In this document: positions 1 to 64,000 of the stretch, piece by piece
How positions within the stretch are numbered: position 1 is the stretch's first letter
How the letters are laid out: every line of letters begins with the position of its first letter
Source of the DNA: an uncultured Actinomycetes bacterium
GTDB lineage: Bacteria; Actinomycetota; Thermoleophilia; Gaiellales; Gaiellaceae
Direction: 5' to 3'
Assembly: GCA_963834825.1 (NCBI GenBank)
Contig: CAWICZ010000010.1
Location: 47,266-111,265 of the forward strand
Length of the DNA stretch: 64,000 bases
Notes under the pieces: generated by a model
The model's input: the letters and a program-made list of their open reading frames with translations, nothing else
Databases searched by the model: none
What the model was told of the DNA's origin: nothing
Program-made: the position numbers and the translations under genes

Positions 1-285
1 CTGCGTCACGTCCTCGAGGACGAGCGGCTGCCGGGTGACCAGCACCCAGCCCGCGATGCCGGTGCTCGACGGGATCCGTTGGCCGATCAGGGTTTCGGAT
101 CCTTCCCCGGCCACGGCCTCGAAGACGAGCTCGTCCGTCTCCTCGTCGTAGAGGAAGACCGACGAGGCTCTCGCGGAGAAGAGTCCCCGCGCGACCTCGA
201 CAGTCGCCTGAAGCAGCTGGCGGTGGGCATCCGCCGAGGCGAGGACACCGGCGGCGACTGCAGCCCTGAGCCGATCCTCAGCCAC
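1..285 (-). CDS. GAF domain protein, N-terminal 95 codons only (gene runs off the window start)
   Basis: This minus-strand frame is not in the ORF track. It starts with GTG at 285-283, then reads VAEDRLRAAVAAGVLASADAHRQLLQATVEVARGLFSARASSVFLYDEETDELVFEAVAGEGSETLIGQRIPSSTGIAGWVLVTRQPLVLEDV, which is GAF-like. The start overlaps the stop of the upstream S8 protease (GTGGCTGA). Confidence 0.55.
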   Translation of the reverse strand, partial: MAEDRLRAAVAAGVLASADAHRQLLQATVEVARGLFSARASSVFLYDEETDELVFEAVAGEGSETLIGQRIPSSTGIAGWVLVTRQPLVLEDVTQ

Positions 286-1114
286 CGGCGGCCTCGACGT
301 TCGACGCGGTCAGGTAGAGGGTGCTCTTGAGCTGGAACGGGGTCAGCTCGGAATGCTTGCCGAGGATCAGCGCACAGATCCCACTCATGTGTGGCGTCGC
401 GAAGCTGTTGCCGGTCGAGCGCGCTCTCGCGCCGTCCAGCCATGCGACCTCGACGTCGACGCCGCGCGCAAAGAACTCGACGGGCGGATTCGGGTTGTAG
501 AAGAACGTCAGCGGATCGTGGTCCTCGTGGCTCCCGACCGAGATCACCGAGGAGAACCGCCAGGGATAGCTCTCGACCGGCATGTTGTGCGCGGAGGCGA
601 CGAGCACGGCTCGCCGGAAGTAGGCCATGTCGGCGACCTCGTGCAGCATGCCCGCGAACTGGCTCTTCGTCGTCGAGAGGCTCATGTTGATGACCTGGAA
701 GCCGTGCTCGACGGCCCAGCGCAGACCGCCGAGGAGCGCCGTGCCGCTGCCTGTGAACCCCGCGCCGAGGACGCGAACGCTGAAGATCCGGCAGTCCGGC
801 GCAATCGAGCGGACGATGCCGGCGCAGGCAGTCCCGTGACCGCAGAGATCGCCCTCGGCGTCTTCGACGACCTCGACCTCGTCGTCCTCGCCGACCTCCA
901 CCGCGACGGCGCCCTCGAGCCCGCCGACGAGCGGGTGGTCACCGTCGACCCCGCTGTCGAGGATGCAGACGCGAACGTCCTTCCCGGTCGAGTCGCCCCA
1001 GGCCCACTCCCGGGTCACTCGGCCGGGCCAGGCGGTTGGGAGCTCGAGGCTTTCCACCGCTCCGGCGGGGAGGCTCCAGGCCGGCAGCGAGCGGCGAGTT
1101 GCGGGGTCTGACAT
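278..1114 (-). CDS. Subtilisin-like serine protease (peptidase S8)
   Basis: Catalytic triad motifs are present in order: DSGVDGDHP (Asp), HGTACAG (His), GNSFATPHMSG (Ser). Confidence 0.85.
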   Translation of the reverse strand: MSDPATRRSLPAWSLPAGAVESLELPTAWPGRVTREWAWGDSTGKDVRVCILDSGVDGDHPLVGGLEGAVAVEVGEDDEVEVVEDAEGDLCGHGTACAGIVRSIAPDCRIFSVRVLGAGFTGSGTALLGGLRWAVEHGFQVINMSLSTTKSQFAGMLHEVADMAYFRRAVLVASAHNMPVESYPWRFSSVISVGSHEDHDPLTFFYNPNPPVEFFARGVDVEVAWLDGARARSTGNSFATPHMSGICALILGKHSELTPFQLKSTLYLTASNVEAAGG

Positions 1115-1137
1115 GCCCTCGAGCCTAGTGGCTCGTC

Positions 1138-1731
1138 CTACGTCGAGGTTGACTGGAGGGCGCTGCGCGCGGCCGCAGAGGCCACTTCGGCGACGGCGCG
1201 GGCGCGCCGTACTCGCTCGTCCTCGGGCGTGACGATCAGGTTCACCGCGACCAGGTGGGCGGCCACCTGGGCTCCGGCGTCCGCGAGCAGCGCGGCAGAC
1301 ACGGCGTCGGCGCGCCGGTCGAGCGTGCCGCGCTCGACCGCGACCGCCGCCAGCACGGCCACGTCGGCCCCCGCCTCGGCGATCGCGAGCGGGATCTCAA
1401 CGGCCCGCCCGAGCACCTGACCGATCGCCATGTCGCGCACTTCGACTTCGAGCTCGCTCGGAAGGTGGAGCGCTGCGAGCGCCTCCTCGTAGGCATCGGC
1501 GTCGGCCTGCGCCAGCGGAGCCGTCCGCCTGCGCAGGTGCTCGGCCTGCGCGATGGCCGATCCACCGTCCGTCCACGACTCCGACCCCCGAGCGACCTTC
1601 GCGATCAGCGCAGCGGCCATCGCGACACAGATCGCGGCCGCCGAACCGCCGCCCGGCGCCGGCTCCTCAGCCGCGAGCTGGTCGAGAAGCGCTCGCACCG
1701 GCACGTCGAACACGTCGCCCGTGGAATCCAC
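1138..1731 (-). CDS. Cyclodeaminase/cyclohydrolase family protein (FTCD C-terminal-like)
   Basis: LLDQLAAEEPAPGGGSAAAICVAMAAALIAKVA is the typical cyclodeaminase-domain core. The Arg-rich first 67 aa of the 264-aa ORF look like an out-of-gene extension. An in-frame GTG at 1731 sits 14 nt after the upstream stop. Confidence 0.7.
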   Translation of the reverse strand: MDSTGDVFDVPVRALLDQLAAEEPAPGGGSAAAICVAMAAALIAKVARGSESWTDGGSAIAQAEHLRRRTAPLAQADADAYEEALAALHLPSELEVEVRDMAIGQVLGRAVEIPLAIAEAGADVAVLAAVAVERGTLDRRADAVSAALLADAGAQVAAHLVAVNLIVTPEDERVRRARAVAEVASAAARSALQSTST

Positions 1732-1745
1732 GGGACGATTCTCTG

Positions 1746-2015
1746 CTACTTGTCGAGCTTGCGGCGGAGGATCTCGACTGTGTCCGCGTGCGCGGCGACG
1801 TCGGCTTCGACGAGCGCGGCCTCTGGATCGGCGACGACCCTGCGTCGGTACTCGTCGTCCGTTTCGGCCCGCTCGACGATCCGGTCGAGGCGCGTGCGCA
1901 TCTGTGGGGTCTCTTTCGCGGCGCGAACCCACGCTTCCGGAGCGGGAGGCAGCGCGCTCAAGAGCTCCCCGAGGTTTTCTTCGTCATAGGCAGGCATTTG
2001 GGCTTCAAAGCTCAT
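1746..2015 (-). CDS. Hypothetical 89-aa protein translationally coupled to the ECF sigma factor (possible anti-sigma or partner)
   Basis: The ATG at 2015-2013 overlaps the sigma-factor stop TGA at 2014-2012 (ATGA). The product is an acidic helical protein, MSFEAQMPAYDEENLGELLSALPP... No zf-HC2 motif was seen. Confidence 0.5.
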   Translation of the reverse strand: MSFEAQMPAYDEENLGELLSALPPAPEAWVRAAKETPQMRTRLDRIVERAETDDEYRRRVVADPEAALVEADVAAHADTVEILRRKLDK

Positions 2016-2590
2016 GACGTGGCAGCCTCCGGATTTCTTCCCTCCATCTCCACACGGAGCTTGGCCAGGCACCGCGAGATCCTGCTCGCAATCGTCCCCG
2101 AGGGGAGATCCAGCGCTTCTCCGATCGCCCGGTAGCTCTCATCCCGGGCGAAGAAGCGGTCGAGGATGTCCCGGCAGTTGTCGGGAAGGATGGCGAGCGC
2201 ATCGTGCACGGCCAGCGCATCGTCGAGCCTGCTGATCGTGTCGTCGACGTCGGGCGCCTCGACCACGTCCTCGGGCTGCTCATGCGCCGTCGCGCGAAGG
2301 CGGTCGATGCAGAGCCGGCGCGTCAGCTGGGCGAGCCACGGTCGGATCGCCTCGTCGTCTCGCAGCTTGCCCAGGTGTTGGTACGCACGCGCGAACACTT
2401 CCTGGAAGACGTCCTCCGCATCGTGCTCGGGCAGCTTGAACGCCTGAACGGAGATCGCGTAGACGTAGCGCGAGAAGCGCTCGACGAGCTCGTGCCACGC
2501 GTCGTGGTCGCCCTCTCGGCAGCGGGCGACGAGCTGAGCGTCGGTCAGCTCCACGCGCATCGACATGGCTTCAACGCTTTCGGGAGTCAA
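2012..2590 (-). CDS. ECF-type RNA polymerase sigma-70 family factor
   Basis: Region 2 reads DAWHELVERFSRYVYAISVQAF...DAEDVFQEVFARAY. Region 4 HTH reads ESYRAIGEALDLPSGTIASRISRCLAKLR. Confidence 0.85.
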   Translation of the reverse strand: MTPESVEAMSMRVELTDAQLVARCREGDHDAWHELVERFSRYVYAISVQAFKLPEHDAEDVFQEVFARAYQHLGKLRDDEAIRPWLAQLTRRLCIDRLRATAHEQPEDVVEAPDVDDTISRLDDALAVHDALAILPDNCRDILDRFFARDESYRAIGEALDLPSGTIASRISRCLAKLRVEMEGRNPEAATS

Positions 2591-2645
2591 TTCCTTGCGC
2601 CATCGGAGTCCCAGCCGGCGTCCTCGACAATACCTGCGCCGTGCT

Positions 2646-3473
2646 CTACGAGGCGAGCCGCGGCTCGAGGAAGAGCTGCCGCCACGCCTTCCACCAGTCG
2701 TCGGCCCGCGAAACCGCCGATTCTGGGCCGGTGATCTCCACCCCGCTTCTGCCCCGGTACTTCTCCACTTCGCTCGGGCTCATGAACTCGACGGCGATCT
2801 CGGTCGGTCGCCCCGGGTCGTACGGCTCGACCGCGGCCGGCGTCTTCAGCGACTCGAGCGCGCCGGCCTCGATCAACTCGCGCGCGCGGAGCGGAGCCAC
2901 ATTGCGGGCGGAGCGGCGGCCGATCCCCCGCTTGACGGCGACGGTCGTCAACCCGTCACCGAGGAGGCTCGTCGCCTCGCGACAGGTTGCCTCGTCGCCC
3001 GTGACCAGCACGACGGGACAGGCCCACGTCCCGCAGAGCGCCGCGTTGATCCCGGTCTCGCCGACGAGCACGCCGTTGAACCGGAGGCTGCGCCACTCGC
3101 GGCCGTGAACCGTGTGGGAAAGGACACCGTCGGGCGTGCCGGCCATCGCGTGCATCCCGACGAGGAGACACGCGTCGCAGCCTCCTTCGAGGAACTCGGT
3201 GTACTCGGTCCAGCTCGACTGGACGACGTACTCGCACGCGGCGTCGAGCAGGTCGGGGACGAGCGAGTTGAAGCTGAACGCCTTGCCCGCGCCGTGGTGG
3301 TCCATGACCACGATCTCGTCCGCACCCGCCTGCTTGGCGCCGCGCACGGCGGCGTTGATCTCTTCGGTGTAGAGCTTCCGTCCTTCCTCGTAGAGGTCCT
3401 CCCCGGCGGCCGTCTGCTCGGGACGGACGATGCCGGCAACCCCCTCCATGTCACTGATGATGTGTACTCGCAT
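2646..3473 (-). CDS. M55 family metallopeptidase (DppA-type D-aminopeptidase)
   Basis: The N-terminus MRVHIISDMEGVAGIV and the 275-aa length are typical of peptidase M55. Confidence 0.8.
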   Translation of the reverse strand: MRVHIISDMEGVAGIVRPEQTAAGEDLYEEGRKLYTEEINAAVRGAKQAGADEIVVMDHHGAGKAFSFNSLVPDLLDAACEYVVQSSWTEYTEFLEGGCDACLLVGMHAMAGTPDGVLSHTVHGREWRSLRFNGVLVGETGINAALCGTWACPVVLVTGDEATCREATSLLGDGLTTVAVKRGIGRRSARNVAPLRARELIEAGALESLKTPAAVEPYDPGRPTEIAVEFMSPSEVEKYRGRSGVEITGPESAVSRADDWWKAWRQLFLEPRLAS

Positions 3474-3490
3474 CGGGCTATTTTCTCTCT

Positions 3491-4243
3491 GTGGACACCG
3501 GGCTGCGCGACAAGCGTGTACTCGTCACCGGAGCATCCGGCGGAATCGGGTCGGCCTGCGTGCGCGCTTTTCTGGCAGAGGGAGCCGAGGTCGTCGCCCA
3601 CTACCACCAGGGCAAGGAGCGGGCGGAAGCGCTCGGCGCCGGCCTCCTGGTCCAGGCAGACCTGACGCGCGAGGAGGACGCCGATCGCCTGTTCGAAGAG
3701 GCGGGCGACCTCGATGTCTGCGCCGCGGTCGCCGGCGTCTGGCCGCGGGAAGACGTGCCCGTCTGGAAGCTCTCGCTGGAGCGCTGGGAGCAGACCCTCC
3801 AGGAGAACCTCACGGCAACGTTCCTGACCGCGCGCGGATTCCTGCAGGGAGTCGCCCGCAGCGGACACGGGAGCCTCGTCCTCGTCGGTTCGACCGCCGG
3901 CCTCTTCGGCGAGGCCGGTCATGCGGACTACGCCGCGGCGAAGTCGGCGATCATCCGCGGGCTGCTCCTGAGCCTGAAGAACGAGGTCGTGCGGGTCGCG
4001 CCTCGCGCGCGGGTGAACGCGGTCGCTCCGGGCTGGACGCAGTCACCGATGACCCGCAGGGAGGTCGAGGATCCTGCGCTCGTCGAGCGCGTCACGCGGA
4101 CGATGTCCCTCCGCAAGGTTGCGAAGCCGGAAGACGTTGCCGCCCAGGTCGTCGTCCTCTCCTCGGACGAGCTCTCAGGTCACGTCACCGGCGAGGTGAT
4201 CACTGTCGCCGGCGGCATGGAAGGCCGCGTCCTGCACGAGTAG
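3491..4243 (+). CDS. SDR family oxidoreductase
   Basis: Rossmann motif VLVTGASGGIGSA and catalytic YAAAK are present. Length is 250 aa, with a GTG start. Confidence 0.85.
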   Translation: MDTGLRDKRVLVTGASGGIGSACVRAFLAEGAEVVAHYHQGKERAEALGAGLLVQADLTREEDADRLFEEAGDLDVCAAVAGVWPREDVPVWKLSLERWEQTLQENLTATFLTARGFLQGVARSGHGSLVLVGSTAGLFGEAGHADYAAAKSAIIRGLLLSLKNEVVRVAPRARVNAVAPGWTQSPMTRREVEDPALVERVTRTMSLRKVAKPEDVAAQVVVLSSDELSGHVTGEVITVAGGMEGRVLHE

Positions 4244-4567
4244 CGCCAGGCTTACCGGGGCGGGAGCCCGGAGGAGCCGCGAACGCCGCGACAGGCATCA
4301 GGCGGAGCCGCCGCCCGGCCCCGCCTGATCTTTGGAAGAGAGTGCCCCATGAGTCATCGAGTGACCCGCCGCATGTGGGGCCCCTCCATTCAGCTTTTGG
4401 GCTTGCCGCATCTGCCCGACTTCCTGCGATCTGCCCCGCCGCAACGGGCCCAATCGCGTTGTCTCCCACTATGTGCGATCCCGGCCACTTGATCCATCAC
4501 CCGTTCGGGGGTTGACCCGCCTACTTGACTCGGGCGCATCGGGCAGCTCGGGCCGTAGAGTGCAGTC

Positions 4568-6397
4568 GTGGCGAATCGCTTCGAGGACCGCCTACGAACC
4601 GGCCCCATCGTCGTCGGCGACGGCGGCATGGGCACGCTGATCTCTGGTGCCGTTCCCCGGCTGCGGTGCCCGGAAGAGGCCAACCTTCGCGCTCCCGAGA
4701 CGGTCATCTCGCTCCACGTCAGCTTCATCAACGCGGGCGCCGATCTGATCGAGACGAACACGTTCGGGGCGAACCGGCGGAAGCTGGCGACGCACTTCCT
4801 CGAGGACGAGGTCGAGAACATCAACAGCACAGGCGTCAAGCTCGCGCGGGAGGCGCGCGAGATCTCCGGCCGGGACGTCTTCATCGCCGGGTCGATCGGC
4901 CCGCTCGGCGAGCTCAGCGACCTCTCGCGCGACTACCGCGGCCGGATCTTCAGCGAGCAGGCCGCCGCGCTCGCCGCGCGAGGCATCGACCTCTTCATGG
5001 TCGAGACCTTCTTCGAGCTGGACGAGCTGCTCGCCGCGATCGAGGCCGTACGCGAGGTCTCGTCGCTTCCGATCGTGGCGATGCTCACCTTCGACGAGCA
5101 GGGCGAGACGCTCGGTGGCGTGACGGCGAAGGAGGGAGTCGACGCGCTTCGCGACGCCGGTCTGGCGGCGGTCGGCGCCAACCACGGAGCGGGCATCCAA
5201 GCGGCGCTGACGGCACTCAACGAGATGCACGAAACCGACGGCGAGGTGGCGCTTGCAGCCATGCCCAACATCGGCTTGGCGAGCCTCGCCGGGAACCGCG
5301 TCGTCTTCCCACATGCGACGCCCGAGTACTTCGCCGACTTCGCGGCGCACGCGCGCGACCTCGGCGCCAGGATCATCGGCGGCTGCTGCGGGACGACGCC
5401 GATGGAGATCGGCGCGATTGCGGCAGCCGTCCAGGAGGAGCGCGCTGCCCGGTCGCCGCTCGTCGTCCATGAGCGTGAGGTCGCGCTCTCGATCGTCGAG
5501 CTGCGTGAGGAGACCGAGCTCGCGCGCATGCTCGCCGACGAGGAGTGGGTCGTCTCCGTCCAGCTCGACCCGCCGCTCGGCGGCAACCACCGCGGCATGC
5601 TCGAGGTCGCCCGAGGCCTTCGACAGGGCGGCGCCAACCTCGTGGACATCAACGACAACGCCACCGCTCGAGCCGGGATGAGCGCGTTGATGCTCTCGGT
5701 GGCGATCCAGCGGGCGACGGGGCTCGAGACGATCCCGCACCTGACGACGCGCGACTCGAGCGTTCTCGGGCTCGAGTCGATGCTCCTCGGCGCGCACGCG
5801 GAGGGGATCCGCAACGTGCTCGCGGTCACCGGAGACCCACCGGAGGTCGGCGACTACCCGGGCTCGCGGGGTGTGTACGAGATCGACTCGATCGGCCTCG
5901 TGCAGCTGATGGCGCACCTGAATCGTGGTGAGGACTTCAACGGGCGGGCGATCGACGCCGCGACCTCGTTCCACATCGGCGTCGCGGTCAATCCGTCGGC
6001 CGACGACCTCGACCTCGAGCTCGAGCGGTATCACCGCAAGATCGAGGCCGGTGCGCACTACGCGATGACCCAGATCATCTTCGACCTCGGCTACCTCGAT
6101 CGCTTCCTCGACCGGCTCGGCGGCGAGTCGCCGATCCCGGTCCTCGTCGGCATCTTCCCTGTCTGGAGTCACTCGCTGGCTCTGCGCCTGCACAACGAGG
6201 TTCCCGGGATCATCGTGCCGGACAGCGTCCAGGAAGCCCTGCGGGAAGCCGGTCCCGACGGGGCGCAGGTCGGAATGGAGATCGCGCAAGAGCTGATCGA
6301 GGAGTCGCGCGAGCGCGCCGCCGGCGTCTACCTCGTGGCACCGTTCAAGCGCCCGCTCGGCGTGCTCGAGCTCCTAGCGCACGCAGTCGCCGGTTGA
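4568..6397 (+). CDS. Bifunctional homocysteine S-methyltransferase / methylenetetrahydrofolate reductase
   Basis: The N-terminal half is Hcy-binding-domain-like (GDGGMGTLI..., IIGGCCGTTP). The C-terminal half is MTHFR-like (IPHLTTRD, NVLAVTGDPP, FDL..FLDRL). Length is 609 aa. Confidence 0.8.
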   Translation: MANRFEDRLRTGPIVVGDGGMGTLISGAVPRLRCPEEANLRAPETVISLHVSFINAGADLIETNTFGANRRKLATHFLEDEVENINSTGVKLAREAREISGRDVFIAGSIGPLGELSDLSRDYRGRIFSEQAAALAARGIDLFMVETFFELDELLAAIEAVREVSSLPIVAMLTFDEQGETLGGVTAKEGVDALRDAGLAAVGANHGAGIQAALTALNEMHETDGEVALAAMPNIGLASLAGNRVVFPHATPEYFADFAAHARDLGARIIGGCCGTTPMEIGAIAAAVQEERAARSPLVVHEREVALSIVELREETELARMLADEEWVVSVQLDPPLGGNHRGMLEVARGLRQGGANLVDINDNATARAGMSALMLSVAIQRATGLETIPHLTTRDSSVLGLESMLLGAHAEGIRNVLAVTGDPPEVGDYPGSRGVYEIDSIGLVQLMAHLNRGEDFNGRAIDAATSFHIGVAVNPSADDLDLELERYHRKIEAGAHYAMTQIIFDLGYLDRFLDRLGGESPIPVLVGIFPVWSHSLALRLHNEVPGIIVPDSVQEALREAGPDGAQVGMEIAQELIEESRERAAGVYLVAPFKRPLGVLELLAHAVAG

Positions 6398-7513
6398 GAC
6401 CGGCCCGCCTCGCGCCCGCCCGATCGCCTCGCTGACGACATCGGGCGGGACCGCGTAGCCGGCGCCGCCCTCGAGCCGCGAGGCGAACACGGTGCCGACG
6501 ACCCGTCCACTCGCGTCGACGACGGGCCCGCCCGAGTTGCCGTGGCGGACGTTGCCGCGGAGGCTCGTGATCCGCCGCGGGACCGGGCCGCGGCCGTAGG
6601 CGTCCTCGCTGAGCACCGTAACCGTCTGCCCGACGCGCCCGGGGTGAACGTCGAGGGTGCCGTTCTCCGCGTAGCCGAGGATCGCCACCGGCCGGCCCGG
6701 GCGCGGATCCGTCTGCTCGAGCGAGCGGGCCCCGAGCTCGCCGCTGACGCGAAGGACGGCGACGTCGTTGCGAGGATCGAAGGCGACGGCCCGGGCGCGC
6801 AGCGGCGCCCTCGACGGCGACTCGACCACCGTGTCCTTCTGGCCGGCGACGACATGGGCGTTCGTGACGACGAGACCGTTCCCCGCGACCCAGCCGGAGC
6901 CGGCAACGCCCAGGCCGCAGGCAGTTCCGAGGACCCTGACGACGCTCGGCGCGGCCTGCCTGACCCCAGGCCGGCGCAGGACGGATGGATCCGGCGGCTG
7001 CGCCGGCGGCACCGGACCGGCGATCGACGGAAAGGGATCCACCCGAGCCAGGGCCCTGAGCGCACGCCGAGGAGGCACGAGGTCATTCAGCTGGCGTAGC
7101 ACCGCCGACTGTTGAACCTGCCGCCTGAGCTCCAGCTGGCCGGGAAGCTGGAGCGCGACCGCTCCGAAGATCCAGACGAGCGCGAGACCTGCGACAGCTC
7201 CGAAGGCGAATCCGCCTGCCGAGTCGACCGTACGAAACGGTCCCGGCGGAATCCGCCGTCGAATCGCGGTCCCGATCGACGACCCGAGGAGCTCGAGCAG
7301 GATCGCAAAGGTGGCAGCGCCGGCGAGCGCGACCAGCGGCGTATAGGGAGACTCGGCGCCCTCAGGCAGCAGGTGCGGTGCGAGCCGCGCGCCGGCGAAC
7401 CCGCCGACGATCACACCGGCCGCGGACAGCGCGCTGATCGTGAAGCCCTGCCACATCCCGAGCAACGCGGTGAACGCGACGACTCCGAGAACGATCAGGT
7501 CGAGCCGGGTCAC
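6374..7513 (-). CDS. MarP-like membrane serine protease (CvpA-like TM region fused to an S1C trypsin-like domain)
   Basis: There are four N-terminal hydrophobic helices. The trypsin-like domain carries TNAHVV (His) and GNSGGPVVDASGRVVG (Ser). Confidence 0.8.
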   Translation of the reverse strand: MTRLDLIVLGVVAFTALLGMWQGFTISALSAAGVIVGGFAGARLAPHLLPEGAESPYTPLVALAGAATFAILLELLGSSIGTAIRRRIPPGPFRTVDSAGGFAFGAVAGLALVWIFGAVALQLPGQLELRRQVQQSAVLRQLNDLVPPRRALRALARVDPFPSIAGPVPPAQPPDPSVLRRPGVRQAAPSVVRVLGTACGLGVAGSGWVAGNGLVVTNAHVVAGQKDTVVESPSRAPLRARAVAFDPRNDVAVLRVSGELGARSLEQTDPRPGRPVAILGYAENGTLDVHPGRVGQTVTVLSEDAYGRGPVPRRITSLRGNVRHGNSGGPVVDASGRVVGTVFASRLEGGAGYAVPPDVVSEAIGRARGGPVSTGDCVR

Positions 7514-7539
7514 AGGCCTCCTGTACGGTAGCCACCGCT

Positions 7540-7968
7540 GTGAACGGGGCCGAGTTGCAGGAGTTCATCGACCGCTACAACCGAGCGTGGAACGATCACG
7601 ACGTCGACGCCATCGTCGAGATGCACACCGACGACTCGGTCTTCGAGAACCACACGACCGGTGACCTCAACGTCGGCCGCGAGGCGATCGGCACGGCGCT
7701 CCGCGGCATCTTCACCGTCTTCCCCGACCTGCGTTTCGAGACCCGCCGCGCCTACATCCGTGACGACCTGGTCGTCCAGGAGTGGACGGCGCACGGGACG
7801 CATCTCGGCAAGATGAGCCGCGCCGGCCTCGAGGTCGAGCCGACCGGGAAGTCGGTCGAGTACCGCGGCATGGACGTGATCCCGATCGAGAACGGCCTCG
7901 TGGCCCGCAAGGACGTCTACTCCGACGGCGTCACCCTGCTGCGGCAGCTTGGTTTGACGTCCATCTAG
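7540..7968 (+). CDS. SnoaL-like / ester cyclase (NTF2 superfamily) protein
   Basis: EFIDRYNRAWNDHDVDAIVEMHTDDSVFENH and a 142-aa length fit this family. Confidence 0.7.
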   Translation: MNGAELQEFIDRYNRAWNDHDVDAIVEMHTDDSVFENHTTGDLNVGREAIGTALRGIFTVFPDLRFETRRAYIRDDLVVQEWTAHGTHLGKMSRAGLEVEPTGKSVEYRGMDVIPIENGLVARKDVYSDGVTLLRQLGLTSI

Positions 7969-7987
7969 CTACACTGCCCCTGCTCCT

Positions 7988-8061
<74 letters not shown>

Positions 8062-8415
8062 TCTCGTCTATCCGCTCAACCACGCCAAATCTGCTGCGGC
8101 CACATCGATGTCGGATCACCGTTCGTCGGGTCGTGGAACGGCTTTTGGAACGTTCATGGCGACAGACAGCGTCTCCATTCCGCACTCGGGGGGCTTTTCT
8201 GGTCGTTCGGGGGGTGTATTCCCGACCCCATCGGCGTAGTGTCGGAGCCGCTCGCGGGGTTTGTAGCAATTGAAGCGGCTGCGATCGGCGCAACGGTCAA
8301 GGCCGCTTTGGGCGGGCCTCGTGACACTCGGGATCCGGTAGGAGAAGCTCCTTAGCTGTTGCTGCATTGGCAGCGCTCACCTCCCGGCTGTGGCCAGTTC
8401 AACAGGGAGGGTGAG

Positions 8416-8796
8416 ATGACCGAACCAGTCGACCTCCCAGCTGCGGCTCCACCCGAGCCGCCGTACGGAGTTCCGCTGGAAGTGCCGGAAGCCGCACCAG
8501 CGAGGAAAGGCCACGGTCCGGGCCGACGGTTCGCGGAATGGCTCGGCACCAGAATCGGTGAGGTTCTCGGGGCGGTGGGTTTATTCCCGCTGCTCATGGC
8601 GACGATGGGCACCGGCATCTGGCTCCTCCTTGACGGAGAAGGCTACGAGTGGGTGTTCGCGGGCACCTTCGGGGTATTCGCCTTCATCGGGGCGTTCTTC
8701 CTCGCGGCAGGGTGGTTCGGGGTGCTGTTCTTCCGCTACTGGCCGCTGTTCGTCCTGGGCATAGGCGCCTTCATCGCCTGGAAGGCACTGACTTAG
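8416..8796 (+). CDS. Small polytopic membrane protein (126 aa), first gene of the island operon
   Basis: RBS AGGGAGGG sits 5 nt before the ATG at 8416. A Pro-rich cytosolic head is followed by three or four hydrophobic helices (VLGAVGLFPLLMATMGTGIWLLL, WVFAGTFGVFAFIGAFFLAAGWFGVLFF, WPLFVLGIGAFIAW). The stop lies 6 nt before the next start. Confidence 0.65.
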   Translation: MTEPVDLPAAAPPEPPYGVPLEVPEAAPARKGHGPGRRFAEWLGTRIGEVLGAVGLFPLLMATMGTGIWLLLDGEGYEWVFAGTFGVFAFIGAFFLAAGWFGVLFFRYWPLFVLGIGAFIAWKALT

Positions 8797-8802
8797 GACG
8801 CG

Positions 8803-11781
8803 ATGAAGGCTCGCACCGCCTTGGAGAAGACCTTCGAGCCATGGGCCGCCTGGAAGCCGTGCGCCGACAGCGACGCCTCCGTAGCTCTGGAGCGCCTGCG
8901 GGGCGAGGCGCCGCTCTTCTTTGCCGGCTCCGAGATCGTCGGCGCTCGCTGCGCCGACCTCTCCTTCTACGGCGCGCATCGCCTGCTCGACCTCAGCCTT
9001 GAGCGCCGCGGCAACGAGGAACGCGCCTTCGTCTTGCACGGCCCGGAAGAGACTCGCTGGCTCGACGGGAAGTCGGCTCCAATCCACGAGACCAACGAAG
9101 CCGAGTCGCTTGCATTGAGCGACGCCACTGTCCACGACTACGTCCGCTTCTTCTTCTACTTCGTGCGCAGTGACGACGGCCCCTTCGTCCTCATCGAGTC
9201 GCCCGACGAGATCGAAATCGACGACGACCCCGGCCAGCCCGAGCACGACGGGGAGTCGGCGGAAGCCGATGCCACGGAACTGCCCCAGCGTCTGGCAGCC
9301 ATCCGGAGCCGGGTCACTCCCCTAACGACTCGCACGATCGACGACGACGGCCGCTGGATCATCGACTGCTTCGTCGCCTACGCCGGCACGGTCTTCATGC
9401 CAACCCTGGCCGTCGGGTCGAGCGGCCTGGTCGACATGGAAGAGGAACGGCCGGCTGGAGAGCTCGACGGATTGACAGCTCCAGAGTGCGCCCCGCTCGA
9501 GCTCGCCCCGGTGTACGGAGGCCCCGGGTCCGGGTCGTACCGAGGCGGCCCTATTGTCTTGGAACGGCCGAACCAGCTGCCCGGTTTGCATCAGGACGGT
9601 CCCGTCATCGCCTTGGATCGCAATGGCGACGGTGAGGGAGCCACCCCGACGCTCCCCACGGAACAGGACGAGCGGGTGGTCGAGGTGCTCGACGACTCTG
9701 GAGAGTTGCCGCGTGATCGGGACGTGACCGAAGCGATCGTTTCCGTGCTTCTCGAAGACGCCATCCGAGAGCGGGACGGCGCCGGCGGGGGCGGTGACCT
9801 CCTGCTGCGGCACTTCAACTCTGAGACGGGTACGGACAAGCCGATCGAGCGGCTGGCCCGGATCGTGTCGAGCTCCGTTCCGGTGATCATCATCGAGTCG
9901 GACATCCCCTTCGTCGAGGACTTCGTCGTCGGGCTGATCGACGGTCCGAATGAAGCTGTCACTGCCGGCGACATCGTGCGAGCGAGCGTCGTCCCGGGGG
10001 ACGAGCTTCGCTGCCTGGTCGACTACGCGAGCACGGGGACGAGCTTGCACCTGATCTCGTTCCACGCCTACCGTGGGCTGTTCGACGCGGAGCGAACTGC
10101 GCACGAGCTCGCGCTTGGCGATGCAGCGGTGTTGATCGGATGCGAACGATCGTCCGACGTGCCGGAGCCACTGAGGAGGATTGCCGACCTCGTCCTCACC
10201 TTCCCCCGAATCGACCGCGGACGCTTCGCCCGCGTCTTCGAGCGTGTCTTCGGGGTCAAGCCGACGCCGGGCTGGGACGCCTCGGGCGCGGATTGGACTC
10301 GGTACCTCGTACCGGCCGACTTTCACACGCCGCGACGGCTTCGCCTCAACCCGGATCAGGCTTTGGAGCACCTGAGAAGGCGAATCGAGACTCGCCTCAA
10401 GAGCGTCACGCCCGATATCGGCCCGCGGCTGAGCGAGCTCCACGGCCTGGGCGAGGCTCGCCAGATCTGCGAGGACCTGATCGCCGACATCCGCGCCGCT
10501 CAAGCCGGCCGAATCCCGTGGACCGCCGTGGACAGGGGGATGCTCCTCGTCGGCCCGCCGGGAACCGGCAAGACGACGCTCGCCCGTGCGCTCGCGAAGG
10601 AGTGCGGCATCAAGTTCGTCGTCGCTAGCGCGGCCGGCTGGCAGTCGGCGGGCTACCTCGACTCTCATCTTCGCGCCATGCGCGCCGACTTCGCCGAAGC
10701 GCGTCGCCATGCCCCGGCGATCCTCTTCATCGACGAGATCGACGGCATCGGCAGTCGCGCGCAGCTGGGCGGAGACAACAGCGCCTCGTATCAGACCGAT
10801 GTCATCAACGCGCTCCTCGAGCAGGTTCAAGGAATCACGACCGTCGATCCCGTGATCGTGATCGGGGCGACCAACTATCCCGAGAACGTCGATCCCGCGC
10901 TCCGCCGGTCGGGACGGCTCGACCAGATCGTCGAGCTCCCGCTGCCCAACATCGCGAGCCTCGAGCAGATCTTCGAGTACTACCTCGGGTCGTATCGGGC
11001 CCGAAACGAGGTCGGGCGGGGCGTCAAGACGCGGCTCCTGGCAGAGCTGGGCCTGGGATCGACCGGTGCCGACGTGGAGCTCTTCGTGCGCGGCGCCGCC
11101 CGCCGCGCCCGCCGCGCCGGGCGGAAGATCAAGCAGGAAGACCTGCTGGCGGAGATCACTCGGCGCCCCCGTCGTCCGGACAGCGCTCCTCGGCTCGGAC
11201 CTGAAGAGATGCGGCGTGTGGCGGTCCACGAAGCCGGCCACGCCCTCGCCCGACTCACCAGCTCGACCCAGGGACAAGACCTCACCTTCGTAACGATCGT
11301 CCCACGCATGGACGGCTCGCTCGGCTTCGTCGCAGCGGTGCCGCCGGACGGCTACGTCTCCACCCGCCGCACGATGCTGGAGGAGCTCGAGACCGTGCTG
11401 GCCGGCCGAGCCGCCGAGGAGATCGTCTACGGCACCGACGACATCGGCGGCGGAGCCGGAGGGCCGAGCAGGACCAGCGACCTCGCAGTCGCGACCCGGC
11501 TGGCCGAGCTCATCGTCTGCCAGTCAGGGCTCGGCGACGACGACGCGCTGCACTGGACCTCGGAGCCGACGCCCGCCCAGGAGAAGCAGATCGGCGCGAT
11601 GCTCGGCAAGGCCTACGGCAACATCGTCGCGCGCCTCGAGGACCAGCGCGAGCTGCTCGACCGCATCGTCGAGGTCCTCGAGGAGAAGCAGGAGCTGAGC
11701 GGGACTGAGCTGCGTCAGCTGCTCGGGAAGAGCAACGGGGCCAGCGTAGGCGCGCAAGACCAAGCACAACCAGACGCATGA
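8803..11781 (+). CDS. FtsH-like AAA+ ATPase / M41 zinc metalloprotease lacking a transmembrane anchor, with a roughly 560-aa unassigned N-terminal region
   Basis: Motifs present: Walker A GPPGTGKT (10552-10575), Walker B ILFIDEID (10720-10743), SRH ATNYPENVDPALRRSGRLD, zinc motif HEAGH (11227-11241), FtsH-like IVPRMDGSLGF, AGRAAEE and SDLAVAT. No hydrophobic helix occurs in the first 580 aa. Residues around 355-485 (VPVIIIESD...VLIGCERSSDVPEPLRRIADLVLTFPRIDRGRF) look like a degenerate Walker-A-less AAA module. Confidence 0.85.
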   Translation: MKARTALEKTFEPWAAWKPCADSDASVALERLRGEAPLFFAGSEIVGARCADLSFYGAHRLLDLSLERRGNEERAFVLHGPEETRWLDGKSAPIHETNEAESLALSDATVHDYVRFFFYFVRSDDGPFVLIESPDEIEIDDDPGQPEHDGESAEADATELPQRLAAIRSRVTPLTTRTIDDDGRWIIDCFVAYAGTVFMPTLAVGSSGLVDMEEERPAGELDGLTAPECAPLELAPVYGGPGSGSYRGGPIVLERPNQLPGLHQDGPVIALDRNGDGEGATPTLPTEQDERVVEVLDDSGELPRDRDVTEAIVSVLLEDAIRERDGAGGGGDLLLRHFNSETGTDKPIERLARIVSSSVPVIIIESDIPFVEDFVVGLIDGPNEAVTAGDIVRASVVPGDELRCLVDYASTGTSLHLISFHAYRGLFDAERTAHELALGDAAVLIGCERSSDVPEPLRRIADLVLTFPRIDRGRFARVFERVFGVKPTPGWDASGADWTRYLVPADFHTPRRLRLNPDQALEHLRRRIETRLKSVTPDIGPRLSELHGLGEARQICEDLIADIRAAQAGRIPWTAVDRGMLLVGPPGTGKTTLARALAKECGIKFVVASAAGWQSAGYLDSHLRAMRADFAEARRHAPAILFIDEIDGIGSRAQLGGDNSASYQTDVINALLEQVQGITTVDPVIVIGATNYPENVDPALRRSGRLDQIVELPLPNIASLEQIFEYYLGSYRARNEVGRGVKTRLLAELGLGSTGADVELFVRGAARRARRAGRKIKQEDLLAEITRRPRRPDSAPRLGPEEMRRVAVHEAGHALARLTSSTQGQDLTFVTIVPRMDGSLGFVAAVPPDGYVSTRRTMLEELETVLAGRAAEEIVYGTDDIGGGAGGPSRTSDLAVATRLAELIVCQSGLGDDDALHWTSEPTPAQEKQIGAMLGKAYGNIVARLEDQRELLDRIVEVLEEKQELSGTELRQLLGKSNGASVGAQDQAQPDA

Positions 11782-11788
11782 GAAGGGA

Positions 11789-14146
11789 TTGCAGATGGCA
11801 ATGACAGCGACCGTTGGAGCGCCGCCCCCGCCTCCGCAAAGCCCCGTCGACCGCCTTAAGAAGGCCGTCGAGAACGGGGAGCGCTTCGTCGGTATCGACT
11901 ACACACCAACCTTCGACGCCGAGGTGATCCAAGGTTTGGTTCTCGGCGCCAGGGCCGACTGCGGCGTCCAGCTCGAATCCGTCACGATTGCCGGCAGCCT
12001 GAATCTCAAGGATGCGCGCGGTGCCTCAGGCGGGCCGTGCAACGCGTTGATTATGCACGACTGCATTCTGGAGGGTCCAGGCGCCGATGCTCCCACCGGC
12101 AGCCCCGGCATCGATGCCAGGCACAGCTACCTGCAGCGGCTCTCCCTCGTTAACTGTCGGTCGAACGGCCTAGATGTCTCGAGCGCGGTAATCGTGGGCG
12201 ACCTGAAGCTCGACGGGCTTGGCCCACTCGAGCGGTCTGTCGGCGAGATGTCGCGCGACGACGCCAGCGAAGAGGACGATGGCCAACAGCGATCTTGCTT
12301 GGTCAGGGCCCAAGGCGTGCGCATTGGAGGGTCACTCACGCTGCGCCGTGCGAGCCTCAGCTTGCCGCTGGGCGACGCGACAGCGGTTGTCGTTCCTCCC
12401 TCGCCCGATGCAGAGGACTCTGGGAATGTTTTCAAGCGATACGGGCTCGATCTCGAAGATGCTCAGATCAATGGATCGCTCACGCTAGGCCCTAAATTCA
12501 CTTCAGTGGGCGGAGTTTGCCTCAGCGGGGCCAGTATCGGCGGCACGCTGTCGATCGACGCGTCCGCCGCGCCGATCGAACGCCTCGACGCAACCACACT
12601 CAAAGTCGGCGGAGATTTGTCGCTTTCCGGATCGGTCTCGGTGGCCGATTTCTCAGGCAGCATGATCGATGGTCAGGTGGCACTCGGCGAGCAAGCCGCG
12701 GAAGGCGAGGAAACCAAGGTACCGCTTTACCTGACGAGCCTGAATGTCAGCGTCGCCGTCCTGAAGCTTGCCGACTCACGCGTTGGGCGCGGCCTCAGGG
12801 TGACACGGGTCGTTACCCCAACTTTCCCCGTCACAATCGATTGGAGCACAAAACCGCTCCGCATCCGCACCTTCCAGCTCGCCTGTTATCCCGGCTGGTT
12901 GCTGGCACAGGCTTTGTTCAAGCCGAAGTCCGGATCCGGTCTCGCGTTACTCGCCTTCTTGTATCAGCCTCGGTACGCGCCCGATGAGTCCCCCATCGTC
13001 GTCCTCGGAGGTCGATCGGACCCGATCCACGAGCTCAACGATCAGGGCTTCCTTGCGATCACCACCAGCGAACAAGCCGCGGAGTACCTCACTTTCTTCT
13101 GCACCCATATCTTGGGAGACGAGGGAGCGTTCATGAGAGCGTTCATGATCATCCCAGGCAGCGTCGACGTACGCCCGCGCGAGGACGGTCCAGGATGGCA
13201 CGCGACGGCGCAGGTTTCGTACGGTGCCGACCTCTTCAAAGCCGGCTTTCGGATCGACCCCTCCGGCGAAGTCGAGATGGTGAGCGATAAGCCGATCGGT
13301 AGGGCGCCAGCCAGCCCCCGTCCGCTCTACGCCCCTCCGATCAGCTGGCTTGAAGGAGACGGTTCCGACTGGCAGGACCGCCCGGACAAGCCGAACCCGG
13401 ACTGGCCGGTCTCGTCGCCTCTCGGCCCGAGCTCTGCTTGGTTTGAGCCCGAAACCGAGGGCGAAGACGGCGAAATCTGGAACGCCCTCCGGAAGAAACA
13501 AGAGACGCTAGGCCCCTCCATTGTCCTGCCGTGGCCCGGACGTCCTAGGCCGCGGATCGACCTGAAGGGTCTCAGAGTCTCCGGGCTCGACGACGACGAC
13601 GGAAGAGCTTGGTTTGCGGGTCGGAACTTCGACCTCGACAAGGCCGTGACCGGAGAGGTCGGAATAAGGCCGACGCTCCAGCTCATGCTCAGTGGGTTCG
13701 AGTACGACCGCATTAGCGACCGGCCGGACCCGACACCGCGGACCGATGTCTTGGGGCAGGAGTTGTCCGACAGTGACTCCCCAGCGCCTGAGGAGGCGGC
13801 GAAGGAACCCGCGAAGGAACGCTCACTCTTCCAAAGACTCCGTTCGTTCTTACATTCGGACCCAGCCGAGCGCTTGAAGGCCAGACGCTACTGGTTCAAG
13901 GCCCAATACAAGAAGTATCCACCGACCGAAGAGGAGTACCGTCCGCAGCCCCATGAACAGCTCGCCAGAGTCTGGCGGGCGGCGGGTCACCTCAAGAACG
14001 CTGACGACATCACAATCGACAAGCTTGAGTTGGAGAAGATGAAGCTCAAGCTCTCAAGGCGCGGTTTGTCGGCGGTGGCCGAAATTCTGGCATCACGTTT
14101 CGCAGCGGGGCGCGGCCGGTTTACATTTTCTTCGGGTTCGGGCTGA
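11789..14146 (+). CDS. Beta-helix-like repeat protein with a central domain paralogous to the protease N-terminus; C-terminal membrane module displaced by frameshifts
   Basis: The [IV]xGxLxL motif recurs seven times (IAGSLNL, IVGDLKL, IGGSLTL, INGSLTL, IGGTLSI, VGGDLSL, IDGQVAL). The C-terminal LSGFEYDRI...RRYWF...YRPQPHEQLARVWRAAGH matches, from memory, the actinobacterial pentapeptide-like 'membrane-associated oxidoreductase' family. The start is 7 nt after the upstream stop. Confidence 0.75.
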   Translation: MQMAMTATVGAPPPPPQSPVDRLKKAVENGERFVGIDYTPTFDAEVIQGLVLGARADCGVQLESVTIAGSLNLKDARGASGGPCNALIMHDCILEGPGADAPTGSPGIDARHSYLQRLSLVNCRSNGLDVSSAVIVGDLKLDGLGPLERSVGEMSRDDASEEDDGQQRSCLVRAQGVRIGGSLTLRRASLSLPLGDATAVVVPPSPDAEDSGNVFKRYGLDLEDAQINGSLTLGPKFTSVGGVCLSGASIGGTLSIDASAAPIERLDATTLKVGGDLSLSGSVSVADFSGSMIDGQVALGEQAAEGEETKVPLYLTSLNVSVAVLKLADSRVGRGLRVTRVVTPTFPVTIDWSTKPLRIRTFQLACYPGWLLAQALFKPKSGSGLALLAFLYQPRYAPDESPIVVLGGRSDPIHELNDQGFLAITTSEQAAEYLTFFCTHILGDEGAFMRAFMIIPGSVDVRPREDGPGWHATAQVSYGADLFKAGFRIDPSGEVEMVSDKPIGRAPASPRPLYAPPISWLEGDGSDWQDRPDKPNPDWPVSSPLGPSSAWFEPETEGEDGEIWNALRKKQETLGPSIVLPWPGRPRPRIDLKGLRVSGLDDDDGRAWFAGRNFDLDKAVTGEVGIRPTLQLMLSGFEYDRISDRPDPTPRTDVLGQELSDSDSPAPEEAAKEPAKERSLFQRLRSFLHSDPAERLKARRYWFKAQYKKYPPTEEEYRPQPHEQLARVWRAAGHLKNADDITIDKLELEKMKLKLSRRGLSAVAEILASRFAAGRGRFTFSSGSG

Positions 14147-14551
14147 AGCCGTGGCGCGCTACGGGAACCCTGGTCTTGTGGTGGCTGATTGGCGTGCTCG
14201 CGATTTTCGGGTCTCTTAAGCGCGGACGTGCTTAAGGCGGAGGCATCGGCCGTTACAACAGCTGTCGCGAGTGAGGAGCGCGTCGTCGTCGAGGAGGCGA
14301 CCGCCGGGGCAGAAACCGAGGAGATCCCATGCGGAGATCACATCAATGTGTTCGTCTACCCGCTCGACGTGATGATCCCGCTTCTCGACCTGCATCAGGA
14401 GTCGCGCTGCGACGTGTCGATCAAGAACTGTGGCTTCGGCGTGCTAAAGGGCTGTCATATGCCGTCTTGGCTGGTTAGATCATTTCTCGGGTTCATCCTC
14501 ACTGGTCCGGCGTCGTGCGGCGGCAGACCGAGAGATGAACCGCGACCCTAG
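14029..14551 (+). pseudogene. Out-of-frame C-terminal membrane module of the 11789 gene
   Basis: Frame 1 (14029-14235, no start codon) encodes PVYIFFGFGLKPWRATGTLVLWWLIGVLAIFG, the family GYGYRPWRA-plus-TM motif. Frame 2 (ORF 14189-14551, same frame as 11789-14146) encodes INVFVYPLDVMIPLLDLHQE, the family YxLDxxxPxxDLxQ motif. Two in-frame TGA codons separate the frame-2 parts. Confidence 0.5.
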
Positions 14552-14957
14552 GTCAGCGACACGGCGCTCCTGACAGCATCGTCCCGTCGCGAGGGCGGCC
14601 GGAAGAGCTGCTTCCGGTCGGCCTCGCGAGCCCGCCTTCGGCGTGCGGGTCGCGACCACCGTCTGTCGCCTCCACGTTCGGGGCACGGTCCGGTGATGCT
14701 GAGGCCAACCTCCTGGCCGACCGCCTCCTTGAGTAGCTCGTCGTAGTACGGCGCCAGGATTGCGTTCCTGATTCGCGTGCCGCCGATGTCCGCGAAGTGG
14801 CGCCGCATGAATCCCGCCTGCTGACAGCCGTTCTGGAACGCTCGTGGAACGCGCGGCGGCAACCGGTGGTGAATACCGGCGAAGGCCAGGACCGCGAAAG
14901 CCGCGCACGAGCGACCAACGGAGCCGGCGAGAACGCGCGGCAAACCATGGCGCGGAA

Positions 14958-15003
14958 CTGTCCCGCCGGAGGTCGCGGGTTCGAGTCCCGTCGCTCCCGT
15001 CTC
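14958..15003 (+). repeat. Copy of the tRNA-Asp 3-prime half (att-like direct repeat 2)
   Basis: This 46-nt stretch aligns to 8020-8065 with one mismatch (14963 C versus 8025 A). Positions 14964-15003 are identical to 8026-8065. No acceptor or D arm lies upstream. Confidence 0.85.
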
Positions 15004-15270
15004 TCGAAGTGCCTGCAAATAGAGTTTGGTTGTCTGTCTGGACGCGGTGCTCCGGCTCTGTGGCCCAAACCCGTGGCCCAAACGGTCGAAGAGAATGCCT
15101 GCAAAACTGGCATTTCGAGCATAGGTACGTGTCCAGGCCGCACAACGCAAATCGGTTCACGAGCACGCTCAGCGGTCCCCGATGCGCGTGCCGGCGAACG
15201 TCCCGGGTTCACTCGGCCGGGACGTTCGCTCTAGGAGCGCGTGACGCCAATTGGAGCTCAAAACGTGACG

Positions 15271-17640
15271 CTACTGCCTCGCCATCGCGACTCGGAAGCG
15301 TTCGTCCGGATCGAGCTGGTGATCGGCGTCCTCGGCGGCCGTACCCGCGTCGATCTCGACCCAGTTCACCTCTCCGGTGAACGTGTTCGGGACGGGATAG
15401 TCCTCGGCGACGAGCGCGCCGTTTTCCCGCCCCACGTCGCAGGTGTCGTCGGCGGAGAAGATCATGGCGGCAGTCGCCGCGACCTCTCCTTCACCGATCT
15501 TGACCCCGTCGAGGTACAGCGTCACATGACCACCCTTGCCGAGCCCGGGGCCGGCGTAGTCGAACTCCATCCGAACCTGGTGAGTGCCCGGCGGCACTTC
15601 GGTGTCGCTATCGACGTAGAAGCGCTGGATTCCAAAGAGGCTGTAGCAGTACCGTGGCTTGCCCTCCTTCAGGTACAGGCTCCAGCCGCCGATGCTGCCG
15701 CCCTGGGCGATGATGACGCCCTGCGCGCCGCCGTCGGGCACCTCGATCTCCGCCGTGACAGCGTGTGACTTGTTCTTGATGCTGACGATCGAGTTCTCGG
15801 ACAGTCGGCCCATGCCGCCGTACAGGAGCTGCCGGTCACCCTGCACGAGCGTGGGTCGCCCGGCCATCTCGGCGAGTATGCGTTCGGCGACACGGTCGTC
15901 GAGCGGCAGCACGTTGTACTTCGTCGCCTCGACGAGGAACAGGCGCTGGAGTTCCGCAAGCTTCTCCGGCTGCTCTTTCGAGAGGTCATTGCACTGCGTC
16001 CAGTCGCTCGTCGTGTCGTAGAGCTCCCAGACGTCGTCGTCGAACGCAGGCTTGTCACCGCCGACCAACACCCACGGAATCCCGTGCCTCGTCACGGCGG
16101 TCCAGCCCTGGTGGTAGATGCCGCGGTTGCAGAACATCTCGAAGTACTGGGTGGTATGGCGCTCGGCTGCCCCGCCGTCGTCGAAGGAGTACGCCATGCT
16201 CACGCCCTCCAGTGGCTTCTGCTGCACGCCGTCGACGAACGCCGGCTCACGGAGCCCCGCCGCCTCGAGGACGGTCGGTGCGACGTCGATCACGTGGGCG
16301 AACTGCGAGCGGATCTCCCCACGGGCCTTGATCCCCGCCGGCCAGTGCACGATCGTCCCGTTGCGGGTGCCACCCCAGTGGGATGCCACCTGCTTCGTCC
16401 ACTGGTAGGGCGTGCACATCGCGTGTGCCCATCCGACCGCATAGTGGTTGTACGAGTCGGGGCCGCCGAAATCGTCGAGCCGCTCCATCATGAACTCGGG
16501 CGTCTCCAGAGCGGCGGCGCCGTTGAAGTTGATCATCTCGTTGTAGGTGCCGTTGAGCGTGCCCTCGGCGGAGGCTCCGTTGTCGCCGATGATGTAGTAG
16601 ACAAGCGTGTCCTCGAGCACGCCGAGTTCCTCGAGGCTGTCGAGCAGCCGGCCGACGTGGTGGTCGGTGAACTCGAGAAAACCGGCGTAGACCTCCATCT
16701 GGCGGCGGAGGATCGGCTTCAGCTCCTCCGGCATCTCATCCCAGGCCGGGATCTCCTTGTGGCGGGGCGTCAGCTCGGCGTCGGCCGGGATCACGCCGAG
16801 CTCCTTCTGCCGGGCGAACGTCCGCTCGCGGAGCGCGTCCCAGCCGTCGTCGAACGCGCCTTTGTACTTGTCGGCCCACTCGGGAGTGACGTGGTGCGGT
16901 GCGTGCGTCGCGCCGGGCGCGAAGTATGCAAAGAACGGCTTGTCGGGCATGAGCGCCTTCTGCTGGCGGACCCACTTGATCGCCTTGTCCGTCATGTCGG
17001 ACATGAAGTGGTAGCCCTCTTCGGGCGTCTTCTCGGGCTCGACCGGGATCGTGCCTTCGTAGATCGCCGGGTAGTACTGATGGGCCTCCCCGCCGATGAA
17101 GCCGTAGAAGTACTCGAAGCCGCTCCCGGTGGGCCAGTTCTCGAACGGCCCCATCGGGCTCGTCTGCCAGACAGGCACCTCGTGGCACTTGCCGAACTGC
17201 GCAGTCGAGTAGCCGTTCAGCTTCAGCGTCTCCGCGAGCGGCGCACAGGTGTTGGGGCGGATCGAGTTGTAGCCCGGTGCCGAAGTCGCGAGCTCGGTGA
17301 TGGCGCCCATGCCCACTGAGTGGTGGTTGCGGCCGCTCAACAGCGCGGCACGGGTCGGCGAACAGAGTGCGGTGGTGTGGAAGCGGTTGTACTTCAACCC
17401 CTTGGAGGCGAGCCGTTCGGCGTTCGGCGTATTCACCGGACCACCGAACGCACTCGAAGCTCCGAATCCGACGTCGTCGATGAGGACGATCAGGACGTTG
17501 GGTGCACCCTCCGGCGGCCGCAGCTCCTCGATCGGCGGAAACGCGGTATCAGGATCCTTCGCGTCGTACGTGGTAAGCCCGACCGGAGTGATGTCGGGGA
17601 CGGGCAAAACGTCGCGATGGAGCTGCGGCCTCTCGGGCAC
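15271..17640 (-). CDS. Arylsulfatase (large, 789 aa)
   Basis: The sulfatase signature LIDDVGFG...CSPTRAALLSGRNHH (CxPxR formylglycine motif) is present. The start is GTG with AGGAGG 7 nt upstream. Confidence 0.9.
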   Translation of the reverse strand: MPERPQLHRDVLPVPDITPVGLTTYDAKDPDTAFPPIEELRPPEGAPNVLIVLIDDVGFGASSAFGGPVNTPNAERLASKGLKYNRFHTTALCSPTRAALLSGRNHHSVGMGAITELATSAPGYNSIRPNTCAPLAETLKLNGYSTAQFGKCHEVPVWQTSPMGPFENWPTGSGFEYFYGFIGGEAHQYYPAIYEGTIPVEPEKTPEEGYHFMSDMTDKAIKWVRQQKALMPDKPFFAYFAPGATHAPHHVTPEWADKYKGAFDDGWDALRERTFARQKELGVIPADAELTPRHKEIPAWDEMPEELKPILRRQMEVYAGFLEFTDHHVGRLLDSLEELGVLEDTLVYYIIGDNGASAEGTLNGTYNEMINFNGAAALETPEFMMERLDDFGGPDSYNHYAVGWAHAMCTPYQWTKQVASHWGGTRNGTIVHWPAGIKARGEIRSQFAHVIDVAPTVLEAAGLREPAFVDGVQQKPLEGVSMAYSFDDGGAAERHTTQYFEMFCNRGIYHQGWTAVTRHGIPWVLVGGDKPAFDDDVWELYDTTSDWTQCNDLSKEQPEKLAELQRLFLVEATKYNVLPLDDRVAERILAEMAGRPTLVQGDRQLLYGGMGRLSENSIVSIKNKSHAVTAEIEVPDGGAQGVIIAQGGSIGGWSLYLKEGKPRYCYSLFGIQRFYVDSDTEVPPGTHQVRMEFDYAGPGLGKGGHVTLYLDGVKIGEGEVAATAAMIFSADDTCDVGRENGALVAEDYPVPNTFTGEVNWVEIDAGTAAEDADHQLDPDERFRVAMARQ

Positions 17641-17679
17641 GGTGTACCTCCTGACTCATTGGAAGGAGCAGTCCGGGGG

Positions 17680-17844
17680 CTAGATTCGCCGTCGACGCCG
17701 CCCCGGTGTGACGGCCGCGGCGACGACCGCGGTCTTGGCAACCGGCGCGGGGCCGGGTGTGACCGCCTTGGCCACGACCGCCGTCTTCGCTACGGGGTGG
17801 CCGATGACTCCGGCTCGTCCTCTACGTCCTGGTCCGAGAGGCAT
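17680..17844 (-). CDS. Small basic Gly/Ala-rich protein (54 aa) with an internal PVAKTAVVAxAVTPG duplication
   Basis: The ATG at 17844 is preceded by GGAAGGAG and lies 1 nt after the upstream stop. MPLGPGRRGRAGVIGH resembles the N-terminus of the SHOCT protein at 24568-24828. Confidence 0.45.
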   Translation of the reverse strand: MPLGPGRRGRAGVIGHPVAKTAVVAKAVTPGPAPVAKTAVVAAAVTPGRRRRRI

Positions 17845-17845
17845 G

Positions 17846-18331
17846 TCATTCTCCTTCCGTCGCAGATGCTTCATCGGCCTCGATGGAGGCGATGATCGCT
17901 TGAATGGGGATTCTTCCGGTGGCGATCAGTTGGCCGCCGGAATGCCGCACCGCCGATGCGAATGGCGCAGCCCACAGGTTCTCCCAGATGAGAACCCCGG
18001 CGGTGCTTCCCGGGTCCATGGCGGCGGCGAGGTGCGCGACGTCCTCCTCCGCCAAGAACTCTGCCAATTGGGCTTCGACTGCCTGGAGCGGCCCGAGCTC
18101 TTCGATGTCCGAGAGCTCCATCGCATCGACGGTGCCGTCCTCGTCCTTCGTCAGGATCAGCACGTCGATCACGCGGATGGTTCCTGATTCGACCAACGCG
18201 ACCAACTCTCGAGCCATCTCGCCCGTGAAGTTGCTGGCGGCGGCGGGAAACTCGACGACGATGTAGTCGATGGGACCCAGCGAGTCGAGGTCCGTCTTCT
18301 CTCTGGCGGCCTCAGTGGTGATGTCAGTCAT
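17846..18331 (-). CDS. DUF6325-like cytosolic protein
   Basis: PIDYIVVEFPAAASNFTGEMARELVALVESGTIRVIDVLIL...IWENLWAAPF is a recurrent actinobacterial family that co-occurs with SHOCT and small membrane proteins (recollection). Confidence 0.65.
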   Translation of the reverse strand: MTDITTEAAREKTDLDSLGPIDYIVVEFPAAASNFTGEMARELVALVESGTIRVIDVLILTKDEDGTVDAMELSDIEELGPLQAVEAQLAEFLAEEDVAHLAAAMDPGSTAGVLIWENLWAAPFASAVRHSGGQLIATGRIPIQAIIASIEADEASATEGE

Positions 18332-18399
18332 AAAAACTCCTTAGTGCGTAGGCGACTACGCGGTAGCGGCGGTCGTTGTCGGAGACCATGGGTGAGCCC

Positions 18400-18807
18400 T
18401 TAGCGTTCGGGGTCGAGTTCGGCCACGCTCTCGCTCCAGCGCGCGGTCAGCGCGTAGAGCACGATGATGTTCAGTGCCACCGCAGTCAGTGACCAGAGCG
18501 GGGTCTGAGTGTTGCCAAGGAAGCCGAGCTGGACGATGAAGTTCACACCGACGACGACGATCGCGAACCAGCGCGCCCACCCCTGCCCGGCGGCCAAGCC
18601 GAGACCTGCGAGAACGAGCAGCACTCCCCAGATCAGCATCGTCCAGCCCCAGCCCGTCAGGTCGAAGACGAGGAAGCCCGACCCAGTGGGCACGTAGTAC
18701 TCGTCCTCGAACAGGGCGATGAGGCCCTGGAAGAAGTCGATCCCGCCGATGATCACCAGCAGGATTCCGGCGAAGCCGATCCAGCCCGCCATGCTCTTGG
18801 AATTCAT
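18400..18807 (-). CDS. Integral membrane protein (4 TM, 135 aa)
   Basis: RBS GGGAGG is present. There are four clear hydrophobic helices (WIGFAGILLVIIGG..., WTMLIWGVLLVLAGLGL..., FAIVVVGVNFIVQLGF..., LTAVALNIIVLYAL). Confidence 0.7.
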   Translation of the reverse strand: MNSKSMAGWIGFAGILLVIIGGIDFFQGLIALFEDEYYVPTGSGFLVFDLTGWGWTMLIWGVLLVLAGLGLAAGQGWARWFAIVVVGVNFIVQLGFLGNTQTPLWSLTAVALNIIVLYALTARWSESVAELDPER

Positions 18808-18945
18808 CTCTACCTCCCTCTCTGAACGTCATATAGGAACAGCTAGTCCACGATGGTCGCATGTGATCGCGACGAACGTGACGACGAGGGCCAGGACGAG
18901 GATCAGGAACACGATCCCTCTCGGTTTACTTCGACTTGTCGAGGC

Positions 18946-19119
18946 TCAGGCGTACTCGTTGCTCGTGGGCCTCATGAACGCCCCGAACATCCAGAGCAGG
19001 GGGAAGAAGATCCCGAAGAAGAACAACCACCCGTGTCCATTTCTCAGCGTCGCTAGGCCGAGGGTGAAGAGCACGACCGCGTACAGGATGACTCCACCTA
19101 TTCCGATGAACCACCACAT
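18946..19119 (-). CDS. Small membrane protein (57 aa, below the ORF-track cutoff)
   Basis: The ATG at 19119 has AAGGAG 5 nt upstream. The product MWWFIGIGGVILYAVVLFTLGLATLRNGHGWLFFFGIFFPLLWMFGAFMRPTSNEYA has two TM helices. Confidence 0.55.
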   Translation of the reverse strand: MWWFIGIGGVILYAVVLFTLGLATLRNGHGWLFFFGIFFPLLWMFGAFMRPTSNEYA

Positions 19120-19270
19120 TGTTTCTCCTTTCTTTGCTGGGTCTGTGCCGGGGGTGTCAAGTGGGCTTGGACCCGTTTACAAGGGGCCGGCGAGAGAGTG
19201 GGACGGCGATGAGTGCCAGGGTTGCCCAGATCACGCTGCCGAGACTGCCACTCGCGGCCCAAGGAGAAAA

Positions 19271-19299
19271 CACCCAGGAAGCCCGTTCACCCGGGTGAA
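19271..19299. promoter_or_regulatory. Palindrome copy 1: CACCC-N10-TTCACCCGGGTGAA
   Basis: The core at 19286-19299 is perfect. CACCC lies at 19271-19275. The element is 167 nt upstream of the minus-strand start at 19119. Confidence 0.6.
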
Positions 19300-19591
19300 A
19301 CGGATCCGCTGGAGCGCGTCAGCCGGCCTCGGCGACGGTCTCGGGCGGAGGTCCTCCCCCGGCCTCGAGCTCTCGCACGGCCAGGCGACGGAACGACGCG
19401 AAGCCCAGCGCGACGAGACCGCCGAGGAGGTCAGGGTGTCCCTTCAGGTCCAGCGCCAGCTTGCACAAGCTCTCCGCGCAGAGCTCCGCGAGCTGAGGCG
19501 CGCCCATGCGGCTCAGCTCCTGCAGCTGAAACGCGCACTCGCGCTGCTCCAGCGGCGCGTCGACAGGTTGCGCCCGAGGCCCTGATCTCGT

Positions 19592-21966
19592 TCACATGGC
19601 TCCGAGCTCCCGCGCGCGCGCAACGGCTTCCTGCCGCGACGAGACTCGAAGCTTCTGGTAGATCGACCTCGTGTGCGAGTGGATCGTGTTGAAGGAGAGG
19701 AAGAGCGCGTTCCCGATCTCTCGCTTGGACAAGCCCTCGGCGAGGTAGCGCAGGACCTCGGCCTCGCGCTCCGTGAGGTCGCTGTCACCGTCGATTCGAC
19801 GGTGTGCCGGGGTCAGCGTGCGTGCGCACTTCGACGAGGCGTCCGCTCAGGACGCCCGGATCCAAACAGCTCGCAACCAGGCGTCTTCGCCTCGGCGAGC
19901 AGCGCGCGCGCGGAAGCTGGCCCCTCCAGGGCGCGGCGCACCGGGGCAGCGACCAGCAGCGAATCGGCGACCTCGAGCGGCTGGCCGCGGACCCGCAGGT
20001 TCGCGAGACCCCGGTGCAGCAGCGGCTCCGCCTCCTCGTGCTCCCCACCGCGGGCGAGCGCGGCGCCCAGGGCGACATAGGCGACGCCTGCGCCGGGCTC
20101 GTCTGCGACACCGTGCAGCTCGAGCGTGCTCACTGCCCGGCGGGCCGCCGCCACGCTGGCGTCGACGTCGTCGGCCTCGAGAGAGATCCGTGCACGGAGG
20201 GCTTTGGCGATGCCGGCTACGAGCCATTGCTTCGAGCGCGCCGCCAGGAAGGCCGCCTGCTCGAGCGGAGCGCGCGCCACCTCGTGCTCCCCCGCGAAGA
20301 GCCGGGCCCAGCCGAGTGCCAGGAGTGAGAGGGACCGCCCGCTCGACAGGGTGTCGCCTTGCAGCTCGCAGACTCGGTTGGCGGCGCCCAGCATCCCGTC
20401 GGAGTCGCCCCACGGGAAGCAGGCGCGGGTGAGGGCGGTCGCGGCCTCGAACGAGAGGCCGCAGCGCATGGGGCCGTCGAATCGGGCGGCCTCGGCGGCC
20501 TCAAGCGCAGCCAGCGAGTCTTCCCGGGAATTGAGGACGCCCAGCGCCCACGCCTTGACGAGCGCAAGCCGCCCATCGCGCTCGACGTTCGTCAACGGAA
20601 GCGCCTCCAGCTGGCGGAGGCTCGCCTCGGCATACCCCTGCTGGAGAGACGGACGCCAGCCTTCGAACACCAGCGTGATGGCCGTCTCGAGCTCGTCGGC
20701 GGCTACAGCGTGACGTACGGCCTCGTACCCGTCGCCGGCCGCCGCGTACCACTCGGACGCTCGCCGGTGCACCTCGCGGGCGTGCTCGGCGTCACTCCGC
20801 AGCAGCTGGTTTCGGAGGACCTCCGCGAACAGCTGGTGATAGCGGTACGACTCGCGGCGGTCGTCGAGCGGGACCAGGAAGAGATTCGCGCGCTCGAGCT
20901 CCACGAGCAGCTCCGCGGAGCCCTGCCGCTGTACGGCCGCGTCGCAAAGCGGCCCGTTCATTGAGTCGAGGACCGACGTCTCGAGCAGGAACAGCCGACT
21001 GTCTTCGTCCAGCGTGTCGAGGACGACCTCGGTCAGGTAGTCGACGACGTGCCGGTTCGCGCCGCCGAAGCGTTCGACGAAGCCGGCCCGGTCGGGTGCC
21101 CGTGCGAGCGACAGCGCCGCGAGGCTCATGCCAACAGGCCAGCCCTCCGTGCGCTCGTGGAGCACTCTCAGGCTCTCGGCCTCCAGGCCTAGCTGCAACG
21201 TCTCGTTGAGGAAGGCGGCTGCCTCCTCCTGCGTAAAGCAGAGATCGGCGGCGCGGGCCTCGACCAGCTCGTCGAGCGCGCGCAGCCTCGCCAGTGGAAT
21301 CGGCGGGTCCGATCGTGTCGAGAGGGCGACCGTGACGTTGCGCGGCGCCCGCTCGAGGAAGAAGGTGAGCGAGTCGTGACAGATGCGATTGGTGATCTCC
21401 TGGTAGTCGTCGAGAACGAGGACGAGGTCCTCGCCGACGGCCTCCAGGTCGTTCAGAAGGGCCGGGACGACCGTCTGGACGACGTCGGGGCGGGGCTGGC
21501 ATAGCTCGGTCAGGGCGCCGTCATCGCAGTCCGTGGCGGCGTTTCGGATCGCGTGAACGATGTAGCTCCAGAGCGCGACCGGATCGTTGTCCCCCGAATC
21601 GAGAGAGACACAGGCGAAGGGGCGGTCGTCGAGGTCGCGCCACTGCGCGAGCACGGTGGTTTTCCCGAAGCCCGGCGGCGCAGCAAGCAGGATGAGCGTC
21701 GGAGCCGACTCCTGCAGCACGTCGGTGAGGCGTGGTCGCGCGAGGACGTCCCGCGGCGCGCGAACCCGTTGAAGCTTCGATTCGAAGAGGACGTCGCCGT
21801 CGGATGTGCCCCTCGTGAGCGTGTCAGCCGAGGCGAGCGTTGCGCTCACCGCCATGCGACCTTGGAGTTCCGGGACTCCGACGAAATAGCGTGTGGGGGG
21901 ACACGCGCGTCGGTCACCTTGCCTCCCGTCTCTTCGCGCTTCCCTCGAAGCATCCGTTACGGGCAT
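19592..21966 (-). pseudogene. MalT/LuxR-family large ATP-binding regulator, split by two frameshifts before the HTH
   Basis: The 717-aa ORF has P-loop LLAAPPGFGKTT and TPR-like repeats. The expected LVASCLDPGVLSGRLVEV segment sits in a second frame. The LuxR HTH LTEREAEVLRYLAEGLSKREIGNALFLSFNTIHSHTRSIYQKLRV sits in a third frame that ends at 19592. Confidence 0.75.
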
Positions 21967-22121
21967 CGCCAGCGTCGCTCACCAGGCACTCGAGGACAAT
22001 GAGGCGTGCACGGAGCTTTCCGTGGTGCCTGCACCCCGAGGCAGAGACCTGCCGGCCACTCGGCGCGACACCTGAGAGTCTCCTTGCCTACGCGCGCGCG
22101 GGCGATCACGCTTCGGCTTCA

Positions 22122-22541
22122 GTGCCGCTTCAAGAACCGACGCGGGTCGGCGTCCTCGTCGTGGACGACCAGACCCCCTTCAGACGCGTGGCCCTCGAAG
22201 TGGTCGCGGCAACCCCGGGTTTCGAGCCGTTGGGCGAGGCAGCCTCGGGCGAGGAGGCACTGGCGCTGGTGGCCCAGCTGAGTCCCGAGCTCATCCTCCT
22301 GGACGTCCGCATGCCGGTGATGGACGGGATCGAGACGGCCCGCCGGCTCAGCGCCGTGCATCCTGGAGGGGTCGTCGTCCTGATCTCCATCGACGACCCC
22401 GCCGAGTTGCCCCGGGAAGCCGAGTCTTGCGGGGCCAAGGCGCTGATCCGCAAGCAGGACTTCGGATCCCTTGCCCTGCGCCGGCTCTGGGACGCGCATG
22501 GGGGCCCGTACCGTCGGGCCTCTGCTGCCGCCCCGCCATAG
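22122..22541 (+). CDS. Stand-alone response-regulator receiver (REC) domain protein
   Basis: VLVVDDQTPFRR...LILLDVRMPVMDGIETARRL...KALIRK is a receiver domain with no output domain. An in-frame GTG lies at 22122. Confidence 0.7.
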   Translation: MPLQEPTRVGVLVVDDQTPFRRVALEVVAATPGFEPLGEAASGEEALALVAQLSPELILLDVRMPVMDGIETARRLSAVHPGGVVVLISIDDPAELPREAESCGAKALIRKQDFGSLALRRLWDAHGGPYRRASAAAPP

Positions 22542-22584
22542 GTATCTTCGGGCCGACAGCAGCGAGCCGAAACGAGGTGGCCTC

Positions 22585-24414
22585 GTGTCGAGCGTTGGGT
22601 ATGTGAATGCTGTCGCCCAGGAAGGCGCGCCCCAGCGACGGGGTGCGCTGATCGTCGCCGGAGCCGGGGGCTTGGTGCTCTGCGGTCTCGCCTTCGCCGT
22701 CGTTCTTACGAGTGACCAGCCCGGCAACCGGCCGCTGATCGCGCTCGGCCGCGTCCTCATCATCGCCGTGCCAATCGCTGTCGGGATCTGGCTCTGGAGC
22801 CAGCCCCAATACGAGCGCTTCGGTCGTGTGCTCGTCGCCGCCGGCTACATCTGGTTCCTCCCGACGCTCTCGGAGTCGAGCGACTCGGTGCTGTACAGCA
22901 TCGGCCGCATCGGCGCCTGGATGGCCGAGGCGGTCGTGATCTTCCTGATGCTCTCGTTCCCGTCCGGACGGCTGAGGACGATTCCCGAACGGGTGGTGGT
23001 CTGGGCGATAGTGATCGCGCCCACGGTGCTCTTCGCGCCGGTCTCGCTGATTGTCGAGCGCTTCCCCGAACCGACACCGTGGGCGTCGTGCGGGATGGAC
23101 TGCCCGGCCAACGCCTTCATGGTGATCGAGTCCGAACCGGCCTTCGTGGACGCGTGGCTTCAGCCGTTCCGAGAGTTGGTGGCGGTCACGATCTTCTTCG
23201 CGACCGCGGTACTGCTCGGACTGCGGATCCGACGCGCCTCCCACCTGATGAAGCGGACGCTGGCGCCGGTGCTGGTCGTCGCGATCATTCGCTGCCTCGC
23301 CGTCCCGATTTATGTGGCCCTGGAAAACCAGTCGTCGACGGTCGCACTCCACCTCGTCGGGTGGATCTTCATCCTCGGCCTTCCGGGCATTGCGCTCGCG
23401 TTCCTCGTCGGCGTGCTTCGCAGGCGCCTCTACGCCGGTAGCGCACTTCAGCGCCTTGCCCGTCGGCTGCGGGACGACCCGAACGTGGACCTGCCCGTCG
23501 TCATCGGCGAGGCCATCGCGGATCCGTCGCTCGAGGTCGCCTACTGGACGCCTGGGCTTCGGGGACCGTGGGTTGACGAGAACGGCCGCAGCGTCACGCT
23601 CCCCGGCAAGGACTCGGCGCGCTCGACGACGGAGGTCCGCGGCCGCGACGGTCCCGTGGCCCTTCTCATCCACGATCGCGCCCTGGACGACCAGGATGAA
23701 TTTCTGGGAGCGGTGGGGTCCATCGCTGTGGCGGCCCTCGAGAATCGCCGTCTCGCTGCGCAGGTGGACGCTTCGCTCGAGGAGCTACACGATTCGCGTG
23801 CTCGAATCCAGGCCGCGGCGGATGCCGAACGGCAGCGCATCGAGCGCGACCTCCACGACGGGGCGCAGCAACGTCTCGTCGCGCTCAGGGTGAGGCTGGA
23901 ACTGGCCGGCGAGCTCATGGGTGAGGACCCTGGACGCGGCGGCACGCTCGTGCGCGAGCTCGGATCGGAGGTGGAGGAGGCACTCGAGGAGGTCCGCGCG
24001 CTCGCGGGGGGCATCTACCCGTCGCTCCTCGCCGATCGGGGGATCGTTGAGGCGCTTCGGTCCGCCGCGGGGCGGGCTCCAGTCCCGATGACGATCGACG
24101 GCGACGGCGTCGGCCGCTATGCCCCGGAGCTCGAGAGCGCCGTCTACTTCTGCTGCCTCGAGGCCATCCAGAATGCCGCGAAGCATGCCGAGGGCGCCAG
24201 CGCCGTCTCGATCACGATCGCGGACGACGGTGCCGTCCGCTTCGCCGTCCGGGACGACGGCATCGGGTTCGACATCGAGAGCGCCGGTCGGGGCCGAGGC
24301 CTGACGAACATGCACGACCGTCTCGCCGCCGTAGGCGGCGAGCTGACGATCGAGTCGGCACCGGGAGAGGGCACCAGCGTCCTCGGCGTGATTCCTGGGT
24401 CTCGATTCGGCTAG
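22585..24414 (+). CDS. Sensor histidine kinase (HisKA_3 / NarX-type) with a polytopic N-terminal sensor
   Basis: Boxes present: H-box ERQRIERDLHDGAQQRL, N-box LEAIQNAAKHA, and G-boxes DDGIGF and GRGLTNMHDRL. There are about seven N-terminal TM helices. GAGGTGG precedes the GTG at 22585. Confidence 0.85.
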   Translation: MSSVGYVNAVAQEGAPQRRGALIVAGAGGLVLCGLAFAVVLTSDQPGNRPLIALGRVLIIAVPIAVGIWLWSQPQYERFGRVLVAAGYIWFLPTLSESSDSVLYSIGRIGAWMAEAVVIFLMLSFPSGRLRTIPERVVVWAIVIAPTVLFAPVSLIVERFPEPTPWASCGMDCPANAFMVIESEPAFVDAWLQPFRELVAVTIFFATAVLLGLRIRRASHLMKRTLAPVLVVAIIRCLAVPIYVALENQSSTVALHLVGWIFILGLPGIALAFLVGVLRRRLYAGSALQRLARRLRDDPNVDLPVVIGEAIADPSLEVAYWTPGLRGPWVDENGRSVTLPGKDSARSTTEVRGRDGPVALLIHDRALDDQDEFLGAVGSIAVAALENRRLAAQVDASLEELHDSRARIQAAADAERQRIERDLHDGAQQRLVALRVRLELAGELMGEDPGRGGTLVRELGSEVEEALEEVRALAGGIYPSLLADRGIVEALRSAAGRAPVPMTIDGDGVGRYAPELESAVYFCCLEAIQNAAKHAEGASAVSITIADDGAVRFAVRDDGIGFDIESAGRGRGLTNMHDRLAAVGGELTIESAPGEGTSVLGVIPGSRFG

Positions 24415-24522
24415 CGGTTCACCGAACGCTGGCCGAGCGTCCCGACGTGCATCCAATGCCTTCCGTGACGCACCCAGCTAGGCGTCGCGGGCGTTCTCCG
24501 CGACGGTCGCGCCGGAAGACAC

Positions 24523-24551
24523 CGCCCGCCGGACGCGTTCACCCGGGTGAA
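24523..24551. promoter_or_regulatory. Palindrome copy 2: CGCCC-N10-TTCACCCGGGTGAA (20-bp perfect palindrome GCGTTCACCCGGGTGAACGC)
   Basis: The core lies at 24538-24551, between the convergent ends of the kinase gene (24414) and the SHOCT gene (24568). Confidence 0.6.
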
Positions 24552-24567
24552 CGCGCCCGGCCAACGG

Positions 24568-24828
24568 CTAGCCGTCGAGGACCTGCTGCTTCTGCTGCGC
24601 AAACTCCTCTTCGGTGAGGGCTCCGGAGTCCCGGAGCTCCGCGAGCTTCTGGATGTCCGCGGTCTTCTCGTCCATGGTCCGCCCCGCAGGCTCCTCCGCA
24701 GGCGGTTCGGCGTACTGCTGCTGGTCGGCCTGCGCCTGTTCGTCCGCGACCTTGTTCGCGTGATGGCCGGCCAGCATGGCTCCGCCGACAACCGCTCGGC
24801 GTCTCATGCGACGTCTGGGTCCTGGCAT
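24568..24828 (-). CDS. SHOCT domain-containing small protein
   Basis: The C-terminal IQKLAELRDSGALTEEEFAQQKQQVL is a SHOCT motif. The N-terminus is basic: MPGPRRRMRRRAVVGGAML. Confidence 0.7.
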   Translation of the reverse strand: MPGPRRRMRRRAVVGGAMLAGHHANKVADEQAQADQQQYAEPPAEEPAGRTMDEKTADIQKLAELRDSGALTEEEFAQQKQQVLDG

Positions 24829-24852
24829 TGACCTACCTCCTTCTGTCGATGT

Positions 24853-27090
24853 TCATGACGTTGCGTTTGCGGTCTGGAGCTTGCTCCCAAGGCCCTCGAT
24901 GATCAGACCGGCTCCGCTCGTGACTGCTTCCTTGGCGTTGCCGTTCTGCAGCGAGCCGCCGACTGTGCCTGCCGTCTGGACCAGAGTGGCGACGGCGCCC
25001 TTGAGCGCCTCCCGCTTGCCCGGGTCCTGAAGCATCTGCCCGACGATGAGGAGGAACTGGTCGATCCCGGGCTTTACCTGCCCTGACGAGAGCAGAGGGC
25101 CTCCGAAGCCCTGCAGCCCTTCGACCGCCTCCTGGACGTTGCCCGCCACGGCCCGGCTCTTGAGCTTGTCCCCGAAGATGCCGGCGAACATCGCAGCCGA
25201 CATCGCGGCGGCCCCCTGCAGCGCCTCGGTCGGGCTGGCCTTGCCGCTCTGGACGTCCTTCGCCCCGAGCCGGGAGGACACAGCATCGATGAACAGTCCG
25301 GTCGCCTGCGCGGTCATCTGCTGGACGTCCGGCTTTTGGAGCTCGGCCCCGAGGGTGCCTGCAACCTCGACCATCGAACCGGCTGCGGCCTTGAAGTCGT
25401 GGCGCTCCTTCGCGTCCTTCAGGGCCGGGAGGGCTTCCTGTACGGCCGCCTGCGCCCCTTCGCGGACGGCGTCGGAGCGCCAGGCCGCTTCACGGACCAT
25501 CGACGTGATCGTGGTGAGCGCAGCCTTTGCCTGCTCTGCCTGCGCCGCGTTGGGCACCACCTGGCCGAGCAGTCCGTAGCCGAGCAGCTGGGCGCCGTCG
25601 GTCAGCGTGCGGATCGCATGCGTCACGTCGCCCGCCGCCTTGCCGAACTGCTGCGCGCCGATGAGCGCCGACAGCGGGATGTCCGTCGTCATCAGGTCGC
25701 CGAACGCTTCGCTGAAGTCCTCGATCGTGTGCCGCTGCACGTCGGCCGGGGTGAAAACCGGGCCCCCGATCTCGGTCGCCTGGATCTCGGCGCTCAGGAG
25801 GTCATTCTTCGAATACTGCGGGGTCGGGACGCGGAACGAGGTTGGGATCTCGCCGCCGAACATGGCACGGAATTCCGACGGGGCGAAGGACCGGGTCGAC
25901 CTCATGTTGGCCGAGTCGGAGACAGCCCAGTCGCGCGTCCAGACCGCGTCCTTCGTCACGTTGACGACGACGCCGTCGGGGGCGCCGAAGCAGAACAACC
26001 CCTGCCAGTGCTGCCGGATGCCCGCCAGGCACTCGCTCACGAGGTCGCGATCGAAGGCCATGTGGGTGACCATGCCGATGCGGGGATTGACCTGGTCGAT
26101 CATGTAGCCCGTTGCGTAGTGGTCGGTGTGCACGAGGTCGATCGTCGAGTTGTAGATCGCCGCCGGAATGCCGGTCTTCCGCTCCATGGTGGCCCCGAGA
26201 TCCGGCTGCAGCTCCGTCACGAAGACGTCGACGCCCTGCGCGTACTCCACCGTGTTCGTGTCGGGCCGGCCGTCGCCCGTCCACACGAAACTGAGGCCGT
26301 TCCAGTCGAGGCGGTAGGCGGACGCGCCGTCCATGTTGTGCGAGCGGCGCCAGTGCCGGACCGTGACACCGTTCTTGTCGTAGCAGATGCCGTTGTCGTC
26401 GGTGTAGTCGAATTCGTTGACCTCGACCTCGTAGCCGTCACCGATCGGGCTCGCGTTGAACGACTTCGTGTGCCAGTGGGTCATCCTCTTCATGCCGTCG
26501 ATCATGTGGCCGATGCCTTCGTCCTTCGTGCGGCCCGAAGGCCCGTGCACGCGGAGCGGAGTCCACCGCCCCGCCCAGGGGGCGAAGCAGAAGAGGTAGG
26601 GCAGCTCGCCGTAGTGGTCCACGTGGAGGTGGGTGAAGAAGATGTCGTTGATGGTCTGCAGCGGCACCTGCGCCGCCAGGATGTTCCGCAGGCTCCCTGG
26701 ACCGAAGTCGAAGAAGAAGCGGTCGCCGTTCCCGAGCTCGACGCAGATGCAGGTCGCCGCCTGGTCGCGCTTCGGGGGGAACGGGCAAGAGCCCATGAAC
26801 GTGATCCGCATTTCGTCCGGCCCGATCTCCTCCGACGTCGGAAAGAACGTGCTGTTGCTGTTCAGGTACGGCGTCGGCTTGAAGTAGGGCGGTATCGAGA
26901 TGCCCTGGCCGCCCCCACCGCCATACGGGCTCGCCGGCGGCGGGGACGCAGCCGACGTCTTCTTCGCCGCCGCGCGCGGAGCTGCGGCCTTGCTCGCCGC
27001 CGGCTTCTTCGCAGCCGCCTTGCGCGCGGCCGGTTTCTTCGCGGCCGCCTTACCTGTCGCCTTGCTGCTTGTCGTTCGCTTTCGTGCCAA
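24853..27090 (-). CDS. MBL-fold metallo-hydrolase with a Lys/Ala-rich N-terminal tail and a roughly 330-aa Ala/Gly/Gln-rich C-terminal extension
   Basis: The HxHxDH motif FFTHLHVDHYG is present. The N-terminus KATGKAAAKKPAARKAAAKKPAASKAAAPRAAAKK is H1/HupB-tail-like. The long low-complexity helical C-terminus was not recognised. Confidence 0.8.
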   Translation of the reverse strand: MARKRTTSSKATGKAAAKKPAARKAAAKKPAASKAAAPRAAAKKTSAASPPPASPYGGGGGQGISIPPYFKPTPYLNSNSTFFPTSEEIGPDEMRITFMGSCPFPPKRDQAATCICVELGNGDRFFFDFGPGSLRNILAAQVPLQTINDIFFTHLHVDHYGELPYLFCFAPWAGRWTPLRVHGPSGRTKDEGIGHMIDGMKRMTHWHTKSFNASPIGDGYEVEVNEFDYTDDNGICYDKNGVTVRHWRRSHNMDGASAYRLDWNGLSFVWTGDGRPDTNTVEYAQGVDVFVTELQPDLGATMERKTGIPAAIYNSTIDLVHTDHYATGYMIDQVNPRIGMVTHMAFDRDLVSECLAGIRQHWQGLFCFGAPDGVVVNVTKDAVWTRDWAVSDSANMRSTRSFAPSEFRAMFGGEIPTSFRVPTPQYSKNDLLSAEIQATEIGGPVFTPADVQRHTIEDFSEAFGDLMTTDIPLSALIGAQQFGKAAGDVTHAIRTLTDGAQLLGYGLLGQVVPNAAQAEQAKAALTTITSMVREAAWRSDAVREGAQAAVQEALPALKDAKERHDFKAAAGSMVEVAGTLGAELQKPDVQQMTAQATGLFIDAVSSRLGAKDVQSGKASPTEALQGAAAMSAAMFAGIFGDKLKSRAVAGNVQEAVEGLQGFGGPLLSSGQVKPGIDQFLLIVGQMLQDPGKREALKGAVATLVQTAGTVGGSLQNGNAKEAVTSGAGLIIEGLGSKLQTANATS

Positions 27091-27126
27091 CGTCCGTCGA
27101 CCTCCTTCGTTTCTCCTTGGTGGTTC

Positions 27127-28107
27127 TCAGGCGGGGGCTAGACAGCTCTCGAATTTCGCGTGCAGATCGTGCTCGTCGATGCCGCCCTGGGCCCCGATGG
27201 CCACGATGCGCGTGCGTCGGGGGCGATCGCCCCACTCGTCGGTCAGCTCGACGTCGACCCGTTTCCCGACCACCTGCAACACCGCGCGCCGGTCGGGCGA
27301 TTCGCTCGCGTGCACGACGCCCTTGGCGCGGTAAACGCTCGCGGGCAGCTTGGACGCCGCCTCGCGGAGCCTCTCGAGCGAGAGCGGCAACGCCGTCTCG
27401 TAGCTCCAGGTACTGAACTCGGTCGCGTGGTCGTGATGGTGCTCGTGGCCGTGTGCGTCGAGCTCGACGCGGTCCGGGTCGAAGCGATTCACCGACAGGA
27501 GCACCTCGTTCGGGACGTCGCAGTAGCTCGCCTGGACCAGCCGGTAGCGGTGGAAGTGGTCGTCCAGCCAGGCGTGGATTCGTTCGAGCTCGGCGCTCCC
27601 GACGAGGTCGACCTTGTTCAGGATCAGCATGTCGGCGCAGGCGATCTGCCAGAGCTTGAGCCGCTCGGCCTCGGGCGTCTCGAACACCTGCTCCGCGTCG
27701 ACGACGCAGGTGATGCTGTCGAGCCGGATCCGGTCGCGCAGCTTCTCCATCGAGAACGTGACCATCAGGCCCGCGGGATCCGCGACACCGCTCGCCTCGA
27801 GTAGGACGCACTCGGGCCGCTCGGGACGGTCGATCGTCGCAAGCACCGTCTCGATCAGGTCGTCCCGGATCGTGCAGCAGACACAGCCGTTCGCGAGGCT
27901 GACCACATCGCTCTCCACGCCGATGACGAGCTCCGCGTCGATGTTGACCGAGCCGAAGTCGTTGACGAGCACCGCGACCCGCAGGCCGTGGTTCTCACTC
28001 AGGATCCGGTTGAGCAGCGTCGTCTTGCCCGCGCCGAGAAATCCGGTGAGGACGGTGAGCGGGACCGGCTCGCCGCCGGCTTGGCGCTCGTGATCGACAA
28101 GTTCCAT
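27127..28107 (-). CDS. COG0523 (CobW/HypB/UreG-type) GTPase, putative metallochaperone
   Basis: P-loop GFLGAGKTTLLNRIL, metal motif GCVCCT, switch NKVDL and His-rich DAHGHEHHHDH are all present. Confidence 0.9.
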   Translation of the reverse strand: MELVDHERQAGGEPVPLTVLTGFLGAGKTTLLNRILSENHGLRVAVLVNDFGSVNIDAELVIGVESDVVSLANGCVCCTIRDDLIETVLATIDRPERPECVLLEASGVADPAGLMVTFSMEKLRDRIRLDSITCVVDAEQVFETPEAERLKLWQIACADMLILNKVDLVGSAELERIHAWLDDHFHRYRLVQASYCDVPNEVLLSVNRFDPDRVELDAHGHEHHHDHATEFSTWSYETALPLSLERLREAASKLPASVYRAKGVVHASESPDRRAVLQVVGKRVDVELTDEWGDRPRRTRIVAIGAQGGIDEHDLHAKFESCLAPA

Positions 28108-28142
28108 CCCGCGGGATTCTGGGGTCGGCAGGACGAGGAGTC

Positions 28143-28173
28143 TTCACCCGGCGGCGCAGGTCACCCGGGTGAA
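28143..28173. promoter_or_regulatory. Palindrome copy 3: TTCACCC-N10-gTCACCCGGGTGAA
   Basis: The core lies at 28160-28173 (first T replaced by G). It sits 36 nt upstream of the COG0523 start at 28107. Confidence 0.55.
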
Positions 28174-28226
28174 GCAGCCACGGGAGGCGCGACAGGCGGC
28201 CGGTTGCTGCGCGCTCCGGATCGCGA

Positions 28227-28255
28227 TTCACCCGGGTGAACGAGGCCATCGGGTG
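28227..28255. promoter_or_regulatory. Palindrome copy 4 (inverted orientation): TTCACCCGGGTGAA-N10-GGGTG
   Basis: The core at 28227-28240 is perfect and GGGTG lies at 28251-28255. It sits 120 nt upstream of the COG0523 start. Confidence 0.6.
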
Positions 28256-28362
28256 GCGATGGCCGCGCGCGCTCGCACAGAATCGTGAACGCGGGCGCCT
28301 TCGTTCAGCGAGCGCAGGCGCCCGTCCCCACAACAACACAGGACTAATGACGCTCGCGGTGG

Positions 28363-28572
28363 TCACGGCCAGGAGATCGGGTTGCTACTCGAGAGATGGA
28401 TCCCGAAGGCGGTCGCGAAGCCGCGCGTCGCGATCACTCCGGTCAGCTTGCCCCCAATGCTTGTACGCGTCGGGCAGCATCGTGTCCGCGAGCATCGTGA
28501 GGATCGCGCCGACGGCGAAGGTCTGGACGAAGGCCACCGTGCCGTCGGACGCGTCCTCGAGGAGGCCGTAGC
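28363..28572 (-). pseudogene. C-terminal remnant of a ZIP-family metal transporter (truncated and frameshifted)
   Basis: The minus strand reads LLEDASDGTVAFVQTFAVGAILTMLADTMLPDAYKH, then after a frame change GGKLTGVIATRGFATAFGIHL. This resembles the last two helices of actinobacterial ZIP proteins (recollection). There is no N-terminal part. Confidence 0.45.
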
Positions 28573-29171
28573 CGGGCGCGGGGTCTGGGGCGGCTCGGCT
28601 AAAAAGACTGGGCCGGGACCTGTTCGAGCCGGTGGTTTTGCGGCGGCAAAGGGAACCCGCGCCGCGCCCAGCCGCAGATTTGCGGGTTCGCTCCCATTTA
28701 TGCCGCCGATTCGGTTAGACGCTGTCTCTATCGCGGTGAGCGCGTGGTAGCCGAGCGGTCGCGAGTACCCCTTCGGTCCTCGGTGTCGAGACCTGTTCCC
28801 TATCTCGGTGCCTGAAACCGATTTGCCCCGTGTGCTCTGTATTGGTTTGGTCACGCGGCTAGAGCCGCTTCCGCCGCGTCAGCGAACGCTAAGTACGCGA
28901 CCGCGCGGCCCATACCGCCACGGCCCGGCCGGTCTGACGTCGTGCCAGGAGCTGACGGGGACGAACTCGTCGTCGACGACGAATCCGCCTTCGACCTTGA
29001 CGACCTCAGCCACGGCGAATCGTGAGCGGCCCGCCGGCCGACGCGGCGGCGCGCTCGAGCCGGGGCTCGACCGTCGCGGCCACGTCCTGAGTCTACGACC
29101 GGGACAACAGTGGGTTTCTTTCGGTGAGAGGTGCCACCGCGCCAGCCTTAGCGTCCACCCATTTCGCGTGC

Positions 29172-29714
29172 TCAGTGAACGAGCCGCTCGAGGAGGAGCA
29201 GGACGACACCAAGCATTCCCTGTACCGCGCCTAGGATGCCGGCACTAAGCCAGCTTCCGCCCGAGCGGCGGCCGGCGATAAATCCCCAGCCGGTGATCTG
29301 CAGAATCGCGGCAACGAGTGCCAGCACGGCGCCGGTCTCGCGCGACCACACGCCGGCCCAAGCGAGGGCGAGCAGGACGATCGGCAGGACGGCAGCTTGG
29401 ACCAGCGGCCATTCCCGCCGCGCGATCACGAGGACCTCGCTAGACCGGAACTCTCCCCCGGCGGCAATCCTCTCGCCGATGACCTCCGACCATGCGTGGG
29501 CGAGCCAGAAAATCAGCATCGACCCCAACGCCGATGCCGTCATCTCGCGCGCGCTTGCGCCCGCGTCGAAGGCGGCGCCGACGACGGCCGCCACCAGGAA
29601 CGATCCGTAGACAGCCGCTCCGAAACGGATCTCTCTCGGGTCCGTGATTGCCAATGGCGCGCCTCCTCTTCCGGAGCCGATCATCGCAGCCGTTCCCAGC
29701 CTCCGCGTCCGCAA
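29172..29714 (-). CDS. Hypothetical integral membrane protein (180 aa)
   Basis: There are four or five hydrophobic helices (AVYGSFLVAAVVGAAF, LGSMLIFWLAHAW, AVLPIVLLALAWAGVW, VLALVAAILQITGWGFIA, ILGAVQGMLGVVLLLL). Confidence 0.6.
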   Translation of the reverse strand: MRTRRLGTAAMIGSGRGGAPLAITDPREIRFGAAVYGSFLVAAVVGAAFDAGASAREMTASALGSMLIFWLAHAWSEVIGERIAAGGEFRSSEVLVIARREWPLVQAAVLPIVLLALAWAGVWSRETGAVLALVAAILQITGWGFIAGRRSGGSWLSAGILGAVQGMLGVVLLLLERLVH

Positions 29715-30447
29715 GCCTTAGGGTCCAATCCATGTAGGACGAAGCCGCCGCGCTTCGGCGTCGTCTCCGTCCACTGGGAGCGGGGCGACCAGTCCGGCGT
29801 CCCGGCCAGCGTCGAGGACTGCAACTCGCTCGAAGCAGTGGCCGACGCGATGGGCGAGCTGTTCGAGCCCGACCGCTGGGTCAGCGTCGTCGGCATCACC
29901 GGCGCCGGTCTGCGACGTCGAGGAGGCCGAGATCCTGCGGCTGCTCGGCGCACGCTGCTACGACGTCGAGGAGACCGCGCGCTCGGGGAACGCGCTCATG
30001 GTGAAGGCGACGCGCGTCTAGAGCGGCGCGCGCAGGGGTGGGGGACCTCCCCTCCCCCGGCCGAGTCCCCCGGCGGGTCACCCCAGCTCAGCGGTGGATT
30101 ACAAGGGGGCCGGGGCGATACGAATGCATTTCCCGCTGAACGCCGGGACCTCGGCCTAATGGCCCGCACCGCAGGCGAGATCGGGAGTCGGAACATGCGT
30201 CGCCGGCCAGCAATTCGGGGGGCCTGAGCGCCCATCCGGGACGATCCCCGGGCAGTGCGGATGATCGTCCATCGGCGTGAGAAGGCCCGACAACCGCCGA
30301 TCGACGGTTTGAACCCATTTGGGCGTCCTCACCCGTCTCCGAGCTCGTCACATCTTAGGGAGTCGGGCGCCTCGTCTTCCCTAGCCCGAGTGTCTAGGCG
30401 TCGGGCCGCCTGGGAAATCCGAGGCCGCCCGGCTCGTTCATCTTTCC

Positions 30448-30882
30448 TTAGCGGCTAGTTGGAGCTGCGGCGAGCTCGTCGGCCTCCATTCTCGCGAGTG
30501 AGGCATCAAGGACTGCGTACTCGGCCTCCTCGATCGCCGCGTACGCGTAGTCGATGGCAAAGGTGGCATCGTCTTCGGCGTTGTCGGCCCTCGTCTGTGC
30601 TCGACCCACGTCGTGCTCTGCCCGCCTTTCCTCGATGTCGGAGCGGATCTTCTCGATGTGCTCGTCCCACGAGCGCTGCACGTCGTGCCACCAGACGGAC
30701 AGCTTGCCCTTCTTTGCGTCGGCCGTTGCGCGGAGCTTGTCGGCCTGTGCCTGAGCGGACGTGCGCGCGTTCTCGACATCGCGCTCGAGGTCGGCTCTGG
30801 CCTTTCCTTGTGCGGCTGCGGCGCGGTCCTCTGCCTCCTTGGCCCGAGCAGCCAGCTTCGTCAACTGATCCGATACGGCCAT
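30448..30882 (-). CDS. Hypothetical coiled-coil protein (144 aa)
   Basis: AGGAGG lies 5 nt before the ATG at 30882. The sequence is charged and heptad-like throughout. Confidence 0.65.
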   Translation of the reverse strand: MAVSDQLTKLAARAKEAEDRAAAAQGKARADLERDVENARTSAQAQADKLRATADAKKGKLSVWWHDVQRSWDEHIEKIRSDIEERRAEHDVGRAQTRADNAEDDATFAIDYAYAAIEEAEYAVLDASLARMEADELAAAPTSR

Positions 30883-31229
30883 CTCAACCTCCTAGCTTGC
30901 GGCTCTTTGCCAGGTCATCGAATGGATAGGAGCGGTCCCGTTTGGGCTGCTGAGGTGCGTCCTGAAATGGGCACCTCCCTTCTCCGATAATGGAAGCACC
31001 CCTGCGGCGCCCGTCCGGACGTGGCTCGTAGACATCATCAGGACGTCACGCGCATGTGTCAAGACGTTGCGCGTCAGGTGGGGACTGGGGTCGTGGTCGA
31101 GCACGCCCGCGTCGATCGGCGTCGCCGCCGCGCGCGCCGATGCCTGCGCCGGCGCGGGAGGGACCTCAGCGAGCCGGGGCGGACGCTCGGTTGCCGCCAA
31201 TGCACCGAGCGCGGCGGCGGGACGAGTAA

Positions 31230-31448
31230 GTGATCCCTCGCATGAGGGATAGCCGGATTTGGCAGGACAACGGATGCTGCAGCCGTGCGAACACCCATAC
31301 CGATTTCGCGCTCGAGATCATCGTCCTTCTCGCGATGTACTTACTCATCAGTTGGTTCGCAGGAGCCGACGCCATCCTCTTTGCTGCACCCGTTTTCATC
31401 GTCGGCTGGTTCTTCGGCTGGCTCGAAGCCAAGCAACCGAGTCGTTAG
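31230..31448 (+). CDS. Possible small 2-TM membrane protein
   Basis: ALEIIVLLAMYLLISWFAGADAILFAAPVFIVGWFFGWL is hydrophobic. Codon usage is atypical (tta, agt, ttt) and the start is unclear. Confidence 0.3.
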   Translation: MIPRMRDSRIWQDNGCCSRANTHTDFALEIIVLLAMYLLISWFAGADAILFAAPVFIVGWFFGWLEAKQPSR

Positions 31449-31454
31449 TCCGGA

Positions 31455-31610
31455 CTACGAAACGAAGCGCCGGCGAGAGAGCCAGCCAAGGAGCGCACCG
31501 AGCACGACCCCGGCCTCAGGTGCAAAGGGAACATCGGTGGTCAGACTGACGACAATGCCTAGCGCCAAGCCCAGCACGGCTCCGAGCGCGATGGCGGCTC
31601 CGACGCTCAC
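31455..31610 (-). CDS. Possible small 2-TM membrane protein (51 aa)
   Basis: A GTG at 31610 opens VSVGAAIALGAVLGLALGIVVSLTTDVPFAPEAGVVLGALLGWLSRRRFVS. Confidence 0.35.
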   Translation of the reverse strand: MSVGAAIALGAVLGLALGIVVSLTTDVPFAPEAGVVLGALLGWLSRRRFVS

Positions 31611-31693
31611 ATGCGCGAGTGTATGACGGCTACTCGCTAAGCAGCGTGGATCAATAGGGCGTAACCAGAGTTCTCGCGAGAGGGCACGAGCGC

Positions 31694-32047
31694 CTAGGCC
31701 TCGCGGTCGTCGCTCAGGAAGAACGTGGCGAACGCGCCTGTCACGCCGGCCACGAAGAGCACGCCACAGATCTCGAACAGGATGTTCAGGACGCGCCCGC
31801 CGGTGGTCAACGGGTTCTTCAGCGAAGAGGAGACGGTCAGCAGCTGTACCGTCGTGAAGTAGAGCGCGTCGAAGACCGTCTTGATCTCGGTTCCCGGAGC
31901 ATGCCGTTCCAAGAAATAGATCGCGACCGTGCCGACGAGTGCGACCAAGGAGGTTGAAGCGACGAGGAATGTGAAGCGGGCGACGAGCAGGCGATGTCGC
32001 TGCTGCCACGAGAAAATGCGCCGCCACTCCTGGGGAAGCGAGAACAC
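31694..32047 (-). CDS. Two-TM ion-channel-family protein with a non-canonical pore
   Basis: The architecture is TM1, pore helix, TM2: FDALYFTTVQLLTVSSSLKNPLTTGGRVLNILFEICGVLFVAGV. The usual TVGYGD filter is replaced. Confidence 0.6.
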   Translation of the reverse strand: MFSLPQEWRRIFSWQQRHRLLVARFTFLVASTSLVALVGTVAIYFLERHAPGTEIKTVFDALYFTTVQLLTVSSSLKNPLTTGGRVLNILFEICGVLFVAGVTGAFATFFLSDDREA

Positions 32048-32212
32048 ATGCTGAGTCTCACGCCGGGTGCGGACGACCGTTCAGGGGCAAAGCAGAGCGG
32101 ACGAGATCCCTGACACGAGCGCGATGCCGATCCAGAAGCCGATGATCGGCGCATGCTTCCAGCCGGCCGCAGCAAAGCCGGTCGACGATCCGATCGCCTC
32201 GGGCAGGTTGCG

Positions 32213-32241
32213 TCCCCAGCAAGCAGATTCACCCGGGTGAA
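32213..32241. promoter_or_regulatory. Palindrome copy 5: TCCCC-N10-TTCACCCGGGTGAA
   Basis: The core at 32228-32241 is perfect. It sits 166 nt upstream of the channel-gene start at 32047 and 41 nt downstream of the response-regulator stop. Confidence 0.6.
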
Positions 32242-32281
32242 GCGGCGCCTCCACCTGGTTGTCGAGGTCGACCGCCAGCAG

Positions 32282-32986
32282 TCAGCCAGGTGAGTCGATA
32301 GGGCCCGGAGCAGCGAGCCTGTCGCCTTCGTCGGCGAGGAAGAGCAGGGCGGCCTTGACACGCTTGCTGACGTCCTCGGCGTCGGTGAGCCCGAGCTTCA
32401 GGAAAATCGAGTTGATGTGCTTCTCGACTGCCCGCTTCGTGAGGACCAGCGACTCACTGATAGCACGGTTGCTCTTGCCTTGGGCGATCGCGGCGAGAAC
32501 CTCGACCTCGCGTGGAGTGAGCTCGGTCAGCGGTGACGCGGCGGACCGGGACCGGGACGCCACGAGGACATCCACGACGCTGGGATCGATTACCGAACCC
32601 CCCTCGGCGACTGTCTCGATCGCCGTTACGAGCTGCGCTCGATCGTGTACGCGCTCCTTGAGCATGTAGCCGCGACTTTGCGATCCGAGCTCGAGAAGTG
32701 CCAGCGCATAGCTCGGATCCGTGTACTGACTGAGCACGATGACACCGACTTCGGGATGGGTCCGCCGGAGGAGAGTTGCGGCCTGGATGCCTTCATCGGT
32801 CTGCGTGGGTGGCATGCGGATATCCGTCACGACCACGTCCGGACTCCCAGTCTCAACCGCCTTGAGGAGGGATGGCAGGTCCGCGCACGAGGCCACGACC
32901 TCGATCTCGGTCTCAGTCGCGAGGACTTGTTCCAGACCTTCTCGGACGAACAGGTTGTCGTCCGCAAGCGCCACCCGGGTCGGCAC
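32282..32986 (-). CDS. NarL/FixJ-family response regulator (REC + LuxR HTH)
   Basis: The receiver reads ALADDNLFVREGL...VVVTDIRMPP. The HTH reads LTPREVEVLAAIAQGKSNRAISESLVLTKRAVEKHINSIFLKLG. Confidence 0.9.
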   Translation of the reverse strand: MPTRVALADDNLFVREGLEQVLATETEIEVVASCADLPSLLKAVETGSPDVVVTDIRMPPTQTDEGIQAATLLRRTHPEVGVIVLSQYTDPSYALALLELGSQSRGYMLKERVHDRAQLVTAIETVAEGGSVIDPSVVDVLVASRSRSAASPLTELTPREVEVLAAIAQGKSNRAISESLVLTKRAVEKHINSIFLKLGLTDAEDVSKRVKAALLFLADEGDRLAAPGPIDSPG

Positions 32987-33157
32987 ACGACAATGATATG
33001 CCGGGAACTGCGCGCCGACCGTTGCCTTTCTCGACGACGCCTCACGGAGACAAATGAGCGGGGGTCAGCAGGGTCGAGTCCCGCGACCTGGCATGCAATG
33101 GAGATGGTTGTTCCTTTCTCGGATGGGGCGACTCGGTGGCGTTAGCAGGCGGTTTGG

Positions 33158-33430
33158 TCATGGCTGAATCTCGTCGTCCGTCGGGTTCACGCTCACGATC
33201 TCGACGCCGAGCGTTGTCAGCCAGCTCATCACTCCCTGGAGCTGCGACTGGTCGACGAGGTCTCCGGTCAGCACGGACTCGTCTCCAGCATCCTCAACGT
33301 TCATTCCTTCGAGCGGTCCCACGAGCGGCTGGGCGAGCTCGCCCCGGATGACGATCTGGTACCGGACCCGGCTCTGTCCCGTGCGGCCGGCGAATCGCTT
33401 CGACCTCTGTTCGGACTCCCGGTCGGCCAC
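33158..33430 (-). CDS. Hypothetical 90-aa protein (recurrent actinobacterial family, VRYQIVIRGEL...DQSQLQGVMSWLTTLGVEIVSV)
   Basis: The pattern YxIxxRGxL ... DQxxLxGVxxxLxxLGxxxxSV is one I recall from many actinobacterial hypotheticals. Confidence 0.6.
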   Translation of the reverse strand: MADRESEQRSKRFAGRTGQSRVRYQIVIRGELAQPLVGPLEGMNVEDAGDESVLTGDLVDQSQLQGVMSWLTTLGVEIVSVNPTDDEIQP

Positions 33431-33445
33431 CTCAGGTCACCCGCG

Positions 33446-33628
33446 TCAGCAGTGCATCCGTTGAGACGTGGCCGTTCCGGGTGTAGCTATTCGTGTCTGC
33501 GCTTGCTCCTGAGACTCTGCTTTCTCCAGCCCCGCCGCCGCGTTGAACCAATCGAAGAGGACGAACGAAACCAGAGCCATCATCGCCACCGGCCACGAGT
33601 ACACGACGAATACTCTGAACCACTCCAT
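33446..33628 (-). CDS. Small membrane protein (60 aa)
   Basis: GAGAGGAG lies 8 nt before the ATG at 33628. MEWFRVFVVYSWPVAMMALVSFVLFDWF forms one TM helix. Confidence 0.55.
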   Translation of the reverse strand: MEWFRVFVVYSWPVAMMALVSFVLFDWFNAAAGLEKAESQEQAQTRIATPGTATSQRMHC

Positions 33629-33700
33629 CCGGCCACTCCTCTCTCGGTCGGCACGGCTTGTCGGTTGTCATGAGGTTCCTACAACCTCGTAGACCGCGCA

Positions 33701-33730
33701 TCACCCGCTCCTCGGATTCACCCAGGTGAA
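33701..33730. promoter_or_regulatory. Palindrome copy 6: TCACCC-N10-TTCACCCAGGTGAA (one mismatch)
   Basis: The core lies at 33717-33730. The flanks CTCCTCG / CGAGGAG extend the hairpin. It sits 73 nt upstream of the start at 33628. Confidence 0.55.
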
Positions 33731-33777
33731 CGGCTCGAGGAGGCCACGGGGCAGGTGGCCTCCTCACCTACTCCTGA

Positions 33778-33969
33778 TCAACGTCCAGGGCCTGGACGAC
33801 CGGGGCCGCCTGGACCGGGGCCCGGACGACCGGGGCCGCCTGGACCGGGGCCCGGACCGCCGGGGCCGCCTGGGCCGGGGCCCGGACCGCCGGGGCCGCC
33901 TGGGCCGGGGCCTGGACGACCGGGGCCGCCTGGGCCGGGGCGGGGTCTCGGGCGAGCCTCTCTCACCAT
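33778..33969 (-). CDS. Pro/Gly decapeptide-repeat microprotein (63 aa)
   Basis: GGAGGTG lies 5 nt before the ATG at 33969. The product is MVREARPRPRPGPGGPGRPGPGPGGPGGPGPGPGGPGGPGPGPGGPGRPGPGPGGPGRPGPGR. All six frames are open here, so the strand call rests on the RBS. Confidence 0.5.
   Translation of the reverse strand: MVREARPRPRPGPGGPGRPGPGPGGPGGPGPGPGGPGGPGPGPGGPGRPGPGPGGPGRPGPGR
33791..33940. repeat. Five head-to-tail 30-nt repeats (ccYggacSRccggggccgcctggRccgggg)
   Basis: Units start at 33791, 33821, 33851, 33881 and 33911 and differ at 1-4 positions. They are contiguous with no spacers. Confidence 0.9.
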
Positions 33970-34097
33970 GCGAACACCTCCGTGGTCTCGACTGTTGTTC
34001 TCGGCCTGCGCATCGAGGCGAGCCGGTGGGGAACGGCTCGGTGACACCGGCTGACGGTGTCGACTCGGAGGATCGCGCGACCGCCACACGCGCGCAT

Positions 34098-34143
34098 CGC
34101 CCGCCGAGCGTGTTCACCCGGGTGAACTCGGGTCGTGGGCGAT
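34098..34143. promoter_or_regulatory. Palindrome copy 7 with both arms: CGCCC-N10-TTCACCCGGGTGAA-N10-GGGCG
   Basis: The core at 34113-34126 is perfect. ATCGCCC (34096-34102) and GGGCGAT (34137-34143) are inverted. It lies in the divergent region between the PG-repeat gene start (33969) and the antiporter start (34180). Confidence 0.65.
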
Positions 34144-34179
34144 GAAGCGCGATTTCTCGGGCGCTAGCGTCGCCCTGGG

Positions 34180-35520
34180 TTGGGCATTTCAGGCCTCGTC
34201 ACGATTGCGCTCCTCGTCCTCGCGTACGCGGCGGTTTCGCGAAAGCTCTCGGGGTCGGCGATCACCGCTGCGATGGTGTTCGTCGCCGGCGGCATCTTGG
34301 CGAGCGACAAGGCCCTCGGCTGGCTCGACCCGGGGATAGACAGCGAATCCGTCCGCTGGATCGCCGAGGCGACGCTGACGGTCGTGCTTTTCTCGGACGC
34401 GTCACGGATCAACCTCGGAGCGCTGCGCCGGGAGTACGTCGTGCCTCTTCGACTGCTCGCGATCGGGCTGCCGCTGACCATCGTTGCCGGCGCTCTCGCG
34501 GGTGTTGCCGTATTCGCAGAGCTCGCGCTCATCGAGGCCGTCCTGCTGGCGATCGTGCTGGCCCCGACGGACGCCGCGCTGGGGCAAGCGGTCGTCACCG
34601 ATCCCCGCGTTCCTTCACGCGTCCGTCAAGGGCTCAACGTCGAGAGCGGGCTCAACGACGGCATCTGCGTGCCTCTGCTCCTAATCGCGATCGCGATTGC
34701 CGAGGCGCAGGAGGGCGCGATCGGAAACGGCGCGGCGTTCGAGCTCGTGCTCGAGGAGATCGGCTACGGATGCATCGGGGGCGTGATTGCGGGACTCGCA
34801 GCCGCCGCCGTCGTCAGGCTGGGCGTCCCGCGTCGCCTCGTCGACGAGGTCTGGCTCCAGGTCGTCCCAGTCGCCGGGGCCGCGCTCGCCTACGGCCTGG
34901 CCGTGTGGATGCACGGCAGCGGGTTCATCGCCGCCTTCGTCGCGGGTGCCGTCTTCGGCGGGCTGCGTAGCGAGGTCGGGGGCGAGGTAACACTCTTCCT
35001 CGAAGAGTTGGGCGGACTGCTCGGCGCAGCCACGTTCATCCTCTTCGGCGCCGTCATGCTCGTGCCCATGCTCGACGACCTTTCCGCCGAGATCGTCCTG
35101 TATTCGCTTCTCAGCCTGACGCTCGTTCGCATGGTTCCCGTGGGGCTGGCGATGCTCCGATCCGGTGCCAGGCGACCGACGGTCGCCTTCCTCGGCTGGT
35201 TCGGGCCGCGAGGACTGGCGTCGATCGTGTTCGCGGTGATCCTCGTCGAGGATGCCACCCTCGCCCACGAATCGCTCCTGCTGAACACCATCTTTCTCAC
35301 GATCGGCCTCTCGGTCCTTCTGCACGGCCTGACAGCAGCCCCACTCGCGGGGCGCTACGCAGCGTGGTTCGCGGCCCACCCGCGCGACGCAGTCCCCCCA
35401 TTCGAGAGTGCGCCGGCTCCCGAACACCGCCCGCGCCGCTGGGCCGCTGGGCTGCGGCATGAGCATCGGGATGTCGAGGCAACTGCGCCGGCCGCTCCAG
35501 CCTCGTCCGGTTCCGAGTAG
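34180..35520 (+). CDS. Cation:proton antiporter (CPA1 / NhaP-type Na+/H+ exchanger)
   Basis: There are about 12 TM helices, with IVLAPTDAALGQAVV (ATD-type motif) and ESGLNDG. Length is 446 aa. Confidence 0.85.
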   Translation: MGISGLVTIALLVLAYAAVSRKLSGSAITAAMVFVAGGILASDKALGWLDPGIDSESVRWIAEATLTVVLFSDASRINLGALRREYVVPLRLLAIGLPLTIVAGALAGVAVFAELALIEAVLLAIVLAPTDAALGQAVVTDPRVPSRVRQGLNVESGLNDGICVPLLLIAIAIAEAQEGAIGNGAAFELVLEEIGYGCIGGVIAGLAAAAVVRLGVPRRLVDEVWLQVVPVAGAALAYGLAVWMHGSGFIAAFVAGAVFGGLRSEVGGEVTLFLEELGGLLGAATFILFGAVMLVPMLDDLSAEIVLYSLLSLTLVRMVPVGLAMLRSGARRPTVAFLGWFGPRGLASIVFAVILVEDATLAHESLLLNTIFLTIGLSVLLHGLTAAPLAGRYAAWFAAHPRDAVPPFESAPAPEHRPRRWAAGLRHEHRDVEATAPAAPASSGSE

Positions 35521-35681
35521 ACGGGTCTGAGAGAGCAAGATTTCCGTGGCCCACTCGTGGCCCAAACGTCGATTGGACGATTGGCTCAACCATGCGGCGC
35601 CGGGCTGACTCTTGAGTCAAAAATCCCTGCAAATGAGTCCGTTCAGAGGGGTTCGTCGCCAAGCGTAGGGGTGCCCGACTT

Positions 35682-35730
35682 GGCCTGTCACGCCGGAGGT
35701 CGCGGGTTCGAGTCCCGTCGCTCCCGTCTC
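35682..35730 (+). repeat. Copy of the tRNA-Asp 3-prime half (att-like direct repeat 3); possibly a decayed tRNA pseudogene from about 35665
   Basis: 49 nt are identical to 8017-8065. Upstream, GCGTAGgggtgcccgactt retains the GCGTAG of the acceptor/D junction, but the D arm is gone. Confidence 0.9.
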
Positions 35731-35805
35731 TCGTTCTCCCTGCTAGCGGCCGCTTTCTAGACTCCCGTCTCGCGGTCGCCCTCGGCCGGCCGGTGTAAGT
35801 CCGAT

Positions 35806-36573
35806 CTAGGGTTTGCTTGCGGTCACGATGTGCGCGTCCATCGGCATGACAATTTCGCCTGAAGGAACCACGAACTCTGCAAGTGCATTCTCTGATTCCG
35901 CAGCGAGAGTTGCCATGGCGTCGTCGCTGAGCATGTCAGCCAGGGGCGACCCTTTGACCTCGATGCGTATGAATTCCTTTACCGACGGAAACCGGATCGA
36001 ACCCTCATGGAGAGTGACGTTGGCTCCCGAGATGCCGCCGTCGACACAGAGCTTGGCAAGCTCTGAGCGATCGCCGAGGACGAAGGGCGCTGCCAGCACG
36101 TTTGCGGCCTCTCCTCCGCATTGTCGGATCGCGATGTCCACAAGTATCTGGTAGCCAGGGGCGCGACCGAGAGGCGCCCAGGCCGCGATCGCAAGGCGTC
36201 CTCCTGACGCGAGAGTACGCCACATCTCGCTCAGGGAGGTGACGCGTTCGGGGAAGTACATGAGCGCGAACTGGCTGACTACGACGTCGAAACTCGCATC
36301 CTCGAAAGGAAGAGATGCCGCATCGCCCTGTCGCCATTCGATTTTCGGCTCAGTTCGCGCTGCGACCGCCAGCATCCCCTCATTGAGATCGAGGCCAACA
36401 ACCTGACCCTCTCGCCCGACCCGCCTAACGGCCTCGCGTGCGAGCACGCCTGTCCCGCAGCCAACGTCGAGAACTCTGTCACCCGTCCTGATTCCAGCGG
36501 CGTCAGCGACCGCGACAAGCCCAAGCGCCGAAGATCGCAGGTACGAAGCAGGATTCGTAGACCTCGGCAGCAT
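35806..36573 (-). CDS. Class I SAM-dependent methyltransferase (N-terminal ~40 aa lie in another frame up to about 36660)
   Basis: Motif I VLDVGCGTG and ...FDVVVSQFALMYF are present. The expected N-terminal AEVYESCFVPAIFGAWA is in ORF 36503-36694, which implies one insertion-type frameshift near 36510-36530. Confidence 0.8.
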   Translation of the reverse strand: MLPRSTNPASYLRSSALGLVAVADAAGIRTGDRVLDVGCGTGVLAREAVRRVGREGQVVGLDLNEGMLAVAARTEPKIEWRQGDAASLPFEDASFDVVVSQFALMYFPERVTSLSEMWRTLASGGRLAIAAWAPLGRAPGYQILVDIAIRQCGGEAANVLAAPFVLGDRSELAKLCVDGGISGANVTLHEGSIRFPSVKEFIRIEVKGSPLADMLSDDAMATLAAESENALAEFVVPSGEIVMPMDAHIVTASKP

Positions 36574-36767
36574 CCGTTGAGACCTGCCAGCGCTCGGGCT
36601 CGGTCACGGCATCACTCCAGCTATTTGCGGAGCCATGGTCGAGACCGGCGACGTTTCCTCCGAGCCATGTCGGCACTCTAGGCGCGACGCGCATCGGATC
36701 ACCGGCGTCGCCGTGCGCATCGCCGAGGGCCTGCCCTCCCTCATCGTGCGCCGGCCGACGTCCGAAT

Positions 36768-37655
36768 TCAGCGCAACTTCTTCAGGGCACGTCCGAGTGC
36801 CTGGCCGCCCGCGAGCACTGGCTCGAACAGGTCGCCGTGCTGTTCGACCCGCTCGAGCGCCTCGCGCATCCCGAAGCGGCGCGGAGTCACGTCCTCTGTT
36901 AGCTCGTCCCAGCGAAGCGGCGTCGAGACCGGCGCGCCCGGCTTCGGCCGCACCGAGTAGACCGAGGCGATCGTCTTCCCCCGCGCGTTCTGACGGTGGT
37001 CGACGAGCACGCCCTCGCGCTTGCGCTTCAGCCATTCGGTCGTGACCAGCCCTGGGTGCCGCTCCTCGAGCCCGCGCGCCAGGCGCTCCGCGAACGTGTA
37101 GGTCTGCTCGAAGGTCGCTCGGCGCGCAATCGGGACGAGCACGTGAATCCCGTCGGCGCCGCTCGTCTTGACGTAGGACTCGAGCTCGAGCCGCTCGACC
37201 TCCTCGCGGATCAGGTGAGCGACGCGGATCGCGAGCGCGAAGCCGCCGTCGGGAGGGTCGAGGTCGAAGAGCACGAAGTCCGGGCGGTCCGGCTTGTCGA
37301 CGCGCGAGTACCAAGCGTTCATGTCGATGCAGTTCATCTGCACCATCCAGAGCACCGCCTCCGGCGAGTTGACGAGCGGGAAGTCGACAAGCCGCGACTC
37401 GCCCTCGCGCGGGTAGGTGCGGAAGGTGCGCGTCGGGATCCAGGAGGGCATCCCCTTCGGCGCCTGCTTCTGGAAGTACGACTCCCCGGCCACCCCGTAG
37501 GGCGAGCGCTTCATCGTGAACGGCCGATTGCGCAGGTGCGGGACGAGCACCGGCGCGATCGCGCGGTAGTACTCGAACAGGTCCTGCTTCGTGATCCCTT
37601 CGTCGGGGAACAGGACACGTTCCGGGCTCGAGAGGCGGACCGACCGCGGCGCCAC
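36768..37655 (-). CDS. Stand-alone LigD polymerase/primase domain protein (NHEJ)
   Basis: RLSSPERVLFPDEGITKQDLFEYY...RPFTMKRSPYG...YFQKQAP...VDFPLVNSPEAVLWMVQMNCIDMNAW...PDFVLFDLDP is present. A GTG at 37655 gives 296 aa. The longer listed ORF has an Arg-rich extension. Confidence 0.8.
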   Translation of the reverse strand: MAPRSVRLSSPERVLFPDEGITKQDLFEYYRAIAPVLVPHLRNRPFTMKRSPYGVAGESYFQKQAPKGMPSWIPTRTFRTYPREGESRLVDFPLVNSPEAVLWMVQMNCIDMNAWYSRVDKPDRPDFVLFDLDPPDGGFALAIRVAHLIREEVERLELESYVKTSGADGIHVLVPIARRATFEQTYTFAERLARGLEERHPGLVTTEWLKRKREGVLVDHRQNARGKTIASVYSVRPKPGAPVSTPLRWDELTEDVTPRRFGMREALERVEQHGDLFEPVLAGGQALGRALKKLR

Positions 37656-37843
37656 GCAGCGGGTTGTACCTGTCCGGTGGTGCGCATGTCGACGCGCGCA
37701 GGATCGGACGCCGACTGGTACGTCCCCGTCTCTCGAACTACCTGCACAGCGGTCGCTTTTCCGTCGCGTCGGGCTGACCGGCGCCTGGCGGCGACGCCTA
37801 CACCACGCCAGATCGCGCGAAATTGCGATCATCTCGGCGAAAA

Positions 37844-38065
37844 GTGGGCCAGCTGATCGCGATAGGAACCTATGGGACGCGGGACGAGGCGGAGGTCGTT
37901 CAGGGTCTGCTCGCGACGGCGGGGATCGAGTCGTCGATCAGAGCAGACGATGCGGGCGGCGCCTTTCCGTTCGTGCTTTCGGGTGGGGCGCAGGTGCTCG
38001 TTGACGAGAGCGACGCCACAGCGGCCTCGGAGCTCCTCGCAAACAGAACCGACGCGACTGACTGA
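37844..38065 (+). CDS. DUF2007-like small protein
   Basis: IAIGTYGTRDEAEVVQGLLATAGIESSI...AQVLVDESDATAASELL matches the family. A GTG lies at 37844. Confidence 0.5.
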   Translation: MGQLIAIGTYGTRDEAEVVQGLLATAGIESSIRADDAGGAFPFVLSGGAQVLVDESDATAASELLANRTDATD

Positions 38066-38283
38066 CGCGACCAAGACGGAGGCGTCCGTCGGAGGGACGG
38101 CAGCTCACTGACCCTGGAGGGCCGGCGAGCCGCGTTCGGCCTCGGGGGGTTCGGCGCGGCGATCCTCGTGCAGCTGGAGCCAAGGATTCGGGCGTTGGAT
38201 CCCTGCGACTGGAAGAACTCGATCCGCCAGGTCAGCTGCCGGGCGACCCAAAGGCCGGTACCGAGTCCCGTTCGCGGGGCGAG

Positions 38284-39075
38284 CTAGCCCGCCGCGGGGA
38301 CTGGGCTGCGCGAAGCCTCGCGCAGCTTGTTCAACGCTCCAACCTCGATCTGCCGAGCGCGCTCGGCCGTCAGCCCGAGCGCGCCGCCGATCTGGTTCAA
38401 GGTCTGCGCGCGCTCGCCCAGCCCGTAATGGGCCCGGAGTACGGCGCGCTCACGCTCGTCCAGCTGGTCGGCCAAGTCACGCAGCTCGCCGATCTCGAGG
38501 CCATCGAGCACCTGCTCGTACGCCTGCTCCGCAGCGGGATCGATGATCGTGTCCCCGACGGTAGCCGTGGTCTGGCCTTCCGCGCTCAGCTGCTCCTCCA
38601 TGCCACGCGGTCTGCGCTCCGTCGCCTGCAGACTCTCGAGCTGCGCCACCGTAAACCCGGTCGCGCTGCTCAGCTCCTCGTTCGTCGGCTCGGTGCCGTG
38701 GGCCTGCAGGTGCTCACTCCGTGCTGTCCTGATCTGGGCGAGAGCTCGGACCGCGCGGTCAGACAGTGCCACGGGTCGGGTTAGATCCGCGACGAGCTCC
38801 TGCATCGCCTTGCGCACCCAGAACGAGGCGTAGGCCCAGAAAGGCGTGTTCAGCCTGGGGTTGTACCGCCGCGCAGCCAACAGCAAGCCGGCGACTCCCT
38901 CTTGGACGAGTTCCTGGCGTCCCACTCTCATGCCGCTGCAGAAGCCAAGCGCGAGGCCGGCGATAGCCGGTAGGAACGCCTCGACCAGCTTCCGGCTCGC
39001 GTCGGCGTCACCGGCTTCTGCTGCGACCACCAGGTCGCGCTCCTGCCGCGCGGTGAGTCGTTCGGCGTGGCTCAC
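38284..39075 (-). CDS. Sigma-70 family RNA polymerase sigma factor (regions 2-4)
   Basis: GVAGLLLAARRYNPRLNTPFWAYASFWVRKAM (region 2) and TLNQIGGALGLTAERARQIEVGALNKLR (region 4.2) are present. Confidence 0.85.
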   Translation of the reverse strand: MSHAERLTARQERDLVVAAEAGDADASRKLVEAFLPAIAGLALGFCSGMRVGRQELVQEGVAGLLLAARRYNPRLNTPFWAYASFWVRKAMQELVADLTRPVALSDRAVRALAQIRTARSEHLQAHGTEPTNEELSSATGFTVAQLESLQATERRPRGMEEQLSAEGQTTATVGDTIIDPAAEQAYEQVLDGLEIGELRDLADQLDERERAVLRAHYGLGERAQTLNQIGGALGLTAERARQIEVGALNKLREASRSPVPAAG

Positions 39076-39232
39076 TGAACGGACCTGTCACGCCGTAGCT
39101 GCTGCGGTTGTTCAGCCACCACCGTTCCCAGGGTCGCGAGAGAGCAGTGATTGTTGCAACCCAGCTTGGGTTCGCGGCGTCGTCGGCTTATTGAGGTGAG
39201 GGTCAACAGCCATCTGACGAACTGAGGTCGAC

Positions 39233-40453
39233 ATGAGCAGCACCCAGGTAACCGTCGAAGACGCTACCGAGATCCGCTCCTTCCGCGTCGATGTGCCGGA
39301 AGAGCAACTGGTCGACCTCCGCCGACGCATCGCGGCGACCCGATGGCCCGAGAGTGAGACCGTCGCGGATCAGTCCCAGGGCGTCCCGCTCGACATGATC
39401 CAGAAGCTCGCGCGCCACTGGATGACCGACTACGACTGGCGCACGTGCGAGGCGAGCTTGAACGCGCTACCGCAGTTCATCACCGAGATCGACGGGCTCG
39501 ACATTCACTTCATTCACGTTCGCTCGAAGCATGAAGACGCGCTGCCGCTCATCGTCAATCACGGCTGGCCCGGCTCGATCATCGAGCAGCTGAAGATCAT
39601 CGACCGACTGACCGATCCCACGGCGCACGGTGGCGATGCGGAGGACGCGTTCCATGTGGTGATCCCGTCGATGCCGGGCTACGGGTTCTCTGGGAAGCCG
39701 ACGAGCACCGGTTGGGGCACCGAGCGCATGGCTCGGGCCTGGGCAGAGCTGATGGAGCGTCTCGGCTACAGCAGCTACGTCGCCCAGGGCGGCGACTGGG
39801 GCGCGTTCGTCGTCGACCAGATGGGCTTGCAGGCACCTGCGGAATTGCTCGCCATCCACACGAACATGCCTGGCACGGTTCCGGATGACGTCGACAAGGC
39901 TTCCCTGGCCGGCGAGCCGCCACCGGCCGGTCTCTCAGCTGAGGAACGACGCGCCTACGAGCAGCTGATCAGAACCTACAAGCAAGTCGAGTACGCCGGG
40001 ATGATGGCGGCGCGGCCGCAAACCTTGTATGGCATCGCGGACTCACCTGTCGGCCTGGCCGCCTGGCTGCTCGACCACAACGATGCCGACGGCCAGCCGG
40101 CCGCAGCAGTCGTCGAGGCGCTGGACCGGGCCACGAGCGCCACGGGCGAACTCACGCGTGACGAGGTCCTCGACAACATCACGCTCTACTGGCTGACGAA
40201 CACCGGGGTCTCTGCGTCTCGCCTTTACTGGGAGTACAAGGGCGGCTTCTTCAACGCGAAGGGCGTGTCCATCCCCGTCGCTGTGACCGTCTTTCCCGGC
40301 GAGCAGTATCAGGCACCGCGCAGCTGGGCCGAGCAGGCCTACCCCAACCTCATCTACTTCAACGAAGTCGACAGGGGCGGTCACTTCGCCGCCTGGGAGC
40401 AGCCGCAGCTCTTCAGCGAGGAGCTCCGCGCGGCGTTCCGCTCACTGCGTTAG
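39233..40453 (+). CDS. Epoxide hydrolase, paralog 1 (EHN domain + alpha/beta hydrolase)
   Basis: [11 protein letters not shown]..., [26 protein letters not shown] and GGDWGA are present. Length is 406 aa. Confidence 0.9.
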
Positions 40454-40467
40454 CAAAGGAGGACGTC

Positions 40468-41671
40468 ATGAGTAGCACGGTCGAGACCGCAACCGAGATC
40501 CGGACCTTCGAACTCGAAATTCCAGAGGAGCAGATTGACGACTTGCGCCGGCGGATCGCGGCGACGCGCTGGCCCAGCAAGGAGCTCGTCGCGGATCGGT
40601 CGCAGGGCGTCCAGCTGGCGACGCTGCAGGAGCTCGCGCAATACTGGGTCGGCGACTACGACTTCGGGAGGCTCGAAGCGAGACTGAACGCGCTCCCGCA
40701 GTTCACGACCGAGATCGACGGGGTCGAGATCCACTTCATCCACGTGCGCTCTGAGCACGAGGACGCGTTGCCGCTGATCATGACGCACGGCTGGCCCGGC
40801 TCGGTCATCGAGCTGCTCGAGACCATCGGCCCGCTGACCGACCCGACCGCTCACGGCGGCACCCCCGGGGACGCATTCCACCTGGTGCTGCCGTCCTTGC
40901 CTGGCTACGGCTTCTCGGGCGAGCCGACCGAGCTCGGCTGGGACGCCGACCGCATCGCACGCGCGTGGGCGGAGCTGATGGACCGCCTCGGCTACACGCG
41001 CTACGTCGCCCAGGGGGGCGACGTGGGCGCCTACGTCACCGACGCGATGGGCCGCCAAGCGCCCGAGGGGCTGCTCGGCATCCACCTCAACGTGCTCACC
41101 GCGGCGGTCGCTCTCAAGGACCAACTGCCGGCGGAGTCCGAGCAGGAACGCGCGGCGCACGACGCGCTCGACCACGTTCTTGACGGACGGCTTCGCCATC
41201 GTCCTGGAGCAGTCCACCCGGCCGCAGACGATCGGCTACTCCCTGCTGGATTCACCCGTCGGGCTGGCGGCCTGGATGCTCGACCACGACACGGACAGCT
41301 ACTACAAGTTCTCCCGCGCATTCGTCGACGGCGAGCCCGCGGGCAACCTCACCCGGGACAACATCGTCGACGACATCACGCTGTACTGGCTGACGGGCAC
41401 CGGCGCCTCGGCCGCCCGGTGGTACTGGGAGTTCGGACGGGCCCAGGCCGCAGCCGCTGCGTCCGGCCAGGCTCCGCCGCCGGTCGCGGTTCCGGTCGGC
41501 TACACGAACTTCCCCGGCGAGGTCTTCCCTGCCCCGCGCAGCTGGGTCGAGGTGGTTTTCCCCGGCCTCGCCTACTTCAACGAGCCCGACAGGGGCGGCC
41601 ACTTCGCCGCCTGGGAGGAGCCCGAGCTCTTCACGACCGAGGTGCGGGCTGCGTTCCGCTCGCTGCGATAG
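40468..41671 (+). pseudogene. Epoxide hydrolase, paralog 2, one insertion-type frameshift near 41175-41181
   Basis: The N-terminal two-thirds are in frame 1 (up to ...AAHDALDHV). The C-terminal third is in frame 2 (ORF 41180-41671, TDGFAIVLEQSTRPQTIGY...). RBS AAAGGAGG is present. Confidence 0.75.
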
Positions 41672-41685
41672 CAAAGGAGGAAGTT

Positions 41686-42888
41686 ATGAGCACTGCTGTC
41701 GACACAACCACGGATATCCGCACCTTCCGCATCGACATCGCGGACGAGCAGATCGACGACCTCCGCCGGCGCATCGCCGCGACGCGGTGGCCGAGCAAGG
41801 AGCTCGTCGAGGATCGCTCCCAGGGCGTGCAGCTCGCTACGACCAAGGAGCTCGCCCGGTACTGGACGGAGGACTACGACTTCGGCCGGGTCGCGGCGAG
41901 GCTGAACGCGCTCCCGCAGTTCACGACCGAGATCGACGGGGTCGAGATCCACTTCATCCACGTGAGGTCGCCGCACGAGAACGCGTTGCCGCTGATTATG
42001 ACGCACGGCTGGCCCGGCTCGGTCATCGAGCTGCTCGAGACCGTCGGCCCGCTCACCGACCCGACCGCGCATGGTGGACGCGCCGAGGACGCGTTCCACC
42101 TCGTGCTGCCGTCCCTGCCCGGCTACGGCTTCTCCGGCGAGCCGGCCGAGCTTGGCTGGAACGTCGGCCGCGTCGCGCAGGCCTGGGCGGAGCTGATGCA
42201 CCGCCTCGGCTACACCCGTTATGTCGCCCAGGGCGGCGACGTGGGCGCCGCCGTCACCGACGCGATGGGACGGCAGGCACCCGAGGGCCTGCTCGGCATC
42301 CACACGAACTTGCTCGTGACGGTGCTGGCCGGCCCCCAGCCGGCGGAGTCCGAGCAGGAACGCGCGGCGGCGGACCAGCTCGCCACATTCAGGGAGAGCG
42401 GCTTCGGCTACTTCCTGGAGATGGCTACGCGGCCGCAGACGATCGGCTACGCCCTGCTGGATTCACCCGTCGCCCTCGCGGCCTGGATGCTCGACCACGA
42501 CACCGACAGCTACAACAAGATCTCCCGCGCCTTCGTCGACGGCGAGCCCGCGGGCAATCTCACCCGGGACCACATCGTCGACAACATCACGCTGTACTGG
42601 CTGACGGGCACCGGGGCTTCGGCGGCTCGGTCGTACTGGGAGGACGGACAAGCCCTGGCTCAAGCACGCGCGTCCGGCCAGGCTCCTCCGGGGGTCTCGC
42701 TCCCGGTCGGCTTCACCACCTTCCCCGGCGAGATCTGGCGGACTCCGCGTAGCTGGGTGGAGAACTCGTACCCCAACGTCACCTACTTCAACGAGGTCGA
42801 CAAGGGCGGCCATTTCGCCGCCTGGGAAGAGCCGGAGCTCTTCTCCACCGAGGTGCGCGCCGCCTTCAGGTCACTGCGTTTTTCGTGA
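41686..42888 (+). CDS. Epoxide hydrolase, paralog 3
   Basis: The ATG at 41686 follows AAAGGAGG. The product is intact ([36 protein letters not shown]...HGWPGSVIE...) and forms the in-frame tail of the artefactual 806-aa ORF. Confidence 0.9.
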   Translation: MSTAVDTTTDIRTFRIDIADEQIDDLRRRIAATRWPSKELVEDRSQGVQLATTKELARYWTEDYDFGRVAARLNALPQFTTEIDGVEIHFIHVRSPHENALPLIMTHGWPGSVIELLETVGPLTDPTAHGGRAEDAFHLVLPSLPGYGFSGEPAELGWNVGRVAQAWAELMHRLGYTRYVAQGGDVGAAVTDAMGRQAPEGLLGIHTNLLVTVLAGPQPAESEQERAAADQLATFRESGFGYFLEMATRPQTIGYALLDSPVALAAWMLDHDTDSYNKISRAFVDGEPAGNLTRDHIVDNITLYWLTGTGASAARSYWEDGQALAQARASGQAPPGVSLPVGFTTFPGEIWRTPRSWVENSYPNVTYFNEVDKGGHFAAWEEPELFSTEVRAAFRSLRFS

Positions 42889-43862
42889 GCGACTTGCCCG
42901 TCGAGGGTCACCTGCCCGGCTTCGACGGTGCGACCGGGTGGCTGAACTCCCCGCCGCTCACCGCGGCTGGCCTCCAGGGAAAGGTCGTCCTGACCGACTT
43001 CTGGACCTACACCTGCATCAACTGGCTCCGCACGCTGGGCTATGTCCGTGCCTGGGCCGAGAAGTACGAGGATCAGGGCCTCGTCGTGGTGGGCGTCCAC
43101 ACGCCGGAGTTCCCGTTCGAGCGCGACGTCGACAACGTTCGCCAGGCCGCGAAGGACATGCGGGTGGAGTATCCGATCGCGCTCGACCCCGACTACGCGG
43201 TTTGGCGCGCTTTCGACAACCACTACTGGCCGGCCGTCTACATCGCCGACGCGGAAGGACGAATCCGGCACCACCAGTTCGGCGAGGGTGGTTACGCAGA
43301 GTGCGAACGGGTCATTCAGCAGTTGCTGCGCGAAGCCGGCCGCGACGGCGTCGGCGACGACCTCGTCTCCGTCGCCGACGATGGCTTGGAGGCTCAAGCC
43401 GACTGGGCGAGCCTGGAGTCGCCCGAGACGTACCTGGGTTACGAGCAAGCGCAGAACTTCGCGTCCCCGGGTGGTGCCGAGCTCGACCGATCTCACGCCT
43501 ATGCCGCGCCGGGTTCCTTGAGGCTCAACCAGTGGGCGCTGTCGGGTGACTGGACCGTCGAGAGAGGGGCGGCCGTGCTGAGCCGAGCCGACGGGGGGAT
43601 CGCGTTCCGCTTCCACGCCAGGGACGTCCATCTCGTCATGGGACCGCCGTCGCGAGACACGTCCGTGCCCTTCCGCGTGCTCGTCGATGGGGAACCCCCC
43701 GGCACCGCCCACGGCCTCGACGTCGACGAACAGGGTCACGGAACGGTGGACCAGCAACGGCTCTATCAGCTGATTCGCGAACAGCGGTCGATCGCCGACC
43801 GCACCTTCGAGATCACCTTCCTCGAGCCGGGTGTCGAGGCCTACGCGTTCACGTTCGGCTAG
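42885..43862 (+). CDS. Thioredoxin-fold (DipZ C-terminal-like) protein with a degenerate CxxC
   Basis: VVLTDFWTYTCINWLRTLGYV...VVVGVHTPEFPFE...YWPAVYIAD is present. The motif reads CINW where CINC is expected. The GTG start overlaps the upstream stop. Confidence 0.7.
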   Translation: MSDLPVEGHLPGFDGATGWLNSPPLTAAGLQGKVVLTDFWTYTCINWLRTLGYVRAWAEKYEDQGLVVVGVHTPEFPFERDVDNVRQAAKDMRVEYPIALDPDYAVWRAFDNHYWPAVYIADAEGRIRHHQFGEGGYAECERVIQQLLREAGRDGVGDDLVSVADDGLEAQADWASLESPETYLGYEQAQNFASPGGAELDRSHAYAAPGSLRLNQWALSGDWTVERGAAVLSRADGGIAFRFHARDVHLVMGPPSRDTSVPFRVLVDGEPPGTAHGLDVDEQGHGTVDQQRLYQLIREQRSIADRTFEITFLEPGVEAYAFTFG

Positions 43863-43918
43863 GGAGATACGAGCAGCCGCGAAAATGACGCCGCCGACTC
43901 CCGGCGGGCTCAAAGGTC

Positions 43919-44957
43919 ATGAGCACTGACTCCTTCAGGTCGTTGATGACGATTCCGGTCGTCGGCGCGCCGTTGTCAGGAGGCCCGTCGACGCCGGAGC
44001 TCGCGGCAGCAGTATCCGAGGCCGGCGGCTTCGGTTTCATCGCCGCCGGTTACAAGACGGTCGACGAGGTCCGTCGGGAGATCGAGCAGGTGCGGGCGAC
44101 AACCCAGCGGCCGTTCGGCGTCAACCTCTTCTTCCCGACGCAGCTGGCGGCAGACGAGGCAGCGGTTGACCGAGTACACAGAGAGGCTCGCCGGAGAGGC
44201 CGAACGCTACGGCGTCCCGTGCGGAAAACCGCGCTGGAGCGACGACGACTGGGAGGGAAAGCTCGAGCTCGTCGCGCGCGAGAGGCCGGCTGTCGCCTCG
44301 TTCACCTTCGGTTGCCCCGACCGCGCGATCGTCGCGCGCCTACAAGCCAACGGAACTGCTGTCTGGTGCACGGTCACGCGACCTACGGAGGCGAAGGTCG
44401 CGGCCGCAGCCGGCGTCGACGCGCTCGTCGTCCAGGGATCAGAGGCGGGCGGTCACCAAGCCTCGTTCGACGACACCGACGCGGCGCCCGTCGACCTCCT
44501 CCCCCTGCTCCAGCTCGTGCGCGACGCGACCGATCTGCCGCTCGTCGGCGCGGGCGGGATCGCCAACGGCGAGGGAGTCGCCCGCGTGATCGCGGCGGGC
44601 GCGTCGGCGGCGCAGATCGGGAGCGGTCTGATGCTGACACCGGAGGCCGGAACCAGCGCGCCGCACCGCGCGGCGTTCGCCGGCGATGCGCCGACCGCGC
44701 TGACACGCGCCTTCACGGGCCGCCGCGCCCGGGGGATCGTCAACCGGTTCATGCGCGACCACGACGCCGCGGCGCCGAAGGCATACCCGCACATCCACTA
44801 CGTGACCGCGCCGCTTCGCGCAGCGGCGCGCGCCGCCGGAGACGCCGATGGAATCAACCTGTGGGCCGGGCAGGCGTACCCGCTGGCCGAGGCCGCGCCT
44901 GCCGCAGATCTCGTCGCACGCTGGGGCGCGGAAGCAGGCGCGGCACTTCAACGATGA
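43919..44957 (+). pseudogene. Nitronate monooxygenase (NMO), one insertion-type frameshift near 44160-44168
   Basis: The N-terminus PVVGAPLSGGPSTPELAAAVSEAGGFGFIAAG is in frame 2. The rest (ORF 44166-44957, ...VVQGSEAGGH...VGAGGIANG...) is in frame 0. Confidence 0.75.
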
Positions 44958-44972
44958 GACGCGCTCGTCCGC

Positions 44973-46027
44973 CTAGCCGACGTTCAGGCGCTCCTCGGCA
45001 AGAACATCGGCGGCTGCCGCTGTCGAGATGCCTTGCCCGTCGGCCCGCTCGTAGATCTGCCGTAGCGTCTCGCCGATCCGCGCCAGCGCCGTGTCCAGCT
45101 CGGATCTGCGTCCAGCCGAGCTGCTCGAGACCGACGATCGCGATCGCGCCGCCAGCGTTGATGACGTAGTCCGGCGCATAGAGGATCCCACGCGCGTGCA
45201 GCAGTTCGGCTGCTTCCGGCTCTGCCAGCTGGTTGTTCGCCGAACCGGCGACGATCCGGCAACGAAGCCGGGGCACGGTGTCCACGCTCAGGACACCGCC
45301 GACCGCACAGGGCGCGTAGACGTCGCAGTCGGTCTCGAAGAGTTGGTCGACGGGCAATGCCGCGCCGCCCACGCGCGCGGCAACGGCGTCGGCGCGCTCT
45401 GGATCGATGTCGGCAACCAGGACCGTGGCACCGGCGTTCGCCTAGCTGGTCTGCGAGCGGCGAGCCGACCCCGCCAGCACCCTGGACGAGGACACTTCGC
45501 CCTTCGAGGTCATCGGATCCGAACACGTGCGCAAGGCTGACGCGGATGCCGTGGTAGACGCCAACCGCAGTCGGCACGGCAGGACTCCCCGAGCCGCCGG
45601 CCTCGACCGATCGACCATAGACGTACTCGGTTCGCTCGCCGATGACGTCCATGTCCGCCTCACCGGTGTTCATGTCCGAGCTCGTCCGGTAGCTGCCGCC
45701 CAACGATGCGACGAGATCGGCATAGCGCAGGAGCAACCCGCGACGCTCCTCCCCGCTCGGGATCTCCGGAACCGCGAGTACCGCCTTGCCGCCGCCGAAC
45801 GGAAGTCCTGCGACCGCCAGCTTCCGCGTCATCCCGGCCGACAGGCGCATCGCATCCAGCAGCCCTTCAGCCGGCGTCTCGTACACCCGCATGCGCGTGC
45901 CGCCTCCCGCGGGACCGAGGCGCGTCGAATGGAGGCAGACGAAGATCCATGCACCGCTCTCCCGGTCGCGCTGTATGACCGCCGTTTCCCCGTCCCAGGT
46001 CTCGAGCAGCTCTTCGAACGTCGGCAC
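44973..46027 (-). pseudogene. Leu/Val/Phe dehydrogenase family enzyme, two insertion-type frameshifts
   Basis: GLPFGGGKAVL and GAGGVGSPLADQL are in one frame. GATVLVADID...VAGSANNQL...YAPDYVINAGG is in a second frame. The C-terminal SELDTALARIGETLRQIY is in a third. The breaks lie near 45440 and 45110. Confidence 0.75.
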
Positions 46028-46135
46028 GCGGCTTCGATTCGATCACAAGCATCGCTTGACCGGCGCCAGCAGCCGATATCTTAGTTATATTCAGATTCTG
46101 AATGGCTATCAGTTCAAACTCGAAGGGCAGCCGCG

Positions 46136-47092
46136 ATGAGCCCGCGTGACGTTGCGGATGCACCATGGACGGCCGCCGATGTCGCCGACCTGTCGGGGCG
46201 GACTGCTGTTGTGACCGGCGCCAGTAGCGGCCTGGGCCTGGAGACCGCCAAGGTTCTCGCCGGACGCGGCGCAACGGTCGTCCTCGCGTGCCGCGACCTG
46301 GCCAGAGCCGAGCGGGCGGCGGCCCGGATCCGTGCCGACGCGGGTCGAGCGGACCTCCAGGTCGTGCGGCTCGACCTTGCTTCACTCGCGTCCGTTCGCG
46401 AGGCCGCCGAAGAGATCCGCTCCAGCCACGCCCGGCTCGACCTGCTGATCAACAACGCCGGCGTGATGCAAGTGCCCGACCAGCGCACCGAGGACGGGTT
46501 CGAGCTCACGCTCGCCTCCAACCATCTCGGTCACTTCGCCCTCACCGGACTGCTGTTGGACACGTTGCTCGCGACCGCCGGCTCGCGGATCGTGACGGTC
46601 AGCAGCATCGCCCATCGCCGCGGCCGTATCCGCTTCGACGACCTCCAATCAGACGAGAGCTACGACGCCTCAGCCGCCTATGCGCAGTCGAAGCTCGCGA
46701 ACCTCCTCTTCGCCTACGAGCTGGACCGCCGCTTCGAAAACGCCGGCGCCGGCGCGACCTCGCTCGCGGCCCATCCAGGCAACGCCCGAACCGGCCTCTG
46801 GCGCACGAGCTCGAGCTTCGAGCGGGCGCTGATCAGCTCCCGCTTGCGCGTCCTCAACTTCTGGCTCGTGCAAAGCGCCGAGGCCGGCGCGCTGCCGACA
46901 CTGCGGGCCGCGGCCGACCCGTCCGCCGAGGGCGGCGACTACTACGGCCCCGCAGGCCCGTTCCAGTTCGCCGGTCACCCGGTCCGCGTGGACTCGAGCG
47001 CTCGCTCTCACGACGCGGCTGCCCAACGACGGCTCTGGGACGTCTCCGAGCAGCTGACCGGCGTCCACTACGAGATCCCGGGGTTCAGTTGA
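46136..47092 (+). CDS. SDR family oxidoreductase (retinol-dehydrogenase-like)
   Basis: AVVTGASSGLGLETAKVLAGRGATVVLACRD and YAQSKLAN are present. Confidence 0.85.
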   Translation: MSPRDVADAPWTAADVADLSGRTAVVTGASSGLGLETAKVLAGRGATVVLACRDLARAERAAARIRADAGRADLQVVRLDLASLASVREAAEEIRSSHARLDLLINNAGVMQVPDQRTEDGFELTLASNHLGHFALTGLLLDTLLATAGSRIVTVSSIAHRRGRIRFDDLQSDESYDASAAYAQSKLANLLFAYELDRRFENAGAGATSLAAHPGNARTGLWRTSSSFERALISSRLRVLNFWLVQSAEAGALPTLRAAADPSAEGGDYYGPAGPFQFAGHPVRVDSSARSHDAAAQRRLWDVSEQLTGVHYEIPGFS

Positions 47093-47700
47093 CGCCGAAG
47101 ACCAAGAGCGGCCGCTACCACCACGGGGACCTGAGGGCGGCGCTGATCGACACCGCGACTGAGCTCGTCGCGGAGCGTGGTGTTCGCAACTTCTCTCTCG
47201 CCGAGGCCAGCCGGCGCCTCGGCGTCGCCGTCAGCGCTCCCTACGCGCATTTTCCCGACCGCGACCACCTTCTTGCCGCGGTCTCGGTGCACGCTTACGA
47301 GCTCTTCCACGCCGAGCTCGCGCCCGAGCTGAAGCGGCTCGAGGAGCCTGCCGACCGCCTCGCTGCCATCGCTGGTGCGTACGTCCGCTTCGCCGGAACC
47401 CACCGGCCGCTCTTCGAGCTGCTCGTCGAGGGCGGGCTCGACAAGAGCCGGCATCCCGAGATCGAGGCGGCCGAGAAGCCGATCGACGACGCTTTCCGAA
47501 GCTGCGTCCGCGCCCTCTCAGACGCCGGCGAGCCCCAATCCGACGACCTGGCGACGGCCGTCGAAGCAACCGCGCACGGCCATGCGCTCCTGCTCCTCGA
47601 CGGCCACTTCGGCCGCGCAGACGACGCCGTCGAGCTCGCGGCCGAACGAGCGGCCCGGGCAACGCTGGCGCTCGTCGAAAGCCGCCATCTGCTCAGGTGA
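47089..47700 (+). CDS. TetR/AcrR family transcriptional regulator
   Basis: The TTG at 47089 overlaps the upstream stop (TTGA). The HTH reads FSLAEASRRLGVAVSAPYAHF. Confidence 0.8.
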   Translation: MTPKTKSGRYHHGDLRAALIDTATELVAERGVRNFSLAEASRRLGVAVSAPYAHFPDRDHLLAAVSVHAYELFHAELAPELKRLEEPADRLAAIAGAYVRFAGTHRPLFELLVEGGLDKSRHPEIEAAEKPIDDAFRSCVRALSDAGEPQSDDLATAVEATAHGHALLLLDGHFGRADDAVELAAERAARATLALVESRHLLR

Positions 47701-48626
47701 CCGGCGCCTCGACCTCTCTCCTCGGCAACCCGGATGACAACCTTGCCGCGCTTGCCCGCGGCCAGGCTGCGCTCGAACGCCGCGGGCGCCTCCGAGAGCG
47801 GGAAGACGGAGTCGACCGCCGGCCGTAGGAAACCTTCGTCGACGAGGCGTGCGATCTCGATCAGCTGCTCTCGGTTCGACTCGACGACGAAGTAGGTCGC
47901 GTCGATTCCTGTCTCCGTCGACGGAGGCTCTTCGGCCACCGAGACGAGTCGCCCACCTGGCGCCACCAACGCCGGCGAGCGCTGAAGCAGCTCGCCGCCG
48001 ACCGTGTCGAAGACGAGGTCGACCGGGGCGAGCTTTTCCTCGAGACGCTCGCTCCGACCATCGAGCACCTCGTGAGCTCCGTAGGCGCGCGCGGCGTCCA
48101 TGCCCTCCGGGGACGTGGTGCCGATCACGTGCGCGCCACGCCACCGTGCGAGCTGTGTGGCGAAGTGTCCGACACCGCCCGCCGCGCCGTGGATCATGAC
48201 TCGCTGCCCTGCCTCGAGCCGTCCGTGGTCGAAGAGGCCCTGCCAGGCGCTGAGGGCGGCAAGGGGAATCGCTGCGCTCGCCACGTGGTCGAGCGTCGAC
48301 GGCTTGGGTGCGAGCAGGCTTGCCGGGACGGCGGCATACGTCGCTGCGACACCGTCGCGGTCGAAGTCGGTGAGCGCATAGACCGGCTCGCCGACCGTCA
48401 CGCTTTCGACGCCGGCAGCCACTGCGGCCACGATCCCGGAGAGCTCGTACGAGGGGATCGCGGGCAGGCGATCGACGGGCCACTCGAGCTCGTCGCGGGT
48501 GATCGCGGCCGCGTGCACCTCGACGAGCGCTTCCCCCGCGCCTAACTGCGGAGTCTCCAACTCTTCGAGGACCAGCCCATCGAGACCCGGAGCGTGGAGA
48601 CGAATCGCGCTCATCCTCTCGGCCAT
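47295..48626 (-). CDS. NADPH:quinone reductase-like MDR oxidoreductase; only about 47700-48626 is homology-supported
   Basis: GEALVEVHAAAI, GAAGGVGHFATQLAR and GKVVIRV are present. The last ~135 codons overlap the TetR gene antisense and look spurious. A one-base shift would give ...EEREVEAPVT-stop at 47693. Confidence 0.75.
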   Translation of the reverse strand: MAERMSAIRLHAPGLDGLVLEELETPQLGAGEALVEVHAAAITRDELEWPVDRLPAIPSYELSGIVAAVAAGVESVTVGEPVYALTDFDRDGVAATYAAVPASLLAPKPSTLDHVASAAIPLAALSAWQGLFDHGRLEAGQRVMIHGAAGGVGHFATQLARWRGAHVIGTTSPEGMDAARAYGAHEVLDGRSERLEEKLAPVDLVFDTVGGELLQRSPALVAPGGRLVSVAEEPPSTETGIDATYFVVESNREQLIEIARLVDEGFLRPAVDSVFPLSEAPAAFERSLAAGKRGKVVIRVAEERGRGAGHLSRWRLSTSASVARAARSAASSTASSARPKWPSRSRSAWPCAVASTAVARSSDWGSPASERARTQLRKASSIGFSAASISGCRLLSSPPSTSSSKSGRWVPAKRTYAPAMAARRSAGSSSRFSSGASSAWKSS

Positions 48627-48685
48627 GAAACTATCTTACTAGAAAGATACTTGCAGGTAAGCCAATCCAGGAGTACCCTTGCAGC

Positions 48686-49198
48686 GTGACCGCGAGGACT
48701 CCCGACCATGTCGACGAGATCGTCGATCAGTGGCGGCGCGAGCGCCCCGACCTGAACGTGGCAGCCCTCGGCCTCTTCGGCCGACTGTTTCGGGTCGTCC
48801 ATCTCGCTGACGCAGAGCTCGGAAAGGAGTTCGGCCGGCACGGGTTGCAGCCGGGCTGGTTCGACCTCCTCGTGGCGCTTCGGCGCGCCGGCGCGCCGTA
48901 CGAGCTCAACCCGACGGAGCTCATGCGCGCGACGCTCATCTCCTCGGGCGGTGTGACGAAGCGCCTCGACCGGCTCGAGGAAGCGGGACTCGTCGAGCGT
49001 CGGCCGGACCCGGCCGACCGCAGAGGCACGCTCGTACGGCTGACCCGCCGCGGCAAGTCGGTGATCGACCGCTCGGTCGAGGCACACGTGGCGAACGAGG
49101 AGCGCCTCCTGAGCTCGCTCACCGCGGCCGACCGGCGCGCGCTCGACGACCTCCTCCGAACGCTCCTATCCGATCTCGAGCGAGCCGAAGCGGACTAG
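48686..49198 (+). CDS. MarR family transcriptional regulator
   Basis: The winged helix reads LNPTELMRATLISSGGVTKRLDRLEEAGLVERRPDPADRRGTLVRLT. Confidence 0.85.
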   Translation: MTARTPDHVDEIVDQWRRERPDLNVAALGLFGRLFRVVHLADAELGKEFGRHGLQPGWFDLLVALRRAGAPYELNPTELMRATLISSGGVTKRLDRLEEAGLVERRPDPADRRGTLVRLTRRGKSVIDRSVEAHVANEERLLSSLTAADRRALDDLLRTLLSDLERAEAD

Positions 49199-49219
49199 GC
49201 CGCGCGCGCAGGCAGGGGG

Positions 49220-49507
49220 TTAATACGTGCTCGAGGTTTGGTAGCGGGAAGCCGCTGCGCGGCTCGAGTACGTCGCCACATCGGCCACGACCCCGAGCCC
49301 CACGATGATCCACTCAGCGCCGTCGACGCCGACGATGGGAGACCAGACGAGCAGGTACGCGAGCGTCGTCCACGGGAGGAAGATCAGGCCGAGGAGCGGC
49401 CATACCCACGAGTCGAACGCGACTTCGACCTTGTCGCCGAAAATCCACCAGGCGAGCACAGCGATGCGTGGACCGAGGAACCCCGCCGTCAGGGCTAGGC
49501 AGCACAC
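49220..49507 (-). CDS. Small integral membrane protein (95 aa, 3 TM)
   Basis: The hydrophobic helices are LALTAGFLGPRIAVLAWWIF, VWPLLGLIFLPWTTLAYLLVW and WIIVGLGVVADVA. Confidence 0.6.
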   Translation of the reverse strand: MCCLALTAGFLGPRIAVLAWWIFGDKVEVAFDSWVWPLLGLIFLPWTTLAYLLVWSPIVGVDGAEWIIVGLGVVADVATYSSRAAASRYQTSSTY

Positions 49508-49858
49508 CTCGCGGACTATCGCAGCATCGAGAGAACTTTTCCGGATTAACGAGAGCGCGAGGTTCTAGCATCGGCTCGTGCACGTTCGCCGGTCGCTCGT
49601 CGCCAACTTGCAGTCGGGCGACAGCTACGCGCTCGTCCTCGCCCGGTGCTTGCGTCGGTCGGCCACGTATAGGCTCGTGACCGCCGCAACGCGTCGCCAG
49701 TTGAGGCCCGGCAGGGACGACGCTCCGGCCGACTGACCGCGCGAGCACATGAGATAGGGTCGAGCACAGCCGGTCGACACTTTTGGACGAGCCACCACGG
49801 CTCCCGCTGCCTGGCCCGGGCGCCGTAGGACGGACGGCCGCACAGGAAGGAGATGAGC

Positions 49859-51407
49859 ATGCCGCAGGACAAGCCCAACATCCTCGTGATCTGGGGCGAC
49901 GACATCGGGATCACGAACCTCAGCTGCTACAGCGACGGGCTGATGGGGTATCGGACGCCGAACATCGACCGCATCGCGAACGAGGGAATGCGGTTCACGG
50001 ACTCCTACGGCGAGCAGAGCTGTACCGCGGGGCGGTCGTCGTTCATCACCGGGCAGAGCGTCTTCCGCACCGGGCTGAGCAAGGTCGGGCCTTCCCGGCG
50101 CGCCCGTCGGGCTGCAGGCGGAAGACCCGACGATCGCGGAGCTGCTGAAGAACCACGGCTACTCGACGGGCCAGTTCGGGAAGAACCACCTCGGCGACCG
50201 GAACGAGTACCTACCGACCGTGCACGGCTTCGACGAGTTCTTCGGGAACCTGTACCACCTGAACGCCGAGGAGGACCCGGAGGACCCGGACTACCCGAGC
50301 AAGCACGGCTTCGAGCGAGTTCCACGAGCGCTTCGGCCCGCGTGGGGTCCTCCAATCCCGCGCGACGAACAAGGACGACCCGAAGGAGCACCCGCGCTGG
50401 GGCCGCGTCGGGAAGCAGAGGATCAAGGACACGGGCCCGTTGACGAGGAAGCGGATGGAGACGTGCGACGACGAGATCGTCGAGGCCGCGTCCGACTTCA
50501 TCCAGCGGCAGCACAACAGGCGCAAGCCGTTCTTCTGTTGGGTGAACACGACCCACATGCACCTGCGGACGCATACGAAGCGGAGGAGCCTGGGGAAGGC
50601 CGGTCGCTGGCAGTCCCCGTACCACGACACGATGCTCGACCACGACAGGAACGTCGGTCAGCTGCTGGACCTGCTCGACAAGCTCGGGATCGCGGACGAC
50701 ACGATCGTGATGTACGGCACCGACAACGGGCCGCACATGAACACGTGGCCCGACGGGGCGATGACCCCCTTCCGCAGTGAGAAGAACACGAACTGGGAAG
50801 GCGCGTTCCGAGTGCCGATGATGGTGCGCTGGCCCGGCAGGATCCCGGCGGGCGTCGTCTCCAACGAGATCGTCCAGCACCACGACTGGCTGCCCACGTT
50901 TCTAGCGGCGGCCGGCGAGCCAGACGTCGTCGAGAAGCTGAAGAAGGGCCACGAGGCGGCGGGCAAGACGTTCAAGGTGCACATCGACGGGTACAACCTG
51001 CTGCCGTACCTCACTGGGCGAGGAGGAGACGAGCCCGCGCAAGGGGTTCATCTACTTCTCGGATGACGGCGACCTCGTCGCGCTGCGCTTCGACAACTGG
51101 AAGCTCGTCTTCATGGAGCAGCGGATGCCGGGAACGATGGCCCTCTGGGCCGAGCCGTTCACGACCCTCCGGCGTGCCCAAGCTCTTCAACCTGCGCACG
51201 GACCCGTTCGAACGCGCTGACACGACCTCCAACACCTACTGGGACTGGTTCGTGTCGAAGGCCTACATGATCCTGGCGGCGCAGGCAATCGTGGGCGAGT
51301 TCCTCGCGACGTTCAAGGAGTTCCCGCCGCGGCAGAAGGCCGCGAGCTTCACGATCGACCAGGCGCTCGAGAAGATGGCGGACGCCGCGAGCGGCGGCCG
51401 CGGATGA
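49859..51407 (+). pseudogene. Sulfatase, duplicate copy 1, at least four single-base insertions relative to copy 2
   Basis: It aligns codon for codon with 52218-53762 but is spread over frames 2, 0, 1, 2, 0. Extra bases lie near 50094, 50316, 51015 and 51173. It keeps CTAGRSS. Confidence 0.8.
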
Positions 51408-51937
51408 CGGAGCTGCGCCTCCTGGAACGACACAGGCACGACGCAGGCGATCGTCGAGTTCGTCGAGACCGCGGCCCGCGAGCTCCCGCCGGAAGAGCGG
51501 GTCGCGGTCTTCGACAACGACGGCACGCTCTGGTCCGAGAAGCCGATGCCGATCGAGCTCGGCTTCATTCTGCAGCGGCTGGCCGCGATGGCCGAGGAGG
51601 ACGCGGCGCTCGCGGGAGAAGCAGCCGTGGAAGGCCGCCCACGAGAAGGACTACGCCTGGCTCGGTGGCGTGATCGACAAGCACTACGCGGGCGACGACA
51701 GCGACGTGAAGGTGGTGATGGGCGGGATCCTGCGCGCGTTTGCCGACCAGACGGTGGACGAGTACGCGTCGGCTGCCGACGCGTTCCTCGGAGAAGCGCC
51801 GCACCCAACGCTCGGCCGGCGGCTGCGCGACTGCGGGTACGTCCCGATGGTCGAGCTGCTGCGCTACCTCGAGGAACACGGCTTCACCTGCTTCATCGCG
51901 TCCGGCGGCAGCCGCGACTTCATGCGGGCGATCGCCG
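51404..51937 (+). pseudogene. HAD-like hydrolase, duplicate copy 1, frameshifted twice and truncated at the duplication junction
   Basis: It matches 53759-54292 (VFDNDGTLW..., FIASGGSRDFMRAI) and stops abruptly after RAIAD, where channel-derived sequence begins. Confidence 0.65.
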
Positions 51938-52102
51938 ACGGGATTCGGCGACCTCGCGCCGGCGAGCGACGTCGGCCGCGGACTCGTAGCGCTCGAGATC
52001 GTCCTCGGCCAGCTCTATCTCGTGACCGTGGTGGCGGTCATCGCGCCCGCCGCAACGCGTCGCCAGTTGAGGCACGGCAGGGACGACGCTCCGGCCGCCT
52101 GA
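51938..52102 (+). pseudogene. 3-prime fragment of a potassium-channel gene (pore filter to C-terminus)
   Basis: TGFGDLAPASDVGRGLVALEIVLGQLYLVTVVAVIAPAATRRQLRHGRDDAPAA-stop is encoded. A more degenerate copy lies at about 49583-49736. Confidence 0.5.
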
Positions 52103-52217
52103 CCGCGCGGGCACATGAGATAGGGTCGAGCGCAGCCGGTCGACACTTGAACGAGCCACCTCGGCTCCTGCTGCCTGGCCCGGGGCCGTAGGACGGCCGC
52201 AAGGGAAGGAGACGAGC

Positions 52218-53762
52218 ATGCCGCAGGACAAGCCCAACATCCTCGTGATCTGGGGCGACGACATCGGGATCACGAACCTGAGCTGCTACAGCGACGGGCT
52301 GATGGGGTATCGCACCCCGAACATCGACCGCATCGCGAACGAAGGAATGCGGTTCACCGACGCCTACGGTGAGCAGAGCTGCACCGCGGGGCGGTCGTCG
52401 TTCCTCACCGGGCAGAGCGTCTTTCGAACCGGGCTCAGCAAGGTGGGCCTTCCGGGCGCGACCGTTGGGCTGCAGGCGGAGGACCCGACGATCGCGGAGC
52501 TGCTCAAAAACCACGGCTACTCGACGGGCCAGTTCGGGAAGAACCACCTTGGCGACCGGAACGAGTACCTACCGACGGTGCACGGCTTCGACGAGTTCTT
52601 CGGGAACCTCTACCACCTGAACGCCGAGGAGGACCCGGAGGATCCTGACTACCCGAGCAAGCACGGCTTTGAGCAGTTCCACGAGCGCTTCGGGCCACGC
52701 GGGGTCCTCCAATCCCGCGCTGCGAACAAGGACGACCCGAAGGAGCACCCACGCTGGGGCCGCGTCGGTAAGCAGAGGATCAAGGACACAGGCCCGCTGA
52801 CGAGGAAGCGGATGGAGACCTGCGACGACGAGTTCGTCGCGGCCGCCGGCGACTTCATCGAGCGCCAGCACAGGAGGCGCAGGCCGTTCTTCTGCTGGGT
52901 GAACACCACACACATGCACTTCCGCACACATACGAAGCGGAGGAGCCTGGGGCAGGCTGGCCGCTGGCAGTCGCCCTACCACGACGCGATGATCGACCAC
53001 GACAAGAACGTCGGCCAGCTGCTCGATCTGCTGGACAAGCTCGGGATCGCCGAGGACACGATCGTCATGTACGCAACGGACAACGGGCCGCACATGAACA
53101 CATGGCCCGACGGAGCGATGACCCCCTTCCGCAGCGAGAAGAACACGAATTGGGAAGGCGCGTTCCGCGTCCCGTTGATGGTGCGCTGGCCCGGCAAGTT
53201 CCCGGCGGGCGTCGTCTCCAACGAGATCGTGCAGCATCACGACTGGCTGCCCACGTTCCTGGCGGCTGCCGGTGAGCCCGACGTCGTCGAGAAGCTTAAG
53301 AAGGGGCACACCGCCGCGGACAAGGAGTTCAAGGTCCACATCGACGGGTACAACCTGCTCCCGTATCTCACCGGCGAGGAGGAGAAGAGCCCGCGCAAGG
53401 GGCTCATCTATTTCAGCGACGACGGCGACCTCGTCGCGCTCCGCTTCGACAACTGGAAGCTCGTCTTCATGGAGCAGCGGATGCGCGGGACGATGGGCAT
53501 CTGGGCCGAGCCCTTCACGGCCCTCCGGCTGCCCAAGCTCTACAACCTGCGAACGGATCCGTTCGAGCGCGCAGACACGACGTCGAACACGTACTGGGAC
53601 TGGTATGCGTCCAAGGCCTACATGATCCTGGCCGCGCAGGCGATCGTGGGCGAGTTCCTCGCGACGTTCAAAGAGTTCCCGCCGCGGCAGAAGGCCGCGA
53701 GCTTCACGATCGACCAGGCGCTCGAGAAGATGGCGGACGCCGCGAGCGGCGCTCGCGGGTGA
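52218..53762 (+). CDS. Sulfatase (514 aa), intact duplicate copy 2
   Basis: [11 protein letters not shown]...[12 protein letters not shown] (CxAxR), GKNHLGD and TDNGPH are present. Confidence 0.9.
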   Translation: MPQDKPNILVIWGDDIGITNLSCYSDGLMGYRTPNIDRIANEGMRFTDAYGEQSCTAGRSSFLTGQSVFRTGLSKVGLPGATVGLQAEDPTIAELLKNHGYSTGQFGKNHLGDRNEYLPTVHGFDEFFGNLYHLNAEEDPEDPDYPSKHGFEQFHERFGPRGVLQSRAANKDDPKEHPRWGRVGKQRIKDTGPLTRKRMETCDDEFVAAAGDFIERQHRRRRPFFCWVNTTHMHFRTHTKRRSLGQAGRWQSPYHDAMIDHDKNVGQLLDLLDKLGIAEDTIVMYATDNGPHMNTWPDGAMTPFRSEKNTNWEGAFRVPLMVRWPGKFPAGVVSNEIVQHHDWLPTFLAAAGEPDVVEKLKKGHTAADKEFKVHIDGYNLLPYLTGEEEKSPRKGLIYFSDDGDLVALRFDNWKLVFMEQRMRGTMGIWAEPFTALRLPKLYNLRTDPFERADTTSNTYWDWYASKAYMILAAQAIVGEFLATFKEFPPRQKAASFTIDQALEKMADAASGARG

Positions 53763-54671
53763 CCGAGCTCGCCTCCTGGAACGACACAGGCACAAAACAG
53801 GCGATCGTCGAGTTCGTCGAGACCGCGGCCCGCGAGATTCCGCCCGAGGAGCGGGTCGCGGTGTTCGACAACGACGGCACCCTCTGGTTGGAGAAGCCAA
53901 TGCCGATCGAGCTCGGCTTCATCCTCCAGCGGCTGGCCGCCATGGCGGAGGAGGACGCGTCCCTGCGAGAGAAACAGCCGTGGAAGGCCGCCCACGAGCA
54001 GGACCATGCGTGGCTCGCGGGAGTGATCGACAAGCACTACGCGGGCGACGACAGCGACGTCAAGGTGCTGATGGGCGGAATTCTCCGGGCGTTCGCCGAC
54101 CAGACGGTGGACGAGTACGCGTCGGCCGCCGACGCGTTCCTCGATAACGCACCCCACCCGACGCTCGGCCGTCGGCTGCGCGAGTGCGGGTACGTGCCGA
54201 TGGTCGAGCTGCTCCGGTACCTCGAGGCACAGGGCTTCACGTGCTTCATCGCCTCGGGCGGTAGCCGCGACTTCATGCGGGCGATCACGGACGAGATCTA
54301 CGCGATCCCGCCCGAGCGGGTCGTGGGCAGCTCCAACGGGCTGCAGTACACGGACGACGAGCACGGCGGTTCGCTTGCGTACGTCGCCGAGCCCGACGTT
54401 TTCGACGACGGGCCGGCGAAGCCCGTACGAATCTGGAGCAGGATCGGCCGGCGGCCGATCCTGGCCGCGGGGAACTCGAACGGCGACATTCCGATGCTCC
54501 GCTTCACCGGCGGCAAGGGACGGCCGGCCCTGCGGCTGCTCGTCCGGCACGACGACGCCGAGCGCGAGTTCGACTACGTCAAGGGCGCCGAGCAGGCGCT
54601 CGAGCAGGCGAAGGCTGACGAGCTGGACTGTCGTCAGCATCAAGGACGACTGGGCGACCGTCTTCGCCTAG
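53759..54671 (+). CDS. HAD-superfamily hydrolase, copy 2 (terminal frameshift near 54620; listed ORF runs to 54856)
   Basis: VFDNDGTLW (motif I), FIASGGSRDF and AAGNSNGDIPML (motif IV) are present. The expected C-terminal WTVVSIKDDWATVFA is in ORF 54375-54671. Confidence 0.7.
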
Positions 54672-54883
54672 CGCTCGACGTCCCGAATCGGGGTCTGTCT
54701 GACGAGCAGAGGCCCGTGACGAACAGGCGGGAGCCGTGCCTCGGGTCGATTCGGCGCGCGATCCGAAGCAACCGAAGAGGCTTCCACTGCGGCGGAGGAT
54801 ACGCAGCGGCGCGGCTGGGCTCAGACCCGGATTGGAGTAGAGTGACCGTTCGGTAGACAGCCTCGACGGAAAGGGGGACGCAA

Positions 54884-55261
54884 ATGGGGTTGACCGAAAC
54901 CCTGACGGGCTTTTTGAAGTCGAGCGGCGTTCCGGACAAGTACGTCCAGAGCGTCACGAAGATGATGGAGGACGGGTCGCTCTCGCTCGAGAAGTTCAAG
55001 GCGCGAGCCCAGCAGTCCGGGCTCGGGGACGTTTTCGACTCGTGGGTCGGCAAGGGCGAGAACAAGCCGATCACGGGCGAGCAAGTCAAGGCCGCGGCGG
55101 ACCCGGAGAACCTCCAGCGGATTGCCGACGACGCGGGAGTCACCGTCGACGAGGCGGCCGAAGAGCTCAGCAAGGCAATGCCCGAAGTGGTCGACAAGCT
55201 GTCGCCGGACGGCCAACTGCCGTCAGATGACGCGGTCCGGTCCGAGCTCGCGAAGCCATAA
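54884..55261 (+). CDS. YidB family protein (DUF937)
   Basis: GLGDVFDSWVGKGENKPITGEQV...DEAAEELSKAMPEVVDKLSPDGQLP is present. Confidence 0.8.
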   Translation: MGLTETLTGFLKSSGVPDKYVQSVTKMMEDGSLSLEKFKARAQQSGLGDVFDSWVGKGENKPITGEQVKAAADPENLQRIADDAGVTVDEAAEELSKAMPEVVDKLSPDGQLPSDDAVRSELAKP

Positions 55262-55278
55262 GCACCGCCACGAGCGTC

Positions 55279-55386
55279 GGCCTTATCGAGTACATCGTCG
55301 TCAAGTTCCCAGGGAACAAGTTCAAAGGCGAGATCGTCCCGGCTCTCAAGAAGCTTGTTGACAACGGGACGATTCGCATCAGATGA
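55279..55386 (+). pseudogene. Fragment of a DUF6325-like gene (paralog of 17846-18331)
   Basis: GLIEYIVVKFPGNKFKGEIVPALKKLVDNGTIRIR-stop aligns to PIDYIVVEFPAAASNFTGEMARELVALVESGTIRVI. It has no start codon and is truncated. Confidence 0.45.
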
Positions 55387-55532
55387 ACACGAGATCGATG
55401 GAGTTCGCAGCGGAGAAGGCCAAGGTCTTGGCGTCCTAGCTCCCGCGCAACACAAAAGCGAACGACGGGCGGCTCGTGCCGCCCGTCCGCGTTCCGGGGG
55501 CACTTCCGAGGACGCGTTATCGTGGAGGCGCC

Positions 55533-56387
55533 ATGCCGTCTGACCAATCCGTGACCGGAGCATCGGAGACGGGACAAGAAGAGCTTCTCGAGGAGATCGA
55601 CAACCCGATCGAGCGGCTGAAGCTGCTCTCTGGCAACGAGGACGAGATCGCGAAGTACCTCGACGCGATCGAGGTCACCAGCCCGCGCGAGCGCGAGATG
55701 ATGCACGAGATCTCGCGCACCCAGCCGCTGGCTCGCCCGGATGCCTTCCCCCAGGCACACCGCAACATGGTCGAGGCGCTCGAGTCGCTCGCCCGGCACG
55801 GGTACCACGGAACGAGCGCCGGCCAGAGGGCAGGCCCATTCCGTGCCGCGATTCGCTGGGGCGTCCAGCTCGTCGCGCGCTTCCTCGTCGTGTCGCACAT
55901 TCGCAACATCTCGACCCGGCTCAGGAACCTCTACGGCCTCCGGGAGATCCAGGCGCTTCCCGGGAGCCCCGAGCGCCGCGAGCTGCACCGGGCACGGCTG
56001 GATGCCGACCGGATGGTCGACGCGCTCGAGACGCGAGAACTGGCGCTGCCGGCCTTCCTCCTCGGCGGCGCGGCGCTACCGATCTTCGCCTCGGTCGGCC
56101 GCATCACGGGGCTGTTCGAGAGCACGCTGGTCGCCACGATCATCGGCGTCATCGGCGCGCTCGTGGCGCTCGCCGCGTCCTGGGTGATTCTCCGCGGCGC
56201 GGCGCTCGCCTCGAGCCGCATCCGGCTCGCGACGCATGCCCCGTTGCAGACCCTCTGGAACACGATCGGCTGGTGCGGCAAGCCACCGAAGGACTCGGCT
56301 CGCACGTTCGTAATCGTCTCCGTCGGCCTGACGCTCGGCTGCTGGATCCTCGTGCCCATCCTCGTCGGGCTCTCGTTGGCGAGCTAG
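55533..56387 (+). CDS. Hypothetical protein with a C-terminal polytopic membrane region
   Basis: GGAGG precedes the ATG at 55533. A soluble helical N-half is followed by three or four TM helices. Confidence 0.6.
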   Translation: MPSDQSVTGASETGQEELLEEIDNPIERLKLLSGNEDEIAKYLDAIEVTSPREREMMHEISRTQPLARPDAFPQAHRNMVEALESLARHGYHGTSAGQRAGPFRAAIRWGVQLVARFLVVSHIRNISTRLRNLYGLREIQALPGSPERRELHRARLDADRMVDALETRELALPAFLLGGAALPIFASVGRITGLFESTLVATIIGVIGALVALAASWVILRGAALASSRIRLATHAPLQTLWNTIGWCGKPPKDSARTFVIVSVGLTLGCWILVPILVGLSLAS

Positions 56388-56413
56388 TGCCCCGCCGGGC
56401 GTAAAATCTGGCC

Positions 56414-56917
56414 GTGCGGAGAGTTCTGGGACCGCCCGCTCGGATCGAAGGTAATTCTCCTGCTGAGCGCGGCTTTCCTGGTCGAGCTGGCTCTGCCGTG
56501 GCAGCGCATCTGCGCGGTCACGAGTGGGGACGAGCCTCGGATCTGCGGCTGGCGGACGGGGTACGAGGGATCGAACTACGGCGTCTACGCGGCGATCCTC
56601 GCCGCGCGATCCTCGTGTGGGAGCTGCTTCCAGTCGTGATCCCGAGGCTTTCGATGCGCGGCTGGCCGGCCGCGATCGTGACCGCGATTCTCTCGGTCGC
56701 GCTCGCCGTGAGCACGCTCCTGAAGCTGATCAAGGACAACGAGTTCCAGCAGATCTGGGCGTGGATCGGCTTCGCCATCACTCTCGCGATCATGGCGACG
56801 GCCTTAATTCGCGTCCGGTACCGGTGGGGACACAGGCACGCGCGGGAGCCGGAGCCGAGCCGGGGCGTTCCGCCACCCCAGGTCGAACCGCCGGCGACCG
56901 GCGGATCAAGTACGTAG
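56414..56917 (+). pseudogene. Membrane protein disrupted by a 14-nt tandem duplication
   Basis: Frame 0 (continuous with the upstream gene after its TAG) encodes KVILLLSAAFLVELALPWQRIC...GVYAAILA. Frame 2 encodes AILVWELLPVVIP... plus three TM helices. Removing 14 nt at 56592-56605 joins them. Confidence 0.45.
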
Positions 56918-58774
56918 CTCGCGGATCCGTTCCACGATCAGGAACGCGGCCAGCCCGACCAGACCCACGAGGATGGCGGCCTTCCAGAAGTGGACGGCCA
57001 GGATCACCAGTGCGATCAAGGCGAGGATGACCGCCGTGTGGTTGATGGTGCGCGCGAAGGTGCCGCGGAGAAACGACTCGGCGATCACGAAGGCGAGCAC
57101 GAAGACGATGATCCAGGCGAGCAGGTGATCGGGATGGGCGACCACGACCAGCGCGACGAGCCCGATGAGAAGCGCGCTCAGGCTGAGCGCAGCCCACAAC
57201 TCGGAGGCCCGACCGAATCGCATCTCAGGCGTGGTCGTCGGCACCGCGGCCTTCCGGATGTGCGCGCGCGGATCGAGACGCTCCCCTCGCCGATACGCGT
57301 CGAGCTGACGTGAGACCCCCTCCGAGATCGCCTCGACCTCGGACAGCTCACGGCGGAGCCCCTTGACCTCGCTCGCCACTCCCTCGACACGGAGCGCGAG
57401 TCTCGAATGCTGCTGCTCGAGATGCGGACTTCCCTCCATGCTCAGGAGCTCGACGCCGAGGCGCTGAAGCTCGTCCGCGCGCTTCGGAATGACCTGCGCG
57501 AGCTCGTCGCGCCTCGCGTCCACGCGGCTCTGCTCCTCCTCGAGTAGGGGGAGCTCCTCGGGCGGCGGGGGGACCTTGTCGAGCTCTGCGAAGCCGAGCG
57601 GGTCGTACCAGCCGGCTCGCACGGAGCCGTCTCGGTTGTACATCGGCCCGGCAGGCGCGTTCTCGCCCGAGATGGGATCCTGCGCGTAGAGCCCCCACAG
57701 GCCGCGGTAGGCGTGCACCCACGGGGTCTTCTCGTCGATCACCATCGGCGTCCACTCGCGCTCCTGGCCGGGGCCGACCGCGAGCCCGTCGCCTCGTGCG
57801 TAGTCGACGAACGGGATGCGCAGCCCGCTGTCGACGTCGCTCCCCTGGCCGAGCGTGTCACGCCAGAATCGCTCAGCGGCCGCCAGGAAGTTGGTAATCC
57901 GCCGCGGGACCGGGAGCGGCACCTCTGCCATGTACTCGCCGGCGACGAAGTACGACGCGTGTGATCCCGCGCCGGCGAACACAACCGGATGCCGGCCTTC
58001 GAGGGTCAGGTCGCCGGGGTCGTCGTAGCGGCGGCGCAGGTCGGCGCCGTGGAAGTCGTGGGACGCGTAGGCGAACCACTCGGGAAAGAGCGTGCCCTCG
58101 GACTCGTAGAGATAGACGGCGACCATCTCCCAGTCCGACTCGTGGTCGTTCACGCCGTGGAACCCCGAGCGCCAGTTGTTGTAGGCGAAGAAGAACCAGT
58201 ACTGGCAGATCGTCCAGCCGCCGTGGCGGACCACGCGGCCGTGGTACACGTAGCGTTCGTCTCGCTCCCGAAGCTCGGCGTACTTGAGCTCCGCCGCGGC
58301 GGCAGTCGCCCCGGGCACGCGCCCGCGAAGGAGCAACGTGGCGGAGAAGATCGCGTCGCCCAGCCGGGGCAACAGCCCTCCGCGCGCGAGGCGCCCCACG
58401 CCGGCGCGAAACCTGCGCTCCTGGCCCCGCTCGAGCCGGCGGGCCTCGGTGATCGCCTTCGTGCTTTCGCCGAGGCCGAGCCGACCAATGAATCGGAGGT
58501 AGAAGAGCGAGCCGAACGCCGCCGCTCGTGACTCGACGAGCTGCTCCATCGTCAGCTCGCCCTCCGGGATCTCCTCTTCATCGCGGTCGTCCGGGTGGTA
58601 CAGCCAAAGGCTGCAGGAGCGCACGTACGGCTCCACGTCCATGGGGAAGAACTGCTCGCCGCTCGTGTAGCGCACGATCGGCTCGTACGCCCGCAGGAGC
58701 TCGAGGTCAGTTGCTGTCGAGGGGGTTCCGAGTTCGCTGAGTGAGGTCGGCATTGGCGGGGGGTCGGATTCCAA
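56906..58774 (-). CDS. Hypothetical protein: Vps62/DUF946-like domain, coiled coil, four C-terminal TM helices
   Basis: CQYWFFFAYNNWRSGFHGVNDHESDWEMVAVYLYE resembles the Vps62/NLP HxxDWE core. A long coiled coil and hydrophobic tail follow. The start could be the ATG at 58753. Confidence 0.7.
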   Translation of the reverse strand: MESDPPPMPTSLSELGTPSTATDLELLRAYEPIVRYTSGEQFFPMDVEPYVRSCSLWLYHPDDRDEEEIPEGELTMEQLVESRAAAFGSLFYLRFIGRLGLGESTKAITEARRLERGQERRFRAGVGRLARGGLLPRLGDAIFSATLLLRGRVPGATAAAAELKYAELRERDERYVYHGRVVRHGGWTICQYWFFFAYNNWRSGFHGVNDHESDWEMVAVYLYESEGTLFPEWFAYASHDFHGADLRRRYDDPGDLTLEGRHPVVFAGAGSHASYFVAGEYMAEVPLPVPRRITNFLAAAERFWRDTLGQGSDVDSGLRIPFVDYARGDGLAVGPGQEREWTPMVIDEKTPWVHAYRGLWGLYAQDPISGENAPAGPMYNRDGSVRAGWYDPLGFAELDKVPPPPEELPLLEEEQSRVDARRDELAQVIPKRADELQRLGVELLSMEGSPHLEQQHSRLALRVEGVASEVKGLRRELSEVEAISEGVSRQLDAYRRGERLDPRAHIRKAAVPTTTPEMRFGRASELWAALSLSALLIGLVALVVVAHPDHLLAWIIVFVLAFVIAESFLRGTFARTINHTAVILALIALVILAVHFWKAAILVGLVGLAAFLIVERIRELRT

Positions 58775-59159
58775 ACGCGACCTGGACGTCGCGGGGAGTA
58801 AGGGCGAAGACGATGAAGGTGTTCAGCGCCATGCGGCCGTAGCGCGGGTCTCCGAACGAAAAGTGGCGAAGGATCTGGATCGTCAGGCCGACCACGGCCA
58901 CCGTCATGAACAGCTTCCATGCCCACGGTCGCATGCGTAGCGCTCCGAAGGTGATGGCGACGGCGAGGAGCCCGAGCCCGATCGAAACGCACCCGTCGAA
59001 GATCTTGTCCGTGTCACCGCCGGCGTCGCTAAGTGTCAGCACGCCGTCCACGATCAGGTAGGCGGCCGCGAGGACCGCCAACGCGGCAACGATCGTGACG
59101 GCGGTCGGCCGTCCCGCGCTCGTCGCCGGAGTGATCGGGGAGACCGCGGGCGAGGCCAC
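58707..59159 (-). CDS. Hypothetical integral membrane protein (150 aa, 4 TM)
   Basis: The hydrophobic helices are VTIVAALAVLAAAYLIV, VSIGLGLLAVAITFGAL, KLFMTVAVVGLTIQIL and ALNTFIVFAL. Confidence 0.6.
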   Translation of the reverse strand: MASPAVSPITPATSAGRPTAVTIVAALAVLAAAYLIVDGVLTLSDAGGDTDKIFDGCVSIGLGLLAVAITFGALRMRPWAWKLFMTVAVVGLTIQILRHFSFGDPRYGRMALNTFIVFALTPRDVQVAFGIRPPANADLTQRTRNPLDSN

Positions 59160-59164
59160 GGCGG

Positions 59165-59389
59165 CTAAGCGATACCCGCGCCGGTGGTGAAGTAGCGCAG
59201 GGCAGTGCCCGTCTTCGTCTGCGCGTCGCCCTCCGTGTCGATCCCCCGCCGGCGGAGGAGCTCGACGAAGGCGTCATTCGCCTTCCCCGCGTCGGCAGGG
59301 TCGGCCTTCCACGGACAGCTCGACCAGGTCCGAGTCGTCTAGGAAGGACCGCACTCCTCGATGGTCACCTCGTACTCGAAGCCCGTCAC
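59165..59389 (-). pseudogene. Small ORF with a strong RBS interrupted after 16 codons
   Basis: GGGAGGTG lies 5 nt before the GTG at 59389. It reads MTGFEYEVTIEECGPS-stop, then resumes in the same frame as KADPADAGKANDAFVELLRRRGIDTEGDAQTKTGTALRYFTTGAGIA-stop. The middle reads better in another frame (FLDDSDLVELSVEG). Confidence 0.3.
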
Positions 59390-59567
59390 GGCTGCACCTC
59401 CCACTTGCGCACGTCGACGGGACCGAAGAACGGCGAGCTCGTCCCAGTGCGATCGTCGAAGGCGCGTGCTCCTCGATCAGCTTCTCCTGAATGCCCGAGA
59501 AGAGCTTCCGCTTTTCGCGCTCCCCGAGACGCGACCTCCCGGCTCTCCCCTCGATCCTGGTCGACGG

Positions 59568-60659
59568 TCAGCGTTCGCCCGAGCAGATGTCCCAGTCCTG
59601 AAGCACGCCCGTCGCCACGGCGCCCTCGATGTCGCCGGTGAAGCCCGAGCTTCTGACTCGGTCGCGGGTTACGGCCGGCCCGGCCTCCCCCTCGGCGTGA
59701 ATCGTCCCGGTTGCCATCTCCGGGCACTGATTCGCGGGCACGAACGCGAACCCGACCTCGAGCAGCCGCTTGTGGTCCCGGGTGACCGTGAAGCACACCT
59801 CGCCGCGTTGTGCAGTTGAGCCGACGTAGCGGATGCCGCGCCGCTTGCAGATCTTCGACGACGACTGAGTCTCCGGAAACGGCTCCGGGCTCATGTCCGG
59901 TGCCGGTTCGAGCCTTGCTGGTTGCCGCGCGAGGGCGTTCCAAGCCAGCACGTTGTCGAAGAGGATGTCCGTGCCGGCTTGGCTCGTCTCGGCGGTCAGG
60001 CCGATCGCCGGGAAGCGATCCGGCCCGCCGGAGTCCCGAGCTTCGGCGATCTTCTTCCCGTCCACGTGGAGGACGAGTGTGGAGCGACCATTGCGTGCAA
60101 CGCACTCGCCTCGGATGCGGTTGGTCGCGCCGTAGCCGCCGAAGTCGCCGTCTCCCTCGGCCAGGGTCACCAGTCCATCTTCACTCTGATCGTCGCGAAG
60201 GATTCCGTAGTGGTCTTCCGGCGTAAGCACGAACTTGTAGGCGAACTCGAGGCGATCCGAGTCAGCCCCGGCTCCCCAGCAGGCGACACCGTGGAACTCG
60301 TACTCGTCGGGCTGGCCCGAGCTATACGGCCCAGCGCGCTCGGTCGCATCCGCCTCAACGCTGACCGCCTCGACACCCGATCCGAAGCTGAGCCGGGCGT
60401 CCCGTGGACCAGGAGCCTTCATGAGGAGGCGATAGCCGCCGTCCGCGTAGTCGAGCAGGACGTCGTCGTCGTTGTCCATCGACCATCCGCTCGCGGGATC
60501 CCTGAAGTCGTCCTCGACATAGGTGCCGGGCGGCCCAGCCGAGCTGCCTGCCGAGCTTCCGTCAGAGCTCGAGTCGGAGTTCGAGTCGGAGCTTCCACCG
60601 CAGCCGCAGACCAGGAGCGTGGCGATGGCCATACCGGCAAGCGCAGATGACGGCTTCAA
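59568..60659 (-). CDS. Secreted lipoprotein-like hypothetical protein
   Basis: The signal peptide MKPSSALAGMAIATLLVCGCGG is followed by a Ser/Asp-rich linker. Confidence 0.7.
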   Translation of the reverse strand: MKPSSALAGMAIATLLVCGCGGSSDSNSDSSSDGSSAGSSAGPPGTYVEDDFRDPASGWSMDNDDDVLLDYADGGYRLLMKAPGPRDARLSFGSGVEAVSVEADATERAGPYSSGQPDEYEFHGVACWGAGADSDRLEFAYKFVLTPEDHYGILRDDQSEDGLVTLAEGDGDFGGYGATNRIRGECVARNGRSTLVLHVDGKKIAEARDSGGPDRFPAIGLTAETSQAGTDILFDNVLAWNALARQPARLEPAPDMSPEPFPETQSSSKICKRRGIRYVGSTAQRGEVCFTVTRDHKRLLEVGFAFVPANQCPEMATGTIHAEGEAGPAVTRDRVRSSGFTGDIEGAVATGVLQDWDICSGER

Positions 60660-60793
60660 GAACTTGAATCAAATGCCCCTTTGCTCGCGCTTGTCAACGG
60701 ACGTTATGGTCCGCCGCCGCCGACAGCGCAGCGAACTCGGTGCAGCAGACGATCCTCCGTGCCTACCGGCTCGAACCGCGCTGACGACCGGCG

Positions 60794-61102
60794 CTACGCC
60801 GGCAGCTTGGCGGCGATGACGTCCGCCTGCTGGATGTCGGGAGGCCGCGCGAGCAGCTCGTCCGCCTGGGCCATCAGCGCCTCGGCCACGCGGCCCGACA
60901 GGTGAGCCTGGCGACCCGAGTCGTCCGGGAAGACGTCGAAGATCGCGAACTGCGAGTTGCTCAGCCGGACTGCGAACCAGGCCGTGGTATCCGGCTCATC
61001 TTCCGCGAGCGCGCGACCGGCCTCGAGAAAGCTCGCGACCTCTTCTTCCTTACCCGGCTTCGCTTCGAGCGGGACCCAGAGCCCCTTTGTGACCGTCGGC
61101 AT
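60794..61102 (-). CDS. Antibiotic-biosynthesis-monooxygenase (ABM) family protein
   Basis: VPLEAKPGKEEEVASFLEAGRALAEDEPDTTAWFAVRL...FAIFDVF is present. The ATG at 61102 is preferred over 61138. Confidence 0.7.
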   Translation of the reverse strand: MPTVTKGLWVPLEAKPGKEEEVASFLEAGRALAEDEPDTTAWFAVRLSNSQFAIFDVFPDDSGRQAHLSGRVAEALMAQADELLARPPDIQQADVIAAKLPA

Positions 61103-61245
61103 GACGTCTCCTTTCCGTCGAGGGAGTGACGCGTGCACTCATCCTATGAATCGGCGGCGAAGCGCGGCCCAACGCCGCGCGAGGTGCGAACGCTCGGGCG
61201 ACGGGGCATAACTGGAGGCGGGAGCAAAACGCAGGGAGGTCTGAC

Positions 61246-62067
61246 GTGAAGCGTCTGTTCATCGCGACCGTTGCCGCAGTTCCGGTGCTGTTCGCCGGCG
61301 CCTCGGCAGCCGCGCAAGGCCAGGAGGCGCGGACCGTCGCACCACCGAGCAAGATCACCATCTGTCACGACACCGGTTCGGGCTCGAATCCATGGCGGCG
61401 GATCAGCGTCCCCGGTCGAGCCGTCACAAGCCCGAAGTCGACGTCCGGCCGCCTCCTTCGTGGCCATCTCCGTCACACCGGAGACGCGGTCGTCGTCGGG
61501 ACCGCCGCGTGCCCGGCGGCCGCGCTGACTCCGCCCAAGACCAATGCACCGGCCACCAGGATCACGATCTGCCACAACACGGGCTCGACGAGCAACCCGT
61601 TCCGGCGGATCACGATCTCGAGCCGTGCCGTGACGAATCCGAGCTCGTTGTCCGGCATCGTCCTCCGCGTCCACCTTCGCCACGCCGGAGATCTCGTGAT
61701 GCCCGGATCAGCGGCCTGCCCGACCACTGCTCCCAACGAGGTCAAGCTCACGGCAGGCCTGCGCCCGGTCCAGGGCGGAACCGGGTCGGGTGCCGCGACG
61801 ATCACGATCCAGCTCGCACGGATGAGGCTCTGCTACGCGCTGACCGTCCGCGGCCTCACGGACGTGACGGCAGCGCACATCCATCGCGTCGCGACCGAGG
61901 CCGTCGTCGTTCCGCTGACGGCCCCGACGAACCGCACGTCCAGCGGCTGCACCATCGTCGAGAAGGCGCTGCTGGAGGAGATCGCTCGGAGCCCGGGCGC
62001 GTTCTACGTGAACGTCCACACATCGACGTTCCCGAACGGCCAGGTTCAGGGCAGGCTCAGCAAGTAA
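61246..62067 (+). CDS. Secreted CHRD domain protein with two N-terminal ITICHxTGSxSNPxRRI modules
   Basis: The signal peptide is MKRLFIATVAAVPVLFAGASAAAQG. The CHRD marks are TAAHIHRV...VVVPL and FYVNVHTSTFPNGQVQGRL. Confidence 0.75.
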   Translation: MKRLFIATVAAVPVLFAGASAAAQGQEARTVAPPSKITICHDTGSGSNPWRRISVPGRAVTSPKSTSGRLLRGHLRHTGDAVVVGTAACPAAALTPPKTNAPATRITICHNTGSTSNPFRRITISSRAVTNPSSLSGIVLRVHLRHAGDLVMPGSAACPTTAPNEVKLTAGLRPVQGGTGSGAATITIQLARMRLCYALTVRGLTDVTAAHIHRVATEAVVVPLTAPTNRTSSGCTIVEKALLEEIARSPGAFYVNVHTSTFPNGQVQGRLSK

Positions 62068-62081
62068 CGAGGAGAGATGCT

Positions 62082-62612
62082 GTGGGCAAGCTGATCCTCT
62101 CGACAACCATGACGGTCGACAGCGTCATCTCCGTCGCCGACTGGTACGTCTCCGAAGGGGAACACGATCGGGCGAGTCGTGACCAGTTCGACGGAGCTGC
62201 GGGAATGGTGCTCGGGCGGAAGACCTACGAGGGGCTGGCGGAGTACTGGGCGCCCAGCACGGGCGAATGGGCCGATCGGCTCAACCCGATGCCGAAGTTC
62301 GTCGCCTCACGCACGCTGCAGGAGCCACTGACTTGGAACGCCACGTTGATCGAGGGCGACGTCACGGACGGCGTATCGAAGCTCAAGGACGAGCTCGACG
62401 GCGACCTGATCATGATCGGACCGGGCGAGCTTGCGCGCCACCTGGTGACGAACGGGCTGGTCGACGAGCTCCGGTTCTGGGTCCATCCAGTCGTGTGGGG
62501 ACCCGGCGAGCGGCCGTTTCACAGCCACGAGTACGTTCGGCTGGAGCTTCTCGACTCGACCACGTTCGATTCTGGAGTCATGCTCATGCGCTACCAGCCC
62601 GCCCAGAGCTAG
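62082..62612 (+). CDS. Dihydrofolate reductase family protein (RibD C-terminal-like)
   Basis: A GTG at 62082 follows GAGGAGAG. GKLILSTTMTVDSVI...GRKTYEGLAEYW...PKFVASRTL is present. Confidence 0.8.
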   Translation: MGKLILSTTMTVDSVISVADWYVSEGEHDRASRDQFDGAAGMVLGRKTYEGLAEYWAPSTGEWADRLNPMPKFVASRTLQEPLTWNATLIEGDVTDGVSKLKDELDGDLIMIGPGELARHLVTNGLVDELRFWVHPVVWGPGERPFHSHEYVRLELLDSTTFDSGVMLMRYQPAQS

Positions 62613-62651
62613 CAGTCCGCGCGCTCAACTGGCGACAAACCGGTACAACCA

Positions 62652-62966
62652 GTGGTGATGGCAGACGAGGATCAGCTTCGCGTCATCGACAACCCGTCTC
62701 GACGACGCTACGAGCTGCACCTGGGCGAAACCATCGCCGGCTTCATCGCCTACGACATCGAGCCGGGCGCCGTGGTGTTGATCCACACCGACGTCGACCG
62801 CGCCTTCGAGGGTCGCGGCTACGGCTCGCGTTTGATTGCCGGCGCCCTGGACGACATCCGTGCGCGCGGGCTCTCGGTGGTGCCGCTCTGCCCGTTCGTC
62901 AGGTCGTACCTCGGGAAGCACCCGGAAGACGCCGACCTCGTCGGACGCAACCGAGTGGGCAACTGA
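62652..62966 (+). CDS. GNAT-like N-acetyltransferase (YjdJ type)
   Basis: VLIHTDVDRAFEGRGYGSRLIAGALDDIRARGLSVVPLCPFVRSYL is present. Confidence 0.75.
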   Translation: MVMADEDQLRVIDNPSRRRYELHLGETIAGFIAYDIEPGAVVLIHTDVDRAFEGRGYGSRLIAGALDDIRARGLSVVPLCPFVRSYLGKHPEDADLVGRNRVGN

Positions 62967-62968
62967 CG

Positions 62969-63433
62969 ATGGCCACGCAGCCCGACGAGTCGCGGCTCGG
63001 CAAGGCGTATACCGCCGACGGGGTCACCGTCTACTACGACCGCGCGCGCTGCCGCCACTACGCCGAGTGCGTGCGCGGGCTCCGACAGGTCTTCGACCCG
63101 AGCCGCCGTCCGTGGATTCGCGCCGATCTGGCCGAGCCCGAGCTCGTCGCCGAGATCGTCCGCCGCTGCCCGACCGGCGCGCTGCACTACCGGCTCGCGA
63201 ACGGCGTGCCCGAGGCGCCGCCGGAACCAACGTCGGTGCGGCGAGATCCACACGGCCCGTTGCTCGTCACTGGCGAGCTCGTCCTCGACACGCCCGACGG
63301 GGAGATTCGGGAAACCCGCGCCGCCCTGTGCCGGTGCGGTGCCACCAAGCTCGAGCCCTTCTGCGACGGCGCCTGCGGCGTCAACCAACAGAGCCCTGCG
63401 GGCACGCGCGACGAGGGCCAAACGACTGCCTGA
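62969..63433 (+). CDS. Iron-sulfur protein (divergent 4Fe-4S mono-cluster domain + CDGSH-like domain)
   Basis: VYYDRARCRHYAECVRG...RPWI and ALCRCGATKLEPFCDGAC are present. The ATG lies at 62969. Confidence 0.65.
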   Translation: MATQPDESRLGKAYTADGVTVYYDRARCRHYAECVRGLRQVFDPSRRPWIRADLAEPELVAEIVRRCPTGALHYRLANGVPEAPPEPTSVRRDPHGPLLVTGELVLDTPDGEIRETRAALCRCGATKLEPFCDGACGVNQQSPAGTRDEGQTTA

Positions 63434-63538
63434 ACTCTGGTACGCCCGCCCGAGCATCCCCCGAACACGATCCTCCGGACGAAAGCCGAGGCCGAAGCGG
63501 CCGAGCACGGGCACTGACTAAGGTCCCCTCGGTTCGCT

Positions 63539-64000
63539 GTGGTTGCGGCCGACATTCATGAGCTGGAGTGGCAGTTCGACGCCCTGGACCTGCGTCCGGT
63601 CGTCCGCTGGTTGGAGGAATACGCCGCTGACGCCGGTCCCGGGACCCCGACGATCGCACGGGCCCGCACGGTCAACCAGATCGACCTCTACCTCGACACA
63701 GACGACCGGCGTTTCCACCGGGCCGGGTACACGCTCCGCATCCGCAGCGCTGCACGGCGCGTGAACCCAGAGGGCGAGGTGACGCTCAAGGCACTCGGCT
63801 CGGTGCCGACAGGAGCCGGCCCGCGCGAGCGGCGCGAGCTGTCCGAGCCGCTCGAGCGTCCGGACCCCAAGCTTCTCGGCAACGTAAACGGGCCGGTCGG
63901 CCGGCGGGTACGCGCCGTGGCGGGCAGGCGGCGGATCGCGCCGTTGTTCGAGGTACGTACGCGTCGTCGGATCTACTCGCTCGGGTCGGCCGGGCACTCA
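63539..64000 (+). CDS. CYTH domain protein (probably CYTH-CHAD), 5-prime partial, continues past the window end
   Basis: A GTG at 63539 opens VVAADIHELEWQFDALDLRPVVRWL...IDLYLDTDDRRFHRAGYTLRIR...EVTLK. The frame stays open to the end. Confidence 0.6.
   Translation, partial: MVAADIHELEWQFDALDLRPVVRWLEEYAADAGPGTPTIARARTVNQIDLYLDTDDRRFHRAGYTLRIRSAARRVNPEGEVTLKALGSVPTGAGPRERRELSEPLERPDPKLLGNVNGPVGRRVRAVAGRRRIAPLFEVRTRRRIYSLGSAGHS

What the first reader, a model, noticed from the sequence alone, without database searches (positions are those of the whole stretch)
8416..14551. tRNA-adjacent three-gene operon: small membrane protein, anchorless FtsH-like AAA+/M41 protease with a large unassigned N-region, and a repeat/membrane-module protein
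Three same-strand genes are packed with 6-7 nt gaps, directly downstream of tRNA-Asp and inside att-like repeats.
- The middle protein has every catalytic hallmark of FtsH: GPPGTGKT, ILFIDEID, an arginine-finger region, HEAGH and GRAAEE.
- It lacks the two N-terminal TM helices that define FtsH. Instead it carries about 560 aa that I cannot assign, including what looks like a Walker-A-less second AAA module.
- The missing anchor could be supplied in trans by the 126-aa polytopic protein encoded 6 nt upstream, giving a split-FtsH arrangement.
- The third protein combines beta-helix-like repeats with a membrane module typical of an uncharacterised actinobacterial family.

An ATPase-protease, a membrane protein and a repeat-containing sensor-like protein inside a tRNA island fit the general pattern of conflict or defence systems. 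I know of no described system with this composition.
Basis: partly seen in the sequence, partly recalled or inferred. Interest (0 to 1): 0.8.

Follow-up and report, generated by a model that had tools for sequence, protein, structure and literature searches.

The report
Anchorless FtsH-like protease with domain-sharing partner
A small, partly decayed island next to tRNA-Asp encodes a soluble FtsH-type ATP-dependent protease and a repeat protein that share an unannotated domain also found on bacterial NLR-like immune proteins, which points to an undescribed protease-based conflict module rather than a split housekeeping FtsH.

Summary
The sequence features are largely as described, with one correction. 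tRNA-Asp, a 53-nt duplicate of its 3' half, three tightly packed same-strand genes and an FtsH-like protein without TM helices are all present. Gene 3 is not one ORF to 14551. It stops at 14146, and its membrane module is split by several indels and a stop codon.

The 992-aa protein belongs to a conserved, uncharacterised family (at least 120 clusters; Actinomycetota, Gemmatimonadota, Gammaproteobacteria). Its order is "domain X", disordered linker, degenerate AAA+, active AAA+, M41.

- Gene 3 carries a homologue of domain X (hhalign 99.4%).
- Domain X is widespread (2585 cluster representatives) and has no Pfam, NCBIfam, PDB or BFVD relative.
- It is fused to TIR-NB-ARC-TPR, STAND-WD40, CHAT and TPR proteins.
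- The protease plus gene-3 pair recurs in four other independent loci, plus one remnant.
- The small membrane protein does not recur, so the split-FtsH idea is not supported.
- Neighbours elsewhere vary and include Patatin, CHAT, TIR and many housekeeping genes.

Best reading: a conflict-type module in which domain X couples a soluble AAA+ protease to partner proteins. Here it is a relic. The function is inferred, not shown.

The parts
7987..8063 (+). tRNA-Asp (GTC), the integration target. Its 3' half (8013-8065) is the left copy of the direct repeat.
   Evidence: ARAGORN; Rfam tRNA 73 bits; repeat D3.
8416..8796 (+). g1: 126-aa protein with a Pro-rich N-terminus and 3 predicted TM helices. 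It is lineage-specific and not part of the conserved module.
   Evidence: ORF and GGGAGGG Shine-Dalgarno-like sequence before the ATG. Hydropathy. No Pfam, NCBIfam or PADLOC hit. Next to the protease only in WIN and L036. 6 synonymous against 11 nonsynonymous differences versus L036.
8803..11781 (+). g2: 992-aa soluble FtsH-like protease, in the order domain X, linker, degenerate AAA+, active AAA+, M41.
   Evidence: At least 120 homologous clusters share the architecture.
8830..9507 (+). Domain X of g2 (aa ~10-235): two alpha+beta subdomains. No Pfam or NCBIfam model matches it.
   Evidence: AF2 pLDDT 93.8, pTM 0.90. No significant PDB or BFVD structural neighbour. No PDB sequence relative. 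2585 cluster representatives carry it.
9517..9702 (+). Low-confidence, indel-rich acidic linker (aa 239-300).
   Evidence: pLDDT below 50. The indels versus L036 are concentrated here.
9703..10437 (+). Degenerate AAA+ module (aa 301-545) without a Walker A motif.
   Evidence: Foldseek hits to RFC, RuvB and TRIP13, E ~5e-4. No GxxGxGK[ST] before aa ~475 in any homologue. Conserved IIESDIPFVED.
10540..10944 (+). Active AAA+ ATPase core (aa 580-714), with Walker A GPPGTGKT, Walker B ILFIDEID, ATNY and arginine fingers RRSGRLD. The pore loop is non-canonical (WQSAGYLD).
   Evidence: Pfam PF00004 E 1.4e-34; conservation; alignment to Cdc48/p97 and FtsH.
11200..11715 (+). Peptidase M41 domain (aa 800-971) with HEAGH and GRAAEE.
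   Evidence: Pfam PF01434 E 6.5e-21. Motifs more than 90% conserved.
11789..14146 (+). g3: 783/785-aa ORF, with the more likely start at ATG 11795 after GAAGGGA. An N-terminal repeat-like region is followed by a domain X homologue and an acidic linker. It is truncated before its membrane module by the TGA at 14144-14146.
   Evidence: Homologues are 969-1202 aa.
12857..13315 (+). Domain X homologue inside g3 (aa ~355-507 counted from 11795).
   Evidence: tblastn of g3 hits the N-terminus of the protease in nearly every locus. HMM E 2e-16 to 5e-29. hhalign 99.4%, E 5.8e-22, 139 columns.
14070..14538 (+). Decayed 3' end of g3. It holds remnants of TM1 (FGFGLKPWRATGTLVLWWLIGVLAIFG), the conserved loop (CGD...YPLDVMIPLLDLHQESRC) and TM2 (...WSGVVRRQTER), spread over three frames and including an in-frame TAG.
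   Evidence: Three-frame translation. tblastn with P0121 and P0127. Nucleotide alignment with L033: 84% identity with 18 gap positions. Intact homologues have 2 C-terminal TM helices.
14951..15003 (+). Right copy of the tRNA-Asp 3'-half direct repeat (att-like). It marks the island boundary.
   Evidence: the repeat finder D3: 53 nt, 92% identical. No tRNA is called here.

Best explanation
The locus is a relic tRNA-Asp genomic island of about 6.9 kb, bounded by att-like repeats and lacking an integrase. Its conserved core is a two-gene module.

- **g2** is a soluble, presumably hexameric, FtsH-type AAA+ unfoldase-protease. Its TM anchor is replaced by domain X, a disordered linker and an inactive AAA+ ring module.
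- **g3** in intact relatives is a roughly 1000-aa protein. It has an N-terminal repeat domain, its own copy of domain X, a linker and a C-terminal two-helix membrane module.

Proposed mechanism (inferred): domain X is a non-enzymatic coupling or recognition domain. It works like the effector-associated domains of prokaryotic NLR-type conflict systems. It brings the ATP-dependent protease together with X-bearing partners. These partners are g3-type membrane proteins, STAND-WD40-X NTPases and X-pentapeptide proteins. The protease would then be either recruited to, or act on (unfold, cleave, activate), the partner in response to a trigger.

In this genome the membrane module of g3 is disrupted, so the module is probably no longer intact. 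g1 is a lineage-specific passenger.

Shown: the architecture, the conservation of catalytic motifs, the X homology between g2 and g3, the recurrence of the pair, and the distribution of X. Inferred: X-X contact, the direction of action, and any defence phenotype.
For: - **Architecture and motifs:**
- **Shared domain:** (hhalign 99.4%).
- **Pair recurrence:** a g2 homologue lies directly upstream of a g3 homologue in L002 (gap 14 nt), L033/P0123, L041/P0121 and P0127, where the genes overlap by 4 nt. L034 keeps a 41-aa remnant of the g2 C-terminus in front of g3, among transposase and integrase genes.
- **Other X-bearing partners next to g2 homologues:** in L004 an nSTAND1-WD40-X protein (2259 aa) lies immediately upstream. 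Its X is 49% identical to the protease's X. In L078 an X-pentapeptide protein (1230 aa) lies 44 nt downstream.
- **Domain X company elsewhere:** TIR-NB-ARC-TPR-X with one to three copies, X-STAND-TPR, CHAT-X, TPR-X and ankyrin.
- **Further neighbours of g2 homologues:** Patatin (8 loci), CHAT (at least 6), TIR (2) and TerB/DUF697 (3).
- **Distribution and mobility:** the family is patchy across three phyla. The g1-g2 block appears at 92-94% nucleotide identity in a different context. The island genes have lower GC and GC3 than their flanks.
Against: - There is no experimental or direct evidence of defence. PADLOC finds no system.
- The family is absent from viral contigs and from PLSDB plasmids.
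- Most g2 homologues (about 90% of roughly 60 loci with downstream sequence) have no X-bearing neighbour. Many neighbours are housekeeping genes such as aldehyde dehydrogenase, MFS transporters, GlutR and rhamnosidase.
- g3 homologues also occur without the protease (L035/P0126 and P0125).
- X is about 190 aa and can occur in tandem copies, unlike the small effector-associated domains (EADs).
- Adjacent X copies are not each other's closest relatives (L004: 49% against 51-52% to other proteases; g2 versus g3: 26%).
- The pore loop is non-canonical, so substrate translocation is unproven.
- The local copy of g3 is broken.
Confidence: 0.45

Rival explanations
1. Housekeeping paralogue. g2 is a cytosolic FtsH-type quality-control or regulatory protease, and its N-terminal domain X simply binds endogenous substrates or adaptors. 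The neighbouring genes, including g3, are incidental or are ordinary substrates.
For: - g2 homologues sit in chromosomal contexts with many metabolic neighbours.
- They are found as single genes in Mycobacterium parmense and Mycolicibacterium.
- They are absent from plasmids and phages.
- Catalytic motifs are under purifying selection. There are 69 synonymous against 64 nonsynonymous differences versus L036, giving my rough dN/dS estimate of about 0.3.
Against: - The distribution across three phyla is patchy, and most relatives within each lack the gene.
- Domain X is otherwise fused to TIR, NB-ARC/STAND and CHAT modules, not to housekeeping enzymes.
- Adjacency to X-bearing partners and to Patatin, CHAT or TIR genes recurs.
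- The gene sits in an att-flanked island here and in a different context at 92% nucleotide identity.
Confidence: 0.25
2. Parallel-sensor model. Domain X is a ligand or invader-protein sensor rather than a homotypic coupler. g2 and g3 each sense the same trigger independently through their own X, and they act as two separate effectors: a protease and a membrane protein.
For: - X sits at the C-terminus of TIR-NB-ARC-TPR and STAND-WD40 proteins, the position usually occupied by sensors, sometimes in 2-4 tandem copies.
- Conserved polar and aromatic residues (N 88%, E 82%, Y 99% of 179 instances) are compatible with a binding site.
- Adjacent X copies are not specially co-related.
Against: - X is also N-terminal to STAND modules and fused to the effector CHAT, which are positions typical of adaptors.
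- The recurrent same-operon pairing of two X proteins is what the homotypic-adaptor rule predicts (PMC7159879, section 30).
- No ligand is known.
Confidence: 0.2
3. Split FtsH. The 126-aa polytopic protein g1 supplies in trans the membrane anchor that g2 lacks.
For: - The two genes are 6 nt apart.
- g1 has 3 predicted TM helices.
- The g1-g2 block is kept together in L036.
Against: - g1 is absent upstream of the protease in all other loci examined.
- g1 homologues P0282-P0284 occur without any g2 homologue nearby.
- L036 is too close (92-94% nucleotide identity) to count as independent conservation.
- g1 shows no clear purifying selection (6 synonymous against 11 nonsynonymous differences).
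- If any partner anchors g2, the conserved candidate is g3, which has two TM helices and a shared domain.
Confidence: 0.04

Closest known systems
Canonical FtsH (MEROPS M41 AAA+ membrane protease; TIGR01241)
   Same: - A single active classical AAA+ module is followed by an M41 zinc-protease domain.
- Walker A and B, sensor 1, arginine fingers, HEXXH and the GRAAEE region are conserved.
- It aligns to the T. maritima FtsH structure 2ce7 over 408 residues.
   Different: - It lacks the N-terminal TM helices and periplasmic domain.
- It has an about 560-aa N-terminal extension: domain X, a linker and a degenerate AAA+ module.
- The pore loop is non-canonical.
- It scores 203.6 bits against the 600-bit equivalog cut-off.
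Tandem FtsH-type AAA+ protein of the 'FtsH ternary systems' (Kaur, Burroughs, Iyer, Aravind 2020, eLife, PMC7159879, section 21)
   Same: - An inactive N-terminal FtsH-type AAA+ copy lies in front of an active one.
- 'An additional N-terminal domain seen only in these proteins' is reported.
- The setting is a conflict system.
- It occurs in actinobacteria and proteobacteria.
   Different: - Those systems are defined by linked MoxR and vWA genes. None is seen in the window island, in six Pfam-annotated contexts or among immediate neighbours.
- The section read does not mention an M41 peptidase domain.
- Sequence identity between the two families was not tested, because no sequences were at hand.
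Effector-associated domains (EADs) as homotypic coupling adaptors (PMC7159879, section 30)
   Same: - One copy sits at a terminus of a core or effector protein, and a second copy sits on a protein encoded by the adjacent gene.
- The domain is non-enzymatic.
- It is fused to STAND, CHAT (caspase-like) and TIR contexts.
   Different: - X is about 190 aa with two alpha+beta subdomains, whereas EADs are small and mostly alpha-helical.
- It can occur in 2-4 tandem copies.
- Adjacent copies are not closer to each other than to others.
- The interaction is untested.
ATPase-plus-protease anti-phage systems such as IetAS (PADLOC IetA models; NCBIfam 'anti-phage ATPase IteA')
   Same: The classical-clade AAA+ ATPase of g2 scores E 5e-23 against PADLOC IetA and 9e-21 against NF042959. 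The general logic of pairing an ATPase with a protease is shared. That IetS is a separate serine protease is my own knowledge and was not tested here.
   Different: - Only the AAA+ core matches, and it is far below the cut-off (74 bits against 510).
- The protease here is a fused M41 metalloprotease.
- There is no IetS-like gene.
Bacterial NLR-like STAND proteins (TIR-NB-ARC-TPR, nSTAND1-WD40)
   Same: They carry the same domain X at a terminus (P0134, P0153, P0161, P0139, L004 neighbour).
   Different: g2 has no STAND NTPase. Its ATPase is a classical AAA+ unfoldase fused to a protease.

Membership tests
Canonical FtsH | Two N-terminal transmembrane helices flanking a periplasmic domain | tested here: not met
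   No 19-residue window qualifies as a TM helix. The top two windows are beta strands in the AF2 model. The N-terminus folds as globular domain X.
Canonical FtsH | Classical AAA+ module with Walker A/B and the second region of homology with arginine fingers | tested here: met
   PF00004 E 1.4e-34. GPPGTGKT, ILFIDEID, ATNY and DPALRRSGRLD are more than 90% conserved.
Canonical FtsH | M41 zinc metalloprotease domain with HEXXH | tested here: met
   PF01434 E 6.5e-21. HEAGH and GRAAEE are more than 90% conserved. It aligns to 2ce7 through the protease domain.
Canonical FtsH | Scores above the curated equivalog cut-off (TIGR01241, 600 bits) | tested here: not met
   203.6 bits.
Canonical FtsH | Pore-1 loop with an aromatic-hydrophobic-Gly motif | tested here: inconclusive
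   The aligned segment reads WQSAGYLD (family consensus WQSAG.LD). W613 is conserved, but the canonical position is variable.
FtsH ternary system (Kaur et al. 2020) | Protein with tandem FtsH-type AAA+ domains, the N-terminal copy inactive | tested here: met
   Residues 301-545 are a degenerate AAA+ module without Walker A. Residues 575-790 are an active AAA+ module.
FtsH ternary system (Kaur et al. 2020) | Linked MoxR-type AAA+ and vWA genes | tested here: not met
   The island holds only g1-g3, with no such Pfam hits. No MoxR or vWA gene appears in the annotated contexts, or among the top neighbour families.
EAD-type homotypic coupling adaptor | The same domain on a core or effector protein and on a protein encoded by the adjacent gene | tested here: met
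   g2/g3 in five independent loci, the L004 STAND-WD40-X neighbour and the L078 X-pentapeptide neighbour.
EAD-type homotypic coupling adaptor | Small domain without enzymatic features | tested here: inconclusive
   The domain is about 190 aa. There is no catalytic-type motif (the conserved residues are N, E, Y and hydrophobics). It has no structural relative.
EAD-type homotypic coupling adaptor | Copies in adjacent genes are closer to each other than to other copies | tested here: not met
   In L004 the identity to the adjacent copy is 49%, against 51-52% to the X of other proteases. The X domains of g2 and g3 are only 26% identical.
EAD-type homotypic coupling adaptor | Physical homotypic interaction | not testable with these tools
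   No multimer prediction or experiment was available.
tRNA-integrated genomic island | Direct repeat of the tRNA 3' end at the distal boundary | tested here: met
   8013-8065 versus 14951-15003: 53 nt, 92% identical.
tRNA-integrated genomic island | Integrase gene | tested here: not met
   There is no integrase ORF, and no Pfam hit in any frame of 14480-15212.
tRNA-integrated genomic island | Composition differs from the flanks | tested here: met
   GC is 0.63-0.65 over 12-15 kb, against 0.68-0.73 upstream. GC3 of g1, g2 and g3 is 0.77, 0.84 and 0.74, against 0.86-0.94 in the flanking genes.
Known anti-phage systems (PADLOC-DB v2) | Proteins match a system's component models | tested here: not met
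   g1 and g3 have no hit. g2 hits only generic AAA models of IetA, TRIP13 and others.
Pentapeptide-repeat proteins (g3 N-terminal region) | Significant match to pentapeptide repeat models | tested here: inconclusive
   The window g3 has none. The L002 homologue gives Pentapeptide_3 E 0.0037, P0129 gives 0.17 and the L078 partner gives 2e-5. Self-BLAST finds no repeats.

The most novel reading that the evidence does not exclude
Domain X is a previously undescribed, widespread coupling or sensing domain of prokaryotic NLR-like immunity. It is found in at least 2585 cluster representatives at 50% identity and has no fold relative. The X-AAA'-AAA-M41 proteins would then be a new class of ATP-dependent proteolytic effector or regulator recruited through it. 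That would make them the first FtsH/M41-type protease module in anti-invader defence. g3-type membrane proteins would act as one of several interchangeable X-bearing partners.
Probability: 0.3. Interest if true: 0.8.

Novelty: new variant of a known kind. Interest (0 to 1): 0.6.

Why it matters
If the reading is right, three things follow.

- It adds an energy-dependent metalloprotease of the FtsH type to the effector and regulator repertoire of bacterial conflict systems. So far that repertoire is dominated by caspase-like, Lon, trypsin and S8 proteases.
- It defines a large unannotated domain family, with a high-confidence model and no known fold relative. The family links STAND/TIR/CHAT proteins to such proteases.
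- It gives a concrete, testable pair: g2+g3 from an intact locus such as L002 or the P0127 contig.

For AAA+ protease biology, it is a natural example of an FtsH core that has swapped its membrane anchor for a soluble recognition domain and an inactive second ring.

If the housekeeping reading is right instead, it is simply an uncharacterised soluble FtsH paralogue of soil Actinomycetota.

Tried and rejected
- **Library searches.** PADLOC, Pfam and NCBIfam on g1 and g3 returned nothing. NCBIfam on intact g3 homologues also returned nothing. My recollection that the C-terminal membrane module belongs to a common Streptomyces 'pentapeptide/oxidoreductase' family therefore remains untested.
- **Structure searches.** Foldseek with the 550-aa model was dominated by the AAA+ part, so domain X was remodelled alone. 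The PDB gave a best E of 0.03 with TM-scores below 0.3 (cystatin, Cu-amine-oxidase N-domains, NTF2-like). BFVD and a PDB sequence-profile search gave nothing significant.
- **Mobile elements.** The family was not found in viral contigs or in PLSDB plasmids for g2 or g3.
- **Integrase.** A search for a remnant in 14480-15212 found none.
- **Transcription signals.** Promoter and terminator scans were at chance level.
- **tRNA adjacency.** It is not a family trait.
- **g1 as a conserved partner.** Rejected.
- **Gene calling.** My first GC3-threshold gene caller missed low-GC3 genes, including g3. I replaced it with a self-trained codon model.
- **Internal repeats.** Self-BLAST of the g3 N-terminus found none.
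- **Literature.** Searches for FtsH/M41 in a phage-defence context found nothing beyond Kaur et al. 2020.
- **Independence of loci.** L041 and P0121 are essentially the same sequence and count as one locus.

Full report
**1. What is in the sequence**

The window is about 68% G+C. tRNA-Asp(GTC) lies at 7987-8063. Its 3' half is duplicated 6.9 kb downstream: 8013-8065 versus 14951-15003, 53 nt with 92% identity. This is the classic signature of site-specific integration into a tRNA gene.

Between the repeats lie three same-strand ORFs:
- g1, 8416-8796 (126 aa)
- g2, 8803-11781 (992 aa)
- g3, 11789-14146 (785 aa; the ATG at 11795 behind GAAGGGA is the likelier start)

The gaps between them are 6 and 7 nt. 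The flanking genes are ordinary: a SnoaL-like protein, a CvpA-trypsin fusion and a MetH-like protein upstream, and a sulfatase downstream. The island is slightly poorer in GC and GC3 than its flanks. No integrase or recognisable remnant is present. Promoter and terminator scans are at chance level.

**2. Correction to the observation**

Gene 3 does not run to 14551. A TGA stops it at 14144-14146.

Intact homologues (P0121, P0127, L002) continue for about 180 more residues. These form a module of two TM helices separated by a conserved loop, CGD...YP(L/I)DVMIPL(I/L)DLRQE.RC.

In the window these pieces are all recognisable but lie in three different frames. There are at least three frameshifts and an in-frame TAG inside the last helix. 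The true stop would be about 14538.

g2 (2979 nt) and the first 2350 nt of g3 are intact and align end to end with homologues. A cluster of lesions within about 450 nt therefore looks like real decay rather than the background error of the assembly. Related assemblies are indel-prone, however (L014, L025-27, L029, L031, L036). Only the reads can settle the question.

**3. The protease (g2)**

- Pfam finds AAA (aa 580-714) and Peptidase_M41 (aa 800-971), and nothing in aa 1-560.
- NCBIfam FtsH scores 203.6 bits against a cut-off of 600.
- The C-terminal half aligns with the T. maritima FtsH structure 2ce7 across both domains (E 3e-54).
- In an alignment of 111 family members, more than 90% conserve Walker A, Walker B, sensor 1, the arginine fingers, HEAGH and GRAAEE. 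The pore-1 loop is non-canonical (WQSAG.LD).
- There is no TM helix.

AlphaFold2 on aa 1-550 (pLDDT 76.7) gives three regions:
- a confident globular domain at aa ~10-235
- a disordered acidic linker at aa 239-300
- an alpha/beta domain at aa 301-545

Foldseek matches the last of these to RFC, RuvB and TRIP13 AAA+ modules. No Walker A motif precedes the active one in any of 120 homologues.

**4. The family**

A search with aa 1-560 finds at least 148 protein clusters. Nearly all are 850-1000 aa with the same architecture.

Thirty-one species-representative genomes carry it. They include Acidimicrobiia and other Actinomycetota, Mycolicibacterium, Pseudonocardiales, Gemmatimonadaceae and Steroidobacteraceae/Gammaproteobacteria. 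Forty-six metagenome contigs also carry it.

None of 2.9 million viral contigs carries it, and no PLSDB plasmid does.

**5. The new link: a shared domain**

tblastn with g3 hit the N-terminus of the protease in almost every locus.
- A profile of g2 aa 40-235 finds g3 (E 2e-16) and its L002 homologue.
- A broader profile raises this to 5e-29 and covers every g3 homologue.
- hhalign between the two family alignments gives 99.4% probability, E 5.8e-22, over 139 columns (g2 aa 46-223 against g3 aa 355-507).

I call this domain X.

Modelled alone, it is very confident (pLDDT 93.8, pTM 0.90). It consists of two helix-plus-antiparallel-sheet subdomains.

It has no significant structural neighbour in the PDB (best E 0.03, TM-score below 0.3) or in BFVD. 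It has no PDB sequence relative and no Pfam or NCBIfam model.

**6. Domain X is widespread and keeps telling company**

An exhaustive profile search of 1.84 billion cluster representatives finds 2585 proteins at E ≤ 1e-3, and 1723 at E ≤ 1e-10. They range from 100 to 2270 aa. X can be N-terminal, internal or C-terminal, in up to four copies.

Of the 147 best new representatives, only 12 are FtsH-like. Pfam on samples shows these architectures:
- TIR-NB-ARC-TPR-X (P0134 with three copies, P0153, P0161)
- X-STAND-TPR (P0139)
- CHAT-X (P0185)
- TPR-X
- ankyrin-containing proteins

Across 179 instances the conserved residues are mostly hydrophobic, plus N (88%), E (82%) and Y (99%). This does not look like a catalytic constellation.

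**7. Gene neighbourhoods**

The g3 family is rare: 9 clusters among 5.8 billion. Of eight independent g3 loci examined:
- Five have the FtsH-like gene directly upstream: WIN, L002, L033/P0123, L041/P0121 and P0127.
- One (L034) keeps a 41-aa remnant of the protease C-terminus among transposase and integrase genes.
- Two have none (L035/P0126 and P0125).

Seen from the protease side, only about 10% of some 60 loci have an X-bearing neighbour. Besides the g3 type, two others stand out:
- In L004 (Mycolicibacterium vinylchloridicum) an nSTAND1-WD40-X protein of 2259 aa lies immediately upstream.
- In L078 an X-pentapeptide protein of 1230 aa lies 44 nt downstream.

Other recurrent neighbours are Patatin (8 loci), CHAT (at least 6), TIR (2), TerB/DUF697 (3), pentapeptide proteins and NHL. 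Many plainly metabolic genes also occur.

**8. The small membrane protein (g1)**

g1 has three predicted TM helices. It precedes the protease only in the window and in L036. L036 shares window positions 8180-11737 at 92-94% nucleotide identity, but in another context with no tRNA and no g3.

Its four other homologues have no protease gene nearby. Substitutions versus L036 are 6 synonymous to 11 nonsynonymous.

The split-FtsH hypothesis is therefore not supported. If any partner anchors the protease to the membrane, the conserved candidate is g3.

**9. Interpretation**

The shown facts fit the organisational grammar that Kaur et al. (2020, PMC7159879) describe for NTP-dependent conflict systems.

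Their 'FtsH ternary systems' contain a protein with an inactive plus an active FtsH-type AAA+ domain and an extra N-terminal domain (section 21). Those systems are defined by linked MoxR and vWA genes, which are absent here.

Their 'EAD-coupling principle' (section 30) has the same small domain on a core protein and on an adjacent-gene effector, predicted to interact homotypically. This matches the g2/g3, L004 and L078 arrangements. X is larger than an EAD, however, can be tandem, and fails the test that adjacent copies are closest to each other.

I therefore propose that X works like an EAD without filing it as one. An alternative is that X is a shared sensor. A housekeeping role for the protease cannot be excluded. 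No phenotype or interaction has been shown.

**10. Verdict**

- The local copy is probably a relic, with no integrase and a broken g3.
- The value of the finding lies in the family-level picture. It comprises an uncharacterised anchorless FtsH-like protease family and a large unannotated domain that ties it to NLR-like, TIR and CHAT proteins.

Noticed in passing
L004:3905-10684 (Mycolicibacterium vinylchloridicum NZ_JACBJQ010000005.1): A 2259-aa protein lies immediately upstream of the FtsH-like gene. It has an nSTAND1 NTPase, about 1200 aa of WD40 repeats and a C-terminal domain X. That X is 49% identical to the X of the adjacent protease.
   Followed up: partly
L036:396-3916 (ena:ERZ25039591 contig_75226) versus window 8180-11737: The g1-g2 block recurs at 92-94% nucleotide identity in a different genomic context: no tRNA, no g3 and an ABM-domain gene downstream. 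g1 carries a 66-nt insertion and g2 is split by frameshifts. This suggests recent movement of the block.
   Followed up: partly
L034:7708-7830 and 8001-10961: A g3 homologue is preceded by a 41-aa remnant of the protease C-terminus. Integrase, DDE transposase and Mu-transposase genes surround it. The protease appears to have been destroyed by mobile-element insertion.
   Followed up: partly
L035:4572-7152 (minus strand), next to the g3 homologue at 8001-11045: A divergently oriented pair sits beside a stand-alone g3 homologue: a 399-aa classical AAA ATPase with AAA_lid_3 and a DUF6414 protein. A DNA methylase gene is also nearby. It may be another ATPase-based conflict pair.
   Followed up: no
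L086:1-8413: A g1-like small membrane protein lies next to N6_N4 methyltransferase, ResIII helicase and AAA_16 genes, which is a restriction/defence-like context. It is followed by 3.6 kb with no called gene.
   Followed up: no
window 11789-14146 and L002:12834-16121: g3-type genes have markedly lower GC3 (0.72-0.74) than the protease gene just upstream (0.84-0.88), in both loci. This hints at a different evolutionary history or relaxed selection.
   Followed up: no
window 14540-14950: About 410 nt lie between the decayed end of g3 and the right att-like repeat. This stretch has no ORF with any Pfam match. It is where an integrase would be expected.
   Followed up: partly
window 10630-10660 (g2 aa ~610-620): The pore-1 loop region reads WQSAGYLD in place of the canonical aromatic-hydrophobic-Gly motif. 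W613 is more than 90% conserved in the family, while the canonical position varies.
   Followed up: partly
L008:5759-9658: A 1299-aa protein lies upstream of a protease homologue. It combines an aromatic amino acid lyase, a TPR-S sensor and a nucleotide cyclase. A TIR-DUF4145-zinc-ribbon protein lies downstream.
   Followed up: no
P0134 (1691 aa, metagenomic representative): This TIR-NB-ARC-TPR protein ends in three tandem copies of domain X. It is the strongest hit of the domain X profile (E 1.8e-225).
   Followed up: partly

Follow-up and report, generated by a model that had tools for sequence, protein, structure and literature searches.

As judged from sequence and predicted structure, the proteins encoded by the adjacent genes A and B of the window, by which we mean the whole stretch of 64,000 nucleotides of DNA that was analysed, share a truly homologous domain, named SHD here. 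We regard SHD as a bona fide, formerly uncatalogued domain of about 160 residues with a predicted alpha+beta fold and apparently without an enzymatic signature. Within the conflict or immune-type proteins centred on NTPases, it constitutes a mobile module. The features of the region are as follows.

7987..8063, plus strand: tRNA-Asp (GTC), found by ARAGORN; its 3' half forms the left copy of the direct repeat bounding the island
8013..8065: left copy (attL-like) of the direct repeat, 53 nt, 92% identity, about 42 nt exact, spacing 6,938 nt
8416..8796, plus strand: small ORF of 126 aa with hydrophobic segments (maximum hydropathy 2.2), just 5' of gene A
8803..11781, plus strand: gene A, 992 aa, soluble FtsH-like protease (Pfam AAA 1.4e-34 and Peptidase_M41 6.5e-21)
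8923..9477, plus strand: SHD copy in A, residues ~41-225 (alignments; HMM 239 bits; model pLDDT >90)
9199..9333, plus strand: acidic, partly helical insert in the SHD of A, residues 133-177 (alignment, composition, model)
9517..9708, plus strand: predicted disordered Gly/Pro/acidic linker, residues 239-302 (pLDDT ~30)
9715..10422, plus strand: alpha/beta domain, AAA+-like, without Walker A, residues 305-540 (Foldseek)
10525..11727, plus strand: active AAA+ ATPase and M41 zinc-peptidase core (Pfam, NCBI family models, motifs)
11789..14146, plus strand: gene B, open frame of 785 aa, likely start ATG at 11795 after the Shine-Dalgarno sequence GAAGGGA
11846..12859, plus strand: N-terminal beta-helix-type repeats of B, module BN (BN HMM 328 + 104 bits)
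12860..13318, plus strand: SHD copy in B, residues ~358-510 (HMM 152 bits; model pLDDT 90.2)
13652..14532, plus strand: C-terminal membrane module of the B family, BC (tblastn, BC HMM)
14951..15003: right copy (attR-like) of the direct repeat of the tRNA-Asp 3' end (repeat search)

The original prediction had located the shared segments at nucleotides 9025-9462 and 12989-13303, which indeed encode residues 75-220 of A and 401-505 of B, respectively, and both peptide blocks quoted with it are present in the translations. A BLASTP comparison of full-length A with full-length B aligns A 87-258 with B 406-534 (E=1e-5, 23% identity, one 45-residue gap). The Smith-Waterman score of the two segments amounts to 82 compared to 27.5 +/- 4.7 for shuffled sequences (z=11.5), and not one of 2,000 shuffles reaches 82. 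Used on its own as a phmmer query, the domain of B matches 120 of the 120 listed homologues of the protease family with up to 52 bits. HHalign of the protease-family against the B-family domain alignments, for which a probability below 50% had been fixed beforehand as speaking against homology, returns 99.8% (E=8e-28, 110 columns). Although the low raw pairwise identity of only 23% and the long gap might be taken to reflect a chance or compositional similarity with no real domain behind it, there is practically no room left for this explanation, which is refuted by the HHalign result, the shuffles, the reciprocal phmmer matches, the confident and concordant structure models of both copies and the 2,201 database proteins recognised at E<=1e-10.

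The segments originally described are correct but incomplete, since the true domain start lies about 35 to 45 residues further upstream, the domain extending from about residue 41 to 225 in A and from about 358 to 510 in B. The conserved strand pair 'FY..H.L.EL' is part of the domain, and the envelope of the SHD HMM on A spans residues 28-232 of the stop-to-stop ORF (239 bits). The two copies had further been called paralogous. They are homologous, but they do not stem from a local duplication: in the A-B pairs the adjacent SHD copies are merely 20-25% identical, are not nearest relatives, and each nests within the clade of its own host family. In agreement with the original description, the hosts are otherwise unrelated, A being a tandem-AAA+/M41 protease and B a protein that combines beta-helix repeats with a TM module at its C-terminus.

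The predicted folds of the two copies agree as well. In the AlphaFold models of both A and B the order of elements is four strands, two helices and four strands; the B model, computed from a mixed alignment, reaches a pLDDT of 90.2 and a pTM of 0.86, and the A model, computed from protease-family sequences only, a pLDDT above 90 across the domain. In A, the model additionally shows one helix at the N-terminus and another within the insert. This acidic insert of about 45 residues, already noticed in the protease copy, comprises A 133-177 and contains 12 Asp/Glu versus 4 Lys/Arg; the model shows low pLDDT at residues 144-153 followed by a helix at 160-170. It is typical of the protease family, variable in length, and missing from one member, P0047. 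Across all architecture classes, conservation falls on the same SHD columns, most of which hold hydrophobic residues, Gly or Pro. Every class displays the motif L-D/N-G-x-S-x-P-I-H-x-x-N ... Y-x-R-F-F ... G-x-V-E-M-x-D-D-x-P, the best conserved polar positions being N75 (83%), D181 (81%) and H72 (67%); a set of invariant polar residues was not found across the SHD classes. SHD has no match among Pfam, NCBIfam or PADLOC models and no fold counterpart in PDB or BFVD. A Pfam scan of 39 SHD sequences at E<=5, the EAD models included, gave single spurious matches only, and none of the Pfam families matching 17 full-length SHD proteins covers SHD.

In protein A, SHD is followed by a predicted disordered linker, a putative degenerate AAA+ domain, an active AAA+ domain and Peptidase_M41. 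The Pfam scores for AAA (119.8 bits) and Peptidase_M41 (75.5 bits) both exceed the cut-offs, and Walker A (GPPGTGKT), Walker B (ILFIDE) and the HEAGH motif are located at positions 584, 640 and 809, respectively. Residues 305-540 contain no P-loop and gave no sequence match in Pfam or PDB; Foldseek returns almost exclusively AAA+ ATPases as top matches for this part, with E-values of only 2e-3 to 5e-2. No TM segment was found in A, whose highest hydropathy over 19 residues is 1.7, nor does it match the Pfam model FtsH_ext. The absence of a TM anchor and the attachment of SHD to a tether, which comprises 64 disordered residues in the model, are as expected for a recruitment module. The protease has at least 148 homologues.

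Protein B consists of beta-helix repeats, SHD, a linker and the start of the C-terminal TM module. The repeats are recognised by the BN HMM, which was derived from B-family homologues, while the pentapeptide-repeat Pfam model yields no match on B at E<=1. Within SHD, the B of the window harbours a 4-aa duplication, 'AFMR', specific to the window. Intact BC modules follow the pattern YRPQP..ARVWRAAG, TM helix, CGD..YPLDVMIPLLDLxQExxC, TM helix, RRQTE. In the window this module is broken from about position 14125 onwards by in-frame stops and frame changes: tblastn alignments of P0001 and P0002 continue across one stop at 14144 and a second at about 14183, their tail matches in a different frame (14458-14532), and the BC HMM matches are split over three separate ORFs. 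Hence, judged by its reading frames, the B of the window appears disrupted at its 3' end, ahead of the TM helices, and this copy may be non-functional or mis-assembled. An intact version of the A-B operon is found in L024. The BN-BC family carries the SHD insert only optionally, its members of 700-800 aa being without it.

A and B form an operon. They lie on the same strand with 7 nt between them, a Shine-Dalgarno sequence precedes B, and the same pairing is seen again in L003 and L024 and on the P0001 and P0007 contigs, which bears out the earlier claim that the shared module ties the two genes together. The operon is situated within a 6.9-kb island bounded by the tRNA-Asp repeats, the GC content of which (0.63-0.66) is lower than that of the upstream flank (about 0.70). 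No gene other than the small ORF, A and B lies in the island. The ORF at 8416..8796 gave no tblastn match in related loci and no Pfam match, and it is doubtful as a part of the system. By translation, the flanking ORFs appear to encode a methyltransferase/MTHFR-like, a serine-protease-like and a SnoaL-like protein and a sulfatase; these identities were read from the translations, the family-library scans having covered A and B alone.

SHD is present in 2,854 representative proteins (50% identity clusters) at E<=1e-3 and in 2,201 at E<=1e-10. The survey for other hosts suggested at the outset recovers it also on TIR, NB-ARC, nSTAND1, NACHT, TPR, ankyrin, WD40 and TM-module proteins. It occurs at the N-terminus of tandem-AAA+/M41 proteases, where it is found in 120 of the 120 listed family members and, in some of them, as two N-terminal copies; on STAND/NLR-like NTPases (TIR-NB-ARC-TPR, nSTAND1-ankyrin or -WD40, NACHT); and as an insert in the family of beta-helix proteins with a C-terminal TM module, which otherwise lacks it. 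Further architectures are AAA_16/nSTAND5-TPR, DUF4062-NACHT-TPR, TPR-TM and TM-module proteins. Its placement is N-terminal, as also in SHD-NACHT and SHD-AAA_16, C-terminal or tandem, the NLR-like NTPases often bearing two to four tandem copies at their C-terminus.

An SHD-protease adjoins another SHD gene in eight loci with three partner architectures; both genes share one strand in every case and are direct neighbours in most. The partner is of the B type in the window, in L003 and L024 and on the P0001 and P0007 contigs; nSTAND1-WD40-SHD is the partner in L008, TIR-NB-ARC-TPR with three SHD copies in L068, and TIR plus nSTAND1-WD40-SHD in L070. In L071 a distance of 10 kb separates the SHD-protease from a TIR...SHD protein. 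Those three B-paired proteases for which a sequence was available are mutual closest relatives (53-71% identity). The proteases of L008 and L068 possess SHDs which are 96% identical, yet their NLR partners differ. The SHDs of NLR partners are 44-57% identical to protease SHDs compared to 28-32% to those of unpaired NLRs; they are of the protease type, yet not specifically nearest to the protease next to them. Pairing is facultative, as most SHD-proteases in the unbiased genome sample are solo within 10 kb: among the loci found via the protease, a second SHD gene within this distance is present in L008 only and absent in 11 (L004, L006, L009-L012, L014-L018). Likewise, no protease is found near the B-type SHD protein in six of ten loci with usable flanks (L001, L002, L027, L031, L033, L034). 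NLRs with more divergent SHDs are unpaired in L019, L022 and L023, and L007 is also unpaired. The surroundings of L001 contain integrases and transposases, those of L002 a methylase/Vsr pair as well as an AAA and DUF6414 pair.

With the odds evenly balanced in our estimation, SHD may be an EAD-like homotypic adaptor which couples a constant protease to variable partners. This reading is based on the promiscuous distribution of the domain, its recurrent adjacency and the combination of a constant protease with variable partners; the solo proteases, the unpaired partners, the 20-25% identity between A and B copies and the disrupted B of the window speak against it. The soluble tandem-AAA+/M41 protease would bear SHD on its long flexible linker, and an SHD-SHD contact could dock it onto whichever neighbour protein displays the domain. 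The partner would be B, a beta-helix protein anchored by a two-helix C-terminal membrane module, in the window and its closest relatives, and an NLR-like STAND NTPase (TIR-NB-ARC-TPR or nSTAND1-WD40) in other genomes. In the case of the A-B operon, the FtsH-like protease, which has no anchor of its own, would through docking reach B at the membrane; there it might process or unfold B, thereby switching the membrane-active module, or B might act as its anchor and receptor. The homology, the agreement of the predicted folds, the distribution of the domain, the gene adjacency and the conserved pairing are observed; it is the SHD-SHD binding, the direction of regulation and a role in defence or cell death that we infer. 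More tentatively, and with a probability we place clearly below that of the adaptor function itself, SHD may constitute a new widespread class of modules of immunity or programmed cell death by which a soluble, constant tandem-AAA+/M41 'executioner' protease is recruited in trans, the recruiting protein being an NLR-like sensor (TIR-NB-ARC, nSTAND1) or a beta-helix protein active at the membrane. Recruitment would proceed through homotypic assembly of this structurally novel domain, as a prokaryotic analogue of Death-fold protease recruitment to NLR/apoptosome platforms that uses a fold without any solved relative.

The position of SHD on NLRs, C-terminal and often in tandem where sensors usually lie, is equally well compatible with ligand sensing. 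SHD would then bind a shared ligand such as an invader protein, a peptide or a small molecule, and protease, B and NLRs would sense it independently without neighbours ever touching via SHD. A common binding site would explain why one conserved motif is present in every architecture class, and the many SHD-proteases and SHD partners which are unpaired agree with this. We nevertheless consider a common-trigger sensor rather unlikely, given that the NLRs already possess sensor repeats (TPR, ankyrin, WD40) upstream of SHD, that SHD is also found N-terminally (SHD-NACHT, SHD-AAA_16), which is the place of adaptors and effectors, and that diversification would be expected against diverse invaders, while the partner SHDs next to proteases are specifically protease-type. 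Also, near-identical proteases swapping their NLR partners fit recruitment better than parallel sensing.

Selection of substrates and adaptors is a common task of the N-domains of AAA+ proteases, as established for the Clp, Lon, FtsH and Cdc48 families. SHD might correspondingly be the substrate-recognition or self-assembly N-domain of the protease, mimicked by the copy in B or the NLR, so that the partner would be either a dedicated substrate, the turnover of which is controlled by feeding it into the AAA+ pore, or a regulator which competes in protease assembly. The ubiquity of SHD in the listed proteases, compared to its optional presence in the B family, indicates that the protease may be its primary home, and the two N-terminal SHDs of some family members conform to this idea. 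It overlaps with the docking model, however, from which it is inseparable here because it equally demands an SHD-mediated contact; degradation of the partner is purely hypothetical, and the wide occurrence of SHD on proteins far from any protease argues for a protease-independent role. On balance we deem this improbable. Slightly less credit still is due to the notion that SHD is a generic structural or oligomerisation domain shuffled without any coupling, its co-occurrence reflecting shared variable islands. Pairing is a minority state, the A and B copies diverged anciently, and islands such as those of L001 and L002 do gather multidomain genes. Yet strand and adjacency are consistent over eight loci with three partner architectures, the A-B pair is kept across a protease subclade, and repeated chance adjacency seems unlikely for a domain occurring in few genes per genome.

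If the adaptor reading is true, the bacterial toolkit by which sensors are wired to effectors would gain a large family, comprising 2,854 or more clusters at 50% identity, for which there is neither a Pfam model nor a structural relative, and an FtsH-like AAA+ protease would become a recruitable constant component of NLR-type systems. To our knowledge, proteolysis by an unfoldase-protease is not a recognised output of such systems. With an SHD profile, thousands of giant NTPases, TIR proteins and membrane proteins now labelled 'hypothetical' could be grouped into candidate systems, and the compact two-gene A-B operon, intact in L024, offers a tractable test case. Even if the mechanism should be wrong, the description of SHD, of where it occurs and of its confidently predicted structure is new.

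Compared with known systems, A resembles canonical FtsH (TIGR01241) in combining an AAA+ domain, with Walker A, Walker B and arginine finger, with an HExxH zinc-peptidase. This family is its best family-level sequence match (6e-60), but the score of 203.6 bits is well under the equivalog cut-off of 600, and A differs by the absence of N-terminal TM helices and a periplasmic domain and by about 570 extra N-terminal residues (SHD, linker, degenerate AAA+). The FtsH component of the MoxR-vWA 'FtsH ternary systems' has, according to Kaur et al. (2020, PMC7159879), a tandem of AAA+ domains in which the N-terminal one is inactive and the FtsH-type one behind it active, as A may have, its AAA+ match for residues 305-540 being weak (E 2e-3 to 5e-2). 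That paper mentions an 'additional N-terminal domain' in a subset and an Actinobacterial distribution; it describes the extra domain as restricted to those proteins, in contrast to the widespread SHD. Moreover, neither a MoxR nor a vWA gene is present in the island or, judged by translation, in the immediate flanks, and A contains M41, a term absent from PMC7159879. The N-terminal 340 residues of B are repetitive as in pentapeptide/right-handed beta-helix proteins. Pentapeptide Pfam models give no significant match on B or its close homologues (Pentapeptide_3 weakly matches the distant homologue P0009, E=0.17), and B differs by SHD and the conserved C-terminal TM module. Avs/bNACHT-type antiphage STAND proteins are resembled by the SHD partners, which combine TIR, NB-ARC, NACHT or nSTAND1 with TPR, ankyrin or WD40 repeats, and the pair likewise lies in a genomic island. 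In contrast, the window itself encodes no STAND NTPase, a role in defence is putative here, and the shared domain is all that links the effector-like protease, a polypeptide of its own, to its partner. PADLOC-DB v2 matches A via its AAA core only (IetA, TRIP13), with no model on its N-terminus, and gives no match to B.

The closest parallel is provided by the EADs (EAD1-EAD11, bDLDs) of NTP-dependent conflict systems (Kaur, Burroughs, Iyer & Aravind 2020, eLife, PMC7159879, where the definition is given; Kaur et al. 2021, PMC8195603). SHD differs from them in matching no Pfam EAD model, nor any other Pfam model, at E<=5; in its size of about 160-200 residues, roughly twice that of a typical EAD, and its predicted alpha+beta fold, most EADs being small and helical; in its core, which is a tandem-AAA+/M41 protease instead of VMAP, iSTAND or GAP1; and in its internal rather than terminal position in B. 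Contrary to the published EAD pattern, the adjacent copies of A and B are not mutual closest relatives, although the NLR partners approach this pattern with their protease-type SHDs (44-57% identity). What both have in common is the arrangement of one copy at a terminus of the core NTPase component and a second one in the protein of the adjacent gene, which, facultative as it is, is found in the window, L003, L024, the P0001 and P0007 contigs, L008, L068 and L070. Like EADs, SHD is found on STAND and TIR proteins and has variable partners; by its conserved columns it may also be non-enzymatic, and for both a homotypic interaction is proposed.

The domain shared by the FtsH-like protease A and the repeat-rich membrane protein B (SHD, a name coined here; one copy in each protein) is encoded within a segment of the window which harbours the following features:

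7987-8063, tRNA-Asp gene, left boundary of the A/B segment
8013-8065 and 14951-15003, 53-nt direct repeat of the tRNA-Asp 3' end, about 42 nt of it exact
8416-8796, small ORF directly upstream of A, 126 aa, N-terminus rich in Pro and Ala, C-terminal half strongly hydrophobic
8803-11781, gene A, same strand as B, 992 aa
11789-14146, gene B, same strand as A, 785 aa

Since the stop of A and the start of B are spaced by merely 7 nt and a Shine-Dalgarno sequence (GAAGGGA) precedes the ATG at 11795, we regard both genes as an operon. The 6.9-kb segment (7987-15003) containing them is flanked by tRNA-Asp and the repeat copy of its 3' end, shows a GC content of 0.63-0.66 versus about 0.70 upstream and looks like an integrated island. 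An integrase gene or remnant was not detected in the island, and a remnant at its right end, suspected from reverse-strand ORFs, found no support in Pfam. A phage or prophage origin was rejected as no SHD-protease is present on IMG/VR contigs. The small ORF, which has no match in Pfam, was dismissed as a third component of the system because a counterpart is absent from every related locus.

That A and B have a domain in common had originally been predicted from two aligned blocks, the coordinates and peptide strings of which agree with the translations. Homology of these segments is borne out by BLASTP, shuffle test, phmmer, HHalign and structural models alike. BLASTP aligns A 87-258 to B 406-534 (E=1e-5), and the Smith-Waterman score of exactly the predicted segments amounts to 82 compared with 27.5 +/- 4.7 for 2,000 shuffles (z=11.5). 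The domain of B, used as phmmer query, retrieves all 120 of the 120 protease-family homologues listed (up to 52 bits), the matches always being located around protease residues 80-220 and usually consisting of two blocks separated by an insert of variable length. HHalign, which had been proposed along with the prediction as a check, yields a probability of 99.8% (E=8e-28) for the protease-family against the B-family alignment. Chance similarity between the two segments is excluded. The predicted blocks do lie within the domain, the true extent of which, however, is longer (A ~41-225, B ~358-510). The AlphaFold2 models of both copies are, in line with a common fold, concordant in element order. 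In the B copy (pLDDT 90.2, pTM 0.86) strands 16-21, 29-35, 44-50 and 61-63 are followed by helices 69-76 and 85-98 and by strands 118-121, 128-136, 139-147 and 153-163. The A copy, modelled from protease-family sequences only, shows the same order (pLDDT above 90) and additionally an N-terminal helix as well as a helix within the acidic insert. Given 20-25% identity and separate clades, we rejected that the copies in A and B go back to a recent local duplication or to gene conversion. We would like to mention that the SHD of B contains, at ~13127-13138, a window-specific four-residue tandem duplication ('GDEGAFMRAFMII'; 'GDEGAFxI' in homologues) which adjoins the conserved G-x-F strand.

Pfam provides no match to the SHD, neither for 39 isolated domains (E<=5) nor for 17 full-length carriers. 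NCBIfam and PADLOC gave no match either, nor did PDB sequences searched with the SHD profile. Foldseek with the SHD model against PDB and BFVD revealed no credible relative (best E about 0.02-0.03, TM about 0.25); weak matches to NTF2-like, PUR, cystatin and beta-propeller folds were judged to be noise. A name for the domain was not found in open-access text, although it may be named elsewhere. When 1.84 billion representative proteins were searched exhaustively with the profile, 2,854 carriers were retrieved at E<=1e-3 (2,201 at E<=1e-10). The architectures are listed below (P, homologous proteins; L, related loci in other genomes or metagenomes; BN and BC, N-terminal beta-helix module and C-terminal TM module of the B family).

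Architectures of SHD carriers
(i) one or two N-terminal SHDs on a tandem-AAA+/M41 protease
(ii) STAND/NLR-like NTPases:
TIR-NB-ARC-TPR-SHDx3 (P0130)
TIR-NB-ARC-SHD (P0181)
nSTAND1-ankyrin-SHDx2-3 (P0132, P0136, L019, L022)
nSTAND1-WD40-SHD (L008, P0196)
SHD-AAA_16/nSTAND5-TPR (P0151, P0154, L007)
SHD-DUF4062-NACHT-TPR (P0225)
(iii) BN-SHD-BC membrane proteins
(iv) SHD-TPR-TM proteins

The conserved columns, which are identical across all classes, are mainly hydrophobic, Gly or Pro, and no polar position is invariant, the best reaching 83% (N), 81% (D) and 67% (H), so that an enzymatic role of the SHD appears unlikely.

In protein A, the SHD is followed by a linker of 64 residues predicted to be disordered (pLDDT about 30), an alpha/beta domain (305-540), an active AAA+ module (GPPGTGKT, ILFIDE, PALRRSGR) and an M41 peptidase (HEAGH). 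Pfam recognises AAA (residues 580-714, 1.4e-34) and Peptidase_M41 (800-971, 6.5e-21) and nothing within the first ~570 residues; the best NCBIfam match is FtsH with 203.6 bits compared with a cut-off of 600. The structural neighbours of domain 305-540 are almost exclusively AAA+ ATPases (TRIP13, RuvB, RFC, Lon, Vps4, Cdc48), each match being weak (E 2e-3 to 5e-2); a Walker A motif is absent from it, and a sequence search of the PDB with the middle region gave no match. As A lacks a TM segment, this domain order argues for a soluble tandem-AAA+ FtsH-like protease. At least 148 homologues of its N-terminal region exist, mostly 900-970 aa long, in Actinomycetota (including Mycobacterium and Mycolicibacterium), Acidimicrobiia and some Proteobacteria.

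Protein B, in contrast to A, is matched by no model of Pfam, NCBIfam or PADLOC. Its clade is rare (nine close homologues, 900-1,200 aa), and the wider family consists of N-terminal beta-helix-type repeats (BN) and a conserved C-terminal module (BC) comprising YRPQP..ARVWRAAG, a TM helix, CGD..YPLDVMIPLLDLxQExxC, a second TM helix and RRQTER. Among the homologues checked, neither BN nor BC is matched by a Pfam model, and open-access text revealed no name for the TM module. Many members of 700-800 aa comprise BN and BC without SHD, whereas in those of 1,000-1,400 aa one SHD or two are located between these modules, the SHD thus being an insertion into a family of membrane proteins that existed before; P0227 (593 aa) represents a minimal SHD-BC form. 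A much larger family of 700-800 aa, with a B-like beta-helix N-terminus and a TM module (CGD..Y.LDV..P..DL.QE..C) and devoid of SHD, is encoded at metagenome loci L025, L028 and L040-L061. In the window, the frame of B is lost at the onset of the TM helices, with stop codons in frame at 14144 and about 14183 (region 14125-14550), its tail being located in another frame (14458-14532); over the 5.3 kb upstream, A and B are uninterrupted. This copy is either decaying (pseudogenisation) or mis-assembled (local assembly error), in which latter case the intact membrane protein would measure about 915 aa, and the B of the window may be non-functional. The homologue at L003 is split in the same module, that at L024 is intact; this split, together with split protease ORFs at several MAG loci (L009, L010, L014, L015), suggests error-prone assemblies.

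Protease loci were searched for with a protease-only alignment (A2), the mixed alignment (A1) being too weakly conserved throughout. Over all related loci, including those found through the partner, the pairings are as follows:

window, L003, L024, contigs of P0001 and P0007: SHD-protease with B-type partner
L008 (M. vinylchloridicum): SHD-protease with nSTAND1-WD40-SHD directly upstream
L068: SHD-protease with TIR-NB-ARC-TPR-SHDx3 directly upstream
L070: protease, TIR protein and nSTAND1-WD40-SHD in a row
L071: TIR...SHD protein 10 kb from the protease

The SHDs of the L008 (9938-12709) and L068 (9023-11797) proteases are 96% identical and their NLR partners differ, nSTAND1-WD40 carrying one SHD copy and TIR-NB-ARC-TPR three, a pattern of constant core and variable partner. 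With 44-57% identity to protease SHDs versus 28-32% to those of unpaired nSTAND1-ankyrin proteins, the SHDs of these NLR partners are, as judged from sequence, of the protease type. The three B-paired proteases with available sequence, those of the window, L003 and L024, are each nearest to one another (53-71% identity), and the A-B operon is therefore old and stably inherited. Against strict coupling counts the low identity of the adjacent A and B copies. Among the loci found via the protease itself only L008 is paired, 11 having no second SHD gene within 10 kb, and of ten SHD-bearing B-type genes whose flanks could be used, six have no protease; since several paired loci were found through the partner, ascertainment inflates the pairing frequency.

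Many solo proteases share another conserved neighbourhood, in which an amine oxidase, sometimes two, is accompanied by a GNAT acetyltransferase and by a protein of ~850-1,000 aa that carries no annotation (L004 2990-9188, L009 13443-14786, L011 13314-18399, L012 13553-15025, L015 5183-9792; Mycobacterium parmense MPRM_25110 is an example), and this setting hints that the protease has a further context, perhaps unrelated to defence. Proteins with a RyR domain, in some cases fused to TrkA_N, are repeatedly found beside the protease and NLR/TIR pairs (L068 12023-14578, L070 2050-3792, L071 17614-18756). At L002 (454-9152), a B-type gene lies beside a divergent pair (399-aa AAA ATPase and DUF6414 protein) and a DNA methylase/Vsr pair, a defence-island-like setting without M41 protease. 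The B-type gene at L001 (8465-21643) is found amid integrase, DDE transposase, Mu-transposase C-terminal and IstB genes, i.e. in mobile-element-rich surroundings.

Kaur et al. (2020, PMC7159879) describe effector-associated domains (EADs) as small non-enzymatic domains present both in a core NTPase component and in the protein encoded next to it, and propose these copies to be coupled by homotypic interaction. Because our pattern matches this principle, we favour, with evenly balanced confidence, the SHD being an EAD-like homotypic adaptor. On its long flexible linker it would tether the anchorless AAA+ protease to SHD-displaying partners, in the A-B operon to membrane protein B, which might be processed or unfolded by the protease or serve as its membrane receptor. 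That the SHD senses a ligand common to its carriers would accord with its C-terminal and tandem placement on NLRs and with the many unpaired genes, yet we consider this rather unlikely. A substrate or decoy relationship appears improbable, and mere domain shuffling without any coupling slightly more so. Within the favoured adaptor reading, a widely distributed system with an executioner protease recruited by NLR sensors via a novel fold is conceivable but doubtful.

The SHD belongs to no described EAD family, and in the A-B pair, other than expected for EADs, the adjacent copies are not each other's closest. A resembles FtsH but scores below the cut-off, lacks a TM anchor and possesses extra domains. 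With the MoxR-vWA-FtsH ternary system A appears to have the tandem-AAA+ idea in common; membership was rejected as the ORFs flanking the island, judged from their translations, revealed neither a MoxR nor a vWA gene. No PADLOC model of a defence system applies. We classify the logic of EAD-coupled, NLR-rich conflict systems as known, and the adaptor-type domain family together with its protease-centred pairing as new.

Follow-up and report, generated by a model that had tools for sequence, protein, structure and literature searches.

Seven copies of the palindrome TTCACCCGGGTGAA lie in the window, the 64,000-nucleotide stretch of actinobacterial DNA analysed here, and we hold it fairly probable that each is the distal part of a composite, oriented array to which an activator binds and which acts as a promoter dependent on it. 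To judge from sequence comparisons, the protein bound there is most likely the MalT-family STAND/LuxR regulator encoded in the same island. Seen directly are the architecture and orientation of the element, its fixed -10 offset, its conservation at orthologous promoters, its local clustering and its linkage to the regulator gene.

A pattern search of the window allowing up to 2 mismatches returned TTCACCCGGGTGAA at 7 positions, all within 19.3-34.1 kb, starting at 19286, 24538, 28160, 28227, 32228, 33717 and 34113; those at 28160 and 33717 carry 1 mismatch each. These coordinates reproduce exactly those of the preliminary description, whose statement that no full copy lies elsewhere in the 64 kb held even at 3-4 mismatches: over the whole window, no further credible copy appeared outside 19.2-34.2 kb. 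Dinucleotide shuffles of the window gave a mean of 0.14 matches and a maximum of 2, against the 7 observed. The sequence ACCCGGGT flanking the response-regulator start (32973), to which that description had drawn attention, is a lone extra 8-mer, with about 0.9 expected by chance, and differs from the full palindrome at 5 positions.

The palindrome belongs to a longer element. A C-rich pentamer had been described 10 nt from the core; this spacing proved exact in 8 of 8 oriented instances, and its presence on both sides of copy 7 was seen again. With the pentamer a third half-site begins; its five bases open a longer box, (C)GGG(T/C)GATG, which is conserved and stands at N10 after the palindrome in 51 dereplicated site groups. 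The full oriented element reads TTCACCC·GGGTGAA-N10-GGG(T/C)GATG-N20-(G/n)AnnnT (the dot marks the centre of the palindrome), and contains the hexamer GGG(T/C)GA three times, once inverted and twice direct; the proximal box has in addition conserved bases absent from the palindrome halves, ATG after GGGYGA and C before it. Among the 51 groups, from relatives, nAnnnT is found at offset 52 +/- 1 in 45, where control windows average 2.6 and never exceed 7, and within this -10-like hexamer A53 (p = 2e-12) and T57 (p = 4e-12) are conserved. The hexamer reads GAnnnT, and no more than 11% of sites begin it with T. A GAnnnT -10 is atypical for the housekeeping sigma factor, an observation that counts against the explanation we consider best. 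The elements of the window are:

19286-19299, minus strand: copy 1 palindrome, toward the small membrane protein/DUF7144/DUF6325/sulfatase operon; box GGGTGTTT (19275-19268), -10-like CAGTCT (19247-19242), predicted start about 19235
24538-24551, minus strand: copy 2 palindrome, 17 nt past the SHOCT stop codon; weak box GGGCGGTG (24527-24520)
28160-28173, minus strand: copy 3 palindrome, 1 mismatch, toward the COG0523/MBL/SHOCT operon; box GGGTGAAG (28149-28142), -10 CAGAAT (28121-28116)
28227-28240, plus strand: copy 4 palindrome, facing rightward; box GGGTGGCG (28251-28258), -10 CAGAAT (28278-28283), predicted start about 28290
32228-32241, minus strand: copy 5 palindrome, between the response-regulator stop and the ion-channel gene, toward the latter; box GGGGACGC (32217-32210), -10 GATCGT (32190-32185), predicted start about 32178
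33717-33730, minus strand: copy 6 palindrome, 1 mismatch, toward the small membrane and 90-aa proteins and possibly the response regulator; box GGGTGATG (33706-33699), -10 GAACCT (33678-33673), predicted start about 33666
34113-34126, bidirectional: copy 7 palindrome, with a proximal box and -10 on each side
34069-34102, minus strand: copy 7 left box GGGCGATG (34102-34095) and -10 GATCCT (34074-34069), predicted start about 34062, toward the PG-repeat ORF
34137-34170, plus strand: copy 7 right box GGGCGATG (34137-34144) and -10 TAGCGT (34165-34170), predicted start about 34177

Counted from the -10-like hexamer, the palindrome would be centred at about -57.5 and the proximal box would lie at -40 to -33 (its hexamer at -40 to -35), replacing a -35 element; a sigma-70-type -35/-10 pair was found at none of the sites. 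Since the proximal hexamer occupies the usual -35 place, RNA polymerase is probably unable to use these promoters unaided, and we infer activation at the elements instead of repression. The start sites are predictions placed from sequence alone. That of copy 3, at about 28109, is 2 nt from the COG0523 ATG (28107), so that its transcript would be leaderless, and that of copy 7 on the right is 3 nt ahead of the antiporter start codon (34180); leaderless mRNAs are frequent in Actinobacteria, and both distances fit them. Copy 2, which would point antisense into the 3' end of the kinase gene, has no nAnnnT at the expected offset and is probably a vestigial or non-promoter binding site, and downstream of copy 4 no convincing ORF was found.

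The positions of the copies relative to genes are as originally described, and the genes that they face are:

15271-19119, minus strand: target operon 1, small membrane protein (18946-19119), DUF7144 (18400-18807), DUF6325 (17846-18331) and sulfatase (15271-17640)
24568-28107, minus strand: target operon 2, COG0523 GTPase (27127-28107), MBL-fold GntH-like protein (24853-27090) and SHOCT protein (24568-24828)
31694-32047, minus strand: target 3, small Ion_trans_2 channel protein
33158-33628, minus strand: target 4, small membrane protein MEWF... (33446-33628) and the 90-aa protein p90 (33158-33430), whose true start is probably MSKRF at about 33406
33778-33969, minus strand: target 5, PG-repeat ORF of 63 aa that has a Shine-Dalgarno sequence; a hairpin comes after it (33737-33765)
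34180-35520, plus strand: target 6, Na+/H+ exchanger

Many relatives carry the sites upstream of the same genes: small membrane and 90-aa proteins, DUF7144, DUF6325, SHOCT, sulfatase, antiporter and COG0523/MBL. By site-bearing loci the counts are 23 for p90, 19 for DUF6325, 11 for sulfatase and 10 for the antiporter; target 4 is the most widely conserved target, and the island of locus L117 likewise contains an Ion_trans_2 gene. Individual promoters are also retained. The box and -10 of copy 1 (GGGTGTTT ... CAGTGT/CAGTCT) recur in the orthologous sites of L063 and L089, the promoter and leader of copy 6 are near-identical in more than 10 relatives, and the right promoter of copy 7 is present in L020 and L112. 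All exact matches fall in adjacent 8-kb blocks on MAG contigs of 0.7-1.5 Mb, the sites of relatives being limited to a single region of about 16 kb per contig. One such block per contig with the same genes downstream argues for a local regulon, as the preliminary description had proposed, and not for a REP element or RNA motif; orientation to genes and the fixed -10 distance bear the proposal out.

Three regulatory loci lie in the island:

19589-21966, minus strand: MalT-family STAND/LuxR (LAL) regulator, best candidate binder (NCBIfam MalT, 301 bits, partial match)
22122-24414, plus strand: receiver-only response regulator (22122-22541) and HisKA_3 histidine kinase (about 22471-24414)
32282-32986, minus strand: NarL-type response regulator with a GerE helix-turn-helix, rival candidate binder

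The MalT/LuxR and NarL-type proteins had both been named as candidates; the former is now much the better supported. An ortholog of the window's MalT-like regulator matches the E. coli MalT structure 8bob at E = 6.7e-54, and the half-site GGG(T/C)GA is one base off the MalT core GGA(T/G)GA. A MalT-family STAND/LuxR gene adjoins the sites in Gaiellales, Mycobacterium and other orders. In short 8-kb blocks not centred on sites, the MalT-like helix-turn-helix was present in no more than 19 of 65 site-bearing loci and an ortholog of the response regulator in 6 of 65; the former include Mycobacterium, Egibacteraceae, Ilumatobacteraceae, Actinophytocola and Solirubrobacterales. Mycobacterium L002 has the MalT-like regulator, sites and p90 without any two-component system, and both loci sampled through p90 (2/2) carry a WHD_MalT/GerE gene together with sites. 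Among 80 metagenome loci sampled by MalT-family homologs, the site-bearing ones (8/8) share one helix-turn-helix type, by a signature defined post hoc from these positives, and sites occurred in 0 of 50 loci with other types; in the 8, a site is usually within about 200 nt of the MalT-family gene. The window's own copy of the gene has two frameshifts near 19830-19885, and its C-terminal GerE helix-turn-helix is intact (19592-19831; GerE 67.5 bits). If real, the frameshifts would leave the regulator inactive in the window although the sites are perfect; assembly indels are likely, if unproven, because many orthologs in related MAGs are fragmented alike. The MalT-like gene is itself preceded by a different conserved palindrome, GGTGCAGGCACC, a hint of a possible regulatory cascade.

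The NarL-type response regulator, phosphorylated by the HisKA_3 kinase (22471-24414), could instead be the binder, a dimer sitting on the palindrome and an extra protomer on the proximal half-site as in a two-component regulon of the NarL/DosR kind. NarL sites are inverted heptamers spaced 7-2-7, and dimers of this family, whose GerE helix-turn-helix the protein has, recognise such heptamers; its gene directly follows p90 in the copy-6 operon in the window and in L018, which would give autoregulation; in 6 loci, a site is found no more than 8 kb from an ortholog 65-95% identical to it; and kinase, response-regulator and MalT-like genes are contiguous in L112, L104, L097 and L118. Lying downstream of the 90-aa gene, it probably belongs to the regulon itself. 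Against it as the binder, its orthologs occur beside sites in no MAGs other than those of Gaiellaceae type (6 loci of the 65, the MalT-like type being present in 19), such a response regulator is absent from L002 and the 20-kb L117, both of which carry sites together with p90 and a MalT-like gene, identity is no higher than about 32% for the response regulators of L097 and L104, and the best family matches of the window's protein are generic and far under cut-offs; we therefore think it an unlikely binder. Division of the element between two inputs, with a LuxR-type dimer such as this response regulator on the palindrome and the MalT-like protein on the box, so that two signals are integrated, would account for the extra conserved bases of the asymmetric box GGG(T/C)GATG and suit the Gaiellaceae islands that encode both regulator types, sometimes as a kinase/response regulator/MalT string; the cascade suggested by GGTGCAGGCACC points the same way. 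Yet palindrome and box have the hexamer GGG(T/C)GA in common, and the palindrome is equally invariant in L002 and L117, where no response-regulator ortholog is nearby, and such a division strikes us as quite improbable.

Recognition of the conserved blocks by an alternative sigma factor instead of a transcription factor could explain why the -10 reads GAnnnT and not TAnnnT. SigB/SigF-type promoters have a -10 of GGGTAT, which GGGTGAT loosely resembles, and an ECF sigma gene follows p90 in L002. Four conserved blocks over 64 bp nevertheless exceed the contacts of one sigma factor, the 22 nt from GGGYGA to the -10 exceed the spacing of a -35/-10 pair, a perfect palindrome forms part of the element, which is often bidirectional, and the sites show no consistent linkage to a sigma gene, all of which leaves this very little likelihood. 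We give hardly any credence to the element being a mobile repeat, whether REP-like or miniature, a terminator, or a structured RNA that is transcribed. The perfect core, the location of copy 2 between convergent gene ends and the pairing possible between some flanks speak for such a reading, but the REP/RAYT and RNA alternatives of the preliminary description found no support: matches are confined to about 16 kb on long contigs and face orthologous genes from upstream; with the -10 downstream, the palindrome would not be transcribed from these promoters; Rfam gave no match at gathering score or E <= 1; and no terminator-like hairpin with a T-run in the interval is at a site. The claim that complementary flanks extend the hairpin does not hold across the family, spacer complementarity being at permutation expectation (4.0 vs 3.93 positions of 10 in two-sided sites, 2.99 vs 3.20 in one-sided sites). 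REP/RAYT elements are likewise short, repeated, G/C-rich intergenic palindromes, but the island's copies are not scattered over the genome, face genes at a fixed -10 distance and are kept at orthologous promoters across orders.

The closest precedent for a MalT-like activator on these arrays is the 'maltose-regulated large genomic region' of Actinoplanes sp. SE50/110 (ACSP50_3915; PMC7567727), where MalT activates a 51-gene island through TCATCC-N5-GGATGA, a motif whose 3' end and the start site are 34.4 +/- 1 nt apart. There too a MalT-like LuxR/STAND regulator is encoded inside a large island of mostly poorly annotated membrane and enzyme genes, a palindromic hexamer motif stands ahead of many island transcription units, gene order is shuffled among relatives with the motif retained, and the proximal hexamer overlaps the -35 region, its 3' end falling by prediction at -35 in our case. 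The Actinoplanes motif is a single inverted pair over -35, whereas here an abutting TCACCC·GGGTGA centred at -57.5 is joined by a direct hexamer at -40 to -35; the core hexamers are one base apart, and gene content differs. The MalT regulon of E. coli and Klebsiella uses boxes GGGGA(T/G)GAGG, 5 of 6 core bases being the same as here. In E. coli, the core GGA(T/G)GA sits at the -35 region, promoters likewise have several short asymmetric boxes with the proximal one replacing -35, and MalT shares with the island regulator a homologous nucleotide-binding oligomerisation module and C-terminal GerE helix-turn-helix; MalT multimers bind cooperatively to arrays of 3-4 boxes (PMC4381067, PMC10427625). 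Unlike MalT, the island regulator scores below the equivalog cut-off over the whole protein (301 against 537 bits) and its targets are non-maltose genes; the 7-0-7 inverted pair is matched in neither E. coli nor Actinoplanes, and its combination with a direct repeat 17 bp away is undescribed for E. coli. NarL/DosR operators share LuxR/GerE recognition, a G/C-rich palindrome and a proximal site near -40, and the island does encode a NarL-type response regulator and HisKA_3 kinase; NarL spacing is nevertheless 7-2-7 and not 7-0-7, and the response regulator accompanies sites in only a minority of lineages. The NarL heptamer TACYYMT and the DosR box are also unlike the element in sequence.

In the mechanism that we propose, the MalT-family regulator (21966-19589) would multimerise on a signal in the manner of E. 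coli MalT, and the multimer, bound cooperatively at all three boxes, would bring in RNA polymerase. In this way six or seven transcription units of the 15-kb island would be turned on, comprising membrane and stress genes and including the operon of the NarL-type response regulator. The island would thus be a local regulon of a familiar type, in a fresh instance from little-studied soil actinobacteria.

The preliminary description counted seven copies of a palindrome, each with a C-rich pentamer 10 nt away, and both the count and the spacing hold. Searching the window (G+C about 68%) for TTCACCCGGGTGAA with up to two mismatches returns seven copies, at 19286, 24538, 28160, 28227, 32228, 33717 and 34113 (copies 1-7), five of them exact and two carrying a single mismatch; in dinucleotide-shuffled versions of the 64-kb window the mean is 0.14 copies and the highest count 2. 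When each copy is oriented so that the pentamer sits downstream, TTCACCCGGGTGAA-N10-GGG(T/C/G)G is present in 8/8 oriented instances, copy 7 being counted on both sides. No credible extra site was found in the window outside 19.2-34.2 kb, either with 3-4 mismatches allowed or by searching alone for the proximal box, (C)GGG(T/C)GATG, which contains the pentamer.

Genes of the island, called from third-position G+C together with Pfam and NCBIfam searches (window coordinates, strand in brackets).
15271-17640 (-), sulfatase
17846-18331 (-), DUF6325 protein
18400-18807 (-), DUF7144 protein
18946-19119 (-), 57-aa membrane protein
19589-21966 (-), MalT-like STAND/LuxR regulator
22122-22541 (+), receiver-only response regulator (Pfam Response_reg, 64.7 bits)
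about 22471-24414 (+), HisKA_3 kinase
24568-24828 (-), SHOCT protein
24853-27090 (-), MBL-fold protein
27127-28107 (-), COG0523 GTPase
31694-32047 (-), Ion_trans_2 protein
32282-32986 (-), NarL-type response regulator
33158-33430 (-), p90, 90 aa, no family
33446-33628 (-), 60-aa membrane protein
33778-33969 (-), PG-repeat ORF
34180-35520 (+), Na+/H+ exchanger

Six copies face the leading gene of a transcription unit, and copy 7 is oriented in both directions. Copy 2 is directed into the kinase gene's 3' end; it has a perfect palindrome, a degenerate box and no -10 element. The copy-4 promoter is a good one, but neither a convincing plus-strand ORF nor any other target was found downstream of it. 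About 2 kb ahead of this promoter (28241-30450) have low coding potential, with nothing but short fragments and, on the opposite strand, a membrane-protein-like ORF (29172-29714); when the poorly coding 28.2-31.7 kb were compared by tblastx with the relatives' loci, high-GC low-complexity matches dominated. The stretch may hold a degraded or replaced target gene, or specify a non-coding transcript.

Some of the genes have features of their own. Compared with the NCBIfam equivalog GntH, a guanitoxin-biosynthesis MBL hydrolase (cut-off 333), the MBL-fold protein reaches 510 bits; it bears a long alanine/glycine-rich C-terminal extension, and its neighbour is the COG0523 metallochaperone-type GTPase. 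The 63-aa PG-repeat ORF, which is nearly all PGPGG repeats, lies behind a good Shine-Dalgarno sequence and ahead of a perfect hairpin with an 11-bp stem (33737-33765); in L018, the locus of the closest relative, a DedA-family membrane protein occupies its slot behind the same promoter. The receiver-only ORF, which the preliminary description does not mention, lies just upstream of the annotated HisKA_3 kinase start and overlaps it; with the NarL-type protein it gives the island two receiver proteins.

We scanned one-genome-per-species contigs for exact TTCACCCGGGTGAA-N10-GGG, taking loci of up to 8 kb, and at least 116 loci match. Among the matches listed, most of the real-looking ones come from Gaiellaceae, Thermoleophilia, Solirubrobacterales and soil MAGs labelled "uncultured Actinomycetes", and about 10 from environmental Mycobacterium or Mycolicibacter. 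The downstream box is absent from the gammaproteobacterial and Bacteroidales matches listed; the gammaproteobacterial ones have flanks nearly identical to each other, and are most likely conserved coding sequence. Contigs with two loci, up to 1.5 Mb long, always carry them, among the matches listed, in adjacent 8-kb blocks (L035/L047, L056/L107, L114/L007, L019/L066, L049/L087, L111/L098), and the complete or near-complete chromosomes OY970285.1 (2.4 Mb), JAOSJZ010000001.1 (3.3 Mb) and NZ_CP169059.1 (5.8 Mb) have one listed block each. By this strict pattern, among the matches listed, the element is thus local, not dispersed.

A position profile built from 51 dereplicated high-GC site groups, among the matches listed, places the palindrome at positions 0-13. 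Downstream, the groups have C at position 23 in 78% of cases, T or C at 27, A at 29 (73%), T at 30 (59%) and G at 31 (88%); the selection itself had demanded GGG at 24-26 and G at 28. Two isolated peaks follow, A at position 53 (32/51 groups, p = 2e-12) and T at position 57 (30/51, p = 4e-12), and nAnnnT starting at offset 52 +/- 1 occurs in 45/51 groups, control three-position windows averaging 2.6 and never exceeding 7. With A at -11 and T at -7 this hexamer has the signature of a -10 element. Under that assignment the palindrome spans -64 to -51, with its centre at -57.5, and GGG(T/C)GA covers -40 to -35. The proximal box would therefore overlap and replace the -35 element, its end falling about 35 nt from the predicted start site; no sigma-70-type -35/-10 pair or -35 hexamer was found at any site. 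A -10-like hexamer is present at 7/8 oriented window sites (CAGTCT, CAGAAT twice, GATCGT, GAACCT, GATCCT and TAGCGT), copy 2 being the exception. Transcription is accordingly predicted to start at about 19235 (-), 28109 (-), 28290 (+), 32178 (-), 33666 (-), 34062 (-) and 34177 (+). The predicted start of copy 3 lies 2 nt from the COG0523 start codon and that of copy 7-right 3 nt from the antiporter's; leaderless transcripts are common in Actinobacteria, so these distances provide an independent consistency check on the -10 reading. Aligned on the hexamer, the sites yield the consensus GAnnnT, with G as first base in 53% and T in only 11%; the usual -10 form in Actinobacteria is TAnnnT, and the departure from it may reflect activator dependence or a non-housekeeping sigma factor. 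About half of the relatives' sites carry a mirrored box, CATCGCCC, on the opposite side and are bidirectional; a site comprises three hexamers if one-sided and four if bidirectional. An alternative reading of GGGTGATG, as Shine-Dalgarno sequence plus start codon, was rejected: the actual ribosome-binding sites and start codons lie further downstream.

The preliminary description also allowed for a REP/RAYT-like repeat or a structured RNA. The dispersal of a REP/RAYT repeat is lacking: the exact palindrome with GGG is confined to one or two adjacent 8-kb blocks per contig (0.7-2.4 Mb) among the matches listed, and no RAYT (IS200/IS605-type) transposase gene was seen among the annotated island genes. 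As to a hairpin, structured RNA or riboswitch, complementarity between the left and right 10-nt spacers stays at the permutation level, 4.0 vs 3.93 expected positions of 10 at two-sided sites and 2.99 vs 3.20 at one-sided sites, the expectation being drawn from permutations that keep position-specific composition. Two Rfam scans of the island, at gathering score and at E <= 1, gave no match, and since the inferred -10 is downstream of the palindrome, the latter would not be in a transcript from its own promoter; we rejected the hairpin or RNA reading after the permutation test and the Rfam scans. A SigB/SigF-type or ECF promoter was likewise rejected, on spacing and number of conserved blocks.

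The window proteins were compared with site-centred loci of relatives by tblastn, all locus counts being among the matches listed. p90 is found near sites in 23 loci, Mycobacterium and Solirubrobacterales included, the MalT-like regulator in 20, DUF6325 in 19, the sulfatase in 11, the antiporter in 10, DUF7144 and the 57-aa membrane protein in 9 each, and close orthologs of the NarL-type response regulator in 6. Where adjacent blocks are merged, the same units recur in shuffled order with a site ahead of each, and the promoter of the small-membrane-protein and p90 unit is nearly identical across about 60 nt in more than 10 MAGs. Two 20-kb loci sampled independently through p90 homologs (L117 and L118) each have 4-6 sites of the same architecture, standing before DUF7144, SHOCT, p90, AI-2E-transporter and other membrane genes. 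Sites ahead of orthologous units in relatives, a fixed -10 offset and local clustering thus bear out the local regulon originally proposed. The islands of more distant relatives, L118 (at 17916-20294) and L117 and L118 generally, also contain polyphosphate kinase and exopolyphosphatase, PLD-like, BrkB, AI-2E-transporter, holin-like and FGE-sulfatase genes; the Actinoplanes paper (PMC7567727) mentions ppk2 genes in related MalT islands too.

Among the genes behind the element p90 is conserved most widely, and its usual neighbour is the MalT-like gene. No Pfam or NCBIfam model matches the family (about 82 aa), and 99/99 homologs are annotated "hypothetical". Its AlphaFold model (pLDDT 83.8) is beta-beta-beta-alpha-beta, a small ferredoxin/ACT-like alpha/beta fold, with no significant neighbour in the PDB (best E = 0.067, TM below 0.5). 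p90 was considered as a DNA-binding protein and rejected, nothing suggesting such a role. In Mycobacterium sp. HNNTM2301 (L002) an ECF-type sigma-factor gene (7161-7781) directly follows the p90 homolog behind the element.

Two regulators of the island, both with a GerE-type helix-turn-helix, had been put forward as binders. The NarL-type response regulator is encoded within the copy-6 operon and so is at least a target; it could be a co-regulator too. Its association with the operator does not extend across lineages: orthologs accompany 6/65 site-bearing loci among the matches listed, and are absent from the Mycobacterium locus L002, whose 8-kb block has no two-component genes at all, and from the 20-kb locus L117, which has sites and a MalT-type gene. 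The heptamers TTCACCC and GGGTGAA abut (7-0-7, not 7-2-7) and are unlike the NarL/FixJ-family consensus, the NarL-type form being TACYYMT. The NCBIfam names MctR and MadR were rejected for this protein, whose scores fall far below the cut-offs; MctR is a rhizobial pyruvate-transport regulator.

The MalT-like regulator is, judged by its domains, a genuine MalT relative. It has AAA_16/AAA_22 domains, matches NCBIfam MalT over residues 60-492 (301 bits; equivalog cut-off 537) and carries GerE in its C-terminal piece (67.5 bits); the N-terminal module of an ortholog matches the E. coli MalT structure 8bob at E = 6.7e-54, and the L117 and L118 regulator genes encode WHD_MalT, TPR_MalT and GerE. A protein with STAND module, helical-repeat sensor and LuxR/GerE helix-turn-helix is thus encoded beside the targets, its window copy frameshifted twice, near 19830-19885. 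This copy may be a recent pseudogene. Its GerE domain (19592-19831) is nevertheless intact and the remainder is 72-83% identical to orthologs, without stop codons; many genes, several of them orthologous, are split likewise in related MAGs, which makes assembly (long-read) indel errors the likely cause of the frameshifts.

Comparison across lineages favours this regulator over the NarL-type protein as the likely binder. A MalT-like helix-turn-helix is encoded in 19/65 site-bearing 8-kb loci, plus two with variant boxes, among the matches listed, against 6 for the response-regulator ortholog; the lineages include Mycobacterium, Egibacteraceae, Ilumatobacteraceae, Actinophytocola, Thermoleophilaceae and Solirubrobacterales. 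In L002 the regulator gene (3795-6125, -) is accompanied by a site at 6603 directed at the p90 homolog and one at 1793 directed at a short-chain dehydrogenase, and L117 has its MalT-type gene and sites with no response regulator within 20 kb. Of the two original candidates, then, the MalT/LuxR regulator gains from these loci (19/65, L002 and L117) and the NarL-type regulator loses (6/65, among the matches listed). The test was also run in the reciprocal direction: searching metagenomes with a profile of 12 of these regulators gave 80 loci from the wider MalT family, mostly other subfamilies without the palindrome, which served as a specificity control. The palindrome occurs in only 8/80, usually within about 200 nt of the regulator gene (upstream/divergent or just past the stop codon). 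All eight of these encode a recognition helix of the type [N/D]T[IVLM][K/H][S/T]H..x[IVL]Y.KL, and 0/50 loci with other helix types have sites; the signature was defined after the fact, so that p = 6e-8 should be read as no more than an indication.

The 140-nt divergent region upstream of the MalT-like gene contains, with a conserved leader, a separate 12-bp palindrome, GGTGCAGGCACC (22024-22035), also present upstream of orthologs in L111 (about 1000-1012), L007 (about 1320) and L012 (about 2310). It may be a second operator, controlling the regulator gene itself, which would fit a regulatory cascade.

Known MalT systems offer the nearest comparison. The E. coli/Klebsiella MalT box, GGGGA(T/G)GAGG with core GGA(T/G)GA, lies at the -35 region (PMC7567727), and MalT, as an ATP- and ligand-induced multimer, binds arrays of 3-4 boxes cooperatively (PMC4381067, PMC10427625). 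In Actinoplanes sp. SE50/110 a MalT homolog activates 40/51 genes of a local island; the motif TCATCC-N5-GGATGA has its 3' end 34.4 +/- 1.0 nt from 17 mapped start sites, no island gene concerns maltose, and among relatives gene order is shuffled while the motif is kept (PMC7567727). The half-site GGG(T/C)GA here shares 5/6 bases with the core GGATGA, the proximal hexamer ends at -35 of the predicted start sites, and several boxes per promoter and the island logic recur; by analogy, a multimer might bind these boxes cooperatively. The layout, however, differs, with an abutting inverted pair two helical turns upstream followed by one direct proximal box, as does the gene content. We therefore regard it as a probable further case of a MalT/LAL-controlled island, one whose operator grammar is its own, rather than as a system of a new kind. 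Full-text literature searches for the motif strings returned only unrelated primers with CCCGGG.

The element is very probably a cis-regulatory array of activator-dependent promoters for a local regulon; the whole statement, with the MalT-like STAND regulator as its most likely binder, we favour with some reserve, on sequence evidence. A bolder proposal, which we think rather improbable, is a portable regulon cassette: a distinct MalT-family STAND regulator, the ferredoxin-like p90 (82-90 aa) as its first target or an obligatory partner, and an invariant operator of three parts would together have passed from one actinobacterial class to another (Thermoleophilia, Mycobacteriales), gaining different membrane and stress genes in each host. 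In Gaiellaceae the promoters of the cassette would also take two-component input, the palindrome being bound by a response-regulator dimer and the proximal box by the STAND protein. If true with that input, it would be an undescribed coupling of a STAND switch to a phosphorelay.

Thermoleophilia and Gaiellales are abundant in soil, and experimental genetics for them is almost nil. Several predictions that can be tested follow: an operator with sharp limits, seven start sites within the window, a candidate regulator, and a regulon of about 15 genes, mostly of unknown function (DUF7144, DUF6325, SHOCT, p90, small membrane proteins). The same elements occur in environmental Mycobacterium species amenable to growth and mutation. 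The operator would be a second grammar for the MalT-type STAND family and, with the Actinoplanes case, suggests that MalT-type STAND regulators of Actinomycetota commonly govern compact, shuffled, non-maltose islands.
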